Below, piece after piece: positions 1 through 64,000 of a stretch of DNA of 64,000 nucleotides. This DNA is from an uncultured Verrucomicrobiota bacterium (GTDB lineage: Bacteria > Verrucomicrobiota > Kiritimatiellia > CAIVKH01). Each line of letters begins with the position of its first letter. Position 1 is the first letter of the stretch. The stretch is from positions 41,384-105,383 of the forward strand of contig CAZCZZ010000003.1 in the NCBI GenBank assembly GCA_964503335.1. The letters run 5' to 3'. A program made the translations under genes and the position numbers. Under the pieces are notes generated by a model. The model saw nothing but the letters and a program-made list of their open reading frames with translations. It made no database searches and had not been told where the DNA came from.

Positions 1-91
1 GCTCATGGCGAGGCCCTTCGACTTCCACGCGCAACTTTCTTCTCGAAGTCGGCCGCAACACTTCGCAGCATACTGTTCCAGGAGTTTCCCT

Positions 92-1282
92 ATGAAGACT
101 TTGCTGTTCTTGATTCTACTGGCGGCGCTTTCGTGTGAAGCGAATTCGGTCACGGCAAGTGACGGGCAAAACGCGCCCGTATCCATTGGCGCGGGAGTCG
201 ACCCGTCGCTGGCAAACGAAGCCAGGGCGGCGATCTCCAGGGGCGTGAAGTGGTTGCTGGCCAAACAGAGCGAGGGCGGCTATTGGTCCAACGAGGATTT
301 CCCCGCGCTAACGGCTCTCCCCCTCTGGGCGCTGGTCAAGAGTGGCAGCGCCCCCGAGGATTCCATCGACAAGGCCGTTGCGTACATTCAGGGCGCCGTT
401 AACGACGACGGTTCCATCTGCCGTGTTCCCAAGGAAACAATCAAGGGCGGTGGACTCTGCAACTACAACACGGCGCTTTGCATGGTCGCACTGCATGCGA
501 CAGGGCGACCCGAACTGATCCCGGCGATTCAGAAGGCTCGCAGCTATGTCGCAGGTTCGCAGCACTTCGGAGACGATCTTTATCGCGGTGGAATGGGCTA
601 TGATCCGTCGACCGGTCGTCCCTACGCAGACCTATCGAATTCGTATCTCGCGTATGAAGCGATGCGACTGACTGAAAGCGTGGAAGACCTGCGCGCCGCC
701 GGTGACGCGCGCGCCGATCTCGACTGGGAAGCGGCGCAGCAGTTCGTCCAGCGCGTCCAGAATCTGCCGGGTCACAACGATCAAGCATGGGCTTCGGATG
801 CACCGGAGGAGAAGGGCGGCTTCGCCTACCGGCCCGATGCAAGCATGGCCGGCAGCGTAACCAACGAAGACGGAACCGTCCGCTTCCGTTCCTACGGCAG
901 CATGACCTACGCAGGACTGCTGAGCTTCATCTATGCGGAAGTTGACAGGGACGACCCGCGCGTTGCATCGGCTTTCGACTGGTCGCGCAACCACTGGACC
1001 GTTGCGGAAAATCCGGGCATGGGCAAACAGGGCCTCTACTACTTCTACAACGTCCTCTCGAAAGCCCTCGCTGCTTACGGACAGGATGTGATCGAGAAGG
1101 CAGACGGCACGAAAGTGAATTGGCGAGATGAGTTGATACGAACGTTGGTCGGGCTGCAGAAGACTGAGGCAGAAACAGGCCATGGATTCTGGGTCAACGA
1201 TGAAGGCCGCTGGTGGGAATCCGATCCCGTGCTGGTCACTTCGTATTCTCTCCTTGCTCTCGAAATCGCCCTTGGCGAATAG
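92..1282 (+). CDS. Secreted prenyltransferase / squalene-oxidase-repeat (terpenoid cyclase-like) protein. N-terminal signal peptide MKTLLFLILLAALSC. GGAG sits 9 nt upstream of the ATG at 92. The six-frame ORF begins upstream at 5.
   Basis: Signal peptide, then repeated Q/K-x-x-(D/E)GG-(W/F) motifs (KQSEGGYWSN, EKGGFAY) typical of PFTB/SQHop-cyclase repeats. The partial ORF at 63817 belongs to the same family. Family call is from motif recognition only. Confidence 0.5.
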   Translation: MKTLLFLILLAALSCEANSVTASDGQNAPVSIGAGVDPSLANEARAAISRGVKWLLAKQSEGGYWSNEDFPALTALPLWALVKSGSAPEDSIDKAVAYIQGAVNDDGSICRVPKETIKGGGLCNYNTALCMVALHATGRPELIPAIQKARSYVAGSQHFGDDLYRGGMGYDPSTGRPYADLSNSYLAYEAMRLTESVEDLRAAGDARADLDWEAAQQFVQRVQNLPGHNDQAWASDAPEEKGGFAYRPDASMAGSVTNEDGTVRFRSYGSMTYAGLLSFIYAEVDRDDPRVASAFDWSRNHWTVAENPGMGKQGLYYFYNVLSKALAAYGQDVIEKADGTKVNWRDELIRTLVGLQKTEAETGHGFWVNDEGRWWESDPVLVTSYSLLALEIALGE

Positions 1283-1303
1283 GCACCGGCCATCACGCGC
1301 CTC

Positions 1304-3130
1304 ATGAAACCACACTATTTCGGAACGTTTTCAGAACTGGGCATCGGCCAGGTCACGCCACGCGGCTGGATCCGGGAGTTGCTTGAGCGTCAACGCGACG
1401 GACTTGGACGAAACCACGCCGTATCCGGGTATCCATACGACACCCGTCTCTGGACTACAAAAATCCCTTCTCTGAATCCAAAGGGCAAGGGCTGGTGGCC
1501 CTACGAACAGACGGGCTATCTCGTCGATGGTTTACTGCGGCTCGGTCGCCTCGTCGGCGACGACTACCTCGCAAAGCTCGGGCACAAGAACATCGCTTAT
1601 GTGCTCGCCCGCCCTCACCCGAATGGTGCGCTGGGTCCACGTCACATCGGACCAACGCAATGGCCGAATGCGGTCTTCTTCCGGGCCATGATGGCGGAGT
1701 ACTCGGCAACGCGGGATCCAAGGATCCTCAAGGCGATGCAGCGCCACTTCCGCTCCCTACCCAAGGACTTCGGCCACGATCGCAACGTGTGTCTCGCGGA
1801 AGCCATGTGCTGGCTGTATTTCCAGACGGGTGACCGCAAGACGCTGGAAATCGCGAAGCGAGCCTATGCCACTTTCGAGGCCAAAAGGCCTCGCACCTGC
1901 ACGGTGAACCTGGTGTGCGACCATGCCATGGATGAGCATGGGGTCAGCTTCAATGAGATGGTGAAGATTCCCGTGCTGCTCTATCTGGCGACCGGAGAGC
2001 GCGCTTATCTCGAACCTGCACTTCATGCGTACCGGAAGGTGGATCGTTATCACATGACGGCGAGCGGACTCCACAGCGCCCGGGAGCGACTCGAATCGCG
2101 ATCCAGCCGGGAACTGCATGAGACATGCTGCGTGACCGACTATACGTGGAGCCTCGGCTACCTGCTCATGGCCACGGGCGACGCCGACTGGGCCGACCAT
2201 ATCGAGAAGGCCGTTTTTAATGCGGGCCTGGGTTCCATCACGAAGGATTTCAAAGCGCACCAGTATTTCTCGTCGCCGAACCAGATGATCGCCACCAGCA
2301 CAAGCAGCTGGGAAACGTTTCATCACAAGTCACGCTGCGCCTACAAGCCCGGGCACGAAGTCGAATGTTGCACGGGCAATGTACATCGATTCCTTCCGAA
2401 CTACGCGTCGCGCATGTGGATGAAGACATCGGATGGAGGCCTCGCCGCAACGCTATACGGACCATGCGAAGTCAGCCACGACGGCATCTGGATCGTCGAG
2501 TCGACGAACTATCCGTTCAGCGACGACATCTTGTTCCATGTCCATGTCACGAAACCGCGTCGCTTCCCCCTTCATCTTCGCATTCCGAAATGGTGTGATG
2601 CATCCGAAATTCTCGTGAATGGCCGGCCACTGCGTGCAAGGCCGAAACCAGGTTCATTCGAAGTTATCGAACGCACCTTTAGCGACGGCGACCTGATCAC
2701 GCTGCGACTTCCGGCTCATATCACTGCACACACTTGGCCGCGTCGAGGATTGTCGCTCGAACGCGGACCGCTTGTATTCAGCCTGCCTGTGGAGTCTACG
2801 ACGAGACGTTCCCGCGTCGCTCCGAAGCAGTCCAGGGAACTCCCCGCCTGGGAAATGACACCGAAGTCGGCCTGGAATTTCGGACTGCCTGTGGAACCGG
2901 CTGTTAAGGCGCGGCTCAAGCGGGTCAAGACGAATGGCTTCCCGTGGGAGGTGTCTCCCGTGGAGATTTCGGTTCCCGCCCGTTCGATCCCCAACTGGAA
3001 GTTGCCGGCCGACGGAACGGTTCCCGATCTGCCCGAGCGCCCCAAGGCGGCCAAGGCAAGAAAGCGCATCAGACTGATTCCTTACGGCGCAACGACGCTC
3101 CGCGTCACCGTGTTTCCCACGGCCACCTAG
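1304..3130 (+). CDS. DUF1680 / glycoside hydrolase family 127-like protein (beta-L-arabinofuranosidase-like).
   Basis: 608 aa ORF with Glu/Cys-rich motifs LHETCCVTDY and HEVECCTGNVHRF, resembling the Zn-binding Cys/Glu cluster of the GH127 family. Starts 22 nt after the upstream gene's stop. Confidence 0.5.
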   Translation: MKPHYFGTFSELGIGQVTPRGWIRELLERQRDGLGRNHAVSGYPYDTRLWTTKIPSLNPKGKGWWPYEQTGYLVDGLLRLGRLVGDDYLAKLGHKNIAYVLARPHPNGALGPRHIGPTQWPNAVFFRAMMAEYSATRDPRILKAMQRHFRSLPKDFGHDRNVCLAEAMCWLYFQTGDRKTLEIAKRAYATFEAKRPRTCTVNLVCDHAMDEHGVSFNEMVKIPVLLYLATGERAYLEPALHAYRKVDRYHMTASGLHSARERLESRSSRELHETCCVTDYTWSLGYLLMATGDADWADHIEKAVFNAGLGSITKDFKAHQYFSSPNQMIATSTSSWETFHHKSRCAYKPGHEVECCTGNVHRFLPNYASRMWMKTSDGGLAATLYGPCEVSHDGIWIVESTNYPFSDDILFHVHVTKPRRFPLHLRIPKWCDASEILVNGRPLRARPKPGSFEVIERTFSDGDLITLRLPAHITAHTWPRRGLSLERGPLVFSLPVESTTRRSRVAPKQSRELPAWEMTPKSAWNFGLPVEPAVKARLKRVKTNGFPWEVSPVEISVPARSIPNWKLPADGTVPDLPERPKAAKARKRIRLIPYGATTLRVTVFPTAT

Positions 3131-3134
3131 CAGC

Positions 3135-4070
3135 CTACTGGTCTCGCGGCCTCTTCGCATTCCAGCCGATGTCGACGTACTGCCAGTCGACACGGTCTTT
3201 GCGGAGCGTCAGTACGCCATAGCCCTCTTGCGTCCCATGCCACGGACCGCGCCAGTACTGCGCGCAGACTGCACCACCCGTGATGAATGTCGTCCTTCCC
3301 CACCGAAGCATTTCATCCACGTGGAGATGACCCTGCAGGACGAGCATAAGATTATGCTTTGCGAACAGGTTCAAGACCTCGCGATTGTTCACAACGACAC
3401 GGTTGGCGGGTGCCGGCTCCGTCGCAGCCTTCGTAGCCATGAAGAAGCCGGTCATCAGGGGAAGATGCGACATCAGGATGATGGGCGTCACTTCATCCGT
3501 GCGGCTGAGTTCGTCTTCGAGCCAGTCCACCTGCAGTTGGTTTATGTAGCCGCGGTATTTCAAGTCGTCGGACGTGATCTCGATCGAATCGAGGATGAAG
3601 ATGCGGTAGCCACCAGCGTCGACGCTTCGGTAAGTACGGTCGAGCTTCATACGAGAGAGGAAGCTGCCCCGGGGCTCGTCCGCCGGCTTCGATCCGTCAT
3701 CCGGCTGCACGGCGACAAGGTCATGATTCCCGAGCATCGCTTCGACACGCGGCTTGATCTGGTCGTGCAGCACACTCATGTAGGCATCCCATCGTGGCTC
3801 AACGATTGACGCGGACGACTGGTATCCGTCCGTAATGAGATCTCCACCCGCGAGAACCAGATCAGCAGACTGTTCATTGATCGAACGCGCCGTCATTTCC
3901 ATGGCAACCGGGGTGTCCCACTCCGTCCGGGCATGAACATCGGTGTAGAAGACCAAGCGCAGTGGCGAATCGACGCCGGACGTCGCGGCCCAGGTTGCAG
4001 ACACCGGCAAGGCGGCGTGGGCAGTCACAGCCAGGCCCGTTGAGTGGAGGAATCTACGTCTTGTCCACAT
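3135..4070 (-). CDS. Calcineurin-like metallophosphoesterase with twin-arginine (TAT) signal.
   Basis: MWTRRRFLHSTGLAV TAT motif. Phosphoesterase motifs include VFYTDVH, GGDLITDG, GNHD and GHLH. GAGG lies upstream of the ATG at 4070. The ORF track extends to 4151. Confidence 0.7.
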   Translation of the reverse strand: MWTRRRFLHSTGLAVTAHAALPVSATWAATSGVDSPLRLVFYTDVHARTEWDTPVAMEMTARSINEQSADLVLAGGDLITDGYQSSASIVEPRWDAYMSVLHDQIKPRVEAMLGNHDLVAVQPDDGSKPADEPRGSFLSRMKLDRTYRSVDAGGYRIFILDSIEITSDDLKYRGYINQLQVDWLEDELSRTDEVTPIILMSHLPLMTGFFMATKAATEPAPANRVVVNNREVLNLFAKHNLMLVLQGHLHVDEMLRWGRTTFITGGAVCAQYWRGPWHGTQEGYGVLTLRKDRVDWQYVDIGWNAKRPRDQ

Positions 4071-5316
4071 GGTGAAACCTCGTTCGCACCGCAGCGCGCT
4101 CCAACGCGAAGATAGCCGCGATAACGAGGAGCAACAAGGCCTGAAGTTCACGCTCGGAGAACGACGTGATCAGATGGCCGCTAACGGGACTTGTGTACTT
4201 CGAGGATGTATCCGCGAACGCTGTCACGGCGGATTGTATCTCGGGCTTCCAGGCGTAGGCGGTAGCTGCGGCGAAGGTCTGAGGCATGAAGGTGTCCACG
4301 ATCTGTTGCTCGCGGTAAGCGATCGTGGCGTGGTACTTCAGCGCTGCTGCATCGGCCATCGTGCGCTTTGCGCTCGCCACATGCATATCGCGGCGAAACA
4401 ACCTGACCCTCAGCTCGTAGAGAAACGGATCGCTGAGCGGCCCGTACCGGCTGAGCATAACGTCGTATCCCCGCCGGTTCTGGTGCTGGTTGAGAAGTTC
4501 ACCTCTCCACGCGGGTTCGCGTCCGTCTTCCTGCCGGATCTGCTCCAGGCTCAATCGTGATGAAAATGCAGCTCCATCGATGCGATGCCTGTAGCCATAT
4601 TCCGCCATCAAGTCGCCATCGGCGACCTTCAGCCACGCCGGAAGCCATTGGGTCTTCGCGCATTGATCCTGCCGTTGGAGGGTATTCGAACTGAACGCAA
4701 GGAGGATGGCGAAGAAGACCATGCCCAAGCGGGCCGTTGTACGGATTGACTGGACAGTCACAGGACTTCCCCCGCATTTCGGGCGGAGGCCCAGTGCGAG
4801 GGCAAGCTGCATGAGGACGCCTCCCGCGACATTGACCCAGATGTCCCGGAAGTCAAAGAACCGCCGCGGCACAAGCCACTGGATCATCTCATCGATCGCC
4901 CCAAGGCTGGCACATGCGAACGAAGCAGCAACGAAGACCAGCACATTTCGATTGCGGTGTATGAGTGCGCGATAGAGAAGCAGGCTCAACACGCCGTACT
5001 CTACGAAATGCACAGCTTCTTCCGGGTTATGTCGAAGGTGATACGTCCCCGCGCCGTACGCGCACGCGACGGCAGCCAGCGAAAGGATATTCCTGAAGTT
5101 TCCACCGCCGCCTGCACGCAACGACCTGAAGGCCAATGCAATCCCGGCCGCGATGCTGACGACAACGAAGATGAGAAACGCATCCCGGCCCCATGTCGCA
5201 TAGACAAAGCGCTGAATCTCGCGACCGAAGAATATCGTGACGTAAATGACCAGCGTCCAGATGGCAACGAATAGCCACGAGGCCGTCCTGTTCTCGCGCG
5301 GTGGAAGATCAAGCAT
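4054..5316 (-). CDS. Membrane protein with a VanZ-like N-terminal domain and a ~250-aa uncharacterised C-terminal domain (paralog 1).
   Basis: Multi-TM N-terminus with an HFVEYGVLSLLLY motif resembling the VanZ family. C-terminal TM helix. ~35% identity to the neighbouring ORF 5309..6562. Confidence 0.45.
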   Translation of the reverse strand: MLDLPPRENRTASWLFVAIWTLVIYVTIFFGREIQRFVYATWGRDAFLIFVVVSIAAGIALAFRSLRAGGGGNFRNILSLAAVACAYGAGTYHLRHNPEEAVHFVEYGVLSLLLYRALIHRNRNVLVFVAASFACASLGAIDEMIQWLVPRRFFDFRDIWVNVAGGVLMQLALALGLRPKCGGSPVTVQSIRTTARLGMVFFAILLAFSSNTLQRQDQCAKTQWLPAWLKVADGDLMAEYGYRHRIDGAAFSSRLSLEQIRQEDGREPAWRGELLNQHQNRRGYDVMLSRYGPLSDPFLYELRVRLFRRDMHVASAKRTMADAAALKYHATIAYREQQIVDTFMPQTFAAATAYAWKPEIQSAVTAFADTSSKYTSPVSGHLITSFSERELQALLLLVIAAIFALERAAVRTRFHHVDKT

Positions 5317-6562
5317 GGGCGGCGTGTGGCGGACGCAACTTCCACCATGCGGTGACTGACAGGACGAGGAGTGTGGCCAGCAATCCGACGAGGACTGCTT
5401 CCGACATCACCGTGATCAGGTGTTCCCCCACCGGGCTCACGTAGTGGTCATCGCTCTTCATGCCGTCCCGGATTTGCTTCCGCGAGTGAGGCGCGAATAC
5501 AGCGCCCGCAGCGGCCAGTGTGTTCGAGAAATACCGTTCAAGGATCTGGTTCTCCTTATAGGCCACCATCATGTGGAACTTGTACATCTCATTCGTCGCG
5601 CCGTGTTTGAACGACGCAAGGTAGTAGTGGTCCCTGCGGTAGAGGCGCACACGGCATTCGCGCGCAAATGCATCGACCGCCGGTGTATAGCGCCGGAGGA
5701 ACCCATCGTAATCCCTTGATTTGATGTTCTCCGCGAGCAGCAGTCCCACCTCCGCGGCGCGTGCCTGGTCCATCGCGATCACCTGGTCTCGCGTAAACCG
5801 GGAGTAGAAGGTGCCAATGTCATCGTCATGCAGCTTATAGCCGTACTCCGTCATGACGTTGTTGTTATCGGCGAGGTAATCCAGCGGCGGGAATTTCTGC
5901 GTATACCAGGCGATGGCTTGAGGCGTGTTCGAAAGGCAGGCCATGAAGAGCGCTGTGTGCAAGGCGATGAGACCGGCCAGGATCCGACACGATGCGCGAT
6001 CCGTCCGGAGTCGGATGAACGGAGGGCGCACACCGAGCGCGATGGCGAGCTGAGATAGGCACGCCGCCGTGGCGTTCCATCCGATGTCGCGCAGGTCATA
6101 GATGCGCGTCGCGTTCACCCACTGGAGGATTTCGTCGTACGTCCCGATGCATGAGCACAGCAGCACGGTGCAGGGATAGATGAGTACGTTGTGGATTCTG
6201 TGGCTGAACGCCCGGAAAGTCACGAGGCCAAGGAAGCCGTACTCAAGGAAATGAAGCGACTCCTGCGGCGACTTGATCTTGAACAGGCTGAAGTAGGCGA
6301 AAAGACCTACAATGAATACGAGAGCTGTCAGACGCGATTTGGACAATCGTCCTTGCTGGAGGACGTTCAGTCGGATGGCCACGGCCGCCGCGATGACGGT
6401 GACCACGACGGTGATATAGATCAGGACCCGCTTGTCCGTGGCGTCGGCCAGTTCACGCAGCAGCGGGCGCGTGAGCGGCGCGATAACGATGATGAATACG
6501 CTCCACAGCCCGAATACCAACCAGGCCAGCCATGGCTTTTCGCGTGGGTGCTCCTGAAACAC
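5309..6562 (-). CDS. Membrane protein with a VanZ-like N-terminal domain (paralog 2). Probably GTG-initiated.
   Basis: HFLEYGFLGLVTFRAF motif. Same architecture as 4054..5316. Its stop overlaps the next gene's start by 8 nt. Confidence 0.45.
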   Translation of the reverse strand: MFQEHPREKPWLAWLVFGLWSVFIIVIAPLTRPLLRELADATDKRVLIYITVVVTVIAAAVAIRLNVLQQGRLSKSRLTALVFIVGLFAYFSLFKIKSPQESLHFLEYGFLGLVTFRAFSHRIHNVLIYPCTVLLCSCIGTYDEILQWVNATRIYDLRDIGWNATAACLSQLAIALGVRPPFIRLRTDRASCRILAGLIALHTALFMACLSNTPQAIAWYTQKFPPLDYLADNNNVMTEYGYKLHDDDIGTFYSRFTRDQVIAMDQARAAEVGLLLAENIKSRDYDGFLRRYTPAVDAFARECRVRLYRRDHYYLASFKHGATNEMYKFHMMVAYKENQILERYFSNTLAAAGAVFAPHSRKQIRDGMKSDDHYVSPVGEHLITVMSEAVLVGLLATLLVLSVTAWWKLRPPHAAHA

Positions 6563-6611
6563 GACATCACTGTCGCCTCAGTCAACACACTTTGTAAAGC
6601 AAGGACGACTG

Positions 6612-8138
6612 CTAGACGCGTCGCGACTGTTCCGCGAGATGACGCATGAGCTTCACCATGTCGGGAGTCAACATGTCCCACGTGAAGCGCCAGCGCCAGT
6701 TGTTGCTGGTTGTCCCGGGAACATTCATGCGCGCTTCAGTACCAAGTCCCATGACATCCTGGAGCGGCACGACCGCCGTATTGGCGTTCGAGCGGAACGC
6801 CAGCGCGATCATGTCCCAGTGGATCTGCGATCCATCCGTGCCAAGATAATCGAGGATCTGGCGACGCTCCTTGTCGATGTCCGCTTGACTCCGCGTCGTC
6901 CCTGCCCCGGCCTGGCTGTTGAACCAGCCGACCGTTGTGTCGTTGTCATGGGTACCGGTGTAGACGCAGCAGTTGGTCGGGTAGCTCTCCGGTTTGTAGT
7001 CCGCCGCCTTTGCATCGTTTCCAAACGCGAACTGAAGGACGCGCATGCCCGGGAAGTGGAAATGGTCGCGCAGGGCCTCGACCGGAGGCGTAATGATGCC
7101 AAGGTCCTCGGCAATGATCGGCATCTTGCCGAGCGCCCTCTCAAGCGCCACGAACAGGTCGGCCTCCGGACCCTTGACCCACTTGCCGTTGATTGCCGTC
7201 TCCGCGTTACCGGGGATTTCCCAGTACGCTTCGAAACCGCGGAAATGGTCGATGCGAACAATGTCCACGCTGGCGAGGACATGGCGCATGCGGTCGATCC
7301 ACCACGCGTAGCCCGTTTCCTTGTGCTTGTTCCAGCGGTAGAGCGGATTGCCCCAAAGCTGGCCTGTGGCACTGAAGTAGTCCGGCGGCACACCCGCCAC
7401 GACGCTGCACGTTCCATCGGTCTCGATGTAGAAGAGTTCCGGCCGCGCCCAGACATCGGCGCTGTCGTGCGCGACAAAGATCGGAATGTCACCGACCAGC
7501 TTGACGCCCTTGCTGTTCGCATAGGCGCGAAGACGCTTCCACTGGCTGTCGAAAAGGTATTGCTGGATCTTGGTGTAACGAATCATCGTCGCATGACGCT
7601 CGCGAGCAAGGGCCATCGCATGCGGGTCACGGCGAACGAGGCCAGGCTCCCATGTGTGCCAGGGATGCAACTCGTGCGCTTCCTTCAACGCCATGAACAG
7701 GGCGAAGTCTTCCAGCCACGCCTTCTGGGCTTCGCAGAATGCCTCGAATTCCGCCTTCTGCTGCGCTGAGGCATGACTGTCGAAGGTGCGGCATACGGTC
7801 TTGAGGACTGCCTTGCGCGCCGGAATCACGTTGCCGTAGTCCACCAGGTAGTCGTCGAACTTCGGGAACCGCGCCAGGCGCGAGCGGTTCAACAGGCCAT
7901 CATCAACCAGCAGGTCGAAGCTGATCCAGAGCGGGTTGCCCGCAAATGTCGAGAAGCACTGGTACGGCGAATCCCCGTATCCCGTCACCCCGTTCGGCAG
8001 GATCTGCCAGAGATGCATGCCCATTTCGACGAGTTTATCGACCCAAGCATAGGCGTGAGGACCCATCTCCCCGATTCCATACGGGCCGGGGAGAGACGTG
8101 GTGTGACAAAGAACGCCGGCGGCGCGGGAGAAGTTCAT
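6612..8138 (-). CDS. malQ: 4-alpha-glucanotransferase (amylomaltase, GH77).
   Basis: 508 aa. N-terminal GVLCHTTSLPGPYGIGEMG, then GDIPIFVAHDSADVW and IDHFRGFEAYWEIP, all characteristic of the MalQ/disproportionating-enzyme family. Confidence 0.85.
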   Translation of the reverse strand: MNFSRAAGVLCHTTSLPGPYGIGEMGPHAYAWVDKLVEMGMHLWQILPNGVTGYGDSPYQCFSTFAGNPLWISFDLLVDDGLLNRSRLARFPKFDDYLVDYGNVIPARKAVLKTVCRTFDSHASAQQKAEFEAFCEAQKAWLEDFALFMALKEAHELHPWHTWEPGLVRRDPHAMALARERHATMIRYTKIQQYLFDSQWKRLRAYANSKGVKLVGDIPIFVAHDSADVWARPELFYIETDGTCSVVAGVPPDYFSATGQLWGNPLYRWNKHKETGYAWWIDRMRHVLASVDIVRIDHFRGFEAYWEIPGNAETAINGKWVKGPEADLFVALERALGKMPIIAEDLGIITPPVEALRDHFHFPGMRVLQFAFGNDAKAADYKPESYPTNCCVYTGTHDNDTTVGWFNSQAGAGTTRSQADIDKERRQILDYLGTDGSQIHWDMIALAFRSNANTAVVPLQDVMGLGTEARMNVPGTTSNNWRWRFTWDMLTPDMVKLMRHLAEQSRRV

Positions 8139-8255
8139 GCGAATGGGTACTCCTGGTTAAAAATGACCGCGTTTCGTACAAGGCTTTGCAGGCCTTGTCG
8201 ATACGATTTTTGGCATGCGGGAAAGCCTGATGGCGGTCGCTGGCACCCGTTCCAA

Positions 8256-9479
8256 CTAGTGCTCGAACGACAGGCGGACGCCCCGTCGCATGAATGTCGG
8301 TATGTCCAGGTCCTCGCCTTTGTAGACCGTGGGCTCGACGCCTTTGAAGCGGTCCTTGTCGAAGCGCTCAAAGACGAGTTCACCCTGCTCTCCTGAAGCC
8401 TTGCCACTTCGGGGCACGGCGGTTGCGATGCCGTCGAGCAGCGGCTCCGCAGGCTCGGAACCCTTGGTCTTCGGCGCTGCGGCACGCTTGTTTTCAAGCC
8501 AGTTCTCGGACACGAGCACGGTGACTGAGATGCGGTCGCGGAACGCCGGATCGATGATGGCGCCGAAAAAGAAGTGGCAGCCCGGCCGGACCATGCTCTG
8601 GATCTGGCCTGTGAGTCCTTGCATATCCGCAAGCGTCAGATCCGGTCCGCCCGTGATATTTACAAGCACACCGGATGCCTCCGCGAGGAGGCGTCCCTTC
8701 TCCAGTAATGGATTCTCGAGGAGCTGCTGCAGCACCACGGACCCGCGCGCGGAACCCGTCGCCTCGCTGTACGCATAAGCACACACGCCCCCGCTCCGCT
8801 CAGCAAGCGTGCGAACGTCGGCGAAGTCGAGGTTGATCACGCCGGCCTGTGACAGCAGCCGCCACAAGCCATGGATCCCCTTTCCCAGCATCTCATCGGC
8901 GGTGCGGAAGGCCTCTTCTACGCCAGCCTGCTGATCCACGACTTCGATCAATCGGGCATTCGGGAGACAAACCACGACATCTGCGACTTTCTGCAGGCTC
9001 TTGAGGCCTTCTTCTGCCACCCGCCTGCGGCGGTCGCCTTCAAACGGAAAGGGCATTGTCACAAAGCAAAGGGTCAGGATGCCCAGCTTCCGGGCGGCAT
9101 CCACCACGACAGGTCCCGCACCTGTTCCCGTTCCTCCGCCAAGCCCGGTGACGAGAAAGAGGAGATCCACCGAAGCGAGAAGCTCCTGGATTGCCTCAAG
9201 GCTCTCCTCGGCCGCCAAGCGACCCACCATGACTTCGCCGGCCGCACCAAGTCCGTGCGTGGTTTCCTTGCCGATCGGGATACACCGCTGTGCAGTGCAC
9301 GCGGAAAGGGCCTGCGAGTCCGTATTCATCGCGATGACGGGCGGGCCCTGCTTCCACGTCTCAGACATGCGCGCGACGGTATTGCAGCCCGCCCCGCCAA
9401 GGCCAAGCACAAGGATGCGGCAGCGCGGTGTGACACTGGAAACGTGGAACAGTCGATCAGGTGTTTCGGGACCGGGCAT
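8256..9479 (-). CDS. ftsZ: Cell division GTPase FtsZ.
   Basis: Tubulin signature GGGTGTGAGP. C-terminal conserved peptide DLDIPTFMRRG. AAGGAG Shine-Dalgarno 8 nt upstream of the ATG at 9479. The ORF track's 9500 is a TTG. Confidence 0.9.
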   Translation of the reverse strand: MPGPETPDRLFHVSSVTPRCRILVLGLGGAGCNTVARMSETWKQGPPVIAMNTDSQALSACTAQRCIPIGKETTHGLGAAGEVMVGRLAAEESLEAIQELLASVDLLFLVTGLGGGTGTGAGPVVVDAARKLGILTLCFVTMPFPFEGDRRRRVAEEGLKSLQKVADVVVCLPNARLIEVVDQQAGVEEAFRTADEMLGKGIHGLWRLLSQAGVINLDFADVRTLAERSGGVCAYAYSEATGSARGSVVLQQLLENPLLEKGRLLAEASGVLVNITGGPDLTLADMQGLTGQIQSMVRPGCHFFFGAIIDPAFRDRISVTVLVSENWLENKRAAAPKTKGSEPAEPLLDGIATAVPRSGKASGEQGELVFERFDKDRFKGVEPTVYKGEDLDIPTFMRRGVRLSFEH

Positions 9480-9489
9480 GGTCTTCTCC

Positions 9490-10716
9490 TTACCGTCCAA
9501 GCAACTTCCGGATCAGCGCGCCGATCGGCGTCTGGGGTTCATCCCTTTGCGCTGTACGTACCGCGTAGCGAAGCATGCCGATCGGTGCCGCATACTGGGC
9601 GCCTTCCGCGCCAAGGGTAAGGCCGCTGATATCACGCGGCTTGCCCAGCTCGCAGGGCAAGCCGAACGTCTTTTCACAGAGGACCGTCATCCCCTTGAGG
9701 TACGCTCCGCCTCCGGTCAGCACGATACCGGAGCCAAGGTGATGCAGCAGGTCGCGTTTTCCGGTCTGCTCAATCTGCTGGCGCACCATGTTCAGGATTT
9801 CTTCCGCGCGGTAGCTCGTGATGGTCTGCACATCACCGAGCCGAACCATGCGCCGGAGGGATCCGGTTTCGCCCAGCAACTCGATCTTCTGTCCCCGCGC
9901 TGCGGCGTCGAGGATGGCCGCCCCGTATTGCTCCTTCAGCGTCTCAGCTTGCGGCTGCGGTATCCGCAAGCCGCGCGCGAGGTCGTTTGTGACGTGATCA
10001 CCGCCAACGCCAAGGCAACCCGCCGCGGCGATTGCCCCGCCTGCGTATGCCAGATAGCTGACCGTGCCTCCGCCGAGGTCGATCACGAGGACGCCGTTTT
10101 CCTTCTGCTCAGGATCCAGGACGGCAAGACCGGAGCACAGGCCCGTAAAGGAGACATCGCGAACATCGACCGATACGCTGCTCGCCACGCGCACAAGGTT
10201 CTTCATCCGCGCACGAACGCCGTGCAGGATGAGCATGTCGAGCGAAAGGCGTGAGCCTTCGAGGCCGATCGGATTCACCACGCCGGCCTGGTCATCGACG
10301 TAATAGTGCTGGCAGATCGTGTGCAGGATGGCGCGGTCCGACGGCAGGTTGACCGTGCGCGCCGTGCTCATCACGTGGTCCATGTCCTCGCGGGCAATCT
10401 CGTGCGGCTCGTGGAGGATCGGAATGCTGCCGCGGTTCACCGTGCTCTGGAGATGACCACCCGAAACGAGAAGGTACACCTCGCTGATGGTCGTATTGCT
10501 GTTCTCCTCCGCGTTCTGGAGCGCGATTCGCACGCTGGCGACGGCATTTTCGAAATCGACAATCTCGCTTTTGCGGATGCCGCGCGAGGCACATTCGCCG
10601 AGGCCGGTGATAAAGAGGTGATTGTCGTCACGCGGCCGCGCCACCAGCGCCCTGACCTTCGTTGTGCCGATTTCCAGCGCGACGACGGGTTCGTCGTCCA
10701 TGTGTCGTTGGATCAT
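9490..10716 (-). CDS. ftsA: Cell division protein FtsA (actin-like ATPase).
   Basis: VALEIGTTKVRALVA N-terminus and DLGGGTVSYLAYAGG phosphate-binding motif. Its stop overlaps the ftsZ start. An alternative start lies at 10701. Confidence 0.85.
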   Translation of the reverse strand: MIQRHMDDEPVVALEIGTTKVRALVARPRDDNHLFITGLGECASRGIRKSEIVDFENAVASVRIALQNAEENSNTTISEVYLLVSGGHLQSTVNRGSIPILHEPHEIAREDMDHVMSTARTVNLPSDRAILHTICQHYYVDDQAGVVNPIGLEGSRLSLDMLILHGVRARMKNLVRVASSVSVDVRDVSFTGLCSGLAVLDPEQKENGVLVIDLGGGTVSYLAYAGGAIAAAGCLGVGGDHVTNDLARGLRIPQPQAETLKEQYGAAILDAAARGQKIELLGETGSLRRMVRLGDVQTITSYRAEEILNMVRQQIEQTGKRDLLHHLGSGIVLTGGGAYLKGMTVLCEKTFGLPCELGKPRDISGLTLGAEGAQYAAPIGMLRYAVRTAQRDEPQTPIGALIRKLLGR

Positions 10717-10728
10717 GGGAAGGATCTT

Positions 10729-11586
10729 CTACTGAACGGGAAAGTTTCGATCAACCGTGAGGTCCGCCACGGCCCAGGTCGTGCCCGAGTCGCGACGCTG
10801 TCGCGCGATCTCGGCAAGGGCCTCCAGCTTCACCCTCAAATTCTCTCGCGAGATCAGCGCGCGCTGTCCCGTGGAAAGCCGTGCCTCGATATACTCGGGA
10901 TGCGAAACATCGAGCGTCGCGAACTGGTAGATCTGCCCGATGCCGGGGCTCTGCGTAATCTCGATCGCCAGCAAGGCGTCGCCAACGGCGGGGTCCTTGA
11001 TCTGGCTGCCCGGTGACAAGCCCTTCTCGCGGATCCCGCTGATCGCAGGAAGCACCGTCGTGCGGGAAGCCACACCCAGGATGTAACCCTCGCGATCCAC
11101 CGAAAGATCCGCGGGCCAGTCCGGCTGCTTGATGCGCGCAATCGCGCTGCGCTCCGTCACACGTACCACCAGCGTGTCGGGCAGCTTCCGCCGCACCTCG
11201 GCATGCCGGACCAGCGGCACGCTCTCCAGGTCAGACCGGACCTGGTTGATATCGACAGCGAAAAGATTCAGGCCCTCGCTGAGCCGCGCGTACTCGCGGA
11301 TGTTCGAGGGCTGCAGGCGGCCGTTTGACTCGATGTCGAGATGCCTGATTTGGAAATACTCGTTCTCGGCGAACATCCAATTGTTCATCGCGTTCACGCC
11401 GACCATGCCGGCCCAGACGACGCCGGCGAGAGCGATGATGAGAAGGGCAATGGCCCCCAGCTTGTGGGCACGATCGCGGCCCGCTCCGGCAGAGCGAGCC
11501 TGTACGCGGAGGATTTCCTGACGGTCATGCGCGCGATACGCCTTGCGTCGTTTACCGGACATGGACTCGTCGTCTCGAAACCACAT
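10729..11586 (-). CDS. ftsQ: Cell division protein FtsQ/DivIB-like (POTRA domain). Start uncertain among 11610 (GTG), 11586 and 11562.
   Basis: Basic N-terminus, one TM helix (LGAIALLIIALAGVVWAG), then a periplasmic domain. Its position between ddl and ftsA matches the conserved division/cell-wall cluster order. Confidence 0.6.
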   Translation of the reverse strand: MWFRDDESMSGKRRKAYRAHDRQEILRVQARSAGAGRDRAHKLGAIALLIIALAGVVWAGMVGVNAMNNWMFAENEYFQIRHLDIESNGRLQPSNIREYARLSEGLNLFAVDINQVRSDLESVPLVRHAEVRRKLPDTLVVRVTERSAIARIKQPDWPADLSVDREGYILGVASRTTVLPAISGIREKGLSPGSQIKDPAVGDALLAIEITQSPGIGQIYQFATLDVSHPEYIEARLSTGQRALISRENLRVKLEALAEIARQRRDSGTTWAVADLTVDRNFPVQ

Positions 11587-11640
11587 GATCGAAGCAATCC
11601 TCCCCGCCACGGATTGTGTGCCGTGAAAGCACTTCGTCTA

Positions 11641-12552
11641 TCACACGCGTGCGTCGAGTCCAGCAAGATTTAGGATCATCTCACAAAGTTGCGGAAACTC
11701 GATGCCTGCCGCACGCGCGGCTTTCGGCAAAAGACTTGTCTCCGTGAACCCCGGAATCGTGTTGATCTCCAGCACAAACGGCTCACCGTCATCGGTCAGC
11801 CGGATATCCACGCGCCCCATCCCGCGACAGCCCAGGACCTCAAACGTGGCCCACGCGATCTCCTGGCAAAGCCTGGTCTCTTCGGGCGTCAGCGGCGCCG
11901 GCACGAGATACTCGGTCATGCCCTTCGTATATTTGGCTGTGTAACTATAGGAGCCGTCCGGGGCCCTGATCTCAATCACGGGAAGCACCTGGTTCCCCAC
12001 CACACCCACCGTCAACTCCCGTCCTTCGATGTACGCTTCAACGAGCGCCTCGTCGTTCAAGGCCAGCGCTGTCTCCAGTGCGGCAGGCCATTCTTCTTCC
12101 TTCGTGACTTTGCTGACGCCGACGCTCGAACCCTCGCGCGGCGGCTTCACGACCACTGGAAGCGATAGCGTGCGGGGTTCCCCCGCCTTCAAGACCTCGT
12201 AGCGTGCCGTCGGTATCCCATGCTTCTCAAAGAGCCGTTTGCTTGCCACCTTGTCAAAGGCCGTCCGGCTTCCCTCCACGCCGGAACCCGTGTACGGAAC
12301 GCCTCGCTCCTCCAGGATCTGCTGCAGTTCCCCGTCCTCCCCGAATGTGCCATGCAACGCAATGAACACGGCGTCGGTCTCCGTCGGTAGATCAAGCGTG
12401 CGCGAGGTCATATCCACTTCCGTGACGCTATACCCGATGGACCGGAGCCCGTTCGCTATGGCCGCGCCGGATCGCAGCGACACCTCGCGCTCCGAAGACG
12501 GCCCACCCTTCAACACCACCACCCGCTCAAACTTCTTTTGCATATGCGTCAT
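11641..12552 (-). CDS. ddl: D-alanine--D-alanine ligase.
   Basis: ATP-grasp protein whose N-terminus (VVVLKGGPSSEREVSLRSG) matches Ddl. Shares an ATGA overlap with the murC stop. Confidence 0.85.
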   Translation of the reverse strand: MTHMQKKFERVVVLKGGPSSEREVSLRSGAAIANGLRSIGYSVTEVDMTSRTLDLPTETDAVFIALHGTFGEDGELQQILEERGVPYTGSGVEGSRTAFDKVASKRLFEKHGIPTARYEVLKAGEPRTLSLPVVVKPPREGSSVGVSKVTKEEEWPAALETALALNDEALVEAYIEGRELTVGVVGNQVLPVIEIRAPDGSYSYTAKYTKGMTEYLVPAPLTPEETRLCQEIAWATFEVLGCRGMGRVDIRLTDDGEPFVLEINTIPGFTETSLLPKAARAAGIEFPQLCEMILNLAGLDARV

Positions 12553-13988
12553 CCCGAAAAAAGAGTTCCACTCGTCAAGGCAGCCTTTGCCCGGAAAGCC
12601 AGCTTCTCGACATCACCGGCGCCGACAATCAAAAGGACATCACCCGGCTCAACGGTAGACCTGATCCAATCCCATGCCTCGTCCAGCGAGTCCGCATACC
12701 GTGCGGGCGTCTCGCCAGCGCGTTCGAAGTATTTCATCAGGTCACGCGACGTTCCACCCTTTATCTCGGGTTCCGATGCGGCATAGACCGGCACAAGGAG
12801 GAGTTCCTGTACGCCGCGGAAAGAACGCGCAAAGGCATCGCCCAGCGCCAGTGTTCGAGAATATCGGTGGGGCTGAAATACGGCCACGAGCCGACGCCCG
12901 AGCAGGACGGCTTGTGTCATCAGGGCGCGGATCTCTGTGGGATGATGGGCGTAGTCGGAAATCACGAGTACACCGAACTGCTCCGCGATCTTCTCGAAGC
13001 GTCGCCTCGCGTTGGAGAATGACGCCAGGGCCGCGGCCATGGCATCGAACCGCAGTCCCAACTCCGTACCCACGACGAGCGCGGCAAGCGCATTGAGCAC
13101 GTTGTGACGGCCGGGCACAGGCAAGGAGACGGACCCCAGCACCGCGCCGCGGAACTGGACTTCAAACCGAATGCCCCCGGCATCCTCACTCCGGACCACT
13201 CCTCGCATATCGGATCGTTCGTCCATTCCGAACGTAAGCGCATGGTGAAGGCGGCGCGATAACGCAAAGGATTCCGGGTCATCCGCCCCGCAGATCACGC
13301 GGCGTCGCGTCTGGCCCGCGAACGTCGCAAAGCAATCGCGGAGCGCCTGCATGTCCCGGAAATAGTCGACATGGTCCAATTCCATGTTGGTGATGACGGC
13401 GATTTCCGGCTCGTACAGCGCCAGCGTGCCGTCGCTTTCGTCCGCTTCCACGACAAAGGCACGGTCCTTTCCAGCGACAGAAACGCCGCCCAAGGCGTCC
13501 GCTTCTCCGCCTACCGCGTAGGATGCATCGACACCGCACGTCCTCAGGAGGTGCGCGATCATCGTTGTCGTGGTGGTCTTGCCGTGGGTTCCGGACACGG
13601 CGACGGCATTTGCATCCCGTAACAAGGCAGGCAGGACCACGCCGCGACGAAAGACCCTGAGCCCCCGCCCCATCGCGGCCTTCACCTCCGGCTCATCGTT
13701 GCGAACCGCGGGACTTCGGACACACCAGGCCACGTCAGCGGCGAGATGGCTCGCATCGTGGCCGACAGCGACCGGAATCCCGCGCTCTCCGAGCCAATGG
13801 GTCACGCTCCCGAGCGTGGCGTCGCAGCCGGACACTTTGAAACCGCGACCCTGGAGGTGCACCGCGACACCGGCCATGCCGACACCGCCGATGCCAAGCA
13901 TGTGGATATGTCCATTGCGGGCTGACAGCAGGGCGTGGACCTCGCCCACCTCGGCGCGAAGCACCGCCAGATCAGACGACCCCTGCAT
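12549..13988 (-). CDS. murC: UDP-N-acetylmuramate--L-alanine ligase.
   Basis: HIHMLGIGGVGMAGVAVHL and SGTHGKTTTT Mur-ligase motifs. The ORF track extends to 14123. The ATG at 13988 overlaps the murG stop. Confidence 0.8.
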   Translation of the reverse strand: MQGSSDLAVLRAEVGEVHALLSARNGHIHMLGIGGVGMAGVAVHLQGRGFKVSGCDATLGSVTHWLGERGIPVAVGHDASHLAADVAWCVRSPAVRNDEPEVKAAMGRGLRVFRRGVVLPALLRDANAVAVSGTHGKTTTTTMIAHLLRTCGVDASYAVGGEADALGGVSVAGKDRAFVVEADESDGTLALYEPEIAVITNMELDHVDYFRDMQALRDCFATFAGQTRRRVICGADDPESFALSRRLHHALTFGMDERSDMRGVVRSEDAGGIRFEVQFRGAVLGSVSLPVPGRHNVLNALAALVVGTELGLRFDAMAAALASFSNARRRFEKIAEQFGVLVISDYAHHPTEIRALMTQAVLLGRRLVAVFQPHRYSRTLALGDAFARSFRGVQELLLVPVYAASEPEIKGGTSRDLMKYFERAGETPARYADSLDEAWDWIRSTVEPGDVLLIVGAGDVEKLAFRAKAALTSGTLFSG

Positions 13989-15072
13989 AGTGCTCCGCCC
14001 CTGTCTTCTCAACGAGCTCCGCCAAGGCATCCGCACCGCTCTTCGTGGCCCGCGCCCTGGCTGCGTCATGCAACCGCTGCAGTCGCGCACCAGAACGTGC
14101 ACTATTGGCGAGGTAACCGACAAGCCACTCAGCGTTCAAGTCGCGCTCCGGTATCACATCGGCCGCGCCGACTTTCTCCATCGCGCGGGCATTCAGCATC
14201 TGGTGATTGCGGACGGCAGACGGATACGGAACGAGAAGCGATGGAATTCCGAACGCCGACAGCTCGGCGCAGGTTGCCGCCCCCGCCCGGCAAATCGCTA
14301 CATCGGTTGTTTCGTAAACGGAGGCCATGTCATGCACAAAGCTAAACACCTCGTGCGGTACGCCAGCTTCGGAATAGACCTGCCGGACGTGGTCCACATC
14401 CCTGGTGCCCGCCAGGTGCTTCACCTTCAGGAGATGCCCGCGACGATGCGCCTCGCACACAGCCTTTGTGACGATCTCGTTCAATGCGTGGGCACCACGG
14501 CTACCGCCCATGACGAGGAGTGAAAGTGCGGGATCACGCGACGGATCCCATTGATGCTTCATCGCGCGTTCCTCGAGATCTCGGCGCAGGGGCATCCCGG
14601 TCAGTTCGATTCGGCGTCCGCGAAGGTAGAAGCGCGACTCATCGAAGCACACGCCCGTCGCCGCGGCCCAACGCGAGAACAGCGAGACGGCTCTTCCAGG
14701 AATTGCGTTCGATTCATGCAGGACGAACGGAATCTTCAGCTTCATCGCGGCGGAGACCGGCCCCACGGACGCATAGCTTCCCATCGCGAGCAGCACGTCC
14801 GGATTCTCCTTCCGCATGATCGCACGGCAGGCGCGGGATGCCTGGATCATGGAATACGTCGACGAAATCACCTTGATGCCCAGCCCTGTGGGCAGTCCTT
14901 GGGAGCGCACGGTGATGACAGGGCCTGACCAGCCCTTTACGGCCGACGCCTCAACGTCCTTGCCGGCCAGCCAGAGCGTCACGTCATGGCCGCGGCGAAC
15001 CAGGGCTTCTGCGGTGGCCAGCCCGGGGAAGATGTGTCCGCCGGTTCCACCACATGCGAGGGCGATCTTCAT
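13972..15072 (-). CDS. murG: Undecaprenyldiphospho-muramoylpentapeptide beta-N-acetylglucosaminyltransferase.
   Basis: MKIALACGGTGGHIFPGLA N-terminus and GT28 fold. Sits in the conserved cluster position. Confidence 0.85.
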   Translation of the reverse strand: MKIALACGGTGGHIFPGLATAEALVRRGHDVTLWLAGKDVEASAVKGWSGPVITVRSQGLPTGLGIKVISSTYSMIQASRACRAIMRKENPDVLLAMGSYASVGPVSAAMKLKIPFVLHESNAIPGRAVSLFSRWAAATGVCFDESRFYLRGRRIELTGMPLRRDLEERAMKHQWDPSRDPALSLLVMGGSRGAHALNEIVTKAVCEAHRRGHLLKVKHLAGTRDVDHVRQVYSEAGVPHEVFSFVHDMASVYETTDVAICRAGAATCAELSAFGIPSLLVPYPSAVRNHQMLNARAMEKVGAADVIPERDLNAEWLVGYLANSARSGARLQRLHDAARARATKSGADALAELVEKTGAEHYAGVV

Positions 15073-15099
15073 GGAGTTGCCTGCGGAAAGGCCATGGCA

Positions 15100-15639
15100 T
15101 CACATGATCGCGCGGAAAAGCATGAAGCCGATCAACAGGACGACGACGGCCATGATGATCGCCTTGTTTCGCTGGATCTTGCGCTCATGGGTCAGCGGGC
15201 GCGATTTTCCGAAGCTGCCGCTCGACAGGTAACTGGCGAAGCGCTCGGTGTTGGGAACAACGCGACGTTTCGTATCAACGGACAGTGGCCGCTGCGTCTC
15301 TGCTACCGTTCCCAACTCTTCGGGCGCAAACAGTTCGCCCGTCGGCGGCGGCGTGCGGTTTGTCCTGCCGGCAAACGTCTTCTCCAAGGCGCGGCGCGCG
15401 CTGTCGGTCGAAGCGGTCACATCACGACTCGCCGTCGCAGGCGTCGACTGAACTGCCGGCGGAGCGTCCGATGTCTTCGGCGCGTCATACGCTGACGACA
15501 CCAGCGTGGGCATTTCACCGGCGCCGGGCTTCTTCAGGACGCGCTGCAGGCTGCGAATATCCTTCTCGATCAGCGACGACTGCTCCTGCAGCTCGCGAAG
15601 CCTGCGCTCGTACAGCGGGTTCTTCTTGTTTTCCGGCAT
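15100..15639 (-). CDS. Hypothetical tail-anchored coiled-coil protein (N-terminal coiled coil, Pro/Thr/Ser-rich linker, single C-terminal TM helix).
   Basis: 179 aa. C-terminus AIIMAVVVLLIGFMLF. Located immediately upstream of murG on the same strand. No recognisable family. Confidence 0.5.
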   Translation of the reverse strand: MPENKKNPLYERRLRELQEQSSLIEKDIRSLQRVLKKPGAGEMPTLVSSAYDAPKTSDAPPAVQSTPATASRDVTASTDSARRALEKTFAGRTNRTPPPTGELFAPEELGTVAETQRPLSVDTKRRVVPNTERFASYLSSGSFGKSRPLTHERKIQRNKAIIMAVVVLLIGFMLFRAIM

Positions 15640-15654
15640 GCTTCTCCGTGCTCG

Positions 15655-16416
15655 CTAGATCAGGGCATTCACGTGCGCGACGTAGTACACGATCGCGATA
15701 AGGAGCAAGGTGATTACCAGCGGGAGCGTCACGCCAACACCAACCTTCAGCCAGTAGCCGAACGTCTTCTCGGACTCGTGCGCGTAGCCGTGATCTTCAA
15801 ACATAACCGTCGGGGCGGCGGCGCCGGACGGCGGGGCCGTCTTCGTCTCGCCTTTCACGGCTTCGATCTTGGCGAGCGACTTGTTGTACTCCATCCGCGT
15901 CTCTTCGATGATGCCGAGGCTGCGGACGAGGTTGTCGCGAATCTCCTCCTCGGGCCACTCATCTTCCTTGATCTCATCGATATCGGACAGCATCGACTTG
16001 AACCGCTTACGCGTGGAGCTGAGCATCTCGACCATGCGCTGGCTTTCGACTTCCTGGCGTTCCAGGGTCACAAGGCTGCGCTTCAGGTGTTCGACGATCT
16101 CACGCTTGCCGCGCTCGTAATCCTCGTGCTTCCGCTGCAGCTCTTCGAACTGGCGCTTCTCCTGCTCAAGCTGCTCCTGGCGCTTCTTCAGGCGGTCGAG
16201 TTCCTGCTGGGCCGCCGTGGTCTGCTCGGACGCCTCGGCTTTGTGTTTCGCCATGCGGGTCAGGTTGAAGTCCGACACGGGGCGGACAGGCACTTCGTCA
16301 CGCGCGCCCTGCTCGCCGAGCGTTTCCACCGGCTCGTCACCGGGAGCCATGCGAAGCCGCTTCGCATTGTCGCGCTGCCGCACCAGGTCATCGTCAAAGA
16401 AATCCGTACCGGACAT
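15655..16416 (-). CDS. Hypothetical tail-anchored coiled-coil protein (long charged heptad region, single C-terminal TM helix).
   Basis: 253 aa. E/K/R/Q-rich coiled coil. C-terminus VTLPLVITLLLIAIVYYVA. AGGAGG Shine-Dalgarno before the ATG at 16416. Confidence 0.5.
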   Translation of the reverse strand: MSGTDFFDDDLVRQRDNAKRLRMAPGDEPVETLGEQGARDEVPVRPVSDFNLTRMAKHKAEASEQTTAAQQELDRLKKRQEQLEQEKRQFEELQRKHEDYERGKREIVEHLKRSLVTLERQEVESQRMVEMLSSTRKRFKSMLSDIDEIKEDEWPEEEIRDNLVRSLGIIEETRMEYNKSLAKIEAVKGETKTAPPSGAAAPTVMFEDHGYAHESEKTFGYWLKVGVGVTLPLVITLLLIAIVYYVAHVNALI

Positions 16417-16434
16417 ATCAACCTCCTGTAATCG

Positions 16435-17178
16435 CTACGTCGAGGGAATGGTCAACGTCTGTCCCACTTTCAAACTTTGTGGGGTCGTCAGAATACCTCG
16501 ATTGGCCTTGTAAATCACTTCCCATTTTGACGCGTCGCCATAGACACGCGTGGCGACACGCGACAGCGTGTCGCCCGCCTGAACCACGTAGGTCTTCACA
16601 AGCACGGGCTCGGCAGGCTTCGGCGGCGGAAGCGTCGTATCGCGCTCGACGGCCGTTGTGGCGGGAGGCGCTGCCTGGGCCGAGGTTGCCGGAGGCACAG
16701 GCGGCGACACGGCGCGGGTTGCCTGCTGGTTCGTGAGCTGCTGCTGCAGCGTCTCGACTTCACGCTTCAGCAATGCGATCTGCTGCACGGCTTCGTTGGG
16801 ACGGTCCGGAAGCGACGCCGCAAAGGAGAGCCGCGCGTGCTGGATCAAGTCCTTGACGAGGGTCGCCTTCTCCGCCGTCGGCCTCATCTCAAGGTATCGC
16901 TGGTAGTGATAGATGGCCCGCACGTAGTCTTCCTTGTGCTCATCATAGATGAAACCAAGTTCGAGGTGGGCCATGGCAAGGCCGGGCTTCCGCTCCAGGG
17001 CCTTGTTGTAGAGCTCAATCGCGGCGTCGTAGTCCGTCTCGCGCAGGCGCTCCTGCGCCTTGCGATATATGGGGTCGCGCTCGTCCCGGTTGTCGAGCGC
17101 TCCGGCGCCGCCGCAGCCCGCCATCGTTCCGAGGGCGGCTGCACAGACGGTCAGGGCAAGAAAATGTTTGCAACGCAT
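16435..17178 (-). CDS. Lipoprotein with TPR repeats and a C-terminal LysM peptidoglycan-binding domain.
   Basis: Lipobox LGTMAGC. TPR-like AIELYNKALERKP...YHYQRYLEMRP. LysM motif YVVQAGDTLSRVATRVYGD...VGQTLTIP. ATG at 17178; the ORF track's 17187 is a TTG. Confidence 0.7.
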   Translation of the reverse strand: MRCKHFLALTVCAAALGTMAGCGGAGALDNRDERDPIYRKAQERLRETDYDAAIELYNKALERKPGLAMAHLELGFIYDEHKEDYVRAIYHYQRYLEMRPTAEKATLVKDLIQHARLSFAASLPDRPNEAVQQIALLKREVETLQQQLTNQQATRAVSPPVPPATSAQAAPPATTAVERDTTLPPPKPAEPVLVKTYVVQAGDTLSRVATRVYGDASKWEVIYKANRGILTTPQSLKVGQTLTIPST

Positions 17179-17209
17179 GCGTTCCAAGTATCACGCGACC
17201 GAGGACGCG

Positions 17210-17920
17210 TCAATCTTGGCCGAGCCCTTTCGGTGTCCTCGTCAGGAAGGAAAGAACCTTCCCCATGAGGCCGTTGATGGTGTTGTACTTATGCATGGAG
17301 GCGGAAAGGATGTCCGGCCCGGCCTGCACGTAAGTGTCCGGCACAAGTTCATGCCCGCAATGGCGCACAAGATCCGCGGCGGTTTGAGGCGTCGTTTCAA
17401 GGTGAAACTGAAGGCCGATGGCCGTGCCGCCAAGCTGGAAGGCCTGGTTCCGGCAGGCATCGTTTTCGGCCAGCAGAATTGCCCCATCGGGAAGGTCAAA
17501 GGTCTCACCATGCCAGTGGAAGACTTCAACGGATTCCGGGAAGGTGAATACGTCGCGGGAAGACGCATGAAGCCCGCGTACGGGAAACCAGCCGATCTCC
17601 TTCTTCACATTCGGATACACGCGCGCACCCATGGCGCTGGCGATGAGTTGGGCGCCAAGGCACACCCCAAGGACGGGCGTCCCTGCTTCAATGGCCTGCC
17701 GCACGAACCGCTTCTCGTCCACAAGCCAGGGCAACTCGACTTCGTCGTTCACGCTCATGGGACCGCCCATCGCGATCACGAGATCAACGTCGCGAAGTTC
17801 AGGAAGTTGCGGCCATTCAAAGAAGCGCGTGGCGGTGATGGTGTAACCGGCCTCCATCAGCCACGGGATCATGCTGCCCGGACCCTCGAAAGGCACATGT
17901 TGAAGGACGTGCGCTCTCAC
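17210..17920 (-). CDS. Class I (type 1) glutamine amidotransferase-like protein.
   Basis: VLQHVPFEGPG N-terminus, GVCLGAQL catalytic Cys motif and HWHGETF. Probably GTG-initiated. Its stop overlaps the kdsB start region. Confidence 0.7.
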   Translation of the reverse strand: MRAHVLQHVPFEGPGSMIPWLMEAGYTITATRFFEWPQLPELRDVDLVIAMGGPMSVNDEVELPWLVDEKRFVRQAIEAGTPVLGVCLGAQLIASAMGARVYPNVKKEIGWFPVRGLHASSRDVFTFPESVEVFHWHGETFDLPDGAILLAENDACRNQAFQLGGTAIGLQFHLETTPQTAADLVRHCGHELVPDTYVQAGPDILSASMHKYNTINGLMGKVLSFLTRTPKGLGQD

Positions 17921-18666
17921 GGTCCGACAAGGCCCGCGGCGCGGAGAGCAGCTTCCGCCTTGGGCACGTCATCCGGTGTATCGACGCCAAGCCCGAAATC
18001 CTTCGTCTGCGCCACGAACATGCGCGCACCCAGATAGAGGGCGCGGAGCTGCTCAAGCTTCTCCGCTTCTTCCAGCGGACACGGCGGCGTCTTCACCAGC
18101 GTGCGGAGGAAGGAGGCCCGGTAGGCATAAATGCCGATATGGCGCCAGTGCAGTCCACTCGCGTTCGCTCCCGGATCCCGCACGTGTGGAATCAACGAAC
18201 GCGAGAAGTACATCGCGCGACCGGATTGATCCCATACCACTTTGACGACCGCGGGATTCGCGAGGTCCTTCGGATCAGAAAGCGGCGTTGCCGCCGTGGC
18301 CATGTCCCACGACATGTCGCTCTTCATCTTCCTGCCGAGCGAATCGATCAGAGCGGGATCAATCAACGGCTCATCGCCCTGCACATTGATAACGACATCG
18401 GCGGGTACCTGCCCCAAGGCCTCGGCGATGCGATCGGTCCCCGTCGGATGATCCGACCGCGTCATCACCGCCTTGCCCCCGAATCCCTGAACGACAGACC
18501 GTATGCGTTCGTCATCGGTCGCCACGACCAGGTCGTCCAACACCGTTGCCTTGCGCGCCCGCTCATAGACCCACTGAATCAGCGGCTTGCCGCAGAGCGT
18601 GATGAGACTTTTCCCGGGAAGCCGCGTGGACCCGTATCGCGCTGGAATAATGCCGATGATGGACAT
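17917..18666 (-). CDS. kdsB: 3-deoxy-manno-octulosonate cytidylyltransferase (CMP-Kdo synthetase).
   Basis: IIPARYGSTRLPGKSL N-terminus, VINVQGDEP and other KdsB hallmarks. 249 aa. Confidence 0.85.
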   Translation of the reverse strand: MSIIGIIPARYGSTRLPGKSLITLCGKPLIQWVYERARKATVLDDLVVATDDERIRSVVQGFGGKAVMTRSDHPTGTDRIAEALGQVPADVVINVQGDEPLIDPALIDSLGRKMKSDMSWDMATAATPLSDPKDLANPAVVKVVWDQSGRAMYFSRSLIPHVRDPGANASGLHWRHIGIYAYRASFLRTLVKTPPCPLEEAEKLEQLRALYLGARMFVAQTKDFGLGVDTPDDVPKAEAALRAAGLVGP

Positions 18667-18672
18667 GGTGAC

Positions 18673-19677
18673 CTAGACCATGGACGCGATGTAGGCGATC
18701 AATTCTTCCTGCGTGCAGGTTGCGGTGCCGAGTTTGCCGACGACTACGCCGGCGGCGTAGTTTGCGATCTCGGCGGCTTCGACGTGGTCGGCCCCGGCGG
18801 CGAGGGCGAGGACACAGGTCGCGATGACGGTGTCCCCTGCTCCGCTGACATCGTACACCTCACGCGCCCGAGTTGGAACGTGGCGCGGCTTTTCTTTGTC
18901 GGAGACAAGCAGCATACCGTGGGGACCGAGCGTGATCGCGAGGAAGTCCGGCTTCCATCGCTTGAGGAGAATGCGCCCGACTTCAAGCAGCGCTTTGTCC
19001 TTAAGCGGATTCGCTTCGGGCCGCGTTTCATCGCGACCAGCGCCCACGAACGCTTCCTTGCGGTTCGGCGTGGCGACCGTGATGCCGCCGACGCGCAGCC
19101 GTTCGTTATCTTTCGGGTCGAGGCCGACAGGGATTCGCTTCCGGCGCGCAGCTTTCAGGACCGTGTCGACCACGAACTGTTGGACAACCCCTTTGCCATA
19201 GTCCTCGATGATCACGCCGGAGCACTTCCGCACCTCGGCATCGACCTTGCGCGCAAATGCCGCACGGGAAGCGCGGTTGAACGACCACGACTTCTCCCAG
19301 TCGATTCGGACGATCTGTTGCCGGTCGGCCAGCACCCGGGACTTCACGATCGTCGGAATGTCCTGGAGCACCGTCACGCCTGCCGTGCGGATGCCATTCT
19401 GCTTGAGGATGGAAGTGAGTTCCGTCCCCGCGTCATCGCGTCCGATCACGCCGCACACGGAGGCGCCGCCGCCGAGCGCGCGAAGGTTCAGCGCGACGTT
19501 GGAAGATCCGCCGGGAACGGCCCGTTCGCGATCGACATGGACCACCGGCACGGGTGCTTCGGGCGAGATGCGGCTGACCGACCCGTGGATGTAGCGGTCG
19601 AGCATGAGGTCGCCCACCACCAGAATGCGCTGCTTCCTGCAGCGGCGGAGTATGTCGCGTACGCGGTCAAGATTCAT
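18673..19677 (-). CDS. PfkB-family sugar kinase resembling D-glycero-beta-D-manno-heptose-7-phosphate kinase (HldE domain I / HldA-like), stand-alone.
   Basis: ILVVGDLMLDRYIHGSVSRISPEAPVPVV N-terminus, typical of RfaE/HldE domain I. C-terminal VSGAGDTV PfkB motif. No fused adenylyltransferase domain. Confidence 0.65.
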   Translation of the reverse strand: MNLDRVRDILRRCRKQRILVVGDLMLDRYIHGSVSRISPEAPVPVVHVDRERAVPGGSSNVALNLRALGGGASVCGVIGRDDAGTELTSILKQNGIRTAGVTVLQDIPTIVKSRVLADRQQIVRIDWEKSWSFNRASRAAFARKVDAEVRKCSGVIIEDYGKGVVQQFVVDTVLKAARRKRIPVGLDPKDNERLRVGGITVATPNRKEAFVGAGRDETRPEANPLKDKALLEVGRILLKRWKPDFLAITLGPHGMLLVSDKEKPRHVPTRAREVYDVSGAGDTVIATCVLALAAGADHVEAAEIANYAAGVVVGKLGTATCTQEELIAYIASMV

Positions 19678-19723
19678 AAGGACACCTGAATGGGCCTTAC
19701 TCTTGGATTCCCAGCCGCTTGCG

Positions 19724-20521
19724 TCAATCCCGATCCTTCACGGGCTTGACCCACAGGTCGTCGCCCGGACCGAGCACCTTGTTCAAGCTCAGGCGGATAT
19801 TGGCGACCGGCACCTCGGCCATCATGCGCGCACACAGGCGGCGCTCATCCTGGCTTACCCAGAACGTGACCTTGCCCTTGCGGACAAACAGGCCCTGAAA
19901 GGCCGCTTCGGGCTCAACGCGAATGGTCTCAATCTTGCCGAAGCGGTCGAGCTTCACCGTCTCGATCTTCTTCGGCTTCACGAACACCTCGTACAGTTTC
20001 TCGTCGGCCATGATGCGATGGACCGTCGTCCCGCCGACGTTAAAGCCATCCTTCCGGAGGTAGTACATGAGTGAAATGATGTCGCGCGTGTCCTCCGCGA
20101 TCGCAAATTCCTTCTTCTTGCCGCTCTTGTGGGATTCCCATTTCGCGATCTTGTTCGCGTGGTCAAAGAGCGTGACCTCGTCCGCCCTGTACTTTCCCTC
20201 ACTCAGCTTCTTCACAAACCGCAACGGTAGGAAGGTCTCTGGATCAACCAGGCTCTCGAGCAGGTCGTTCACGGGATAGATCGAATCCATGAGGCCGTAG
20301 GTCTTCGTGCGGAAGCGGATGGCGATGACCTTGCGGCCTTCGAATTCCTCCCACGACGTCGTGACGTGCGTTTGTCCGATGTCGAGGAAGCCCCACTCGA
20401 TGTCGTAAATCTGTTCCTCGCCGACCTGAAACCAGAGATTCGTCGGCTGCTCGCCCTCCGCACGTGCAGGCCCCGCGCTGGTGATGATCACGAGGACGAG
20501 GACCAGCCACCGCAGCTTCAT
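19724..20521 (-). CDS. DUF3108-like secreted protein.
   Basis: Signal peptide, then all-beta sequence whose size and pattern recall DUF3108 proteins. Family call is tentative. Confidence 0.4.
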   Translation of the reverse strand: MKLRWLVLVLVIITSAGPARAEGEQPTNLWFQVGEEQIYDIEWGFLDIGQTHVTTSWEEFEGRKVIAIRFRTKTYGLMDSIYPVNDLLESLVDPETFLPLRFVKKLSEGKYRADEVTLFDHANKIAKWESHKSGKKKEFAIAEDTRDIISLMYYLRKDGFNVGGTTVHRIMADEKLYEVFVKPKKIETVKLDRFGKIETIRVEPEAAFQGLFVRKGKVTFWVSQDERRLCARMMAEVPVANIRLSLNKVLGPGDDLWVKPVKDRD

Positions 20522-21654
20522 GCCGCCTCCGCCGATTTGCGCTGTGGCTTGAGCCAGCGAATGATCGCGAGTTCAAGGAGTAGCTCCGGCGGAACCGAGC
20601 TGGATCGCACCTGCTCTTGCAGTGACAGGATGTCGTTCTTGAGCGAGAGCAGTTCCTGCATCGAGAACTTTGCAGCGATCTCGGCGGCTTTCGTCACGCG
20701 GAATGGATGCATCTTGCGCGGATCGGGATCAAGCATCGACAGCATCCGATCCACCGCAGGGTCATCGCTCCACTCCGGGTTGCCGTAGCGCGCGGGCGGA
20801 CGCATCCAGCGCCGCTGGATGCAGTCCTTGATAATCAACCATTCGCGCGCGCTCTTCTCGAGGAATGTGAGCATCAGGATGGGATGCTGTCGCTGCGCCA
20901 GCAACAACCGCAACTGCTTCAAGGCTTCGCGCAGGTTTCGCTCGCCGACAAACTGCGCCAACTCCCACGGCGGAATCTCGCGCGTCGGGGCGACCATCGT
21001 GAGCACATCCTGCAGGGTCACGTCGCGGCGCTTCTGTACATACAGATCGAGCTTCTCGACCTCCTGTCGAAGCATCCTGATGTCCGGCCCAACCCGCGCC
21101 ACGAGCGCCTGACGGGCCGACTCCTCCATCCGCAAGCCGTGCTGCTGAATCAGGTCGGCCAGTGCTTCCCTCGTGAACGCGTCCGCCTCGCGAGCCTTGT
21201 CGGGCACACTGAATTCGCGCACCTCGGCAGCGGTCTGGCAGGCCTTGTAGAACGCGGAACGTTTGTCCACCGCGGGCGAACTGATGACGAGCTTCTGTCC
21301 ATCCATGACGCCGCGCTTGATCTCATCGACCAGCTCGCCGACCTTCTTTTTTACTTCCTCGTACTTTCCCGGCTCGCCGCTGCTGAGGAAGCTGGCGTCC
21401 TTCAGCCAGATCGTCTTGCCGGCGCCGAAGAAGCCGACGGTCTGGACGGCGAGAAGCGTCTTGGACACGGCATTGACGGCCTCGTCCACGGTGTCCACGG
21501 CCCCATCGATGACATCCAGGCTCAGCGACTGCTGGTCCTGCGGACACAGAGAATTCACAAGCTCCCGGCACGAGGTGGACACCTGGTCGGCATCGTCCCC
21601 GAAGACGAGAAAGACCGTCTTCGCTGTTTCCGCCTTCTTGCTACTTGTCGCCAT
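20518..21654 (-). CDS. holA: DNA polymerase III delta subunit-like protein.
   Basis: 378 aa. N-terminus VFLVFGDD..., then helical C-terminal domains with delta-subunit-like architecture. Moderate confidence from pattern only. Confidence 0.5.
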   Translation of the reverse strand: MATSSKKAETAKTVFLVFGDDADQVSTSCRELVNSLCPQDQQSLSLDVIDGAVDTVDEAVNAVSKTLLAVQTVGFFGAGKTIWLKDASFLSSGEPGKYEEVKKKVGELVDEIKRGVMDGQKLVISSPAVDKRSAFYKACQTAAEVREFSVPDKAREADAFTREALADLIQQHGLRMEESARQALVARVGPDIRMLRQEVEKLDLYVQKRRDVTLQDVLTMVAPTREIPPWELAQFVGERNLREALKQLRLLLAQRQHPILMLTFLEKSAREWLIIKDCIQRRWMRPPARYGNPEWSDDPAVDRMLSMLDPDPRKMHPFRVTKAAEIAAKFSMQELLSLKNDILSLQEQVRSSSVPPELLLELAIIRWLKPQRKSAEAA

Positions 21655-22543
21655 GATCGTTGCTTGCCCGCCTGTACGTCACCATGCCATCCAGCATGCG
21701 ATGCAGCTTTCGAGATTGCTCCGTTGTAACTCCGAAACGATCCGACAAAAGGCTCAAGAAATCAATGTCCCGTCCGTCGCAGGCCGCGCGAATCACGTCC
21801 GGGAACACTTCTTCGCCCAGTTGTTGAACGGTCCACGCCACGACGGCCTCGGTTGTCGCATAAAACGCCCGGGCCTGATACGTATCGGGTGGATACGCGT
21901 TCTGCCGCTCTGCCTGCTTGAGCGACATCGCCCGCACTTCACCGCGGCTGAACGACTTGTCCGCGTCCTCTCCCTGCTTCTCCAGGAACTCCCTCTCGAC
22001 CTCATTCCCCAGGTAGAGCGCTGTTCCTTCGTCCAGCCAAAGCGGCAGGTTGTCCGCGCACAACTCGCGCACGCGGACATGAACCAGCTCGTGCACCACG
22101 CGCCGCGCCATGTCCCCGTCTGCCCTGGCCGTCAATACGAAGAGCTCCCTGCCCAACTGCATCGCCAGCCCATCCGGACGAAACCCGTGCTTCTGAATCA
22201 ACTTCTCCCACTGCTTCTCGTCGTCGATGAGAAAGACGTGGATCTTCTGTGTGCGCGCCGGCAGGTAGAGCTTGCGGCCGATCTCGTCCACGGCGAATCC
22301 CGCTGCCTGCGCCGCGGCATCGACGCTCCGGATCGATGCGCCGTGACAGATCGTGCGGTCACCCTCCGCGTGAAACCACGCGGTGCCACCCGACTCGAGC
22401 ACCTGCCTGCCCAGGGCGGAGAGCTCACGGTCCGACACATCAAGCCACGCCTTCATCCGGTAGACCGGCGCATCTTCCCCGGCGCGCGCGATGCCAGCCG
22501 CGACGAGCAGGCCACAGAACATCCGGATGATGGGTCGAAGCAT
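21641..22543 (-). CDS. Secreted HExxH metallopeptidase-like protein.
   Basis: Signal peptide MLRPIIRMFCGLLVAAGIARA and HELVHV zinc-binding motif. The ORF track start at 22573 is a TTG. ATGs at 22543 and 22522. Confidence 0.45.
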   Translation of the reverse strand: MLRPIIRMFCGLLVAAGIARAGEDAPVYRMKAWLDVSDRELSALGRQVLESGGTAWFHAEGDRTICHGASIRSVDAAAQAAGFAVDEIGRKLYLPARTQKIHVFLIDDEKQWEKLIQKHGFRPDGLAMQLGRELFVLTARADGDMARRVVHELVHVRVRELCADNLPLWLDEGTALYLGNEVEREFLEKQGEDADKSFSRGEVRAMSLKQAERQNAYPPDTYQARAFYATTEAVVAWTVQQLGEEVFPDVIRAACDGRDIDFLSLLSDRFGVTTEQSRKLHRMLDGMVTYRRASNDHGDK

Positions 22544-22612
22544 TCTCACTCTTGCTGACGGTAGAGTCCGCAAGCTACCTTGTCACGAGTGAACCCGACC
22601 GCTTCCCATTCG

Positions 22613-23416
22613 ATGTTCCGAGAGCATGTCGTGCGTGCCCTGCGCGCCACGGGACTGCTGCAGCTTTACGACACCGCAAAGTTCGGCGCCTGCACGCTGT
22701 CGGCGCAAAATGCCAACCGTGCATTCATCGCGGAGCATCCCACCCTGGCCCTTCCGCCTCTGTCTCTTATGTATGACGCCTACGGCCACGTACAGTATTC
22801 GGTCTATCACGAAGGCGGCCAAGCCCACGCGGCATACATCCACGGGCTTGCAACGAAGGTCCTCGGGCAGCCCCCCACGAGCATCCTGGAGTGGGGCTGC
22901 GGACCGGCCCGCGTGATCCGTCACATGCCGCTTTCGCCCGGACACCGCGTCATCGGCACGGACTACAATCCCGACACGATCGCGTGGTGCCGAAAGGCCG
23001 TGCCCGGGATTGAGTTCATCGAGAATGGCCTTGAGCCCCCGCTCGCCATCGAAAGCGGAAGCGTCGCACTGGTCTACGCGCTATCCGTCTTCACGCATCT
23101 TTCCGAGGCGATGCACAAGGCATGGCGCGACGAATTATTCCGCGTCCTGCGTCCCGGCGGCATCCTCATCGCCACGTTGCACGGCGACTTCTACCGCGAA
23201 CGGCATCTACTGGATGACGAACGCACGACCTATGACGCCGGACGCCTTGTCGTCCGCGGCGGCGTCCGCGAAGGCCGCAAATGGTTCGCCGCCTTCCACA
23301 GCCCGAAATACGTGCGCGAATCCTTCGCCGGCCCCTTCGAAGTTATCGAACACCTCCCCAGCCCCCTCCCCAACAGCATCGAACAGGACATCTGGGTCCT
23401 CCGCCGCCCTGCATGA
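22613..23416 (+). CDS. Class I SAM-dependent methyltransferase.
   Basis: ILEWGCGPARV glycine-rich SAM-binding motif and VLRPGGILI. The ORF track start at 22580 is a TTG. Confidence 0.7.
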   Translation: MFREHVVRALRATGLLQLYDTAKFGACTLSAQNANRAFIAEHPTLALPPLSLMYDAYGHVQYSVYHEGGQAHAAYIHGLATKVLGQPPTSILEWGCGPARVIRHMPLSPGHRVIGTDYNPDTIAWCRKAVPGIEFIENGLEPPLAIESGSVALVYALSVFTHLSEAMHKAWRDELFRVLRPGGILIATLHGDFYRERHLLDDERTTYDAGRLVVRGGVREGRKWFAAFHSPKYVRESFAGPFEVIEHLPSPLPNSIEQDIWVLRRPA

Positions 23417-23691
23417 TCCTCGTCAAATTCTCAATCGTAATCGTAATCTCAATCATCCGCTCGTCATTATCCGTAGTCCTCTTTCCTATCTTTGGAACGT
23501 CGACCAGCGCCCTCCTGCCCTGTAGTCCGCCCCCGGCGTCAAGCCTTCCAACACGATCCCCCCTGTATCATTCACCGCAGGCTGCCACGTGAGAGTCGCT
23601 TGCCGCGCCTCACCGCGGTCGCGCAATGATGATGCGACACTGCCGCATCAAACGGGGCGTCACCACGTTCGAGCTGGCGCGCTGCAGCCGG

Positions 23692-25155
23692 TCATGCACC
23701 GGGCGCGTGGAACAAACCATCGGGATCATATTTCTGTCGCAGTTTCCCAAGCTGCTCCCAACTGGTATCGCTGAAGGAACGGCGCGTGCGCGACGCGTCG
23801 GCGTCAAGGTCTGCTTCTCCGACATAGTGTCCGATGGTCGCTCCCGCAAAGGCCGCGCTGGTCTTGCGAAGCCAGTCCAGGTTCGCGCCATCCGCCGTCT
23901 CGTCGTCCCAGATCGCATACGTATTAAGATAGACCGGGCCGACTACGGAGAACGCACAGTTCGGAAGAGGTGGCGCATCGGGAGGAGGCGGCGGCATGAC
24001 CACGCCAATCATGAGCGCTTTGCTCGACGGCGATTGCCGGTACTGCCCGGCGGCCGTCTTGAACAACTCGTCGGGATTGCCAGCCAGCCACAGCGTGTCC
24101 GATGCATAGCGCAGGCCCGGTTTGAAACTGCTGTCGATCAGGTCAAAGAGCGTGTCAAGGGGCGTGGCCTCATTCATCTTCTTTTGGAGAATTCCCTCCA
24201 CGGGACACGTAGCGAAAGCCCTGAGAGCTTCGACCGCTTCATCATGCGTCGTCGAAAAGGCCGTGGCCATAACCACGCACACCTGCGCGCCCTCCGGCCC
24301 GGCGGCAAAAGTCATGGTTGCCTCGACATTCGTGCGCAATGTCGCGACGGCGCCTGCCATCCAGCGCACAATTTCCTCCGTCTTTTCGAGCGGATAAACG
24401 AGCGTGGTCGTCTCGATCGCAGCCGGCAAATCGTATGCACGGAGGTGGTACGCGACCACAACGCCAAAGAAGCCGGGCCCGCCGCCACGCGCAGCCCAGA
24501 AGAGGTCTGCATTCTCCCGTTCGTCGGCATGGAGCAGTTGACCGTCGGCCGTCACGATATCCACTGCAGTCACGTTCCAGCAGGCCACGCCCCAAGCGCC
24601 GGCATTCCAGCCGAACCCACCCCCGAGGAGATAGCCCCCGATGGTCACCGTCGGGCAATGGCCGCATGGGAAAGCGAGCCCCTGCTCCGCCAGTTGTGCA
24701 GCCAGCTCTCGGTTCTGGATACCTGGCCCTGCGACAACGGACTTGACCGCGCTATCGATCTTCACGTCGCGCAATGCGCCTACGTCGATCAGCATGCCGC
24801 CGTTGCGCACGGCCGTGCCGCTCATGTGGTGCCCGCCGCTGCGCACCGACACCCTCATCCCCTCCTTGCGTGCATAGTCGACTGCGGCCCGCACGTCATC
24901 AACCGAACCCGCCTGCACAATGACGTCCGGGACACGCTTTGGCTTGCGCCCGTTCCACAAGAGTCGATCCAGCGCGGAGCCGAAGCGCGGGTTGTCTGGC
25001 AGGATCAGCTTTCCATCGAGACCACCGGCAAGCTCCGCAGCTTCCGCGCGCCCGTTCATCCTTGGCGCATTGGGAATGACCGCTGCGATGGCACCGAGCA
25101 AACGCGCCAGTGCTTCGCGGCGGGATAGAAGTGAAGTCCTGAATTCATGCAACAT
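23692..25155 (-). CDS. FAD-linked oxidase (PCMH-type FAD-binding, BBE/VAO-like) with TAT signal.
   Basis: SRREALARLLGAIA TAT motif. FAD-binding motifs include RSGGHH, GHCPTVTIGGYLLGGGFGW and ARGGGPGFFGVV. Confidence 0.75.
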   Translation of the reverse strand: MLHEFRTSLLSRREALARLLGAIAAVIPNAPRMNGRAEAAELAGGLDGKLILPDNPRFGSALDRLLWNGRKPKRVPDVIVQAGSVDDVRAAVDYARKEGMRVSVRSGGHHMSGTAVRNGGMLIDVGALRDVKIDSAVKSVVAGPGIQNRELAAQLAEQGLAFPCGHCPTVTIGGYLLGGGFGWNAGAWGVACWNVTAVDIVTADGQLLHADERENADLFWAARGGGPGFFGVVVAYHLRAYDLPAAIETTTLVYPLEKTEEIVRWMAGAVATLRTNVEATMTFAAGPEGAQVCVVMATAFSTTHDEAVEALRAFATCPVEGILQKKMNEATPLDTLFDLIDSSFKPGLRYASDTLWLAGNPDELFKTAAGQYRQSPSSKALMIGVVMPPPPPDAPPLPNCAFSVVGPVYLNTYAIWDDETADGANLDWLRKTSAAFAGATIGHYVGEADLDADASRTRRSFSDTSWEQLGKLRQKYDPDGLFHAPGA

Positions 25156-25379
25156 GCCAGCTTCCTTTCTCCAGTTTGCCCACGAGCCTCTTGAAGCGGT
25201 GAAGGACGAAAGCCGTGAACCGCCACCGCGGACTTTAGCAATCCGACGAACCAGAATTCAACGGCGATGAGGATGTCGGGGTCCGACCCACGCCCGTCAA
25301 GATCCCCGACAGGTCATGCGGCGTATGTCGTACTTCAAGACCTGACACCCTTCATGGCGCAGCGCGTTGTTGAAACGCT

Positions 25380-25796
25380 TCAGGTCCTTTTCTTCCTCCG
25401 AGCAAGCAAGAGTTGTTCTGCGAGATCGGTGATGAACCACTCCTCCACGATCAGGTTGTCTTTGAATCTACTCGTAATCATCTCCCGCCACACGACTCGG
25501 CGATTCGAAGGCGGGAACCCCTTGAACGGGCCACGGTGCGTGGCCCGGATCGTTCTCTGCCAGGCCACTCGGTCACCCAGTTCCACCAGAATGTCGAAGG
25601 TCATCGTGATGTTTGAGAAGGCGTTGTGGTACAGGGTGACCACCTGCCGAATCAACTCGTGTCCGCCCGACAAATCCTTTCCCGTCACATGCGCCACGTA
25701 TTCAGGGGAGAAGTAGTTCGGAATGGAGCCGGCCTCGCCACGCTCAAGCAGCGCCCTGCTCGCCCTCCTTATCCGCGAGACATTCGTGTTCTTCAT
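25380..25796 (-). CDS. SnoaL-like / predicted ester-cyclase family protein.
   Basis: 138 aa. TMTFDILVELGDRVAWQRTIRATHRGPFKGFPPSNRRVVW...IVEEWFITDL resembles NTF2-fold SnoaL-like cyclases. Confidence 0.5.
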   Translation of the reverse strand: MKNTNVSRIRRASRALLERGEAGSIPNYFSPEYVAHVTGKDLSGGHELIRQVVTLYHNAFSNITMTFDILVELGDRVAWQRTIRATHRGPFKGFPPSNRRVVWREMITSRFKDNLIVEEWFITDLAEQLLLARRKKRT

Positions 25797-25838
25797 GACA
25801 GGTGCTTCCCGACAGGTCGTTCGCCGTAGTTCATTGCA

Positions 25839-26084
25839 TCATCGGATTCGCAGCATGACGACCACCAACATCACAGCCGTTATGAGGTAAATGAACCCGA
25901 AGGCTCGAATGTAGTTGGGTGTCCATTTCTCCGTGTACCATTCGCGCGTGGGCTGCTCGTATTCCCAGTACCTTATCCACCACTCCATCAGCATGCGGAT
26001 CCGTAGAGGGAACAAGATCATCGCGACGGCTGAGCAGGCCAGAAGGATCGACAGAATCAAAATCGCTTGAGTGCTCATATGCAT
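25839..26084 (-). CDS. Small hypothetical two-TM membrane protein.
   Basis: Two hydrophobic helices. No family recognised. Start ambiguous (GTG or ATG). Confidence 0.3.
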   Translation of the reverse strand: MHMSTQAILILSILLACSAVAMILFPLRIRMLMEWWIRYWEYEQPTREWYTEKWTPNYIRAFGFIYLITAVMLVVVMLRIR

Positions 26085-26138
26085 CACCTCGCGGTCGAAC
26101 GTTCACGCTGTGGATGCGAGGTCCGCCGCGGACCGAAG

Positions 26139-26504
26139 CTATCCACCGGCGTGTGGTTGGCCATCCCCTGCCTTGTTTCCCAGAGTTCCCCAACCGTCCG
26201 AATAGCCTCCGAATGGTTTTGCCATCTCGTCGAGGTCATCTTGTGCCAAGATAATTGCCTCATACGCGGGGACCATTTGTTTCGAACAGTAGCATGTCCA
26301 GGTTTGCGATTCAGAGTCGCGTTCGACTTTGGGTTCGAATCCGAGTGTCCTAACCCGTTCAGCGAATTGTCGACCTGTCCTTTCATCTGGCACAGCAACC
26401 ATGAAGTCGACCAGCATCGGTTTGGTCATGTCGGACCCGTCACCCGCCACACGTCTGAGTGCATCTCCGTCCGCATTCTCAGGATAAGACATCATCGTAT
26501 CCAT
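26139..26504 (-). CDS. Hypothetical protein, RraB-like (regulator of ribonuclease activity B / DUF695-like).
   Basis: ~120 aa acidic protein with VDFMVAVPDERTGRQFAERVRTLGFEP pattern. Family call is tentative. Confidence 0.35.
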   Translation of the reverse strand: MDTMMSYPENADGDALRRVAGDGSDMTKPMLVDFMVAVPDERTGRQFAERVRTLGFEPKVERDSESQTWTCYCSKQMVPAYEAIILAQDDLDEMAKPFGGYSDGWGTLGNKAGDGQPHAGG

Positions 26505-26824
26505 TTCGGCCAACGTCTAATCTACCGCATGACACTTTTGCTGGCGACGCGCCTTGATTTGTCGAAAGTGAGCAAAAATTCGTCCGGTTCGTGGGCCCAA
26601 GCCTAGCAGGGCGATGCCTTTGGGTAAAGTGACCAGCGGGATGGATTAGCGTCGTGAGTTTCCGTGCGCGTGCTTGACCCACAGTTCCGTTCTGTGCGGT
26701 ATATCATGGGTCTTCGATTCAACTTTGCCTCCCAGATGCACAAGAAGATTGCGAAGCGGGTGGCGGACGATTGATGCGAACGGGTCCGGGGTCGGCGACC
26801 CCGGCCACAGACGAGGGCCAGGAG

Positions 26825-26875
26825 TTTCCAATCCTTGGAAAGGTGCGCGATGAGGGCTTCCAAGGATTGGAAAGG
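26825..26875. promoter_or_regulatory. Pair of 15-bp palindromic sites TTCCAA-N3-TTGGAA (TTCCAATCCTTGGAA and TTCCAAGGATTGGAA), centres 32 bp apart.
   Basis: Read directly from the sequence. The identical motif pair with the same 32-bp spacing recurs at 63640-63690. Confidence 0.6.
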
Positions 26876-26920
26876 ACGGTCGGAGTATCCGTTGCGGAAG
26901 GTTTCCTCCTCGCTGTTTTG

Positions 26921-27120
26921 TGTCATCTCACGGCTGTTCTGACCGGGGAGTCTGCTGTTCTGCGCGGGAACAGCCTGCTCCGGGCAAGAACAGTGCTGTT
27001 CCGGGACAGATCAGCGCTGTTCCGTGTCAGGACACGCTGCTTTTCGACAGAACAGCGTTGTTCCGGGTCGGAACAGCGCTGTTCCTGCTCATCGCAGCGA
27101 GTACTTTTGCAAGAACAGCG
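26921..27120. repeat. Array of about 7 imperfect copies of the palindrome GAACAG-N2-CTGTTC(CGGG) with 21-22 bp periodicity.
   Basis: Copies include agaacagtgctgttccggg, acagaacagcgttgttccggg, tcggaacagcgctgttcctg (perfect palindrome) and agaacagcgagctcccg. The array is non-coding. Confidence 0.6.
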
Positions 27121-27266
27121 AGCTCCCGACACACCGCAGCGTGTTCCCGGGTCACCGCGGTGAGGCATTTCAGAGCGTCGCTCGATGTTCTATCGAGAGC
27201 ACGAGATCACCCCACGGGGCATTTGACCGTGGGGCTGATCGCGCTATTGTTTGAGCCGGTTACTGT

Positions 27267-28232
27267 ATGACGGAAAAGACACTTCATTTCGACAATCCGC
27301 GCGAGGCGCAGGATATCTCCGGCAAGCGCGGCGATCTGCTTCCCCGCATTGAAAAGGCTTTCGGCATCCACATCACAGCCCGCGACACGTGGGTGCGCCT
27401 GGAAGGCGAGGCTGAGCCTGTGGAGAAGGCAAACCGGTTCTTCGACCTGCTCCGGCTGGCCCGAAACCAAGGCGTGGTGCTGCGCGAGCATGGGGTGCTT
27501 TTTGCACTGAGGGCGTTTCAGGATGGACGCGAGGACGCGCTCGAACGCCTGTATGCGGACCGGATTGAGGTGGGACAAGGCAAGCCGCCGATTTTCGCCC
27601 GTACCTTCGGCCAGCTCCTCTACCTCGAATCGATCCGGCAAAAGGATTTCGTTTTCGGCATCGGCCCGGCCGGCACCGGCAAGACCTACCTCGCCATGGC
27701 GATGGCGGTCGCTCACCTTCTCCGCGGCGACGTCAGTCGCATCATCCTGACCCGGCCGGCCGTCGAAGCCGGCGAAAAACTCGGCTACCTCCCCGGCGAC
27801 TTCCAGGACAAGGTGCTGCCTTACCTGCGTCCGCTCTACGACGCGATGTACGACATGATGGGACCCGACGACATCGAGCGTCACATGAGCCGTGGCGTCA
27901 TCGAGGTGGCCCCCCTCGCCTACATGCGCGGACGCACGCTGAACCACGCCTTCGTCGTTCTCGACGAGGCGCAGAACACGACGCCGGAGCAGATGAAGAT
28001 GTTCCTGACGCGCATGGGATTCGATTCCAAATGCGTCATCACCGGCGACCTGACACAAGTGGATCTGCCGCCGAACAAGCTCTCCGGCCTCCTCGAAGCC
28101 AAGCGCACGCTGGGCAACATCGAAGGCATCGCGATCATTGAGATGAGCGACGCCGACGTGGTGCGTCACCCGATGGTGCAGCGCATCATCCAGGCCTATC
28201 GCGTCGGACGCGACGAAGCGCAGCGGAAATGA
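27267..28232 (+). CDS. phoH: PhoH-like ATPase.
   Basis: Walker A GPAGTGKTYLAMAMAV and conserved VLDEAQN / ITGDLTQVDLP motifs. ATGA overlap with the ybeY start. Confidence 0.85.
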   Translation: MTEKTLHFDNPREAQDISGKRGDLLPRIEKAFGIHITARDTWVRLEGEAEPVEKANRFFDLLRLARNQGVVLREHGVLFALRAFQDGREDALERLYADRIEVGQGKPPIFARTFGQLLYLESIRQKDFVFGIGPAGTGKTYLAMAMAVAHLLRGDVSRIILTRPAVEAGEKLGYLPGDFQDKVLPYLRPLYDAMYDMMGPDDIERHMSRGVIEVAPLAYMRGRTLNHAFVVLDEAQNTTPEQMKMFLTRMGFDSKCVITGDLTQVDLPPNKLSGLLEAKRTLGNIEGIAIIEMSDADVVRHPMVQRIIQAYRVGRDEAQRK

Positions 28233-28675
28233 AGATCGTCGTCCGCAACGAGCAGCGCGCCTATCGCGCATCAAGCCGGGCCCTCGCGTCGCTCGCGCGC
28301 TGGCTAACCGAACGGGCATCGCTTCAGAAGGATCGCGCCTGGTCCAGCATCACCGTCACCCTCCTCGATGACGCCGCGATGACCGCAAAGAATCGCGAAG
28401 TGTTTGAGAAGGACCACACGACCGACGTCATCACGATGACCTACGCCCCCATTCCCGGCGATCCCCGCTGGCAAGGCGAAGTCTTCGTCAACGCCGACTG
28501 TGCTGTGCGGGAAGGAAAGCGCCGCAAGGGCACGGCCCCCGAACTCGCCCTCTACATCGCCCACGGCATCGATCACCTGACGGGAGCCGATGACACAAAG
28601 CGGACCAACCGCGACCGGATGCGCCGCCGGGAAATGAAGTGGCTTCGCGAAGCGAAGGCGGAAGGGAAGATTTGA
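28229..28675 (+). CDS. ybeY: Endoribonuclease YbeY (rRNA maturation factor).
   Basis: HGIDHLTGADD zinc-binding H3xH5xH motif. 148 aa. Co-directional with phoH, as is typical. Confidence 0.85.
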   Translation: MKIVVRNEQRAYRASSRALASLARWLTERASLQKDRAWSSITVTLLDDAAMTAKNREVFEKDHTTDVITMTYAPIPGDPRWQGEVFVNADCAVREGKRRKGTAPELALYIAHGIDHLTGADDTKRTNRDRMRRREMKWLREAKAEGKI

Positions 28676-28685
28676 GAAGATGCTT

Positions 28686-28810
28686 TGCCCACGGAACACA
28701 CGGAATACACGGAAGGACGAAGAGACTCTTGGGGGGCTGAAAGCTCAGGCAATCGCAAATCTAAAATCGGAAATCGGAAAGTTCCCTCGCTGTCCGTGTG
28801 TTCCGTGGGC
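28686..28810. other. Perfect 17-bp inverted repeat (gcccacggaacacacgg ... ccgtgtgttccgtgggc) flanking a 91-bp AT-richer spacer. The left arm is a triple 9-bp tandem CACGGAANN.
   Basis: Read directly from the sequence, between the ybeY stop and the recO start. Confidence 0.6.
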
Positions 28811-28832
28811 AGAAGCTCTTCATCGCTTATCC

Positions 28833-29639
28833 ATGATTGAAAAGACAGAGGCTATTGCGGTGCGGATGGAGGCGTTTTCGGAGACGTCGCGTATTGTCAC
28901 ATGGACTACGCCGTCGCACGGGCGCATTACCACGATCATCAAGGGGGCGCAGCGGCCCAAGAGCGCGTTTCTCGGCCAGTACGATCTTTTCTACACCTGC
29001 GAGTTGCTCTATTACGTTCGCGACCGGAGCGGCCTACGCATCGCGCGCGAGTGCGCCCCGATCACGATGAGGAACCGGCTGCGCTCCGATTGGAAAGCGT
29101 GCGCCATTGCTTCCTATGCATCCGATCTCACCCAGCGCGTCATGCACGAGGACTCACCGCAGGAAGAGGTCTACACGCATCTGGCGGACACGCTCGATTT
29201 CCTCCAAGCCAATGGATCGAAGAACGGACTCCTGCCGTGGTTTGAGATCCAGTTGCTCACCCTGCTCGGTCTCGCGCCTCGCTTGAAGACGTGCCTCGGC
29301 TGCGGGAAGGACCTTTTGCCGGCCACCGGGCGCGCTCGCTTCTCGCTGTCGCGTGGAGGCACTCTCTGCTCAGCCTGCGCCGGGAACTCCACCGTGGACT
29401 CCATCTCCATCGCGCCTGATGTGCTCGCCATTCTTGCCGGCTGGCAGCGATCAAAGACGGCGCGTGCCGCGGCGACGACCGTTGTCACGCCGCGCCAGGC
29501 GGACGAAATGAATGAGATCCTCGGCGCGTTTCTCGTCTATCACCTCGATATAGTCCTGCCCGGACGGAGCGCCTGTCTCGACATCCTTCGCAGGGCCTCG
29601 GCTGGGAAAAGTCTTGAGTCACCCCAACGCGGCTCGTAG
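28833..29639 (+). CDS. recO: DNA repair protein RecO.
   Basis: N-terminal OB-fold region (MIEKTEAIAVRMEAFSETSRIV...). Zinc-finger CLGCG...CSAC. The ORF track extends upstream to 28680 through the inverted repeat. Confidence 0.75.
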   Translation: MIEKTEAIAVRMEAFSETSRIVTWTTPSHGRITTIIKGAQRPKSAFLGQYDLFYTCELLYYVRDRSGLRIARECAPITMRNRLRSDWKACAIASYASDLTQRVMHEDSPQEEVYTHLADTLDFLQANGSKNGLLPWFEIQLLTLLGLAPRLKTCLGCGKDLLPATGRARFSLSRGGTLCSACAGNSTVDSISIAPDVLAILAGWQRSKTARAAATTVVTPRQADEMNEILGAFLVYHLDIVLPGRSACLDILRRASAGKSLESPQRGS

Positions 29640-29648
29640 CCTTTCAAC

Positions 29649-30902
29649 ATGTCCCCCACACCCGCTGTGTACCAGTTGCTGCGGTTCCTGCGTAACGCAG
29701 CCCGCGTTGTGGCGATTATTGTCATCGCGATGGTGCTGGTCGAATTCGTGCGCATCGGGCTCCTCCTCCACAGGGCAAATCCCGTTTTCGTCTACGTCTA
29801 TGCCGGAATGATGGCTGTTCTCGCCATCTATGTGGCGATCCGGCTTCTGGCTTACCTCGCGGATCGCAATACCCTCAAGGCGCCGTGGATGCCCGGGACA
29901 GCATGGGACTTCAGGGACTACAAGGCGCAGTGCAAGTACCTGGTTGCCGTCCTGAAGCGCATGTCGCGCCTGGATCACCTGGATTCGGAAGCGCGGAAGA
30001 GCCTTCGCCAGAGCGCGTACGACGTCGAAGAAACCCTCGGCCACCACCCATTGCGGGAGGACCTTGCACGTCTCGTTGAGAAGGCGGAAGACAAGTATAT
30101 CGGCGAAATCCATGATGTCCTGCGCGCGAATGCCCATCTCTACATTCGCGACAGGATGAAATCCGTGGTCGAATACGCCGTCGAACCACCGTTCCCCGTG
30201 ATCAATCCGTTCGTGGTGCTCTACTCGCAGGTGGTCATGGTCACCCGCATCGTGGACCTCTACGTGGCACGGCCCGCTCTCTTCGAGTACTACATCGTCC
30301 TGCGCGACGTATTCCGCGTCATCACCGAAGGCAACTTCTTCAAGCTCGGCCAGCGTCTTTTCGAGGGCGTCTATGCCAACAGTCCGCCGATGGGCAACGC
30401 GATCGACGATCTCGGCCAGGCGCTTACCTCGATCTGGCTGACCCGGACGGTCGGCGAGGCCGCGATCCAGCGTTGCGAAGCGTTGACCCCGTGGACCAGC
30501 GAAGGCGCCATTGCCGAACTGGAAGCGCAAGCCGTCCCCTGTCTTACCGAAACAAAGGAATGCCTCGTCAACGATGCCTTGCCGACGCTTCGCCTCCGCA
30601 TCCGCCATTCCGCGCCGATAGGCGTCCAGGACGTCGCCGGCTTCAGCGAATCGATCACCAGCGGAATCGCGAAGGCCGTGGATACCGTGGTGAAAGTCGT
30701 CGCCAGCCAGTCGCCGGAGACCGCCATTGCGACCGCGCGTCGTACGCATTCGGATTCCTCCCCGTCCTGGGCCAGCGAACACCACGGAGTCGTCAAGCGC
30801 GTACGCCGTCGCCGCCACTCCTCCGACTCGCGTGTCTTTCGTGTTTTCAAGACCTTCGGCCAGCGCGTGAAATACTCCGTGATGGGCCGGCCCAAAGAAT
30901 GA
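29649..30902 (+). CDS. Hypothetical membrane protein (two N-terminal TM helices, large cytoplasmic helical domain, C-terminal Arg/Ser-rich tail).
   Basis: TM helices VAIIVIAMVLVEFVRIGLLL and VYVYAGMMAVLAIYVAIRLL. No confident family; possibly DUF697/YcjF-like. Confidence 0.4.
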   Translation: MSPTPAVYQLLRFLRNAARVVAIIVIAMVLVEFVRIGLLLHRANPVFVYVYAGMMAVLAIYVAIRLLAYLADRNTLKAPWMPGTAWDFRDYKAQCKYLVAVLKRMSRLDHLDSEARKSLRQSAYDVEETLGHHPLREDLARLVEKAEDKYIGEIHDVLRANAHLYIRDRMKSVVEYAVEPPFPVINPFVVLYSQVVMVTRIVDLYVARPALFEYYIVLRDVFRVITEGNFFKLGQRLFEGVYANSPPMGNAIDDLGQALTSIWLTRTVGEAAIQRCEALTPWTSEGAIAELEAQAVPCLTETKECLVNDALPTLRLRIRHSAPIGVQDVAGFSESITSGIAKAVDTVVKVVASQSPETAIATARRTHSDSSPSWASEHHGVVKRVRRRRHSSDSRVFRVFKTFGQRVKYSVMGRPKE

Positions 30903-30924
30903 TTTGTTGTCCCCCTCCCCATCC

Positions 30925-33051
30925 ATGAATCAGCCCACTGCCCCGACCGAATCCCCATCCAGCGCCCAGCGCAACGGCCACCTTCGTCCAAGCGTACCGA
31001 TTCCTGTTCCTTACGGTGCGCATGTGGTGAAGGACGGCGTGCAGTTCACGCTCTTCTCGCGGTCCGCCACGCGCGTCTGGCTGATGATCTTTGACCAGGC
31101 GGACGCGGCCGCGCCGATTGAGGAATTCGAACTGACTCCGCGCCAGAACCGCATCGGCGATGTCTGGCACATCCATCTGCGGCGGGTGAAAGCCGGCCAG
31201 TTCTACCTGTACCGCCTCGAGGGCCAGGCGCCCAAGGGCCACAAGAACTACTTCGATCCCGACCAATGGGTGCTCGATCCGTATGCCCTCGCGGTCTCGC
31301 GTCCCGGAGGATGGGGCGACAATGCGGGCCTTGAACCCGGCTTCCACGTCAAGAGCGGCCCAGCCTTCCCCAAGGGCATCATCGTCAACGACGAGTTCGA
31401 CTGGACCGGCGATCACATGCCGAACATTCCGCTCAGCGAAACGGTGATCTATGAAGCGCATCTGCGCGGCTACACCGCCCACGCCTCGTCGCGCGTGAGT
31501 ATGCCGGGCACGTTCCGCGGCTTCCGCGACAAGATCCCCTACCTCGTGAAGCTCGGCGTCACGGCGGTGGAGCTGCTGCCGATCCAGGAGTTCAACGAGC
31601 TCGAGTACTACCAGGAGAACATCAAGCGGACACACCTGCGCAACTTCTGGGGCTACAGCACCCTCGCCTTCTTCGCGCCGAACGGACGCTATGCCGACAA
31701 TGCGCCGGGCCAGCAGGTGCGCGAGTTCAAGAAGCTCGTCATGGCGCTACACCGCGCAGGCATCGAAGTGATCATGGACGTCGTCTTCAACCACACCGCC
31801 GAGGGCGGCGATGGCGGGCCGACCTACTCCTTCCGCGGCATCGACAACTCCATCTACTACATGATGGACGAGAAGGGTAAGCACTACGTCAATTACTCCG
31901 GCTGCGGGAACACGGTGAACAGCAACCACCCGATTGTCCGCGACTTCATCCTCGACTGCCTGCGCTACTGGGTGCTTCACATGCATGTGGACGGATTCCG
32001 TTTCGACCTCGCCTCCGTCCTCACGCGCGGCCGGAATGGCGAGCTGCTGCCGAATCCGCCCATCGTCGAGCACATCGCCGAGGACCCCGCCTTGCGCCAC
32101 ACGAAGATCATCGCCGAGGCATGGGACGCCGCCGGCACGTACCAGGTGGGCTCCTTCCCCAGCGAGCGCTGGTCGGAATGGAACGGACGATTCCGCGACG
32201 ACGTGCGCCGGTTCTGGTCTGGCGAACGCGGCACGATGGGAGCCTTTGCGACACGCATCTGCGGCAGCTCCGATCTCTACAACAAGAACGGTCAAACGCC
32301 GCTGAAGAGCATCAATTTCGTCACCAGCCACGATGGCTTCACGCTCAACGACCTCGTCTCCTACGCCGTGAAGCACAACGAGGCGAACAACGAGGGCAAT
32401 CGCGACGGCGACAACCAGAACTTCAGCGCGAACCACGGCGCGGAAGGGGTCACGAACGACCATGCGATCAACACCATCCGGTATCGCCAGCAGAAGAATC
32501 TCCTGGCCACGCTCTTCCTCGCGCAGGGCGTTCCGATGCTGCTGGCAGGTGATGAATTTTCGCGCTCACAGGGCGGGAACAACAATGCGTACTGCCAGGA
32601 CAACGAGACGTCATGGGTCGATTGGTCGCTCGCGCTGAAGCACAACAACCTGCTCGAATTCACGCGGTTCCTTATCGCATTCCGGCGCCAGCACCCCACC
32701 CTGCGCCGTCATTTGTTCTTCACCGGCAATAGTCAGGGCTCCGGTGGCAAAGCAGACATCCGCTGGTTCGGCCCGCACGGCAACGATCCGGACTGGAATG
32801 GCGGACTTTCACTCGCCTGCTTCATTGACGGTCATGCCAGCCTCTCCGGCGCGACGCATGACGCCCCGAGCCTGTTCCTGATTTTCAACGCAGACCAGAA
32901 CACGGAAAAGTTCAACCTGCCGGATCACCCCGGCAAACCCTGGCATCTGGAATTTGTGACACAGGACGAGAAGCTAACCTGGGAAAAGGGCCACCGCTCC
33001 GTCCAGGTGCTGGGCCGCACCGTCGCCGTCTTCTCTTCCGAGGTCCTATAG
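30925..33051 (+). CDS. glgX: Glycogen debranching enzyme (isoamylase, GH13).
   Basis: GH13 catalytic regions DVVFNHTAEGG, GFRFDLASVL and EAWD. GlgX-like N-terminal CBM48 region. The ORF track start at 30904 is an alternative. Confidence 0.85.
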   Translation: MNQPTAPTESPSSAQRNGHLRPSVPIPVPYGAHVVKDGVQFTLFSRSATRVWLMIFDQADAAAPIEEFELTPRQNRIGDVWHIHLRRVKAGQFYLYRLEGQAPKGHKNYFDPDQWVLDPYALAVSRPGGWGDNAGLEPGFHVKSGPAFPKGIIVNDEFDWTGDHMPNIPLSETVIYEAHLRGYTAHASSRVSMPGTFRGFRDKIPYLVKLGVTAVELLPIQEFNELEYYQENIKRTHLRNFWGYSTLAFFAPNGRYADNAPGQQVREFKKLVMALHRAGIEVIMDVVFNHTAEGGDGGPTYSFRGIDNSIYYMMDEKGKHYVNYSGCGNTVNSNHPIVRDFILDCLRYWVLHMHVDGFRFDLASVLTRGRNGELLPNPPIVEHIAEDPALRHTKIIAEAWDAAGTYQVGSFPSERWSEWNGRFRDDVRRFWSGERGTMGAFATRICGSSDLYNKNGQTPLKSINFVTSHDGFTLNDLVSYAVKHNEANNEGNRDGDNQNFSANHGAEGVTNDHAINTIRYRQQKNLLATLFLAQGVPMLLAGDEFSRSQGGNNNAYCQDNETSWVDWSLALKHNNLLEFTRFLIAFRRQHPTLRRHLFFTGNSQGSGGKADIRWFGPHGNDPDWNGGLSLACFIDGHASLSGATHDAPSLFLIFNADQNTEKFNLPDHPGKPWHLEFVTQDEKLTWEKGHRSVQVLGRTVAVFSSEVL

Positions 33052-33235
33052 GGGCGTCGCTTGCAACGCCTCTACGCCGGACATTGAACTAACCGCAGAG
33101 TCGCAGAGGACGCGGTGAAGAAGCTTTTCAGGAACTCACGAAATCAGAAGAGGCCGGATTCGTTTCCGGTTCCCGAGTCCATGAGTTCCAAATTGAATCT
33201 GTCTTCTCCGGGTCCTATGCGGTGAATCCTTCGGC

Positions 33236-35728
33236 CTAGACTGCCCGCCGGCGCTGGCCTGCGATCCCGACGAGGGCGAAGAGGCAGGCTGTAAGGCCTG
33301 CGGCTTGCGGAATCAGGGACACCCGGCTCGGCGCGTAGTGGAGAATGACTTCGTGGAGACCGGCGTCCACGTAGACCCCTTGGAAGAGATAATCGCAGCG
33401 ACGCACGGCCGTTTCCACGCCATCCACCCTTGCTTTCCAATCCGGGCTGAACTTGTCGGCGATGCGCAGCATGGCCGGGCGGTCGGCAGAAACGCCGAGC
33501 ACCACACGGCCCGGCCGATAGGCTTTGACGGTTACCGTGCCCGCAGGTCCCAAGCCGTTCCCGACCGGAAGTCCCTCGCTGGTGGTCGGGGACACAGTGA
33601 CCTTCTCGAAAAGCGGCATGGTAGCGTCGGTGAGTCGTCGCAACGCCTCTGAGTCCTCCGCGACATCCCAACCCGCGATCAACCGGAAGCGGCCCGGCGG
33701 CGCAGCGCTGCGGAGGATGCCGTGCTGGCCTGGCTGACGCTCCGTCGCGGGGATTACGTTCACACCCCCGCCGGGCGTACCGGTGACATTAAACGCGAGG
33801 ACAGGCGTATAGAGTCCCTTGAAGCGCGGGTCCGCACCAACCTGCTGGAGAATCTGGCCGGGGCCGACAAGGTGGCTCACGGCGCAGAGCGGCCACATAC
33901 GTTCGGGCTGATTCTGCATCGCGCCGAGGAACTGCTTATAGTCATCCGGCATGCGCATCTGCGTCACATTGAAAGCCGGCAATTGGTGATACGGGAATAG
34001 ATAGGTCAGCCAGAGATTGTAGAAGCCGCTCTGCTGCAGCAGATAGGGGCGTCCGTGATCACGCTGGGCCGCGAGGGTCTTCACCACCTCGTTCTCGTCG
34101 ATGAACCCCTTCGCCTCCATCGTCTTCACGTAGTGGCGGCTCACCACGAGCAGGTCCAACGCCATCACCACGGCACAGACCCAGGGCGCAAAGGTGCGGA
34201 CGCTACCGCTGCGGCTGCCAAGCGAGAGCATGATCACGATGAAAGCGCCGGCGAACAGCGTCAACACAGCCCCGTGGGTGAGCCCACCCACCATGTTGCT
34301 GACGATGACAGGAGCTGCCTGCCCCCAGCCCTCGCGGTTGAAGCGACCGACCGCCTCGGGCGTCGATGAAGCGAGTCCTGCGGCCCAGAGCGCGAGGAGG
34401 AGTCCGAAGCCGAGCACAGCGTAGGCGTACTTGCGGAGCGCGCGCTTCGTTTCATCAGTCGCCGCGAGGAACAGGGCGTGGACGCCATACGCCGCGAGGA
34501 TCGCCCACGCCATCTGCGCCACCTGCATGAACTTCACGGGATTGCGGATCGAGCTCATGCCGGGCAGATAGTAGAAGAGCCTGTAGAGCGGGAAGAATTT
34601 ACCGAGGGCCAGCAGGTAGGTCACAAGGGCCACGGCTCCCCAGAACAGGATCTCGCGGCGCGGCAATCGGGCGTCACGCTGCGAGGAGAACGCGGCAAAC
34701 AGTGCGAGGAAACCGAGCACCATCGGGATGGCGCCCATGTAGAGCGTCTCCAACTTGAAGTTCTGGAAACCCTGCTTCGTCCTGTCCCACTCCGCCGAAC
34801 GGCCCATGCGGCCCCAATAGGGCCCTTCGGGTTCACCTGATCGCCAGCCCATGTATCCGGGTGCAATGAACTCGATCGACTCCTCCGGCGGCCAACTCCA
34901 CTGCGTACAGTAGTCCCAGTTGGCATCCCCGCCTTCCTCGACAATCCCCGCATCGCTCCGGTCGAGGGCGTAAATGGACTGCGCCATCAGGATGGGCCGG
35001 GCTGCAAGGGCACCCGCAACGAGTCCCATGGGCACAAGTATCCTCAGGTATGTGCCGAAATCCTTCCCGTGGTCCCGCCATAGCGCGAAGAGGACATAAG
35101 GCCCGATACCGAGCGCAAAGAACAGCCCCACATCCGCCTGCTCAATGATCATCGAGCCCACGGCAGCGCCGGCGAGAATCGCATAGGCTACACTCCTGCG
35201 CTGAACAGCCAGCTCGATAAGCGGAAGTGCCAAGCCGGCGAACGCCACCACACCAAACTTCCCCAGATGCCCCGCATAGATAAGGAAGAACGTGCTGCCG
35301 AACCAGCAGAAGGTCATCCCCGCAATGATCGAGGTGGTCGTGGAAAGCCCGCGCATTCGGAGAAAAGAAAACAGACCCAGGCTCGCAATAAAGAGATCTA
35401 TGGCATGAATCCAATTCGAGTAGAACCGAAGAGGCAGGATCCAGAGCAGCACATTCGACCAGGAGATGTTGACGATCTCTGGAGTTCCCACCAGCACGGT
35501 GTCGAACCACCACCCCAGGAACGAAAACGGCAATGCACTTTCACGGTAGGCAAGAGCACCGATATTGTCATCCGTCGTCAGGAGCAGTTGCCCTGGTACA
35601 AGGACCGCGCGAAAGACCAGCAGAGCCAACACGGTGAAGAATACGACAACCTTCAGTGTACTCCGCTGTTCGTCAGGCTCCACGGCCTGTTTCGCAGTCA
35701 AAGAAGAAACGCTTGAAGCTAGCTTCAT
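33236..35728 (-). CDS. Large polytopic membrane protein, YfhO-like / GT-C-fold-like (~830 aa).
   Basis: More than 10 N-terminal TM helices, a large C-terminal soluble domain and a final C-terminal TM helix (LTACLFALVGIAG), which is YfhO-family architecture. ATG at 35728; the ORF track extends to 35836. Confidence 0.45.
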   Translation of the reverse strand: MKLASSVSSLTAKQAVEPDEQRSTLKVVVFFTVLALLVFRAVLVPGQLLLTTDDNIGALAYRESALPFSFLGWWFDTVLVGTPEIVNISWSNVLLWILPLRFYSNWIHAIDLFIASLGLFSFLRMRGLSTTTSIIAGMTFCWFGSTFFLIYAGHLGKFGVVAFAGLALPLIELAVQRRSVAYAILAGAAVGSMIIEQADVGLFFALGIGPYVLFALWRDHGKDFGTYLRILVPMGLVAGALAARPILMAQSIYALDRSDAGIVEEGGDANWDYCTQWSWPPEESIEFIAPGYMGWRSGEPEGPYWGRMGRSAEWDRTKQGFQNFKLETLYMGAIPMVLGFLALFAAFSSQRDARLPRREILFWGAVALVTYLLALGKFFPLYRLFYYLPGMSSIRNPVKFMQVAQMAWAILAAYGVHALFLAATDETKRALRKYAYAVLGFGLLLALWAAGLASSTPEAVGRFNREGWGQAAPVIVSNMVGGLTHGAVLTLFAGAFIVIMLSLGSRSGSVRTFAPWVCAVVMALDLLVVSRHYVKTMEAKGFIDENEVVKTLAAQRDHGRPYLLQQSGFYNLWLTYLFPYHQLPAFNVTQMRMPDDYKQFLGAMQNQPERMWPLCAVSHLVGPGQILQQVGADPRFKGLYTPVLAFNVTGTPGGGVNVIPATERQPGQHGILRSAAPPGRFRLIAGWDVAEDSEALRRLTDATMPLFEKVTVSPTTSEGLPVGNGLGPAGTVTVKAYRPGRVVLGVSADRPAMLRIADKFSPDWKARVDGVETAVRRCDYLFQGVYVDAGLHEVILHYAPSRVSLIPQAAGLTACLFALVGIAGQRRRAV

Positions 35729-35809
35729 ATGGCTGCGAAGCGTAGAGGCGCGCTCCTCAAGGGGCAAAAACAATTTACACTGAATGTCACAACCAGATAG
35801 GCTCGCAAA

Positions 35810-38128
35810 ATGCGAACCTTCATCAACGCCTTCCATCGTCTTGCCGCGTCTGTGATTGTCGCGACCGCGCTATGCAGTTGCGCGGGCAAACCGTCGACAT
35901 CAGCCCGCCCGTGGAGAGACTTCGTTCGGGAACTTGCTGACAAGGGAAACTTCCCCCGGCTTGATGTACCTGGCACCCAGCTGATTTCCTCCTATGACCG
36001 GAAGGGTGGCAACGACGACTTCAACAACTTCCAGGGACCGGGCTCGGAGCCAGGATGGGTTACGCTGGCTGACCTCAAGGGACCCGGCGTAGTTCGTCGC
36101 TTCTGGACCACGGGCGCGGATCCAGGGCACGAATGCCGGTTCTTTTTCGACGGCGAGAAGAAGCCCCGCATCCAGGGCGCAGTCGATCAAGTCTTCGGGA
36201 ATCAAGAGCCTTTTGTGGAACCTCTCGCCCGCTACATGAATCTCTGCATCTCGAGCTTTGTGCCCCTCACGTACCAGAAATCGCTCCGCATCGAGATGAG
36301 GTCCCCCACCACACACCCGTTCTGGGGACCGCGCCGACTGTTCTTCCAGATCAACTATGAGAGCATGCCGTCCTCGACGGAGCTTGAGACATTTCCTGCA
36401 GTCCGTTCAGCGGAGGATTCACAAGTCGTCGCCGAGGTTTCAGCGGCGTGGCGCGATTCGGTGAAGTGGCCTGAGGCAGCCTTTGACAGACCCCATATGT
36501 CCATCCCTGCGGGGACGTCCGCCGTTGTGCTCGAAGAGGCTGGTCCAGGTGTGTTAACTCGACTGGCACTTCGCGTCCAACCGGCCGATACGAACGTATT
36601 GCAGTCAGACCGGGAAAGCCTGCTGCAATCCGTTCTGCTGAGGGTTCGCTACAATGGGAATAGCTTCGCAAGCATGGAAGTGCCTCTCGGAAGCCTCTTC
36701 TGCAATGCTTGGAGAGAGCGACATTTCGCAGCACTGGCAGTCGGATCGGGCACCAATGGATATGTGCTTTCGATGCCAATGCCTTTCCAGACTTCGGTCC
36801 AGATCGAACTGCAGAACGATTCACCGCTGGACATTGCAGCATCGGTCCAAGGCGTGACAGAAAAGTCATGGGACGACAGGTGGGGGTATCTCCATGCGGA
36901 ATGGAGGCGATCCGGTCCACAGCCGGGCATTCCACACACCTTCTGTGACGTCAAAGGTGACGGGAAGCTGGTGGGAACCTATTTGGGTGTCACGGGGATG
37001 GGACAGGACTGGTGGATTCTTGAAGGAGATGAATCCTGCTACGTAGACGGGAGTGCAACGCCCTTTTGGCGCGGTACGGGCCTGGAGGACTACTTCAACG
37101 CCGGTTGGTATTATAGAGGCGCTGCCTTTGCGGCCATGCATGGGATCTTCGACCGTGCTCCCTTCCGTGTCGGGCAGTATCGATTTCACCTCGTTGACCC
37201 GCTTCGCTTCACCAAATCGCTCCGCATGACCATCGAACGCGGTGACCAGAACGTAAGCCCGGGCTACTTCGAGAGTGTCTCCTACCTGTATCTGCGCGAG
37301 CCCGCGAAGGTCGCCGCAGTGCCAGCCGAACCGGGGGCACGCGCCGCCGTGGAAATGACCTACTTCCGACAGACCTTCATGCTGCAGCTGGTCGAACTCG
37401 AGCGCATGAACAACTTCAGCAAGGCTGCAGACCTCATCAAGGAGTATCTTGAGAGGTTTCCGGATGCGACGGAATGCGGCGTCTACCGTTTACGATGGAT
37501 CGAGTATCAGCGTTTGCTGGGACGGGAATACGCATCATCGGACTACGAGCCGTTCCTTCGTGGTGACCACGGTCCGGAAGCCCAGGAGCAAGCCAAGCTG
37601 TTGGTCTGGTTCCAGGAAAGGCCCGGCAGAGCCCTTGTCGGTCTGAACGCCAATGCCAAGGCGTCGCTTGTTCTAGACGGCAAACAGATACTCGCCGGTG
37701 ACCACCCCTATCAGCTCTTCGTGACCGGCGTCGAGTTGTCAGATGGCCCGCACGTCCTGTCGTGTACCGCAGAGATGGTCAGGCAGGAACCCTGGATTCA
37801 AATCGGCGTGCGTACGCGCGACGGATTTGCCGGCACGGGAATCGGTACATCCTTCTCCCGCGTCGCCTCACCAGGGTGGGATCAGCCTGGTCCAATGAAT
37901 CCAGCGTGGGAAGTAACGCTCCCCATGAACGTGCTGCGCGGAACACCGGATGCACCGATGATCGGTGGTGTGCCGAACGCCTTCATTCTCCTACAGTCCA
38001 AGGCGTATTCCATCCGCTCCATGGACTGGGGATACTATCGCGGCACGGCGTATTTCCGCCTGCCCTTCGAGACGCCCCTGCAAGGCTGGCCATCGTTTTC
38101 TTCCGGCCTTACAGGTCTGCCGCGTTAA
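35810..38128 (+). CDS. DUF2961 (GH172-like) lipoprotein.
   Basis: Lipobox ALCSCAG. Central region WRRSGP...WWILEGDESCYVDGSATPFWRGTGLEDYFNAGWYY resembles the DUF2961 signature. The C-terminal half is unassigned. Confidence 0.45.
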   Translation: MRTFINAFHRLAASVIVATALCSCAGKPSTSARPWRDFVRELADKGNFPRLDVPGTQLISSYDRKGGNDDFNNFQGPGSEPGWVTLADLKGPGVVRRFWTTGADPGHECRFFFDGEKKPRIQGAVDQVFGNQEPFVEPLARYMNLCISSFVPLTYQKSLRIEMRSPTTHPFWGPRRLFFQINYESMPSSTELETFPAVRSAEDSQVVAEVSAAWRDSVKWPEAAFDRPHMSIPAGTSAVVLEEAGPGVLTRLALRVQPADTNVLQSDRESLLQSVLLRVRYNGNSFASMEVPLGSLFCNAWRERHFAALAVGSGTNGYVLSMPMPFQTSVQIELQNDSPLDIAASVQGVTEKSWDDRWGYLHAEWRRSGPQPGIPHTFCDVKGDGKLVGTYLGVTGMGQDWWILEGDESCYVDGSATPFWRGTGLEDYFNAGWYYRGAAFAAMHGIFDRAPFRVGQYRFHLVDPLRFTKSLRMTIERGDQNVSPGYFESVSYLYLREPAKVAAVPAEPGARAAVEMTYFRQTFMLQLVELERMNNFSKAADLIKEYLERFPDATECGVYRLRWIEYQRLLGREYASSDYEPFLRGDHGPEAQEQAKLLVWFQERPGRALVGLNANAKASLVLDGKQILAGDHPYQLFVTGVELSDGPHVLSCTAEMVRQEPWIQIGVRTRDGFAGTGIGTSFSRVASPGWDQPGPMNPAWEVTLPMNVLRGTPDAPMIGGVPNAFILLQSKAYSIRSMDWGYYRGTAYFRLPFETPLQGWPSFSSGLTGLPR

Positions 38129-38131
38129 GGG

Positions 38132-38800
38132 CTAGAGCTTGGATGAGATAACGATCATCTCTTTCGAGAAGCCGGGTCGGATGGATGCGGCGATGCACTG
38201 CAGCCAGAAGAAGATTTTCGCGGCGATGCGAGCGCCGAAGGTTGTGTGAATTGGCAGGTTCGTGGTGTCCTGAATCAGCCAGATAAACTCCTCCACCTTC
38301 AAGCCACTCTTTCGCATGAGCCAATGCATGTTCTTGCGTGAGAATGTCAACGTGTGATCGTCGTTGATGTGTTCTTCACCCCACACAAGCACTTCGAGGA
38401 AAAAACCAAAGCCGTACGCGTGCGGAGTTGTTATCAGGACGCGCCCGCCTGGGGCGAGGTGCCTTGCGGCCGAACTGAGGAATCCGCCCGGGTTGATGAG
38501 GTGCTCAATAACCTCTGATGCAAGGATTACGTCAAAACCCTCGGGCTGCTTCTCCCGAATGTCAAACGTCTGGCAGTCTGCCGACACGATATCCCAGCCC
38601 TCTTTGTTCAGCTGGTCCACTACATCCTTCTCGTAATCCAAACCGACTAGCTTTGAGGCAACCTTCTTCAACTGCGCATGCCGCCAGTCCGGCAAGCGCG
38701 CCGCGTCAAGGTTGTGATTTACGCATCCGACATCGAGAACGCGTTTTCCACGGCAGAAATCGAGAATGAACTGGTCTTTTTCCGTTCTAAAGCGTGCCAT
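38132..38800 (-). CDS. Class I SAM-dependent methyltransferase.
   Basis: VLDVGCVNHN SAM motif and LAPGGRVLITTP. Confidence 0.7.
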   Translation of the reverse strand: MARFRTEKDQFILDFCRGKRVLDVGCVNHNLDAARLPDWRHAQLKKVASKLVGLDYEKDVVDQLNKEGWDIVSADCQTFDIREKQPEGFDVILASEVIEHLINPGGFLSSAARHLAPGGRVLITTPHAYGFGFFLEVLVWGEEHINDDHTLTFSRKNMHWLMRKSGLKVEEFIWLIQDTTNLPIHTTFGARIAAKIFFWLQCIAASIRPGFSKEMIVISSKL

Positions 38801-38985
38801 GCGTTTCCTTCCGAGACGTCGTATATGCGGGCGTTCCTGCCCGCGACAGGGTTCCGAATCGCCTCCAAGGCGATGACAAGCCGGTCATACTGCGCAGACG
38901 TCCGCGTAGTTTCAAGTCTGTAGCCTCATGCTACCAGACCACTCACGACGTAGCGGGCCGCGAATCGTCTTTGCATGGCGGGTGG

Positions 38986-41900
38986 TCAGGGCTTTTTCGT
39001 GGCCCTGATTCGGAGATAGAGCTGTCTCTCTTCGCCGAACCCGTTCGTGTAGCCCATGGTCACCCCTGTGCCGGGGACATTCTGGAACGCCGGGCTGGGT
39101 GTCCACGTCGCAAGATTCGTGGAGGTCTCGGCGGAGTAGACGCTGTCTACGCCGCTCTGCCACGAGATGACCGAGCCCGACAGTTCAGAGTTCAGGGTCC
39201 CCAAGTGACGGGCACCCAAGCCGGGGCCACCGCTTGTCGTGCTCGAGAGCCCCATACTCAGGAAACTGTCCGCGCTGTTCGGATCCGTGCCTGCAAGCTC
39301 TTCGTCCCTGTTCGAGACGCTGTCCCCATCGCTATCCAGAGCACCCTCATCGACAATTTCAGCAGGCGGCGGAAGGTCGCTTGACTCCTCGCTATCAACC
39401 GCGACGCCGCCCACGCGGAGCACCACGGTCTTCGGCCCCAACGTTGTATTGAAGAAGCTTTCGCGATTCGCCTGCGCGACACCGGAGCCGCTCTCGTTGG
39501 TCGAACCAACGACTTCCCAGATAAACGCGACATCGTTCGAAAGAGGGTTTCGCACCTTCCAATAACCGTTCCACATTGCGACGAGGCGAAGGGAATTGCC
39601 CTGTCCGTAGTTGACGACTTGTTTCGCGTAGTTGCCCATGCTGTCGAAGGCCATGATCGTTAGCACGTTGTATGTGCCGCGCACGCCGGTCACGGTGTAG
39701 TGGTATGTGTTTCCGCCACTGTGCGTAGCCGCCTTGCCATTGACCGTGACGCTGACGACAGCGACGTCATCCGTGGCAATGATCGTCATTGGAATCTGAT
39801 TTCCGTTGCTAACATGGCCGTCCGGCGGTGCGATGTGCACGATCACGGGGGGTGTGGCGTCGGAAGCCGTCGGGATGTACGTGCCAGTGACGATGACGTT
39901 TGATCCTGAGCCTAGCAGGACCGCGATATCCGCTGGTTCGCTCCAGGCGGGTATGTCTGCAAATGCGACCGAGTACTCGCCTGTCGGCAAGTAGACCGTC
40001 TTTCCGCTCTCAAGCCAGTCCGTCTCTCCCGCGATGCGCCACTTCGCACCGACCTCGCGCGCTTTTGCGGGCTCGAGGTGACAGGTCACGCTGGCCTTCG
40101 AAATAGGAATGGCATTTGTTTGCAGCTCGAAGCAGCCCATATCGACGAGGCTGTCAACGATCCGCGAGTTCCCGTCAAGATCGGTGTCCGTCGCCATCCA
40201 CTCCTGATTCGTTCCAGCGTTCGCGCACGTGGAACCCGGCTGCAGGTGATAGTCGGCGCCGCCCACGAACGAAGGATCATTCGTCAGATTCCCGTCGAGC
40301 CAATGGACAGGGCCTAGACCGGAAGTCAGAATTCCATTCGTACCACCTTTGACATCCGAGTATGAAACGGTCAGCGCCATGCCAAACCAACTCGTGTTGA
40401 AGGCCACCTCTTCGCTTCCATTGCCCCAGACGATCGAGTTCAGCAACTTCGGGTGACTGCTATAGGAGACGGCAAGACCCGCGCCCTTTGTTGCAGGCGC
40501 GATATTCCCGACGATCGTTACACTCTCAAGCAATGGACTTGAGGCATCGAAGAAGAGGCCGCCACCCTCGCCCGATGTCTCATTCGCCCTGATGAGCGAG
40601 TTCCGGATACTTGCGTCGCTGTGATAAAGAAGCAGTCCGCCTCCGCCGTCGGGGCCGTTATTCTCTTCAACGCGGATGTTGGCGATTTCAGGTGCCCCAT
40701 AAGACACGCGAATTCCTCCGCCATTCGCTGCGAGATTGCCGCGGACAGACACATTGCGCAGGGTCGGCGAGGAATGAGCCATATAGATTCCTCCGCCCTC
40801 CTGATCGGCGCGGTTGCCTGCGATCACGAGATCCTGCAAGCGCGGTTCAGCCGAGAAGCACCCGATACCGCCGCCGTGCCCGCCAGGCGCGGCGCCTTGC
40901 GCATAACCGTTCGTAATCGTAAAGCCAGCAAGCAGGGTATCGGGGCCCTCGCCGCCCGAGAAAGTCACCACACGGCCCAGATCACCGCCGTCGATGATCG
41001 TCTGGGAGACGTGTGACGCGTCCCCGTCAAGAGCAAGACGCGAAGCCAAACTGATCGTCTTGCCCAGGAAGTTGATGCGTTCGGCATAAATCCCATCGTC
41101 GACATATATGCTGTCGCCACTCGAACTGATCGCTATTGCATCCTGGATGTTAAGGGCAGCCGTGGCCCAGTTGGTATAGGGCGGGACTGCTGTTCCCGTC
41201 TTGGCCACATAGCGAACCGTGGGAACGGACGGAGGTTGAACCGTGACCAGGGTTATCGTGTCGGACCAAGCCGACAATGCCGCGGCATTTGTCACGCAAC
41301 GCGCCTGTGCGCTAATCGCAAAGATTCCAGGCTCCGTCCAAGTGTTTGAGCGAATGGCGCTGCCCCAATCCGACAGCGAACCATCGCCCCAGTCGAAACG
41401 GTACTCGACATCACACCCATCACTGCTCGTCGCGCCGCTTGATGCAAAGGCGAGGGTTTGATACACCAGTCCCGTGGCGGGACCGGATGGGACCTGCGGA
41501 GGGGTTATCGTGACCGGATATCCGGCAAACTCGTAGGCCCCCATGTCCACGATTCCATTGAGAATGCGGCTATTCCCGTCGAGGTCGGTGGGCTCCGTCG
41601 CCAGCCCGTTGTTTCCTGCGTTAATGCATGGAGAGCCTCCCGCCAGCCTGTACTGCGAGTCACCAAACAGGGGATCTGTGGAGATGTTGCCGACGCCGGC
41701 AGGAAGAGGTGTCGTATCGCAATACGTATAGTTGCCACCGCTCCAATTCCCTCCGTTGTTGCCGAAGATGATCGAGTTGCGAACCGACGCACCGTTGATC
41801 ACGTAACCCAGTCCCCCATAGACGGGCGCACTGTTTCCCGCGATCGTGCAGTTCTCGATAAACGCTCCCTGACTGCCCCAGTCTACAAATACGCCACCCG

Positions 41901-44900
41901 TATTCTGCGATCCGGTATTGTCGGCAATCAGACAGTTCTGCAGTCGGCCCGAGTGGTAGATATGCACCCCACCTGCGTTCGGCGAGGTGTTCCCCACAAT
42001 CCGACTGTTCCGAACCGCGCTGGCACCTGCATCCGTGAACCGCACACCGCCGCCACCCGCGCTCGCATAGTTGCTCTCAATCGCGGAGTTAAAGGTGTAG
42101 CCGCTGTACAGAATGTAGATGCCACCGCCTTCATAGGCGCTGTTGTTCTTCACTACGCAGTTGCTGATCGATGCGCCACCCGTCAGGTAAACGCCGCCGC
42201 CGTTGCGCTCATAGGGGAACGTACCGCTGAGGAACGTGCCACCGCCTGCGATCGTAAAGCCTTCGAGCCTTGCCCCACCCGCAAGGTAGACGCCGCGCAC
42301 AGCCGATGCGCCCTCGGGCCCCTGCCCCTCGATGACTGTCGAGGCTGGCCCATTGACACTGCGAATAGAAATTGAATTCGTGGCAACGACTCTGTTGGGC
42401 AACCCATAACCGGGCGTCAGCGCCGCACCCACTGAATAGACGCCATCCGTTACCACGACCGCGTCCCCGCTGATGGACACATTGATGGCAGCCTGGATGT
42501 TCGTCGCCGCCGTGGCCCAGTTGGTGTACGGAGGCACAGACGACCCTGTGAGTGACACATAGTGTGTCTGGATCACCGGTGGCGGAGACGTAACCGTTAC
42601 CAAACGATTGTCCGACCACGATGACATCGCGAAGACATTTGTGACGCAGCGGGCCTGAGCGCGCACAGAATAGCTCCCGGAGCTCAACCACGCATGCGAG
42701 TTGGTGGAGGAACCCCACGACGAATAGCCCCCATCACCCCAATCGAATCGGTACTCCACAGCGCTGCCGTCACTGGCTGACGATCCGCCTGACGAGTACT
42801 CTTCAATGGCAAACACGAGACTGGTTGTAGCACCCGATGGAACAGCCGGCGTACTCACCGTGGGACCGCCTCCCCCGACTTCGTATGCACCCATGTCCAC
42901 AACGCCGGATACGATTCTGCTGTTTCCATCGAGATCGGCATCACCGATCACATAGCTGTTCTGACCGGCATTGGCGCACGGCGAAAGCGCCGATATCCGG
43001 TATGCGCCATCGGCAAAGAGCGGGTCACCGGAAATGTTGCCTGCGCCTGACGGGAGCGGTGTCGTGTCGCTGTAGGAAAATGAACCAGCACTCCAATTCC
43101 CGCCGGAGTTCCCATAGATGATCGAATTGCGAACCGTCGGACCATTGACCACGTGGCCAATGCCGCCGTAGACCGGCGCGCTGTTTCCAGCAATAGTGCA
43201 GTTCTCGATAAACGCACCCTGGCTGCCCCAGTCGACGAAAACGCCACCCGTATTCTGTGATCCGACATTGTCGGCAATCAGACAGTTCTGCAGTCGGCCC
43301 GAGTGGTAGATATGCACCCCACCTGCGTTCGGCGAGGTGTTCCCCACAATCCGACTGTTCCGAACCGCGCTGGCACCTGCATCCGTGAACCGCACACCGC
43401 CGCCACCCGCGCTCGCATAGTTGCTCTCAATCGCGGAGTTAAAGGTGTAGCCGCTGTACAGAATGTAGATGCCACCGCCTTCATAGGCGCTGTTGTTCTT
43501 CACTACGCAGTTGCTGATCGATGCGCCACCCGTCAGGTAAACGCCGCCGCCGTTGCGCTCATAGGGGAACGTACCGCTGAGGAACGTGCCACCGCCCGCG
43601 ATCGTAAAGCCTTCGAGCCTTGCCCCACCCGCAAGATAGACACCGCGCACCGCCGACGAGCCTTCGGGCCCCTGCCCCTCAATCACAGTCGACGCCGGGC
43701 CGTTTACGCTTCGAATCACGACACCGTTGGTCGCGCGTACGCGGTTCGGCAGCGTGTAGCCGGGCGTTACGGACATGCCGACATTGTAAACACCATCAGT
43801 AACAATTACGGACTCACCAGGATTTGCTGCATTGACCGCAGCCTGGATATTCGTCGCCGCAGTAACCCAATTTGTGAAGGGATAGGCATGAGCACCCGAC
43901 AGTGATACGTAGCGATCCCCAGATACGGGAGGAAGGCTCGTGATCGACACCGTCAAGGCAGCAGACCAGCTCGAAACCGCGGCTAGATTCGTGATGCACC
44001 GAGCCTGGGCCTTGACTACGTACGACCCCGCTTCGGTCCATGCATGTGAATCTGTGCCGGAACCCCACGTCGAGTAGCTGCCATCGCCCCAGTCAAAGCG
44101 GTATTCCGGAGCACCACCATCCGAGCAGATCGACCCGCCCGTCGCGAACGACAGCACCGACCCCACCAACCCCGTGACAGGTCCCGAGGGCGAATCCGGC
44201 GCACTCACTGTAACACTGCCGCTAGCCGCAAACTCATAGGCCCCGATGTCCACGGTATCATAGAGGATGCGATCGTTACCATCCAGGTCGGCCGTTCCCA
44301 CTGCCAGGCCGTTGGAGCCTGCGTTCACACAGGGAGAGCTCGCACCGATACGGTAGTCTGCGTCGGCAAAAAGTGGATCATTGGTCGAATTTCCCGCTCC
44401 AGTCGGCTCTGGTGTGGTTACACAGTACAAGAAGGAACCTGCGCTCCAGTTTCCGCTCGAGTTGCCAAAGATTATCGAGTTGCGAACCGTCGGACCGTTG
44501 ATCACGTGGCCAATGCCGCCGTTGATCGGCGAGCTGTTTCCCGCAATTGTGCAGTTCTCGATGAATGCACCCTGGCTGCCCCAGTCGATGAAAACGCCAC
44601 CCGTATCCTGTGATCCGACATTGTCGGCAATCAGGCAGTTCTGGAGTCGCCCTGAATGATAGATATGCACACCACCAGCGTTGGGGGAAGTGTTCCTGAT
44701 GATACGACTGTTGCGAACCGCGCTGTTCCCCGCATCCGAGAAGCGAACTCCGCCACCGCCAGCCGTAGCATGGTTGCTCTGGATCAGGCAGTTGTCGGCG
44801 TAACCGCTAGTGAGAATATACAATCCCCCGCCCTCCAGCCCCGTATTGCTCTCCAGAACGCAGTTGCTGATCGATGCGCCACCCGTCAGGTAAACGCCGC

Positions 44901-45939
44901 CGCCGTTGCGATCATGCGGGAAGGTTCCACCCGTCATCGTGGCGCCATCGGAAACTGTGAAGCCTTCCAGCCGCGCTGCACCGGTCAGATACACGCCCCG
45001 AACGCTGCCAAGACCATCGATGGTCGTCACGGCTGGACCGTTCACACTTCGAATCACAACCGCATTGCTGGCCACAACCCGGTTCGACAACGCATAGCCA
45101 GGCGTCAGCTTCGTGCCCGCGCTGTAAACACCATCGGTCACGATCACCGTATCGCCAGCCGCTGCCGCATCAACCGCATCTTGTATCCTCAATGCCGCCA
45201 TCGCCCAGTTCGTGTAGGGAGGAACATTGCCGCCCGTGGGTGATACGTAGCGAGAACTTCCATCCGTATAGCTGGCAAGGGAAAACACCTCATTCGAAGA
45301 CAACGCACGATTGTATACCCGGACATCGTCGAGCCTGATTTTCGTAGGATCTCCCAATGTCCTTGAATTAGATAAAACCATTCTGACTGGCGATATCAAT
45401 GGCCAGCTCATTGTTGCTGTTGATACCGCAACTCCATCCGCGTACGTTTTGGTGCTACTATTCGAGATGACCGCAACTACATGTCGCCAACGTCCGATCA
45501 GATTCGAAACGCTGCTCATGATCTGATTGGAATTCACAGGACTACCGCAGCTGTGAAAATAGATATTCGAGTAAACTTGCGCCATTTGCGGGCCACCGCA
45601 AGTTGTACCAATGGACAACTCCCCAATTGCTGCACCTACGTCATATCGCTCCAAGTACATCCAGAAAGCGAGCGTGTACATTTGGGCGCTATTCACGGGT
45701 AAGTTGCTCACAACAAGCGCGCCACCGTCAAATGCATATGCCGATACCGCATCGCCGAACCTGTTAGACGTAGGAGAGTAGACCCCAGCAAGGACACCAT
45801 TTAAGGCATTTCCGCTGACATCGTTGGCATTGCCATCAAGTGGGTAGCTTGCGACAAGGCCGTCATTCAATTCTCCTCGCGCATTGAACAGCCCTGTTGC
45901 GGCGATACAGAACATGAAAACCGATGTCATCTTCTTCAT
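38986..45939 (-). CDS. Giant secreted multidomain protein (2317 aa). Signal peptide, LamG/ConA-like lectin domain, then 4 tandem modules, then Ig-like and calcium-binding-like C-terminal regions. Each module is a right-handed parallel beta-helix (PbH1) ending in DLDGNxRI...VD(M/I)GAYEF, followed by a PKD-like domain (EYRFDWGDG).
   Basis: GGAGG Shine-Dalgarno 8 nt upstream of the ATG at 45939. LamG hallmark LDDVRVYNRALSSNEVFSL. Repeated NCxIxxN / GGGV beta-helix rungs. Module starts at RYVSPTGGNVPPYTNW, RYVSLSGAHAYPFTNW, HYVSLTGSSVPPYTNW and RYVAKTGTAVPPYTNW. C-terminal DSDGDSVSNRDEELAGTDPNSADS (thrombospondin type 3-like motif). Confidence 0.8.
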   Translation of the reverse strand: MKKMTSVFMFCIAATGLFNARGELNDGLVASYPLDGNANDVSGNALNGVLAGVYSPTSNRFGDAVSAYAFDGGALVVSNLPVNSAQMYTLAFWMYLERYDVGAAIGELSIGTTCGGPQMAQVYSNIYFHSCGSPVNSNQIMSSVSNLIGRWRHVVAVISNSSTKTYADGVAVSTATMSWPLISPVRMVLSNSRTLGDPTKIRLDDVRVYNRALSSNEVFSLASYTDGSSRYVSPTGGNVPPYTNWAMAALRIQDAVDAAAAGDTVIVTDGVYSAGTKLTPGYALSNRVVASNAVVIRSVNGPAVTTIDGLGSVRGVYLTGAARLEGFTVSDGATMTGGTFPHDRNGGGVYLTGGASISNCVLESNTGLEGGGLYILTSGYADNCLIQSNHATAGGGGVRFSDAGNSAVRNSRIIRNTSPNAGGVHIYHSGRLQNCLIADNVGSQDTGGVFIDWGSQGAFIENCTIAGNSSPINGGIGHVINGPTVRNSIIFGNSSGNWSAGSFLYCVTTPEPTGAGNSTNDPLFADADYRIGASSPCVNAGSNGLAVGTADLDGNDRILYDTVDIGAYEFAASGSVTVSAPDSPSGPVTGLVGSVLSFATGGSICSDGGAPEYRFDWGDGSYSTWGSGTDSHAWTEAGSYVVKAQARCITNLAAVSSWSAALTVSITSLPPVSGDRYVSLSGAHAYPFTNWVTAATNIQAAVNAANPGESVIVTDGVYNVGMSVTPGYTLPNRVRATNGVVIRSVNGPASTVIEGQGPEGSSAVRGVYLAGGARLEGFTIAGGGTFLSGTFPYERNGGGVYLTGGASISNCVVKNNSAYEGGGIYILYSGYTFNSAIESNYASAGGGGVRFTDAGASAVRNSRIVGNTSPNAGGVHIYHSGRLQNCLIADNVGSQNTGGVFVDWGSQGAFIENCTIAGNSAPVYGGIGHVVNGPTVRNSIIYGNSGGNWSAGSFSYSDTTPLPSGAGNISGDPLFADGAYRISALSPCANAGQNSYVIGDADLDGNSRIVSGVVDMGAYEVGGGGPTVSTPAVPSGATTSLVFAIEEYSSGGSSASDGSAVEYRFDWGDGGYSSWGSSTNSHAWLSSGSYSVRAQARCVTNVFAMSSWSDNRLVTVTSPPPVIQTHYVSLTGSSVPPYTNWATAATNIQAAINVSISGDAVVVTDGVYSVGAALTPGYGLPNRVVATNSISIRSVNGPASTVIEGQGPEGASAVRGVYLAGGARLEGFTIAGGGTFLSGTFPYERNGGGVYLTGGASISNCVVKNNSAYEGGGIYILYSGYTFNSAIESNYASAGGGGVRFTDAGASAVRNSRIVGNTSPNAGGVHIYHSGRLQNCLIADNTGSQNTGGVFVDWGSQGAFIENCTIAGNSAPVYGGLGYVINGASVRNSIIFGNNGGNWSGGNYTYCDTTPLPAGVGNISTDPLFGDSQYRLAGGSPCINAGNNGLATEPTDLDGNSRILNGIVDMGAYEFAGYPVTITPPQVPSGPATGLVYQTLAFASSGATSSDGCDVEYRFDWGDGSLSDWGSAIRSNTWTEPGIFAISAQARCVTNAAALSAWSDTITLVTVQPPSVPTVRYVAKTGTAVPPYTNWATAALNIQDAIAISSSGDSIYVDDGIYAERINFLGKTISLASRLALDGDASHVSQTIIDGGDLGRVVTFSGGEGPDTLLAGFTITNGYAQGAAPGGHGGGIGCFSAEPRLQDLVIAGNRADQEGGGIYMAHSSPTLRNVSVRGNLAANGGGIRVSYGAPEIANIRVEENNGPDGGGGLLLYHSDASIRNSLIRANETSGEGGGLFFDASSPLLESVTIVGNIAPATKGAGLAVSYSSHPKLLNSIVWGNGSEEVAFNTSWFGMALTVSYSDVKGGTNGILTSGLGPVHWLDGNLTNDPSFVGGADYHLQPGSTCANAGTNQEWMATDTDLDGNSRIVDSLVDMGCFELQTNAIPISKASVTCHLEPAKAREVGAKWRIAGETDWLESGKTVYLPTGEYSVAFADIPAWSEPADIAVLLGSGSNVIVTGTYIPTASDATPPVIVHIAPPDGHVSNGNQIPMTIIATDDVAVVSVTVNGKAATHSGGNTYHYTVTGVRGTYNVLTIMAFDSMGNYAKQVVNYGQGNSLRLVAMWNGYWKVRNPLSNDVAFIWEVVGSTNESGSGVAQANRESFFNTTLGPKTVVLRVGGVAVDSEESSDLPPPAEIVDEGALDSDGDSVSNRDEELAGTDPNSADSFLSMGLSSTTSGGPGLGARHLGTLNSELSGSVISWQSGVDSVYSAETSTNLATWTPSPAFQNVPGTGVTMGYTNGFGEERQLYLRIRATKKP
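41921..42293. repeat. Internal direct repeat copy B (~373 bp). About 99.7% identical to 43271..43643 (period 1350 bp = 450 aa), within the giant adhesin gene.
   Basis: Identical 68-aa antisense ORFs at 41928..42134 and 43278..43484. Direct base-by-base comparison shows one mismatch in ~373 bp, with flanks ~80-85% identical. Confidence 0.85.
43271..43643. repeat. Internal direct repeat copy A, partner of 41921..42293. A third, more diverged copy lies around 44620.
   Basis: Same comparison as for copy B. Confidence 0.85.
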
Positions 45940-46232
45940 TTGGCTACCTCCAACTTGCCTTTCGGCCCGACCACATCATCAACCGGCTTGCCAGATTACA
46001 CACGCAAGGTATCAAAGGGAACAACGACCACGCCCACACTCATTACTCAAGCGCACAAAGCAGGCTACCACCATCACCGAGTGTCTCATTTCATAGATAA
46101 GTCTACATCCCGTAGATGCTTCGGGACACTCCTTTTTTGTAAGTATTGATCCCCTACCGGACTATAGGGGATCGCACTACGCTAAGCACAGCAGACCGGC
46201 CAGAAACATCGCGTGCGAGTCCCGTGGACAAG

Positions 46233-47189
46233 TTAAATCAGAGGGTGACTTTGCCCTTGGAATCCTACCGATTCCCACACGACATACAGGGGGCGCTTCT
46301 TCGATTCTTCGTAGATCCGGCTGACGTACTGGCCTAGTAATCCGAGTGAGACGAGTTGGATGCCGCCGAGGAAGAGCATGAAGGCCATAATGGAGGTCCA
46401 GCCTGGCACAGACTCGCCCCAGCCGAACATCTTACCGAGCACGACCCGAAGCGCAAAAAGCATGCCGGCGGCGCTTATGAGCAATCCAATGCCCATCATC
46501 CAGCGCAGCGGCGCGCCGGAGAATGATGTCAGCGCGTCCCAGGAGAGCCGGATGAGTTGCCACATCGGATATTTCGTGCGGCCTGAATGACGTGCAGCCC
46601 GATCATAGAGCACGGGGCACTGGCTGAACCCTGTCCAGCACGTGAGCCCGCGCAGGAACCGGTGAAGCTCCCTTATGCCGCGCAGGGCATCGACCACCTT
46701 GCGATCGATCAGGCGGAACTCCCCTGCGTTCATCGGAACCTTGACCCCGGCAAGATGATGGAACAGTCGATAGAACGCAGCGGCCGACGCCTTTTTCAGC
46801 CACGTCTCCCCTGCCCGGCTCCTGCGGACAGCGTAGACGATCTCGTAACCTTCCCGCCATTTCGCGAGTAGTTCGGCGATGACTTCGGGCGGATCCTGCA
46901 GGTCGGAGTCGATGATCACGGCAGCGTCGCCGGATGCATGATCGAGCCCGGCGGTGATACCCATCTGATGTCCGAAGTCGCGTGACAGCCGGATCAATTT
47001 TACGCGCGGGTCTTCCTTGGCCTTGCTCTTGACCCATGGCACGGATCCGTCCGAGCTGCCGTCATCCACAAAAATCAGTTCGAAGTCCTCGGGCTGGGCC
47101 TCCATGACCTTTACGATCCGCTCATACATAAGCGGAAGGTTCTGCTCCTCGTCCAGGAACGGCGATACGATCGTAAGAAGCTTGGCCAT
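46233..47189 (-). CDS. Family 2 glycosyltransferase, polyprenol-phosphate sugar synthase type (Dpm1/ArnC/GtrB-like).
   Basis: LTIVSPFLDEEQNL N-terminus, FVDDGSSDGS and DSDLQDPPE motifs. Two C-terminal TM helices as in ArnC/GtrB. Confidence 0.75.
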   Translation of the reverse strand: MAKLLTIVSPFLDEEQNLPLMYERIVKVMEAQPEDFELIFVDDGSSDGSVPWVKSKAKEDPRVKLIRLSRDFGHQMGITAGLDHASGDAAVIIDSDLQDPPEVIAELLAKWREGYEIVYAVRRSRAGETWLKKASAAAFYRLFHHLAGVKVPMNAGEFRLIDRKVVDALRGIRELHRFLRGLTCWTGFSQCPVLYDRAARHSGRTKYPMWQLIRLSWDALTSFSGAPLRWMMGIGLLISAAGMLFALRVVLGKMFGWGESVPGWTSIMAFMLFLGGIQLVSLGLLGQYVSRIYEESKKRPLYVVWESVGFQGQSHPLI

Positions 47190-47309
47190 AGAGTCCTATA
47201 CCACGTCGGCCGCGACGCTACCAAGCGTGCCGCGAGACGCCAAGCGTGGAGTCACGACGGCTTCCGGCGCTCTTGACCGGACGCGTGAGGCTGGCCATTC
47301 TCTGCCGCC

Positions 47310-48347
47310 ATGTCGAACAGCGTACCTAACGCAAATCCAAGCGTGTCTGTTGTCATTCCCGCCTACGGTTGCGCGCGAACCATCGCAGCAGTCCTGGATG
47401 CCGTGCTCGCACAGACGGTTCAGCCGTTGCAGGTTATCGTGGTCAACGACAGGTCCCCCGACAGCCTTGACGAGGCTGTGAAGCCCTATCTGGACCGGAT
47501 CGAATATGTGACCAATCCGCGCAACTTCGGGCTCGCGAAGACCTGCAACGAGGGCCTGCGCCGGACGAAGGCACCCGTCGTGATGACGCTCCACTCGGAC
47601 TGCATCCTCGATTCGGACTACATCGAGAAACTGCTCAGGCATCTCGACTCCGACCCGAATCTCGGCGCGGCCACCGGACAGTACCTCTTTGAGAACTACG
47701 AATCGCTGGCCCTGAGCGACCGCCTGTTTGCATCCCTCAACCTTCTGCCCGTGGAGACCGACCGGAGCGATTGCTCCGTTCATTATCTGTCCTTCATCGA
47801 AGGGAAGGCCGATGTATTCCGGCGGGAGGCGATCGAGCAATTTGGATTCTTCTCCGAAAACCTTACCCTCACGGCGGAGGATCAGGATCTGTCGGCCAAG
47901 ATGCGACAGAAGGGCTACAAGATCCTCCAGGACGCCAGTTGCAGGTTCCGCGTCATGTTTACGGGAACCAGCGATTCCCTTTGGAAGGTTCTCCGAAAGC
48001 AGAGAACCTATGCCCGCGGGCAAACGTATGTCGTAATCCGTTACGGCCTGGGCATCCTGGGCGACACGACACCGAACCGGAAGTTTCGCGCACGTCACCG
48101 CTTCGGGCAGTTGCTCTTCGCGGCGGTGCTTCCACTCACCATGATCGCTCCCCCTCTCAACCCGTTCTTGTGGTGGCTTCCGCTCGCATGGATCGGACTG
48201 CGGATGATCACGTACGGATTCCTGGCGCACAGGTTCGCGCGATCCGATGTCTTGCTGACGGCTCTATTGGGTCCTGTTGCCGATGTGCTCTATTTCGCTG
48301 GCGCCATTGAAGGCACCGTCAAGACGCTGCTATTCAAGAAGACCTGA
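47310..48347 (+). CDS. Family 2 glycosyltransferase with C-terminal TM helices.
   Basis: VSVVIPAYGCARTI N-terminus, VVNDRSPD DxD-like region. C-terminal hydrophobic segments. Confidence 0.65.
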   Translation: MSNSVPNANPSVSVVIPAYGCARTIAAVLDAVLAQTVQPLQVIVVNDRSPDSLDEAVKPYLDRIEYVTNPRNFGLAKTCNEGLRRTKAPVVMTLHSDCILDSDYIEKLLRHLDSDPNLGAATGQYLFENYESLALSDRLFASLNLLPVETDRSDCSVHYLSFIEGKADVFRREAIEQFGFFSENLTLTAEDQDLSAKMRQKGYKILQDASCRFRVMFTGTSDSLWKVLRKQRTYARGQTYVVIRYGLGILGDTTPNRKFRARHRFGQLLFAAVLPLTMIAPPLNPFLWWLPLAWIGLRMITYGFLAHRFARSDVLLTALLGPVADVLYFAGAIEGTVKTLLFKKT

Positions 48348-48352
48348 AGCGG

Positions 48353-49345
48353 TCAGCCGCCCCAGGACGGCGGCAGCTTCTTTCGGATTTCGATGTTCTT
48401 GAATTCTACTGGTGTCGTCGACCCTACACGCTTCGCCCATTCCGCCATGCGTCCGATGCCTGTTCGCAGATCAACCGGTTGCTGCGCCCCGAAGACCTGC
48501 TTCACCCGCTCGTGGCTGGCGAAGGCATGGACGACTTCGTTGCGCGCGGGAAGATGCGTAATATTCGGCGTCACGCCAAACGCGCGGGCCACTTCCTGCG
48601 CCAGCTCCAGGACGCTGTGCGCCTTGTCCGCACCAACGTTGAAGACATTTTGATAAGACGCTTCGACCAGCGGCGCCCGGGCGATCACCGGCGCGACATC
48701 GTCGACGTGGCTGAAGGCGCGGGTCTGGGCGCCATCCCCGAATACGGACATGGCTTCGCCCTTCATCACCTGGTTCATGAAGATGCCAATCACATTGCGA
48801 TACCGGTCCGCGAGATTCTGTCGCTCGCCATACACGTTGTGCGGACGGAAGATCACGTGGTTCAGGCCGAACATGTGATGTGCCGCCTTGAGATCGAGTT
48901 CGACGGAGTATTTTGCGATTCCGTACGGATCCTCGGGTTGCGGAACAAGCGACTCCGTCATCGGCAACTGGTTTGTGCCGTACACCGCGATGGAACTCGT
49001 GAACACGAAGCATTTCACATCGTGCAGGACGCTCTGATTGATGAGGAGAATCGACCCGAGGACATTGTTCTCGTAGTTGAAGTGCCGGATAAAGTGGCTC
49101 AAGCCTTCCGCGGCATACGCGGCGAGATGGTACACGTAGTCGAAGCGACCGTCGGCCCACAGCGATGCGACGAAGCCTTTGTCGGCCACGGATCCTTGAC
49201 GAAAATCCACGCCGGCTGGCACGTTGCGAGCAAAGCCGCCGGACAGGTCGTCGACACCGACCACTGCGAAGCCCTGCTTCAGGCAGTGCTCCGCCACGTG
49301 CGACCCGATAAAGCCACCGACTCCAGTCACCAATACACGCTTCAT
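48353..49345 (-). CDS. NAD-dependent sugar epimerase/dehydratase (SDR family, GalE-like).
   Basis: VLVTGVGGFIGSHV Rossmann motif and YGIAK catalytic YxxxK. Confidence 0.75.
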   Translation of the reverse strand: MKRVLVTGVGGFIGSHVAEHCLKQGFAVVGVDDLSGGFARNVPAGVDFRQGSVADKGFVASLWADGRFDYVYHLAAYAAEGLSHFIRHFNYENNVLGSILLINQSVLHDVKCFVFTSSIAVYGTNQLPMTESLVPQPEDPYGIAKYSVELDLKAAHHMFGLNHVIFRPHNVYGERQNLADRYRNVIGIFMNQVMKGEAMSVFGDGAQTRAFSHVDDVAPVIARAPLVEASYQNVFNVGADKAHSVLELAQEVARAFGVTPNITHLPARNEVVHAFASHERVKQVFGAQQPVDLRTGIGRMAEWAKRVGSTTPVEFKNIEIRKKLPPSWGG

Positions 49346-49349
49346 GTTG

Positions 49350-51386
49350 CTAATCCTTCGCGGCGGGCAAGAGCTCCGCCGATTCGACCATCAAGGCCGT
49401 CTGTTCGTTCCTGACAAGATCCCTGAGCGTGAATTCCCGTTCGCCGGGTTCGAGGCGAAAAGGGCCGACGGTGTGTTCCATCGGGCGACCCGCGGTAAAT
49501 TCCACGGTCTGCTGTCCGTCCAGGTTTACGATCTTGTTGCCACCCACCGCGACGGCGCGGAGACGAAGCTGCACGTCCCTGGCCACACCGGTTGTATTGA
49601 TCAGCCGCAAGACGCCGACGTCCTCCAGCTGGCGGTAGTCGTCGAAGCGACCGGTTTGCCGCCACGGCTTCCAGTAGCCCCAGCCCGAGCCATAGAGCAC
49701 GGGCATGGGACGACCGCTAGCGACTGCATTTCGCATGGCGTTCGATGCTGAATTGAAGTGAATGTTCACAAGGAGGCGATTCGTCGTCGCCGTGAAATAG
49801 TCCTCGCGATTGGCCAGTCCGTAGTCGCGCAACTTGATGCCCGCGGTGTTCGATATGACGATATGCTGGTCGAAGAATTCGTTCGGCCAATCCCATCGCC
49901 CTACCCCGGGCTTCTCCCAGTAGTTGCGCGCAATCTCCATGTAGGCCGCATCCGGGTACTTTGTGAAGAAGGCTTTCGCCGTATCGCGCCACTTGTTGGC
50001 CACGAATTGGTCGTAGGGTTCGTCGGGTACGGTGAATGTGACAAAGACATTCGTAGGAGGATAGAGAGCGAACTCATTCCACGGCTCGTACCAGCGATCA
50101 ACGAGAACCAGCGTGCCTTTCGGGAGGTTCCTGTCGAGCCACGACACGATGTCCTTGTATGGCGTCGGCTTGCCCCGAAGCTGCGTGGACAACCATGCGG
50201 GATACGTCAACAAACCCGCGATGACAGCCACCATCGAGGCTTGCAGCATGACGGGCGAACGCGAAACGCGGCGGGAAACGGCAAGCGAAAGCTCCCCCAG
50301 CCCTACGACGATCAGGCAAAGGTAGAGCGGAAGATACGCCAGCACATAGCGCGAATAGAATCCCGCGCCGGTCGCTTCGCGCGACAGCAGGAACGAACCC
50401 ATGCCGAGGGCCATGACAACGGGCACGACCAGAAGCCATGGACGCTCTCGACGCTGCCGTATGACGCCGACAAGGCCGAGCACCAGGAGCGCGGCGGCGA
50501 GTCCCCCGCGCAGCCAGCCCTTGCCAAGGAAGAACGCCGTCCCGGCCGTCTTGAGCATCTCGACAAGCGTGGGTCCTCCGCCGAAGACGCGGCTGGCCCA
50601 CGCCCTCATTTCAGCGGAAGAACTCTTCATCAGCTGGGATACGCCCCAGTCCGCAAAGAGCACCGGCAGTCCGATGATGGCGGTCGCAGCGATCATCCCG
50701 ACCACCCGTCCCCTGACGACCGGGACCTTCATGGCCTGCCAGAGCGAAGCGCCTGCACTGACGGTCACAAGTACAAAGGCACAGAACCAGCCGGACGGCT
50801 GGCTGTAGATCATCAGGAACATGCCGGCGAGATGCGCGGCGATCCGTGTCCCCGAAATCCGGTCTTCGCGCAGCCACGCCCCCCGCAACGCATCAAGCGC
50901 GGCGATCGGCAGCAGGAAGGAGCCCAAGACCATGGGTGGATAGAAATAGGCCTCGCGCGCTGTCATGATGAGGTAAGGACCGAAGGCGGCGAGTGCCGCC
51001 AGGGTGAACGCGCCGCGAAAGCCGGATAGTCTCCGACCCAGGCACCATGCGGCAGCAACCGACGCGATGCCCCAGCACGCCGCGGGAAGTCGCATCGAGA
51101 GATGCCCGGGCTCCATGCCCGTCACCTGGACAAAGAGTTTGGTGAACGCGAGCGGGAAAGGCAGCTGGGCCGATATGCCCATGAGCTCGAGCCAGTGTCC
51201 GAAAATATACGTCCAGTTCGGCGTCGATTTGCAGATGTTGAGGAACAGGTATGTATCCGCGCGGAAGGCGGGCTCGGCAAGATGGTACAGCCGGAAGAAT
51301 GCCGCCACGGCAAGCAGAACTGCAAGCACACCCCACTCCATGCGGGTGGACATCTGTTCTTCACTTTTCGACAACTCAGGTGGCAT
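49350..51386 (-). CDS. GT-C fold glycosyltransferase, ArnT/PMT (GT39/GT83)-like polytopic membrane protein.
   Basis: 678 aa with more than 11 TM helices. N-terminal loop FRADTYLF....PPM region typical of family-39/83 enzymes. C-terminal soluble domain. Its ATG overlaps the stop of the upstream methyltransferase (ATGA). Confidence 0.6.
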   Translation of the reverse strand: MPPELSKSEEQMSTRMEWGVLAVLLAVAAFFRLYHLAEPAFRADTYLFLNICKSTPNWTYIFGHWLELMGISAQLPFPLAFTKLFVQVTGMEPGHLSMRLPAACWGIASVAAAWCLGRRLSGFRGAFTLAALAAFGPYLIMTAREAYFYPPMVLGSFLLPIAALDALRGAWLREDRISGTRIAAHLAGMFLMIYSQPSGWFCAFVLVTVSAGASLWQAMKVPVVRGRVVGMIAATAIIGLPVLFADWGVSQLMKSSSAEMRAWASRVFGGGPTLVEMLKTAGTAFFLGKGWLRGGLAAALLVLGLVGVIRQRRERPWLLVVPVVMALGMGSFLLSREATGAGFYSRYVLAYLPLYLCLIVVGLGELSLAVSRRVSRSPVMLQASMVAVIAGLLTYPAWLSTQLRGKPTPYKDIVSWLDRNLPKGTLVLVDRWYEPWNEFALYPPTNVFVTFTVPDEPYDQFVANKWRDTAKAFFTKYPDAAYMEIARNYWEKPGVGRWDWPNEFFDQHIVISNTAGIKLRDYGLANREDYFTATTNRLLVNIHFNSASNAMRNAVASGRPMPVLYGSGWGYWKPWRQTGRFDDYRQLEDVGVLRLINTTGVARDVQLRLRAVAVGGNKIVNLDGQQTVEFTAGRPMEHTVGPFRLEPGEREFTLRDLVRNEQTALMVESAELLPAAKD

Positions 51387-52267
51387 CAGGTTTTCCGGAG
51401 GATGAGGCTGCGTGTGCCGTCAGGATACAGATGCGACCAGATCATCGCCAATGGTAGAAACGCGAGAAAGAGAGGGTGACGATATCGGCCCGTCCAGCGG
51501 ATGGAGATGCTGGCCGACATCGTATTGGGAAAGGGCACAAACGAAACCTTATCAAGTCTCAGCCCGGCTTTCACCATGAGGGGTGCGAGCTGGCTTTCCG
51601 TCGGGAAGCTGATGTGCCGCGGTGCATCGAAGCCGTGCCACTTTCCGCCGAAAATCCGGAACTCCCTGCTGTCAAGGTTCGGCAGCACAGCGTAGAGCAT
51701 TCCGCCCGGCTTCAGGAGATCGCCGACAAGCCGTAGCGTTCCAGCCAAATCAGTCAAGTGCTCCATGACAAAGTGCATGGTAATCACATCCAGCTTCCCA
51801 TAAAGGTCCGCGCGCAAGTCCTCGAAGCGGTGATAAACAGGAAACCGGACCCTGCCCGCGACAGCTTTCGCAAGTTCCTCGGTGGGTTCATAGCCATAGG
51901 CTCTGCCCACGCGACCCCGCGCGTGGTCGAGGAACCAGCCATCCCCGCACCCGTAGTCGAGAATCGCCATGTCCGGCCGCAGTCGATCGAGATCGAAGTA
52001 GACCGGCCGCAAAACAATCCGCCGGGTGAATTCATGCAACCACGACTTTGAGGCATGCACCGGATATGCCGCGTAGAAGGGACTCACATCCAAAGGCAGC
52101 GGGTGCTGCTGGACCAGACCGCAGCTATCGCATTTCGCATAGCTCGCCAGCAAACCCGTGGCCAGATAGTAGTCCGCTACGGTGGAGAGGAACGAAACGC
52201 CGGCGTTTGAACCGCAGCAGAGACATCGAAACTCGACTCCTGAAGGATTTGAAACTACCGCAGCCAT
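51386..52267 (-). CDS. Class I SAM-dependent methyltransferase with N-terminal CxxC...CxxC zinc-ribbon.
   Basis: FRCLCCGS...CDSCG, then ILDYGCGDGWF SAM motif and LKPGGMLYAV. The ORF track extends to 52366; ATG candidates at 52291 and 52267. Confidence 0.65.
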   Translation of the reverse strand: MAAVVSNPSGVEFRCLCCGSNAGVSFLSTVADYYLATGLLASYAKCDSCGLVQQHPLPLDVSPFYAAYPVHASKSWLHEFTRRIVLRPVYFDLDRLRPDMAILDYGCGDGWFLDHARGRVGRAYGYEPTEELAKAVAGRVRFPVYHRFEDLRADLYGKLDVITMHFVMEHLTDLAGTLRLVGDLLKPGGMLYAVLPNLDSREFRIFGGKWHGFDAPRHISFPTESQLAPLMVKAGLRLDKVSFVPFPNTMSASISIRWTGRYRHPLFLAFLPLAMIWSHLYPDGTRSLILRKT

Positions 52268-52313
52268 TGTTGACAGATCCCCATATCGCATTCTCCTGTA
52301 GCAAGATGCGGTG

Positions 52314-52853
52314 TCAATTGGCAAGCGACTGCGCGACAACGCAGGCACCCATTTCGCGGCGAGCAATGGTCTCAGCCCTCACTCGAGCAATGTCAATGAC
52401 TCGACCCGGGTGCGCGTAGGACTCGATCAGGGTTCTCCGAAAGACTGTGACGCCCAGATAGAGACAATTGGCCAGCCTATTGTCCAAGTCCCCGGCGTGG
52501 CGAACAACGAGGCGGCCTTCGATACAGGTGCGGCTGCGTCCAGGATCTCGATCACGTGGTGCGACAGCCATGAGGGCTTGGACACCAAGATCGCGAAACT
52601 TCCTGACGATGGGATACGGGTCGATATCCCCTGCCCATTCATCATCCAGCACGACGAACTCGTGGTACAGGAACGGCAATGCCTCTATCAGGTCTCGCGC
52701 AACTGCGGTCGAGCCGAAGCCGCGACCGACATGCAGGATATCACTTGAAGCTGCTGGGATTGAGGCCCGGCGACGAATCATGTGCCGAGAAGAAGACTCC
52801 AAGCCATCTGAGAGCGTGTGCAGGATGACAATCTGTATGGGCTCGTCGGTCAT
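52314..52853 (-). CDS. Hypothetical protein (~180 aa), no family assigned.
   Basis: ORF with ATG at 52853. Sits within the glycosylation island. May be partly artefactual given the GC content. Confidence 0.3.
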   Translation of the reverse strand: MTDEPIQIVILHTLSDGLESSSRHMIRRRASIPAASSDILHVGRGFGSTAVARDLIEALPFLYHEFVVLDDEWAGDIDPYPIVRKFRDLGVQALMAVAPRDRDPGRSRTCIEGRLVVRHAGDLDNRLANCLYLGVTVFRRTLIESYAHPGRVIDIARVRAETIARREMGACVVAQSLAN

Positions 52854-52952
52854 TTGGAGTCGTGAGAATAGCGACAAACTGAATTGTCTCAACGTGGATG
52901 TTCATGGCATCGTTTAGCTGCTATTCCACACCAAGACGGGGCAAGCAATTAA

Positions 52953-54587
52953 ATGGCCGATGCGACCACACCGAAAGCAAGTGTTTTCAAGAAGTTGACT
53001 TTCTCGCTCGTTCCGTTGGTTCTCCTGTTGGGCTTAGGCGAAGTGACTGCACGCCTCTTCCTGCGCGGTGACCTGCAGAGCCAGCGACTCTTCTACGTTG
53101 CGGGAGGGCACGAGGAGTACTACGGAACCCGCAAGATCTTCATGCCTTACAGGACGCTTCCTCCGTACTACTGGACAGGTGTCCCGGGCGCAGGCTTCTA
53201 CAACAGCGCTGGATTCCGGGGACCCGACTTCCCAACTGGCAAAGCATCCGGCGTCACGCGAATCGTAACCATGGGCTGTTCCTGCACGGCCTGCGGTCAG
53301 GAGGCCTACGCAGAACGCCTGGATCGGACGCTGCGTCAAGCGATCCCGGGAGCCGGCTACGAGGTCATCAACGGTGGCATCGGCTCCTTCAGTACCTACC
53401 AGGGCATCCAAGTCCTTGAGCAGACGCTTCTCCCTCTCAAGCCGGATGTCGTGACGATCTTCTTCGGCTGGAACGACATCTGGGTGCACGACGGCAGGCG
53501 CGATTCCACGCACCGGCTTCCCGGCGCATCCAGCACGAAGATGCGGGAATGGCTGTCCGGTTCGCGCCTCTTCAAGGCGATGGTCGTCTTCGCGGAGCGG
53601 ATGCAGGGCGACCGCAAGTCGCACCGCGTTCCGCCGGATGAGTACGAGAAGAACCTGCGACGGATCGTCAGGATGTGCCGCGACGCGGGGGCTCGACCGA
53701 TCCTGCTTGTCACGCCGGACGGTCTTCCAGAGAGCAGTATCAAGGCGCGCTTCACCCTCGACAAGAACCCGCGAGACTGGGATGCCGACCTCTACTCGAT
53801 CTATGCCGACAAGTACCCTGACGCCCTGTCCTTCTGGGCCGCCATGCGCAAGACGTATAACGACATCGTATGTAAAGTCGCCCGGGAGGAGAAGGCGGAC
53901 ATCGTCGACCTCGACGGCCTTGTCAAGGAGCGGCGATCGCTGTACGAGCCCGACCTGCAGCTCTTCAAGGATGGTGTCCATTTCACGGAACTAGGACTCC
54001 AGGAAGTGGCATCGATCCTTGCCACGACCGTCGTCGCGCAGGCCGACCAGGCCGCCGTGACGGCCTATATGAATTCGGCACCGTACTTCGTCGACAATGC
54101 GGCCCGGCTCGCGGCGCAATTCCAGTACGGCGCCGCCGAACGCTATCTGAACGAGGCCGGTAAGCGGGATCCCGGTTCCCTGGCGGGTCAAGAGCAGCTG
54201 CTTGCCACGATCCAGAGCGAGCGGCCGTTCTTCGACCGTTACGATTTCGGACGCATTCAGCTGTCGAACCACGGCGACAAACAGAAAGTGCTGCAGGCAT
54301 GGCAGGAATGCCTGGCCCTGAAGCCCGAGAACGAAGATGTGCGTCTGGATATTGCCAATCTCCTGAAGGATCTGGGCCGGCATAACGAGGCCCTGCAGTT
54401 TGCGCTCTCATTTAAGGATTACACGCCCAACGCGCTTCACCGCGCGCTTTGGATCGGGGTTGAAAGCGCGGGCGCAACCGGGCAGCGCGATCTCTTCATT
54501 CAGTTGCTGCGCGATCTGGATCGCCTCTTTCCGCAAGACCCGCGCGCCCGGCAAACGCTGCTCCAGATGCAGGGAGGCCGACGCTAG
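52953..54587 (+). CDS. SGNH/GDSL-family hydrolase with C-terminal TPR-like helical domain. N-terminal signal anchor.
   Basis: VTMGCSCTA catalytic Ser block, GWNDIW block II and DGVHFT block V. C-terminal helical repeats. Confidence 0.6.
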   Translation: MADATTPKASVFKKLTFSLVPLVLLLGLGEVTARLFLRGDLQSQRLFYVAGGHEEYYGTRKIFMPYRTLPPYYWTGVPGAGFYNSAGFRGPDFPTGKASGVTRIVTMGCSCTACGQEAYAERLDRTLRQAIPGAGYEVINGGIGSFSTYQGIQVLEQTLLPLKPDVVTIFFGWNDIWVHDGRRDSTHRLPGASSTKMREWLSGSRLFKAMVVFAERMQGDRKSHRVPPDEYEKNLRRIVRMCRDAGARPILLVTPDGLPESSIKARFTLDKNPRDWDADLYSIYADKYPDALSFWAAMRKTYNDIVCKVAREEKADIVDLDGLVKERRSLYEPDLQLFKDGVHFTELGLQEVASILATTVVAQADQAAVTAYMNSAPYFVDNAARLAAQFQYGAAERYLNEAGKRDPGSLAGQEQLLATIQSERPFFDRYDFGRIQLSNHGDKQKVLQAWQECLALKPENEDVRLDIANLLKDLGRHNEALQFALSFKDYTPNALHRALWIGVESAGATGQRDLFIQLLRDLDRLFPQDPRARQTLLQMQGGRR

Positions 54588-54593
54588 CAGCCG

Positions 54594-56651
54594 TCAGCGG
54601 ATCGGCTGTGCTTCGGCGGAGTAAGCAAAGAACTGCGCCCCCATCGCATTGGGATTCGGCAGGACGTCGAGGGTCAATTCGATCGTGCCCGGAGCGAGGT
54701 TCGGGATGTCGAAGCCGAACTCCGTGAGACCCGCGGGAATCTGCATACTGTCCAGCAACTTCACGCCGTTCTGCAGGTACACATTCAGCCTGCATCCGGA
54801 CGGGGGCGACATGCCCTTCATCGTCACACGAATGCTCTGCGGCCGCGCATCGATATTCCCGACGAACAGCCTTGCTGACTGCGCCGTGGCCAGCCAGTCG
54901 TTCATCTGCTGGTCCTTCACGTAAGCCCAGTCATTGCCAAAGTAGTGGAAGACGGTGCGTCCCTGCTGCTTTGCAAGGGCGGGCATATCCTCCGGTCTGT
55001 TGAACGAGATATGGTACTTGTCCATTACCGGGGACTCCCACTGTGCCTCGCCCAGGGGCAACGTTTTCAACTGCACCATGCGTTGATACACGGGGTCGGA
55101 AAGCCAGATCCGGTTCCGGAAGAGTTCGGAGCGCGAGATCGCCTGCACGTTTGCCCGTTCAGGAGCCACAAGATCGGCCGGAGCGGTCTCGACGAAATAG
55201 GCGGTCGGGAATCGGGTGAAGAACGAGGTCAACCGCTCCCGGATCTGCATGTTCCTGTAGTCCTCCGCCGTGCTCCACGCTGCGGGATAGGACAGGTATC
55301 GACCCGGCGTCGGATACACCACGGGTACTCCGCGGGCATCGTAGACATTCCAGTAGCTATAGATTCCGTTCTCCGGAATGTTCTGCGTGATCCACTTCGC
55401 CACGCCCTTGTAGTTGGCGCCCCTTGCTTCGAGCCGCATGACAAGCCATGCATTGTAGCCAAGCCAGCCGCAGAGAAGTGTGCCCGCGATGGCAAAATAG
55501 GCCACTGCAGTCCGCGCCAGATTCCTTCCCTGCAGCATCGTCCAGATCGCATGGAGACCGAGCGCCGCAACGAGGATGAGGCAGGGCATCAAAGGCGAGT
55601 AGTAGCGAACTTCAAATCGACTAACCCGAAGCAACCAAGACTGCAGCGCGAGGTAGGCAAGGGTTTGAAGTACAATCCAGACCACCTTGTTGCGATGCGC
55701 ACGGTCAGCGCTGGAAATGCCGAACCACGCTCCTGCGAAGACGAACAGCGTGAAGGGCGCGACACACCAGAAGGACTCACCCCACCCCATACGACCGAGA
55801 AGCGCAACAAGACTTGGTGTGGTATTCGCCAGCGGATTCTCCTGGTTCACCCATCCACCGCCGAGCAACTTGAACACAAAGGGCAGGAAGCAGAAGAACG
55901 GGGCAGCAAGGACGGGAATCCAGACCATCCCGCGTTTCGCATCAAACAGGCCCTTCAGGCTGTGCCGACGTAATACCGCGACGCCAATGATCACGCTCCA
56001 CGTGGTCAGAAAGAGCAAGCCAGACAGATGACTATGCAGCAGGCCAATGGCCGAGACGACATAGGCCAGTCCCATCGGCCAACTGCGAACACCGCTGTGC
56101 TCGCGGCGCTGCCAGTATTCAAGCGCGCAGCCGATGGTGGCCATCGCAAAGAACATCGTGGTTGAGTAGTCGTATGCTTCTCTAGAATAGAAGATGTGAA
56201 AGGGGCTCAACGCGACGAGCAGCATGGCCCAGAGGCCCAGCCTTGCACCACCAAGCGATCGACCTATCCAGAAGCACAAAGGAAGGGTCAGGGTACCGAA
56301 CAGCGCAAAGGGAATACGCGTTATCCACTCGCTGGGGAAACCTTCCGGCGAGCCAAACCATGTGATCGCCGCCTTGATCAGGATCACAAGAAGCGGGAGC
56401 CGATGCCAGAACAGGAAGCGGTCAAGCTCGGTCGAGTATGCAGTCAGTAGCCCCTTTTCCTGGATGGCCGACTGGATCATGTTGATTTCGTCAATGTGAT
56501 ACGAGGCCCGGTCCAGGAACATGACGCGGAGCAGGAAACCGGCGATCAAAAGAATCCAGAAGATGCCCTTTTGCGCACTGGTCATGACGTCACCGGGTAC
56601 CGCCCGGATCGTCGGTTGTTCGTTGGTATTCATCGACTGAAAGCTGCGCAT
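54594..56651 (-). CDS. GT-C fold glycosyltransferase, ArnT/PMT-like polytopic membrane protein (second copy).
   Basis: More than 11 TM helices with YSREAYDYS loop motif and a C-terminal soluble domain. The first ~170 codons of the ORF track (to 57161) overlap the divergent methyltransferase and are rejected. Start candidates at 56651, 56633 and 56585. Confidence 0.6.
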   Translation of the reverse strand: MRSFQSMNTNEQPTIRAVPGDVMTSAQKGIFWILLIAGFLLRVMFLDRASYHIDEINMIQSAIQEKGLLTAYSTELDRFLFWHRLPLLVILIKAAITWFGSPEGFPSEWITRIPFALFGTLTLPLCFWIGRSLGGARLGLWAMLLVALSPFHIFYSREAYDYSTTMFFAMATIGCALEYWQRREHSGVRSWPMGLAYVVSAIGLLHSHLSGLLFLTTWSVIIGVAVLRRHSLKGLFDAKRGMVWIPVLAAPFFCFLPFVFKLLGGGWVNQENPLANTTPSLVALLGRMGWGESFWCVAPFTLFVFAGAWFGISSADRAHRNKVVWIVLQTLAYLALQSWLLRVSRFEVRYYSPLMPCLILVAALGLHAIWTMLQGRNLARTAVAYFAIAGTLLCGWLGYNAWLVMRLEARGANYKGVAKWITQNIPENGIYSYWNVYDARGVPVVYPTPGRYLSYPAAWSTAEDYRNMQIRERLTSFFTRFPTAYFVETAPADLVAPERANVQAISRSELFRNRIWLSDPVYQRMVQLKTLPLGEAQWESPVMDKYHISFNRPEDMPALAKQQGRTVFHYFGNDWAYVKDQQMNDWLATAQSARLFVGNIDARPQSIRVTMKGMSPPSGCRLNVYLQNGVKLLDSMQIPAGLTEFGFDIPNLAPGTIELTLDVLPNPNAMGAQFFAYSAEAQPIR

Positions 56652-56738
56652 CGTGGGGAGACGGCCAAGCCGTGTCAATGTAGGTTTGTCATCGAAAGAG
56701 ATTGCGTCAATCGCAAGCCCGCCTATTCTCCCACGTCG

Positions 56739-57461
56739 ATGAATGCCCCCAACGTTTGGCCCAAGACATTTCCTCCGCTTACGGACGAGCAGAAACGCAT
56801 CAGCGACGACTTCATGAAGCACTGGCATGAAGTCCTGCCGAAGAGCTACAGCGCGGCCGACCACTTCAATCACACCTACGCAATACGCAATGCCCCCCGC
56901 ACTTTCCTCAGCACGCTGGAGATCGGCGCCGGCCTTGGCGAACACATCACGTATGAGAACCTGAGCGCCGAGCAGGCGAAGAACTACTATGCGGTCGACA
57001 TACGCGCCAACATGATCGAAGAGCTGAAGCGCCGGCACCCTCATGTCAACGCGACGCTGGCGGATTGCCAGGCGCGGATGCCATTCCCCGACGGACACTT
57101 CGACAGGGTGCTCGCCATCCATGTGCTGGAGCATCTCCCGAACCTGCCCCTTGCGATTCAAGAAGCTTATCGCCTCTGCAGGAAGGACGGCGGGGTCTTT
57201 TCAGTTGTCATACCCTGCGAAGGCGGGCTCGCGTATGGCATCGCGCGCAGGATTTCGGCGCAGAGGATTTTTGAGAAACGCTACAAACAACCCTACAAAT
57301 GGTTCATCGAGCGCGAACATTTGAGCAGGCCGGATGAGATCATTACGGAACTTGAGAAGTACTTTGAGATCACCCACAAGGCGCTGTTCCCTCTGGTGGT
57401 CCCGATCATCACGCTGAACCTCTTCATCGGTTTGACGCTGAAGCCTAAGAAACTCGACTAG
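56739..57461 (+). CDS. Class I SAM-dependent methyltransferase.
   Basis: LEIGAGLGEH SAM motif, VLAIHVLEHLP and KDGGVF. ATG at 56739 (81 codons into the ORF track entry). Confidence 0.7.
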   Translation: MNAPNVWPKTFPPLTDEQKRISDDFMKHWHEVLPKSYSAADHFNHTYAIRNAPRTFLSTLEIGAGLGEHITYENLSAEQAKNYYAVDIRANMIEELKRRHPHVNATLADCQARMPFPDGHFDRVLAIHVLEHLPNLPLAIQEAYRLCRKDGGVFSVVIPCEGGLAYGIARRISAQRIFEKRYKQPYKWFIEREHLSRPDEIITELEKYFEITHKALFPLVVPIITLNLFIGLTLKPKKLD

Positions 57462-58216
57462 AGCTGGATCGGACGTATTCGCGCCGGCAGCAGGAGCCGC
57501 TGTCGCCACTTGATGGCCAGCAGCTCCATGAAGATTCGCAGCGTTCTCGCGAAATTGTAGGTGATTCGGGAATCCTCATCGTGCGTCCAGCGCACCGGCA
57601 CTTCCGCAACACGCAACCCTGACTTCACTGCAAGGACAAGCATCTCGACGTCGAAGATCGCGGTGAACCCCGTCATGGGCCTGAACACCTGCTCCGCGGC
57701 CACAGCCGTCACCGCCTTGAACCCGCATTGCGTATCGGCGATTCCCGTCAAGACCAGCAGCCGGCTGCACAGTCCGAATAGGTCACCAGCCATGCGTCGG
57801 GCACCGCTCTGGGCGGCCTCGATCTTCGCACCACCGATCTTCCGGGAGCCGATCACCACATCAGCCCTTCCCTCCTTCATCAAAGCCCAGAATCGATCCG
57901 CTTCCTCGATGGGTGTCGCGCTGTCGGCGTCCATGAAAATGCGGTACCTGCCCGAGGCCGCGAGCATACCTTCGCGAACCGCAAAGCCCTTCCCCTGATT
58001 CGTTCTGCAGTCGATCACGCGGAGGTACGGCATCGCCTTCGCCTGCCCGCGTGCCCAGTCCCCGGTGCCATCCGTACTGCCGTTGTCAGCCACGATCACT
58101 TCGGCCTGCACACCCCTCTCCGCAAGGTAGGCCTTGATCGAGTCGAGCGTGCCCGGAAGCCGCTGACGCTCGTTAAAGCAGGGTATGACGATCGAGTATT
58201 CGGGAGTATCAGGCAT
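57458..58216 (-). CDS. Family 2 glycosyltransferase, Dpm1/GtrB-like (soluble, no C-terminal TM).
   Basis: YSIVIPCFNE N-terminus, VADNGSTDGT and DADSATP DxD motifs. Confidence 0.75.
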   Translation of the reverse strand: MPDTPEYSIVIPCFNERQRLPGTLDSIKAYLAERGVQAEVIVADNGSTDGTGDWARGQAKAMPYLRVIDCRTNQGKGFAVREGMLAASGRYRIFMDADSATPIEEADRFWALMKEGRADVVIGSRKIGGAKIEAAQSGARRMAGDLFGLCSRLLVLTGIADTQCGFKAVTAVAAEQVFRPMTGFTAIFDVEMLVLAVKSGLRVAEVPVRWTHDEDSRITYNFARTLRIFMELLAIKWRQRLLLPARIRPIQL

Positions 58217-58241
58217 GCAATCCCTCGGGAGGCGATAGCGG

Positions 58242-58823
58242 TCAGGGCCTCGTTGGCGTAGAGGGATGCCAGCGTCGTCGCAGCGCCTCCGTCACGACGT
58301 GCATGAGCATGGCGTGGACAGCTTCCGACTGGCACATATCGTTGAGCGGAACGTTCACGCCGATGTGCGCCATCTTGTGTAAAGCGCCGCCACCGAAACC
58401 TGTGATGCCCGCCAGCACAAGGCCCTGATCAAGGGCGTATTGTGCCGCCCGGATTACGTTGGGACTATTCCCCGAGCCGCTGATAGCAATGAGCACATCG
58501 CCGGGGCGGGAGAACTGGCGCAACTGGAATTCAAAAATGCGATCATAACCCAGGTCATTCGCAATGGCGGTAATGAACGATGTGTTGTCGGTGAGGCTCA
58601 ACACGCGAAAGCGTTTGCGATCCGTGTCCTCCAGGCATCCTTTGCAGAGATCTTCGGCAAAGTGCGATGAGTTCGACGCGCTTCCGCCATTTCCGATCAC
58701 AAAGACAAACCGATCCTCACGATAGGCCTTGTCGAGCGCATCGATCAATTTGACCAGAGGCTCTACCGGTGTCGCCCTCGCCGCGGCGGATATGCCATCG
58801 AGATACTGCCGAATCATTTCCAT
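58242..58823 (-). CDS. gmhA: D-sedoheptulose-7-phosphate isomerase (SIS domain).
   Basis: FVIGNGGSASNSSHFAEDL and AISGSGNSPNV motifs typical of GmhA. ATG at 58823. Confidence 0.8.
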   Translation of the reverse strand: MEMIRQYLDGISAAARATPVEPLVKLIDALDKAYREDRFVFVIGNGGSASNSSHFAEDLCKGCLEDTDRKRFRVLSLTDNTSFITAIANDLGYDRIFEFQLRQFSRPGDVLIAISGSGNSPNVIRAAQYALDQGLVLAGITGFGGGALHKMAHIGVNVPLNDMCQSEAVHAMLMHVVTEALRRRWHPSTPTRP

Positions 58824-59824
58824 TCGTAACCCTCCACATTGAAAATCACCCTGCTGCCGAAACGTTCCAGGAAGAAGGGCATCTCTCGATACTCCGCCAT
58901 GGCCTTGCGCAAGTCCGATTTCCTGTTCCGCGCACAATACGTCATGAGAAATCCGCCGCCGCCCGCGCCGCAGATCTTGCAGCCCAGTGCGCCTCCACTG
59001 GCAGCCTGATCCACCATCGTGTCGATTTCGGGCCTGGAAATGCCTCCAGCGAGGCCCTTCTTCAACTCCCAGCTCCGGCGTAACACCAGGCCGATCGTAT
59101 CCAGGTCACCTCGCCTCACGGCGTCGCGAACTTCGTTGGCCATGGCTTTCAACTGGTCGAGTTCGGCGCGTTTCTCGTCCGACCGCCGAGTTTGTTCCTT
59201 CAGGATCACATCCGCCTGGCGGGTGATGTTCGTATAGAAGAGGAGGAGCCGCGCCCCGAGTTCCTGACGCTTGGCCCCGGTGAGCGGAAGCTCTTCGTTC
59301 GTCACACTTCCATCGGGCAGGAACTGGTAGTACCTCAGGCCGCCATAGGCTGCGATATACTGGTCCTGCTTCCCTATCGGTTTGCCGCAAACCTCAATTT
59401 CGATCTTGCACGCCTCTGCCGCCAATTGCTCCGCCGGTGCCTGCACGCCACGGTAGGTGTAGAAGGCATTCAACAGCCCGACGGTCAGGCTGCTCGATGA
59501 GCCGAGGCCTGATCCTTCGGATGGGATGTCAGCCATGATTGCGATCTCAACACCGCGTTCCACACCCGTCATGCGCATCGATTCCCGCACGAGCGCATGT
59601 TGGATTTCGTCCACGCTGTCGACGATCTCCTTGCTCGAATAGCTGATATAGATCTTCTCGTCGAAGCGCCGGTTCAGGATGACGTAGACATACTTGTCGA
59701 TTGCCGATCCCACGACGGCTCCGCCTGCCTGGTTGTAGTATGCTGCGAGATCCGTGCCGCCGCCCGCCAGGCTGACGCGCAAGGGTGTTTGTGTGATCAA
59801 CATGTCGTTCCCAATCCAGGCCAT
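58814..59824 (-). CDS. GHMP-family sugar kinase, HddA-like (D-glycero-alpha-D-manno-heptose-7-phosphate kinase candidate).
   Basis: PLRVSLAGGGTD N-terminus and GHMP motif PSEGSGLGSSSSLTV. Sits between gmhA and a nucleotidyltransferase. Alternative start at 59803. Confidence 0.65.
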   Translation of the reverse strand: MAWIGNDMLITQTPLRVSLAGGGTDLAAYYNQAGGAVVGSAIDKYVYVILNRRFDEKIYISYSSKEIVDSVDEIQHALVRESMRMTGVERGVEIAIMADIPSEGSGLGSSSSLTVGLLNAFYTYRGVQAPAEQLAAEACKIEIEVCGKPIGKQDQYIAAYGGLRYYQFLPDGSVTNEELPLTGAKRQELGARLLLFYTNITRQADVILKEQTRRSDEKRAELDQLKAMANEVRDAVRRGDLDTIGLVLRRSWELKKGLAGGISRPEIDTMVDQAASGGALGCKICGAGGGGFLMTYCARNRKSDLRKAMAEYREMPFFLERFGSRVIFNVEGYEWK

Positions 59825-60504
59825 TCACGCTGGGCCTTTTCCAGACGCTCCGGCGTGCCGATATCCGTGTAAAATGACCGGATAGGATAGCCAAACATGC
59901 GACCTGCGAGCAAGGGGAGAACATCGAAGCCGAAATCGAGGAAGTCGCGCTGCGGTGTGACATCAAAGAGTCCCTGATTCGCAACGTACAGCCCCCCGTT
60001 CGCCAACCGCCCCTTCGGCTTCGCAGGCTTCTCGACGAAGGAGAGGACGCGACCATCCGCGTCGACCTCCGCGATGCCGCATTGCTCCGGATACTCTGCT
60101 TCGAACAGTCCCATCGTAAAGAAGGCGTCCTTTGCGCGATGAAACCGGATCAAGCCGCCGAGATCCATGTCGGTCAGGTTGTCGGCATAGGCCACGAGGA
60201 AGTCGGGTTCGCCCCTCACAAAATCGCGATTCGCCCAGACTGTGCCCGCGCTTCCAATCAAGGTTTCTTCGTGAAAGAGCGTCACGCGAACGCCCGGAAC
60301 CGGGTCCGCTTTAACGAAAGCGCGAACGGCTTGGGGCAAGTGATGCGTATTGATAAGGACGTCCGTGATTCCCGCGCGCCGCATCAACTCGAGCCAGATC
60401 CCCAACAGAGGTACACCTTTGAACGGAACGAGGCATTTGGGTGTGTGGTCGGTGAGCGGCCGCAGCCGGGAACCCACCCCCGCGGCTAGCAGGTAGGCCT
60501 TCAT
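59797..60504 (-). CDS. Sugar-phosphate nucleotidyltransferase, HddC-like (heptose-1-phosphate guanylyltransferase candidate).
   Basis: MKAYLLAAGVGSRLRPLT nucleotidyltransferase motif. 235 aa. Operon context with gmhA, hddA-like and gmhB. Confidence 0.65.
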   Translation of the reverse strand: MKAYLLAAGVGSRLRPLTDHTPKCLVPFKGVPLLGIWLELMRRAGITDVLINTHHLPQAVRAFVKADPVPGVRVTLFHEETLIGSAGTVWANRDFVRGEPDFLVAYADNLTDMDLGGLIRFHRAKDAFFTMGLFEAEYPEQCGIAEVDADGRVLSFVEKPAKPKGRLANGGLYVANQGLFDVTPQRDFLDFGFDVLPLLAGRMFGYPIRSFYTDIGTPERLEKAQREWPGLGTTC

Positions 60505-61613
60505 GGCGATCCGACGCTGCGCACCACGTTCAGGGCCTTCATGCGCTGTTCGGCATAGGCCAGGATGTCTTCCACGTCCGTTTGCGCACGCAGGTACTCC
60601 GCGTATTCCCGGACGCTATCGACCGGAGTCCGCGTCGGTTTCCAGCCCAGCGACTCCAGCGCTGAAATGTCAGAAACAATATGCCGCGTGTCACCAAAGC
60701 GGTAGGCACCGGGCAGGCTGGGCTCGCCCTTCCGCTCAAAAACCTCCATGACGATGCGAGCGAACTCCATGACGGTCCATGGCTTGCCACCGCCCACGTT
60801 GAAAGCCCGATAGTCAGCTCGATCGTCCTCGAGCACTCGCAGATTCGCGTCCACGACATCATGAATGTTCACGAAGTCGCGGATCTGTCGTCCGTCTTCA
60901 TAGACGACAGGGAGGCGGTCGAAAAAGCAGCTCAAGCTGAAGATGCGGCACGCACCCGAGTAGGCATTGTAGAAGGACTGTCGCGGCCCCTGAACAATCG
61001 AATAGCGCATGGCCACGCTGGGGATGCTGTACCGACGACCGATGTTCAGCGTGATCAACTCCTGACTGACCTTGCTAAGCCCGTACTGGTTCTGAGGGTT
61101 GCTCACGGACTCGGGCGTCGGTTGCCATTGGGCAGGAAGCCCCGTCTCATCGCATATCTCCCACTTCCCCTCGCGCAATTGCCGCTCGCTGCGAATATTC
61201 GGGGTGAAATACCCACCGTTCGCGCCGCGATACAGTCCCTCTCCAGCCACGGCCTGTGAAGATGCCACGATCACTTTGCGTATCGGCAGCTTGTCCTCAA
61301 CAATCAGCTCGTAAAGCAGCGCCGTACCCACCGCATTGACGTGAAAGAACGTGCTGAAGTCCGGGAGGTAATCCTGGTATGCGGCGAAATTGTACACGGC
61401 ATCGACACCGTGCAGCATCCGGCGCAGCGTGTCCTTGTCGCGAATGTCCCCCTCAACGAACTCGACATCTTTCGGCAGGTAGGTGGGCTTGCCCTTTAAG
61501 TGGACGGGCTTCTGCAGGCAATCGAGGATGCGAACCGCGTGACCGCGGCGCATGAGCGCGTCTGTGGTGTGCGATCCGATGAAGCCGGCTCCGCCTATAA
61601 CAAGTACCTTCAC
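60501..61613 (-). CDS. NAD-dependent epimerase/dehydratase (SDR family). Candidate nucleotide-heptose modifying enzyme.
   Basis: VLVIGGAGFIGSH Rossmann motif and YGLSK YxxxK motif. 370 aa. Confidence 0.7.
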   Translation of the reverse strand: MKVLVIGGAGFIGSHTTDALMRRGHAVRILDCLQKPVHLKGKPTYLPKDVEFVEGDIRDKDTLRRMLHGVDAVYNFAAYQDYLPDFSTFFHVNAVGTALLYELIVEDKLPIRKVIVASSQAVAGEGLYRGANGGYFTPNIRSERQLREGKWEICDETGLPAQWQPTPESVSNPQNQYGLSKVSQELITLNIGRRYSIPSVAMRYSIVQGPRQSFYNAYSGACRIFSLSCFFDRLPVVYEDGRQIRDFVNIHDVVDANLRVLEDDRADYRAFNVGGGKPWTVMEFARIVMEVFERKGEPSLPGAYRFGDTRHIVSDISALESLGWKPTRTPVDSVREYAEYLRAQTDVEDILAYAEQRMKALNVVRSVGSP

Positions 61614-61624
61614 GAGTCACTCCT

Positions 61625-62149
61625 CTAAAGTTGCCGCCGAAGTAGTTCGGGTAGATCGTCCATCGATTCAATCCGGAATTCAGCTGTACTTTCCGGATGC
61701 CCAGTATTCACCAGAACAGTCCTGCAGCCCGCGCGTTTCCCCGCCAGCACATCGGTTTCATGGTCGCCGATCATCCACGACTTCGACAAGTCGAGGTGAT
61801 GCTTCTGGGCGGCTTTGAGGATCATGCCGGGATTTGGCTTGCGATCCGGGTGATCCTTTTCGTCCACGGTGCAGGAGTAGATATCGAGGAGGAGCAGGTC
61901 GTGACGCGCCAGCTCCGCGAGCAGGTTGCTGTGGATCAGGTCCAGCGTCGCCATTGTCATGATTCCACGGCCGACGCCGCGCTGGTTGGTAATGATCGCC
62001 GCGGCATAGCCCTTCTCGTTGGCGACGCGGAGCGACTCCAGGAACGCGGGGATGAGGTGGAAGTCTTCCCAACGTTCCACATAGCCCGGACCGGGTGAAA
62101 CATTGACGATTCCGTCGCGATCAAAAAAGACACACGGCCTCTTGTGCAT
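61625..62149 (-). CDS. gmhB: D-glycero-D-manno-heptose-1,7-bisphosphate 7-phosphatase (HAD-IIIA).
   Basis: VFFDRDGIVN HAD motif I, ITNQ motif II and MIGD motif. 174 aa. Confidence 0.75.
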   Translation of the reverse strand: MHKRPCVFFDRDGIVNVSPGPGYVERWEDFHLIPAFLESLRVANEKGYAAAIITNQRGVGRGIMTMATLDLIHSNLLAELARHDLLLLDIYSCTVDEKDHPDRKPNPGMILKAAQKHHLDLSKSWMIGDHETDVLAGKRAGCRTVLVNTGHPESTAEFRIESMDDLPELLRRQL

Positions 62150-62166
62150 GGCAATACGCCGCCGGA

Positions 62167-62766
62167 CTAGGGAGGACCACCCGCGGTTGTCGAAGCCGCG
62201 TCATTGAGTTTCCGGTATTTCCAGAATCGACCTACGCCGACAGTAGCGCCGATCCAGAAGCCCTTGTCGGTCAAGGTATAGGTCCCGTCGCTCTGCGTGT
62301 AACCCATGTCATGCTTCGCACTCCCGTCTTCCTTCGTCTTCGCGGCGAGACCGATGCCGCCCCCGCAACCCCATCCCGAATCGAGGAACTGCTGCATGCT
62401 CTCCACGGTATTGAAGATGATCAGGTTCCGGTACACTTGGAAACCAAGGGCCAATCCGATGTCGAATTCAAACATCTTCATGTACGTGCTCTTGCCGGTC
62501 TTGTTGTTCACGACCACGCCGTAACCCTTGCGCGTGCTGATGTTGAGCGATAGTTGTCGCGACCGGAACACCGCGTAGCCCGGTGCCTTCGCGATGAGCT
62601 TCTCCAGCTCCGGATTGTCGCGCTTGATCGAGACCAGCGTGTTGTTCCGCATCGAATCCACAAATGCCCGCTTGGCTTCCGGCGTCCCCCCCTTCGGCGC
62701 CATACACCCCGTTGTAAGACTCACGAGCGCCACGACCATCACCAGCGAACGAATGACCTTCTTCAT
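62167..62766 (-). CDS. Lipoprotein, possibly SYLF/DUF500 (Ysc84-like lipid-binding) domain.
   Basis: Lipobox LTTGC. Gly-rich core IGLALGFQVY...GWGCGGGIGLAAK resembles SYLF domain proteins. Tentative. Confidence 0.4.
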   Translation of the reverse strand: MKKVIRSLVMVVALVSLTTGCMAPKGGTPEAKRAFVDSMRNNTLVSIKRDNPELEKLIAKAPGYAVFRSRQLSLNISTRKGYGVVVNNKTGKSTYMKMFEFDIGLALGFQVYRNLIIFNTVESMQQFLDSGWGCGGGIGLAAKTKEDGSAKHDMGYTQSDGTYTLTDKGFWIGATVGVGRFWKYRKLNDAASTTAGGPP

Positions 62767-62908
62767 GCCCCTCCATCTACCACAGATACTCCCACGTGGG
62801 AACTCCCTCGTGCGTCAATCTCAAATTGGAAATCCAAAATCCAAAATCTCACACGCCCCTTGACTCCGCCGCCGCTTCACGGTGAGCTATCGCATTTCCT
62901 CAAGGGGC

Positions 62909-63616
62909 ATGAAAACAAGCATCGTCATACCGCTGTACAACGAAGCCGGCAATGTCGCGCCGCTCGCGCAGGAACTGTCTGCCGTGCTTCCGCAGCTCGG
63001 CGAGGCCGAGGCCATCCTGGTGGACGATGGAAGCCGCGACACAACTTGGGCCGAGATCGAAAAGGCGGCGCAAAAGCATCCTGGCATCCGCGGCATCCGG
63101 TGCGAGCAGAACGGCGGACAATCCTCCGCCATGCTGATCGGCCTGCGCGCCGCCACAGGCGATGTGCTTGTGACCATGGACGGCGACCTGCAGAACAATC
63201 CGGCCGATATCCCGAAAGTCGTCGCCCTCCTCGACCACGTGGATGTCGCCTGCGGCTACCGCGCAAAGCGACGCGATACCTGGTCACGCCGCGTGGCCTC
63301 GCGGATCGGCAACGGCATCCGCAACGTGGTCACAAACGACGGCCTCCGCGACACGGGCTGCAGCCTCAAGGCCTTTCATCGGAAATGCCTCGACGATCTC
63401 CCCTCGCTGAACGGAACCCACCGCTTCATGGGTGCCTACTTCCGCCTGAACGGACGCAGCATCGAGCAGATCGCCGTCGACCACCGCGCGCGGACGCACG
63501 GCGTCTCCAAATACACCAACCTCAAACGCCTCCCCCGCACCGCCTTCGACCTCATCGGCTTCCTCTGGTACCGCAGCCGCGTCCTGAAGCCGATCAAGAC
63601 CACCACGACGCGCTGA
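62909..63616 (+). CDS. Family 2 glycosyltransferase, polyprenol-phosphate glycosyltransferase type (GtrB/Dpm1-like).
   Basis: TSIVIPLYNEAGNV N-terminus, LVDDGSRD and DGDLQNNP motifs. The ORF track starts at 62882. Confidence 0.75.
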   Translation: MKTSIVIPLYNEAGNVAPLAQELSAVLPQLGEAEAILVDDGSRDTTWAEIEKAAQKHPGIRGIRCEQNGGQSSAMLIGLRAATGDVLVTMDGDLQNNPADIPKVVALLDHVDVACGYRAKRRDTWSRRVASRIGNGIRNVVTNDGLRDTGCSLKAFHRKCLDDLPSLNGTHRFMGAYFRLNGRSIEQIAVDHRARTHGVSKYTNLKRLPRTAFDLIGFLWYRSRVLKPIKTTTTR

Positions 63617-63639
63617 TCCCGGTTCGCGCACTCGCAAGT

Positions 63640-63690
63640 TCTTCCAACCATTGGAAGTCTCGCTGGGAGAAGTTCCAAGGATTGGAAATC
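63640..63690. promoter_or_regulatory. Second pair of TTCCAA-N3-TTGGAA palindromes (TTCCAACCATTGGAA and TTCCAAGGATTGGAA), centres 32 bp apart, ~130 bp upstream of the ATG at 63817.
   Basis: Read directly from the sequence. Same motif, spacing and orientation as at 26825-26875. Confidence 0.6.
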
Positions 63691-63816
63691 GATCTCCTCC
63701 TTCCGCCATGACAACTCTTTGACATCGGCGATACCGGATGCTGACACCTCGCGCAGCGCTTCGGCGCAGGATCACACCAACAAGACCACACATGGTGTGT
63801 GGAATGGGAGATCATC

Positions 63817-64000
63817 ATGAAGAGCATATCGCAAGTAAGTCTGTCCGCACTCGTCGTTGTTGCAACAACCCTGAGTGCACAGGCCAGAGACGAAGCCAAG
63901 TGGCGGCCCGCCGTCGACCCGAAGCCGCTCACGGAGCAGGTGAACAAAGGCCTCGCCTGGATCATCGAGCACCAGAACGGTGATGGCGGCTGGAACCAGG
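63817..64000 (+). CDS. Secreted prenyltransferase/squalene-oxidase-repeat protein (partial; continues past the window end). Paralog of 92..1282.
   Basis: MKSISQVSLSALVVVATTLSAQA signal peptide, then GLAWIIEHQNGDGGWNQ. Compare GVKWLLAKQSEGGYWSN in the first gene. Confidence 0.5.
   Translation, partial: MKSISQVSLSALVVVATTLSAQARDEAKWRPAVDPKPLTEQVNKGLAWIIEHQNGDGGWNQ

Follow-up and report, generated by a model that had tools for sequence, protein, structure and literature searches.

The interval studied covers positions 46233-63616 of the window, by which we mean the whole 64,000-nt stretch of DNA that was analysed. GC content in the interval is 0.58-0.61, the same as in the remainder of the window, so the interval is not an island in composition. 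The gene content of the predicted glycosylation 'island' was largely recovered. The interval and the features discussed beside it contain the following genes (conserved loci in relatives are identified by L numbers).

35810..38128, + strand: DUF2961/GH172-like putative lipoprotein, 772 aa (Pfam DUF2961, 189 bits)
38132..38800: third methyltransferase, outside the interval
38986..45939, - strand: giant secreted protein, 2317 aa, with Laminin_G_3, four Beta_helix regions, PKD and choice-of-anchor Q domains
46233..47189, - strand: GT2a, GtrB/ArnC/PgfS-type polyprenyl-phosphate sugar synthase, 318 aa
47310..48347, + strand: GT2b, Glyco_tranf_2_3/PgaC/MftF-like GT2, 345 aa, two C-terminal hydrophobic segments
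48353..49345, - strand: SDR330, extended SDR, NDP-sugar epimerase/dehydratase-like (GalE-like; Pfam Epimerase, 156 bits)
49350..51386, - strand: GT-C1, polytopic GT-C-fold glycosyltransferase, 678 aa
51386..52267, - strand: MT_ZnR, SAM methyltransferase (Methyltransf_23) whose N-terminus carries a CxxC...CxxC motif
52314..52853, - strand: orf179, degenerate relic of a second nucleotidyltransferase
52953..54587, + strand: SGNH/GDSL hydrolase with C-terminal TPRs, 544 aa (Pfam Lipase_GDSL_2, 60.5 bits, and TPR)
54594..56651, - strand: GT-C2, polytopic GT-C-fold glycosyltransferase, 685 aa
56739..57461, + strand: MT240, SAM methyltransferase (Methyltransf_11), membrane-anchored by a TM helix at the C-terminus
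57458..58216, - strand: GT2c, soluble DPMS/ALG5-like GT2, 252 aa, last gene of the heptose operon
58242..58823, - strand: GmhA-like sedoheptulose-7-P isomerase, 193 aa (Pfam SIS_2)
58814..59824, - strand: HddA-like GHMP kinase (D-glycero-D-manno-heptose-7-P 1-kinase type), 336 aa
59797..60504, - strand: sugar-1-phosphate nucleotidyltransferase, 235 aa (Pfam NTP_transferase, 117.8 bits)
60501..61613, - strand: SDR370, extended SDR (GalE-like) with a ~40-aa insertion
61625..62149, - strand: GmhB-like HAD-IIIA heptose-1,7-bisphosphate 7-phosphatase, 174 aa
62167..62766, - strand: SYLF/Ysc84-type lipoprotein, 199 aa, between GT2d and gmhB
62909..63616, + strand: GT2d, 235 aa, an ArnC-like GT2 catalytic domain that lacks TM helices; transcribed divergently from the heptose operon

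The predicted SGNH hydrolase and two SDRs are present, as is the 2317-aa beta-helix protein, while two of the three methyltransferases proposed lie within the interval and the third outside it. Four GT2 genes were found (Pfam Glycos_transf_2, E 1e-25 to 1e-30), but only three are of the Dpm1/ArnC/GtrB-like type originally assigned to all of them; this assignment was rejected for GT2b, which best matches PgaC/MftF and chondroitin-synthase-type GT2s. GT2a matches NCBIfam PgfS over its full length (254.7 bits) as well as ArnC (168 bits), and carries two C-terminal TM helices (233-251 and 267-285). For GT2d the strongest PDB match is ArnC (8.7e-33), followed by DPMS and GtrB, with a score of 125.8 bits against NCBIfam ArnC; genes 65-69% identical to it occur in L009 and L014.

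The two GT-C proteins had been placed in the ArnT/PMT class, which is valid at the level of fold only, as neither has an above-threshold family match: GT-C1 matches no Pfam or NCBIfam model, and GT-C2 has a sub-threshold match to Pfam PMT_2 (20.9 bits vs a cutoff of 26.1). The AF2 model of GT-C1 (pLDDT 93.4) recovers AglB (8.9e-9), PglB, STT3, ArnT (5e-7), Emb and Aft in Foldseek searches, and the AlphaFold model of GT-C2 (pLDDT ~92) likewise predicts a GT-C fold. The two paralogues have an S-R-E-A-Y-x-Y motif in common, and in GT-C2 an invariant D54-E55 pair stands where the first juxtamembrane helix begins. The C-terminus of GT-C1 is modelled as an alpha/beta subdomain and a CBM-like beta-sandwich (Foldseek matches to CBM61/6/35/36/29), and a CBM6/35/36-like sandwich is found at the C-terminus of both proteins. 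These domains favour a glycan over a protein as acceptor.

Module A (GT2a, GT2b, SDR330, the Zn-ribbon methyltransferase MT_ZnR and GT-C1) is a second, independently conserved unit with the same logic as module B, whose supply genes form the heptose operon. Homologues of GT-C1 with 58-62% identity occur in Kiritimatiellia MAGs. The GT2 beside GT-C1-like genes in L023 and L024 shares 63% and 61% identity with GT2a, and GT2b is also a conserved GT-C1 neighbour (51-54% identity in L007/L012 and L023). Adjacency of MT_ZnR and GT-C1 is kept in L007/L011/L012/L013 (59-61% identity) and L023 (49%); the coding overlap between the two was correctly foreseen, but its junction is ACC TGATG CCA, a 1-nt overlap by which the two genes are translationally coupled, and not ATGA. 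SDR330 scores 149.7 bits against NCBIfam GalE, under the cutoff. No Pfam family matches orf179, of which residues 55-173 (the C-terminal two-thirds) match NTP_transferase genes of L012, L015, L009 and L024 by tblastn (E 1e-8 to 1e-13). A homologue of the DUF2961/GH172-like gene (48% identical) lies directly downstream of a GT-C1-like gene in L022, where the called coordinates abut or overlap, and this gene may be an extension of the locus.

The heptose operon has the predicted order gmhB-SDR-NTP_transferase-GHMP kinase-gmhA-GT2, with overlaps or gaps of at most 25 nt throughout. All four pathway enzymes score under the NCBIfam equivalog cutoffs. The best NCBIfam matches of the GmhA-like protein are all phosphoheptose isomerases (118 bits), and the GmhB-like protein scores 127 bits against PRK08942 (cutoff 178) and 115 bits against the TIGR01656 domain (cutoff 84). 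Assignment of the kinase as HddA-like held up: HddA is its best NCBIfam match (E 4e-47, 161 bits full-length; cutoff 600), and its top four PDB matches are the heptose-7-P kinases 4n3o, 4usm, 4usk and 3k85 (~1e-40), with fucokinase far weaker (1e-22). The nucleotidyltransferase, predicted to be HddC-like, does belong to the NTP_transferase family but resembles Man-1-P guanylyltransferases (NCBIfam 111.6 bits; PDB 7d72, 1.6e-26) more than HddC (57.9 bits; PDB 6jq8, 1.3e-15); judged by these matches, it is probably a guanylyltransferase. Counterparts of SDR370 in L014, L025 and L026 share 54-71% identity with it, and its metagenomic relatives of at least 48% identity are linked to GmhA, GHMP and NTP genes in every contig that yielded a match; it is specific to the heptose cassette and presumably modifies NDP-heptose. 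The SYLF/Ysc84-type gene is missing between GT2d and gmhB in L014, and because its place is not kept in relatives its membership of the system is doubtful. As a separate RfaE-domain-I kinase adjoins kdsB at 17917-19677 in the window, the operon route is probably distinct from the LPS-core ADP-heptose pathway, which appears to be encoded elsewhere.

GT2c is a candidate polyprenyl-phosphate heptose synthase. Its best PDB match is the P. furiosus Dol-P-Man synthase (8.5e-13), with ArnC next, and its NCBIfam matches are AglJ, Dol-P-hexose transferase and PpgS. The members of its nearest clade in L025 and L026 (49-57% identity) also end heptose operons, so that GT2c is the tightly spaced terminal gene in three differently arranged loci. 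This clade is a separate cluster of 14 sequences, apart from the large ALG5-like family; neither of the two generic members of that family that were checked is linked to heptose genes.

GT-C2 homologues (33-46% identity) occur at 11 distinct loci in MAGs of Kiritimatiellia, Lentisphaerota and Verrucomicrobiota, and at nine of these loci genes for a GmhA-like protein and a GHMP kinase lie within 10 kb. Most of these nine also carry NTP and HAD genes, and several carry a gene for transaldolase, the producer of sedoheptulose-7-P; the other two relatives (L010, L016) have no heptose genes nearby. In most GT-C2 relatives the adjacent lipid-sugar synthase is not GT2c but a GtrB-like GT2, with three oxidoreductases after it. 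The SGNH/TPR gene is a conserved neighbour (49-57% identity in L011, L012 and L013), and a gene 69% identical to MT240 occurs in L013. In the window MT240 is divergent from GT-C2 and, as predicted, convergent with GT2c (4-nt overlap, 57458-57461). The proposed association between heptose genes and GT-C proteins recurs with polytopic proteins unrelated to those of the window: L025 has the cassette SDR370-NTP-GHMP-GmhA-GT2c (71/56/71/56/51% identity) next to a polytopic protein of the PMT_2 family. In L026 the cassette is followed by a 4-nt-coupled polytopic protein of 533 aa, in which a GDE motif comes after TM1; a TMEM260_N+TPR protein is next in line.

The combination of a complete heptose-activation pathway, lipid-carrier sugar synthases and two uncharacterised, periplasm-facing GT-C proteins suggests that an envelope glycan may be heptosylated outside the cytoplasm by an undescribed route. 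The interval ORFs that were scanned include no phosphoglycosyltransferase of the initiating kind, no Wzx/Wzy and no ABC exporter, and the locus therefore resembles a modification system rather than one for polymer assembly. We put at roughly 0.5 the probability that this chromosomal locus serves a PVC bacterium of Kiritimatiellia type to modify an envelope glycan by means of two lipid-carrier glycosylation modules, with heptose passing through a lipid carrier to GT-C2. The analysis establishes gene content, folds, assignments to families and conserved gene order; the donor, the acceptor and the steps described next are inferred. Sedoheptulose-7-P would be converted by GmhA, the HddA-type kinase, GmhB and the guanylyltransferase-like enzyme to NDP-D-glycero-alpha-D-manno-heptose, probably a GDP-sugar, which SDR370 could alter, for example by epimerisation. 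GT2c would load the heptose onto polyprenyl phosphate, and a flippase encoded outside the locus, which holds no candidate for this role, would flip the product for use by GT-C2 in the periplasm. The D54/E55 pair and the CBM-like domain point to an acceptor that may be a glycan (LPS, capsule or some other polysaccharide, for instance) and not a protein. MT240 and the SGNH/TPR protein, which has an N-terminal anchor (TM segment 11-29) and is presumably periplasmic, may tailor the lipid-linked sugar or the glycan by methylation or acylation.

A possible but less probable explanation is that the heptose operon and the GT-C modules are biochemically separate, with NDP-heptose feeding cytoplasmic Leloir transferases (GT2b or others) for capsule, O-antigen or S-layer glycan, and the GT2/GT-C pairs adding hexose branches (e.g. 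glucose from Und-P-Glc), much as Gtr systems do in serotype conversion. Glycan genes tend to cluster in any case, and module A lacks heptose genes in L023. In another lineage (L029, L030, L032) the cassette is coupled to a GT4 of the Leloir type, which indicates that it is a generic NDP-heptose supply whose consumer depends on context. At ~45% identity, the wider GT2c family bears the annotation dolichyl-phosphate beta-glucosyltransferase, so UDP-glucose is still a plausible donor; however, the GT2c sub-clade is distinct from that family and repeatedly terminates heptose operons. Linkage between heptose genes and GT-C2 that holds down to 33% identity, and the lack of assembly and export genes among the interval ORFs scanned, also argue against separate modules.

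We consider it unlikely that the GT-C proteins are PMT-like O-glycosyltransferases that heptosylate the 2317-aa protein in the periplasm, as originally proposed. The giant gene ends only 294 bp from GT2a, the GT-C DE motif is the same as in PMTs, and L026 encodes a TMEM260-like protein, from a family known for protein O-mannosylation. Beta-helix proteins also occur near the heptose cassette in L029 and, among GT-C1-type loci, in L024 only, but such proteins are common in PVC genomes. The co-occurrence check revealed no conserved linkage, with no homologue of the giant protein within 10 kb at any of the 11 GT-C2 relatives; the protein has no Ser/Thr-rich linker (>=40% over 40 aa), and both GT-Cs lack a MIR domain and carry CBM-like domains instead. 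Membership of the giant protein in the glycosylation system is thus not supported, and we regard it as a neighbour only. Similarly improbable is an ArnT-like system in which sugar on lipid A phosphates or Kdo changes surface charge. GT2a and GT2d are ArnC-like, and kdsB in the window implies that the organism makes Kdo-containing LPS, but the expectation that these are not ordinary ArnT enzymes was borne out: neither GT-C matches an ArnT model (NCBIfam, Pfam), and no arnA/arnB/arnD-like gene was found among the scanned window ORFs. The ArnT match target (541 aa) is without the large C-terminal alpha/beta and CBM-like domains present in GT-C2 (685 aa), and heptose, being neutral, would not serve the charge masking that defines Arn systems. 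If the lipid-carrier modification reading is true, the locus would represent three-component periplasmic glycosylation with heptose as the lipid-carried sugar.

The locus at 46233-63616 sets a heptose-activation operon beside two polytopic transferases of the GT-C fold, and its gene map as originally predicted was largely matched by the ORF listing and HMM scans. The genes are as follows:

46233-47189, minus strand: GT2a, 318 aa, PgfS/ArnC match over full length, two C-terminal TM helices
47310-48347, plus strand: GT2b, a GT2 of the PgaC/MftF/chondroitin-synthase-like type, not Dpm1-like
48353-49345, minus strand: SDR330, an extended, GalE-like SDR
49350-51386, minus strand: GT-C#1, a polytopic transferase with GT-C fold
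51386-52267, minus strand: MT_ZnR, a methyltransferase with a Zn-ribbon-like N-terminus
52314-52853, minus strand: orf179, a 179-aa ORF between MT_ZnR and the SGNH gene, a probable degenerate nucleotidyltransferase relic
52953-54587, plus strand: SGNH/TPR, a membrane-anchored SGNH hydrolase with TPRs
54594-56651, minus strand: GT-C#2, a polytopic transferase with GT-C fold
56739-57461, plus strand: MT240, a methyltransferase with a C-terminal TM helix
62149 down to 57458, minus strand: heptose operon, gmhB-SDR370-nucleotidyltransferase-GHMP kinase-gmhA-GT2c
62167-62766, minus strand: SYLF, a lipoprotein
62909-63616, plus strand: GT2d, a GT2 with an ArnC-like catalytic domain and without TM helices

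All four predicted GT2 genes are present, but one of them (GT2b) is not of the Dpm1 type; likewise, two of the three methyltransferases lie inside the interval and the third (38132-38800) outside it. The MT_ZnR/GT-C#1 junction, taken to be ATGA-coupled, is TGATG with a 1-nt overlap. Nor is the locus an island in the compositional sense, as GC content is uniform across the window and the locus is chromosomal. Horizontal acquisition was rejected because GC content and skew do not depart from those elsewhere in the window and housekeeping genes lie on either side; the surroundings include the dcw cluster, kdsB, recO and glycogen genes, with ligA just past the window end. Part of the dcw cell-division/peptidoglycan cluster (ftsZ, ftsA, ftsQ, ddl, murC and murG) lies at 8256-15072 on the minus strand, and the window therefore represents core chromosome of a peptidoglycan-making PVC bacterium. 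A scan for promoters and terminators returned sites no more numerous than in shuffled controls.

Several features adjoin the locus. Downstream of GT2d, just beyond the window end (1987-4400 of L001, the extended locus), genes for a 408-aa and a 396-aa protein with weak squalene-hopene-cyclase/prenyltransferase alpha-alpha-toroid repeats are followed by VanZ and ligA; in L009, a relative's locus, the GT2d homologue is followed instead by an HTTM/VKGC-like polytopic protein. A DUF2961/GH172-like putative lipoprotein is encoded at 35810-38128 (plus strand), upstream of the gene for the giant beta-helix protein. Its homologue in L022 (12025-14367, 48% identical) lies directly downstream of a GT-C#1-like gene, the called coordinates abutting or overlapping, and L022 additionally has a second GH172-like gene and a GHMP kinase (40% identical). 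It is possible that the glycan locus reaches as far as 35810, with a glycoside hydrolase-like component in the periplasm. The C-terminal helix of MT240 (aa 216-234) is strongly hydrophobic, which suggests a site of action at the membrane for this methyltransferase, perhaps with a lipid-linked sugar as its substrate.

The predicted heptose pathway was borne out, at the level of enzyme class, for the kinase, GmhA and GmhB. We found that HddA is the best NCBIfam model for the kinase (E = 4e-47, full length; 161 bits, below the cutoff of 600) and that its four best PDB matches are heptose-7-P kinases (~1e-40 versus 1e-22 for fucokinase, or eighteen orders of magnitude), placing it with the GHMP-family heptose-7-P 1-kinases rather than the PfkB/RfaE kinases. 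GmhA (a SIS_2 isomerase) and GmhB (a HAD-IIIA phosphatase), encoded in one operon, are the top models for their genes: GmhA models are the top four matches (up to 118 bits) and GmhB models reach 127 bits, in both cases below equivalog cutoffs, and for GmhB the TIGR01656 domain cutoff is passed. The nucleotidyltransferase is clearly an NTP_transferase member, nearer to Man-1-P guanylyltransferases (111.6 bits; 7d72, 1.6e-26) than to HddC (57.9 bits against a cutoff of 300; Yersinia HddC 6jq8, 1.3e-15), so that GDP is plausible as the nucleotide. Scores below the equivalog cutoffs for all four enzymes are what a deep PVC lineage would lead one to expect.

Enzymes of these four classes (GmhA, HddA, GmhB and, as the nucleotidyltransferase, HddC) make up the GDP-D-glycero-alpha-D-manno-heptose pathway, which serves the Aneurinibacillus S-layer glycan, the Campylobacter capsule, Burkholderia (WcbL) and Yersinia 6-deoxyheptose. 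As in that pathway they share one operon, the closest solved relatives of the kinase are of HddA/WcbL type, and a tailoring SDR is encoded within the operon. The locus differs, besides its lower scores and guanylyltransferase-like nucleotidyltransferase, in that SDR370 resembles GalE, with a 40-aa insertion, rather than DmhA/GMD, and in that a DPMS-like GT2 apparently takes the place of a Leloir heptosyltransferase as consumer. Elsewhere in the window, a PfkB kinase that corresponds to RfaE domain I by itself (342.5 bits, cutoff 345), which we take to be of the D-glycero-beta-D-manno-heptose-7-P kinase type, adjoins kdsB (CMP-Kdo synthetase, 304.6 bits) at 17917-19677 on the minus strand. Given this pairing, an ADP-heptose route to the LPS core appears to be present, separate from the GHMP (alpha-anomer) route of the locus.

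The proposal that the two GT-C proteins are of the ArnT/PMT class was upheld at the level of fold but not of family. Neither matches a Pfam or NCBIfam family above threshold (GT-C#2 reaches 20.9 of the 26.1 bits required by PMT_2, and GT-C#1 has no hit), a few homologues do have precomputed PF13231 or PF02366 hits, and sequence searches of both against the PDB gave no meaningful match, so structure prediction was needed. The two are paralogues over their full length (E = 1e-16). AlphaFold (AF2) models reached a pLDDT of 91.9 for GT-C#2 (33-homologue alignment) and 93.4 for GT-C#1 (37-homologue alignment), and Foldseek was run on both; the figures per known protein in the fold comparison were Pmt4 25.7, Pmt2 25.0, AglB 24.9, ALG12 24.7, STT3B 23.5 and ArnT 23.4. 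D54-E55 of GT-C#2, where the first juxtamembrane helix begins, is invariant, D44 of GT-C#1 is nearly invariant among homologues, and an S-R-E-A-Y-x-Y motif is common to both paralogues. Models, fold searches and conservation together place both proteins in the GT-C fold, the first extracytoplasmic loop carrying the presumed catalytic acid.

An acidic DE pair opening this loop is also seen in PMT (GT39, with Ppm1/Dpm1) and ArnC/ArnT (GT83), and the donor synthases of the locus are likewise DPMS/ArnC-like: GT2a has the profile of a polyprenyl-phosphate sugar synthase (PgfS 254.7 bits, ArnC 168 bits, two TM helices), GT2d matches ArnC at 8.7e-33 and GT2c matches DPMS at 8.5e-13. The models contain no counterpart of the luminal MIR domain of eukaryotic PMTs, nor is anything inserted between their TM helices; what they have in addition lies at the C-terminus, a module of alpha/beta fold plus a CBM-like beta-sandwich that is specific to this Kiritimatiellia/Lentisphaerota GT-C family. 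Membership of the GT39 PMTs was rejected on the sub-threshold score and the missing MIR domain. ArnT-type lipid A modification was rejected as family membership, since no ArnT NCBIfam or Pfam model matched either GT-C and no arnA/arnB/arnD-like gene turned up in the scanned ORFs of the window. Emb, AftD and GT136 ORF12, all GT-Cs that modify glycans, are known to carry CBMs (PMC11127046), and the CBM-like tails favour a glycan as acceptor.

The pairing of a polytopic GT-C with a polyprenyl-phosphate sugar synthase of the GT2 type is also found in the Gtr systems of Salmonella and Shigella (GtrA/GtrB/GtrC) and in the Citrobacter Und-P-pentofuranose/MATE/GT136 system (Kelly et al. 2024, PMC11127046). 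GT2a shares the architecture of GtrB, the extracytoplasmic CBM-like domain resembles that of GT136 ORF12 and Emb/AftD, and cytoplasmic epimerase/oxidoreductase genes lie alongside. In contrast to these three-component systems, the locus has GT-Cs that pass no Pfam or NCBIfam threshold, is wired to a heptose-activation operon and not to UDP-hexose or PRPP, and consists of two modules with methyltransferases and an SGNH/TPR protein. It also carries no flippase gene: a search for GtrA/SMR, ArnE/F or MATE types found no ORF below 260 aa with at least three hydrophobic segments in 36000-64000, and none was seen among the called genes of four relatives (L007, L009, L025 and L026).

Homologues of GT-C#2 (~45) and GT-C#1 (~70) come, where a taxon is named, from Kiritimatiellia, Lentisphaerota or Verrucomicrobiota MAGs; most are unnamed, 'hypothetical' or 'GT39 family'. 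When the locus proteins were compared by tblastn with 11 distinct relatives' loci (+/-10 kb), GmhA-like and GHMP kinase genes were found near the GT-C#2 homologue in nine, usually with nucleotidyltransferase (NTP) and HAD genes, and this linkage persists down to 33% GT-C identity. Module A (GT2a, GT2b, MT_ZnR and GT-C#1) is conserved by itself, without heptose genes, in L023. The ancestral layout appears to have been GT2(GtrB-like)-SDR-SDR-GFO/IDH/MocA-GT-C#2-SGNH-SIS-TAL-GHMP-UGDH-NTP-HAD-MT-GT-C#1-GT2b, of which the window appears to hold a compacted derivative with the kinase now in a second, compact operon. orf179 has no Pfam hit and matches, by tblastn, the C-terminal two-thirds of relatives' NTP_transferase genes preceding HAD-MT-GT-C#1; it is probably the decayed NTP gene of the ancestral second heptose block. 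Several relatives have a transaldolase and a UDP-Glc/GDP-Man dehydrogenase within the heptose block (transaldolase/FSA and dehydrogenase at 14429-17534 of L012; likewise L007, L008 and L009), which suggests a dedicated supply of sedoheptulose-7-P and, possibly, oxidation of NDP-heptose to hepturonic acid.

Two further arrangements were observed among these relatives. In L007, L009 and L011-L014, though not in the window, the GtrB-like GT2 and the GT-C#2 homologue are separated by a conserved trio, namely an extended SDR, a classical SDR (adh_short) and a GFO/IDH/MocA oxidoreductase, which recalls the DprE1/E2-type epimerisation of a lipid-linked sugar. L014 (1560-6754) contains both heptose blocks, the compact one without a kinase and with GT2c reduced to a 49-residue N-terminal fragment apparently fused upstream of a GtrB-like GT2, and could represent a step in the evolution between the two layouts.

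A metagenome scan with an SDR370 alignment was also carried out; its GAGFIGSH pattern is generic, and of the 80 loci only six were informative, the majority being unrelated SDRs on short contigs. The compact operon is present in L025 (SDR370 71%, NTP 56%, kinase 71%, GmhA 56% and GT2c 51% identical), adjoining a PMT_2-family polytopic protein, and in L026, as NTP-kinase-GmhA-SDR370-GT2c, to which the gene for a polytopic 533-aa protein is coupled by 4 nt; this protein has a GDE motif after TM1, and a TMEM260_N+TPR protein is encoded further on. The order at 8741-14133 of L026 is the 533-aa protein, another DPMS-like GT2 and the 963-aa TMEM260_N+TPR protein, whose human relative is a protein O-mannosyltransferase. 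GT2c falls in a sub-clade of 14 sequences, with a mean identity of 54% to one another and 40% to other members of their family, a very large one annotated as 'dolichyl-phosphate beta-glucosyltransferase', and heptose neighbours were absent at the two generic family members examined. Residue 186 is Ala in this heptose-linked sub-clade and Phe in >80% of the generic ALG5-like family, and C13 and V121 each replace Ala; the three are possible determinants of a larger sugar pocket.

Consumers of the heptose nevertheless vary. In L029, L030 and L032, from another lineage, the cassette contains a GT4 Leloir enzyme instead of GT2c (GmhB-GmhA-GT4 (Glycos_transf_1) and a Beta_helix/NosD-like protein precede SDR370-NTP-kinase, at 88-6768 of L029), indicating that modified NDP-heptose is used by Leloir enzymes too. 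The cassette is a supply module with a variable consumer, which in the window is apparently GT2c by operon position. The main rival explanation, that heptose enters a Leloir step while the GT-Cs move hexoses, has the GT4-containing cassettes on its side, and the position of GT2c and the GT-C#2-heptose linkage on the other; we regard it as rather unlikely. The giant protein (38986-45939, minus strand), with its Laminin_G_3, four beta-helix regions, PKD and choice-of-anchor Q domains, had been put forward as the target, and beta-helix neighbours do occur, though only beside a single distant relative of GT-C#1 (L024) and a single heptose cassette (L029). This idea is left weak: there is no homologue of the giant protein within 10 kb of any GT-C#2 relative, the protein has no Ser/Thr-rich linkers and the GT-Cs carry CBM-like domains, which together make its glycosylation by the GT-Cs quite improbable. 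To our knowledge, the BAHTs (AAH/TibC) are the only route putting heptose on beta-helix adhesins, conceptually what had been put forward for the giant protein. BAHTs are cytoplasmic, soluble and ADP-heptose-dependent, whereas the candidates in the locus are periplasm-facing GT-Cs with a kinase of the alpha-anomer (GHMP) type; with no BAHT-like gene among the locus ORFs scanned, membership of that family was rejected.

The boldest reading, to which we give a probability of roughly 0.4, is that GT2c-type enzymes make polyprenyl-phosphate heptose; GT-C#2 and the unrelated PMT_2-type (L025) and TMEM260-like (L026) polytopic proteins would then be periplasmic heptosyltransferases. In the mechanism that we propose, each step beyond the assignment of enzyme classes is an inference. 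NDP-heptose would be made and tailored by SDR370, placed on polyprenyl phosphate by GT2c and carried to the periplasmic face by an unlinked flippase. GT-C#2 would then transfer it to an envelope glycan, with GT-C#1 perhaps doing likewise with its own GT2a-made donor, with methylation by MT240 and MT_ZnR and acylation or deacylation by the SGNH/TPR protein. It is operon membership and conserved synteny that point to heptose as the lipid-linked sugar; the key chemistry is argued from guilt by association, in a locus that is conserved and coherent.

Literature searches on Und-P-, polyprenyl-P- and dolichyl-P-heptose found no paper in the library searched that ties heptose to a lipid-phosphate carrier or a GT-C system, and the outcome was the same for periplasmic heptosylation, for heptose together with GtrB and for GT39 together with hddA/hddC. 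All characterised bacterial heptosylation that we know of, in LPS core, capsules, S-layer glycans and autotransporter adhesins, is cytoplasmic and uses soluble ADP- or GDP-heptose, and the polyprenyl-phosphate donors known to us are hexoses, Ara4N, GalA and pentofuranoses. The architecture follows the known three-component/Gtr-Arn-PMT logic (PMC11127046); what is new is the heptose-operon wiring, the presence of two GT-C families that are as yet uncharacterised and have CBM-like tails, and the lack of a linked flippase. The five-gene cassette SDR370-NTP-HddA-GmhA-GT2c is small enough for a direct heterologous-expression test. If true, the pathway would include the first lipid-phosphate heptose donor, adding a new sugar class to the polyprenyl-phosphate donors, and would be the first for extracytoplasmic heptosylation, recurring in several uncultured lineages and founding new GT families, with at least two new GT-C families defined. 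Kiritimatiellia and Lentisphaerota are a little-studied, polysaccharide-degrading PVC lineage, and such a system would give a first handle on their envelope glycan chemistry.
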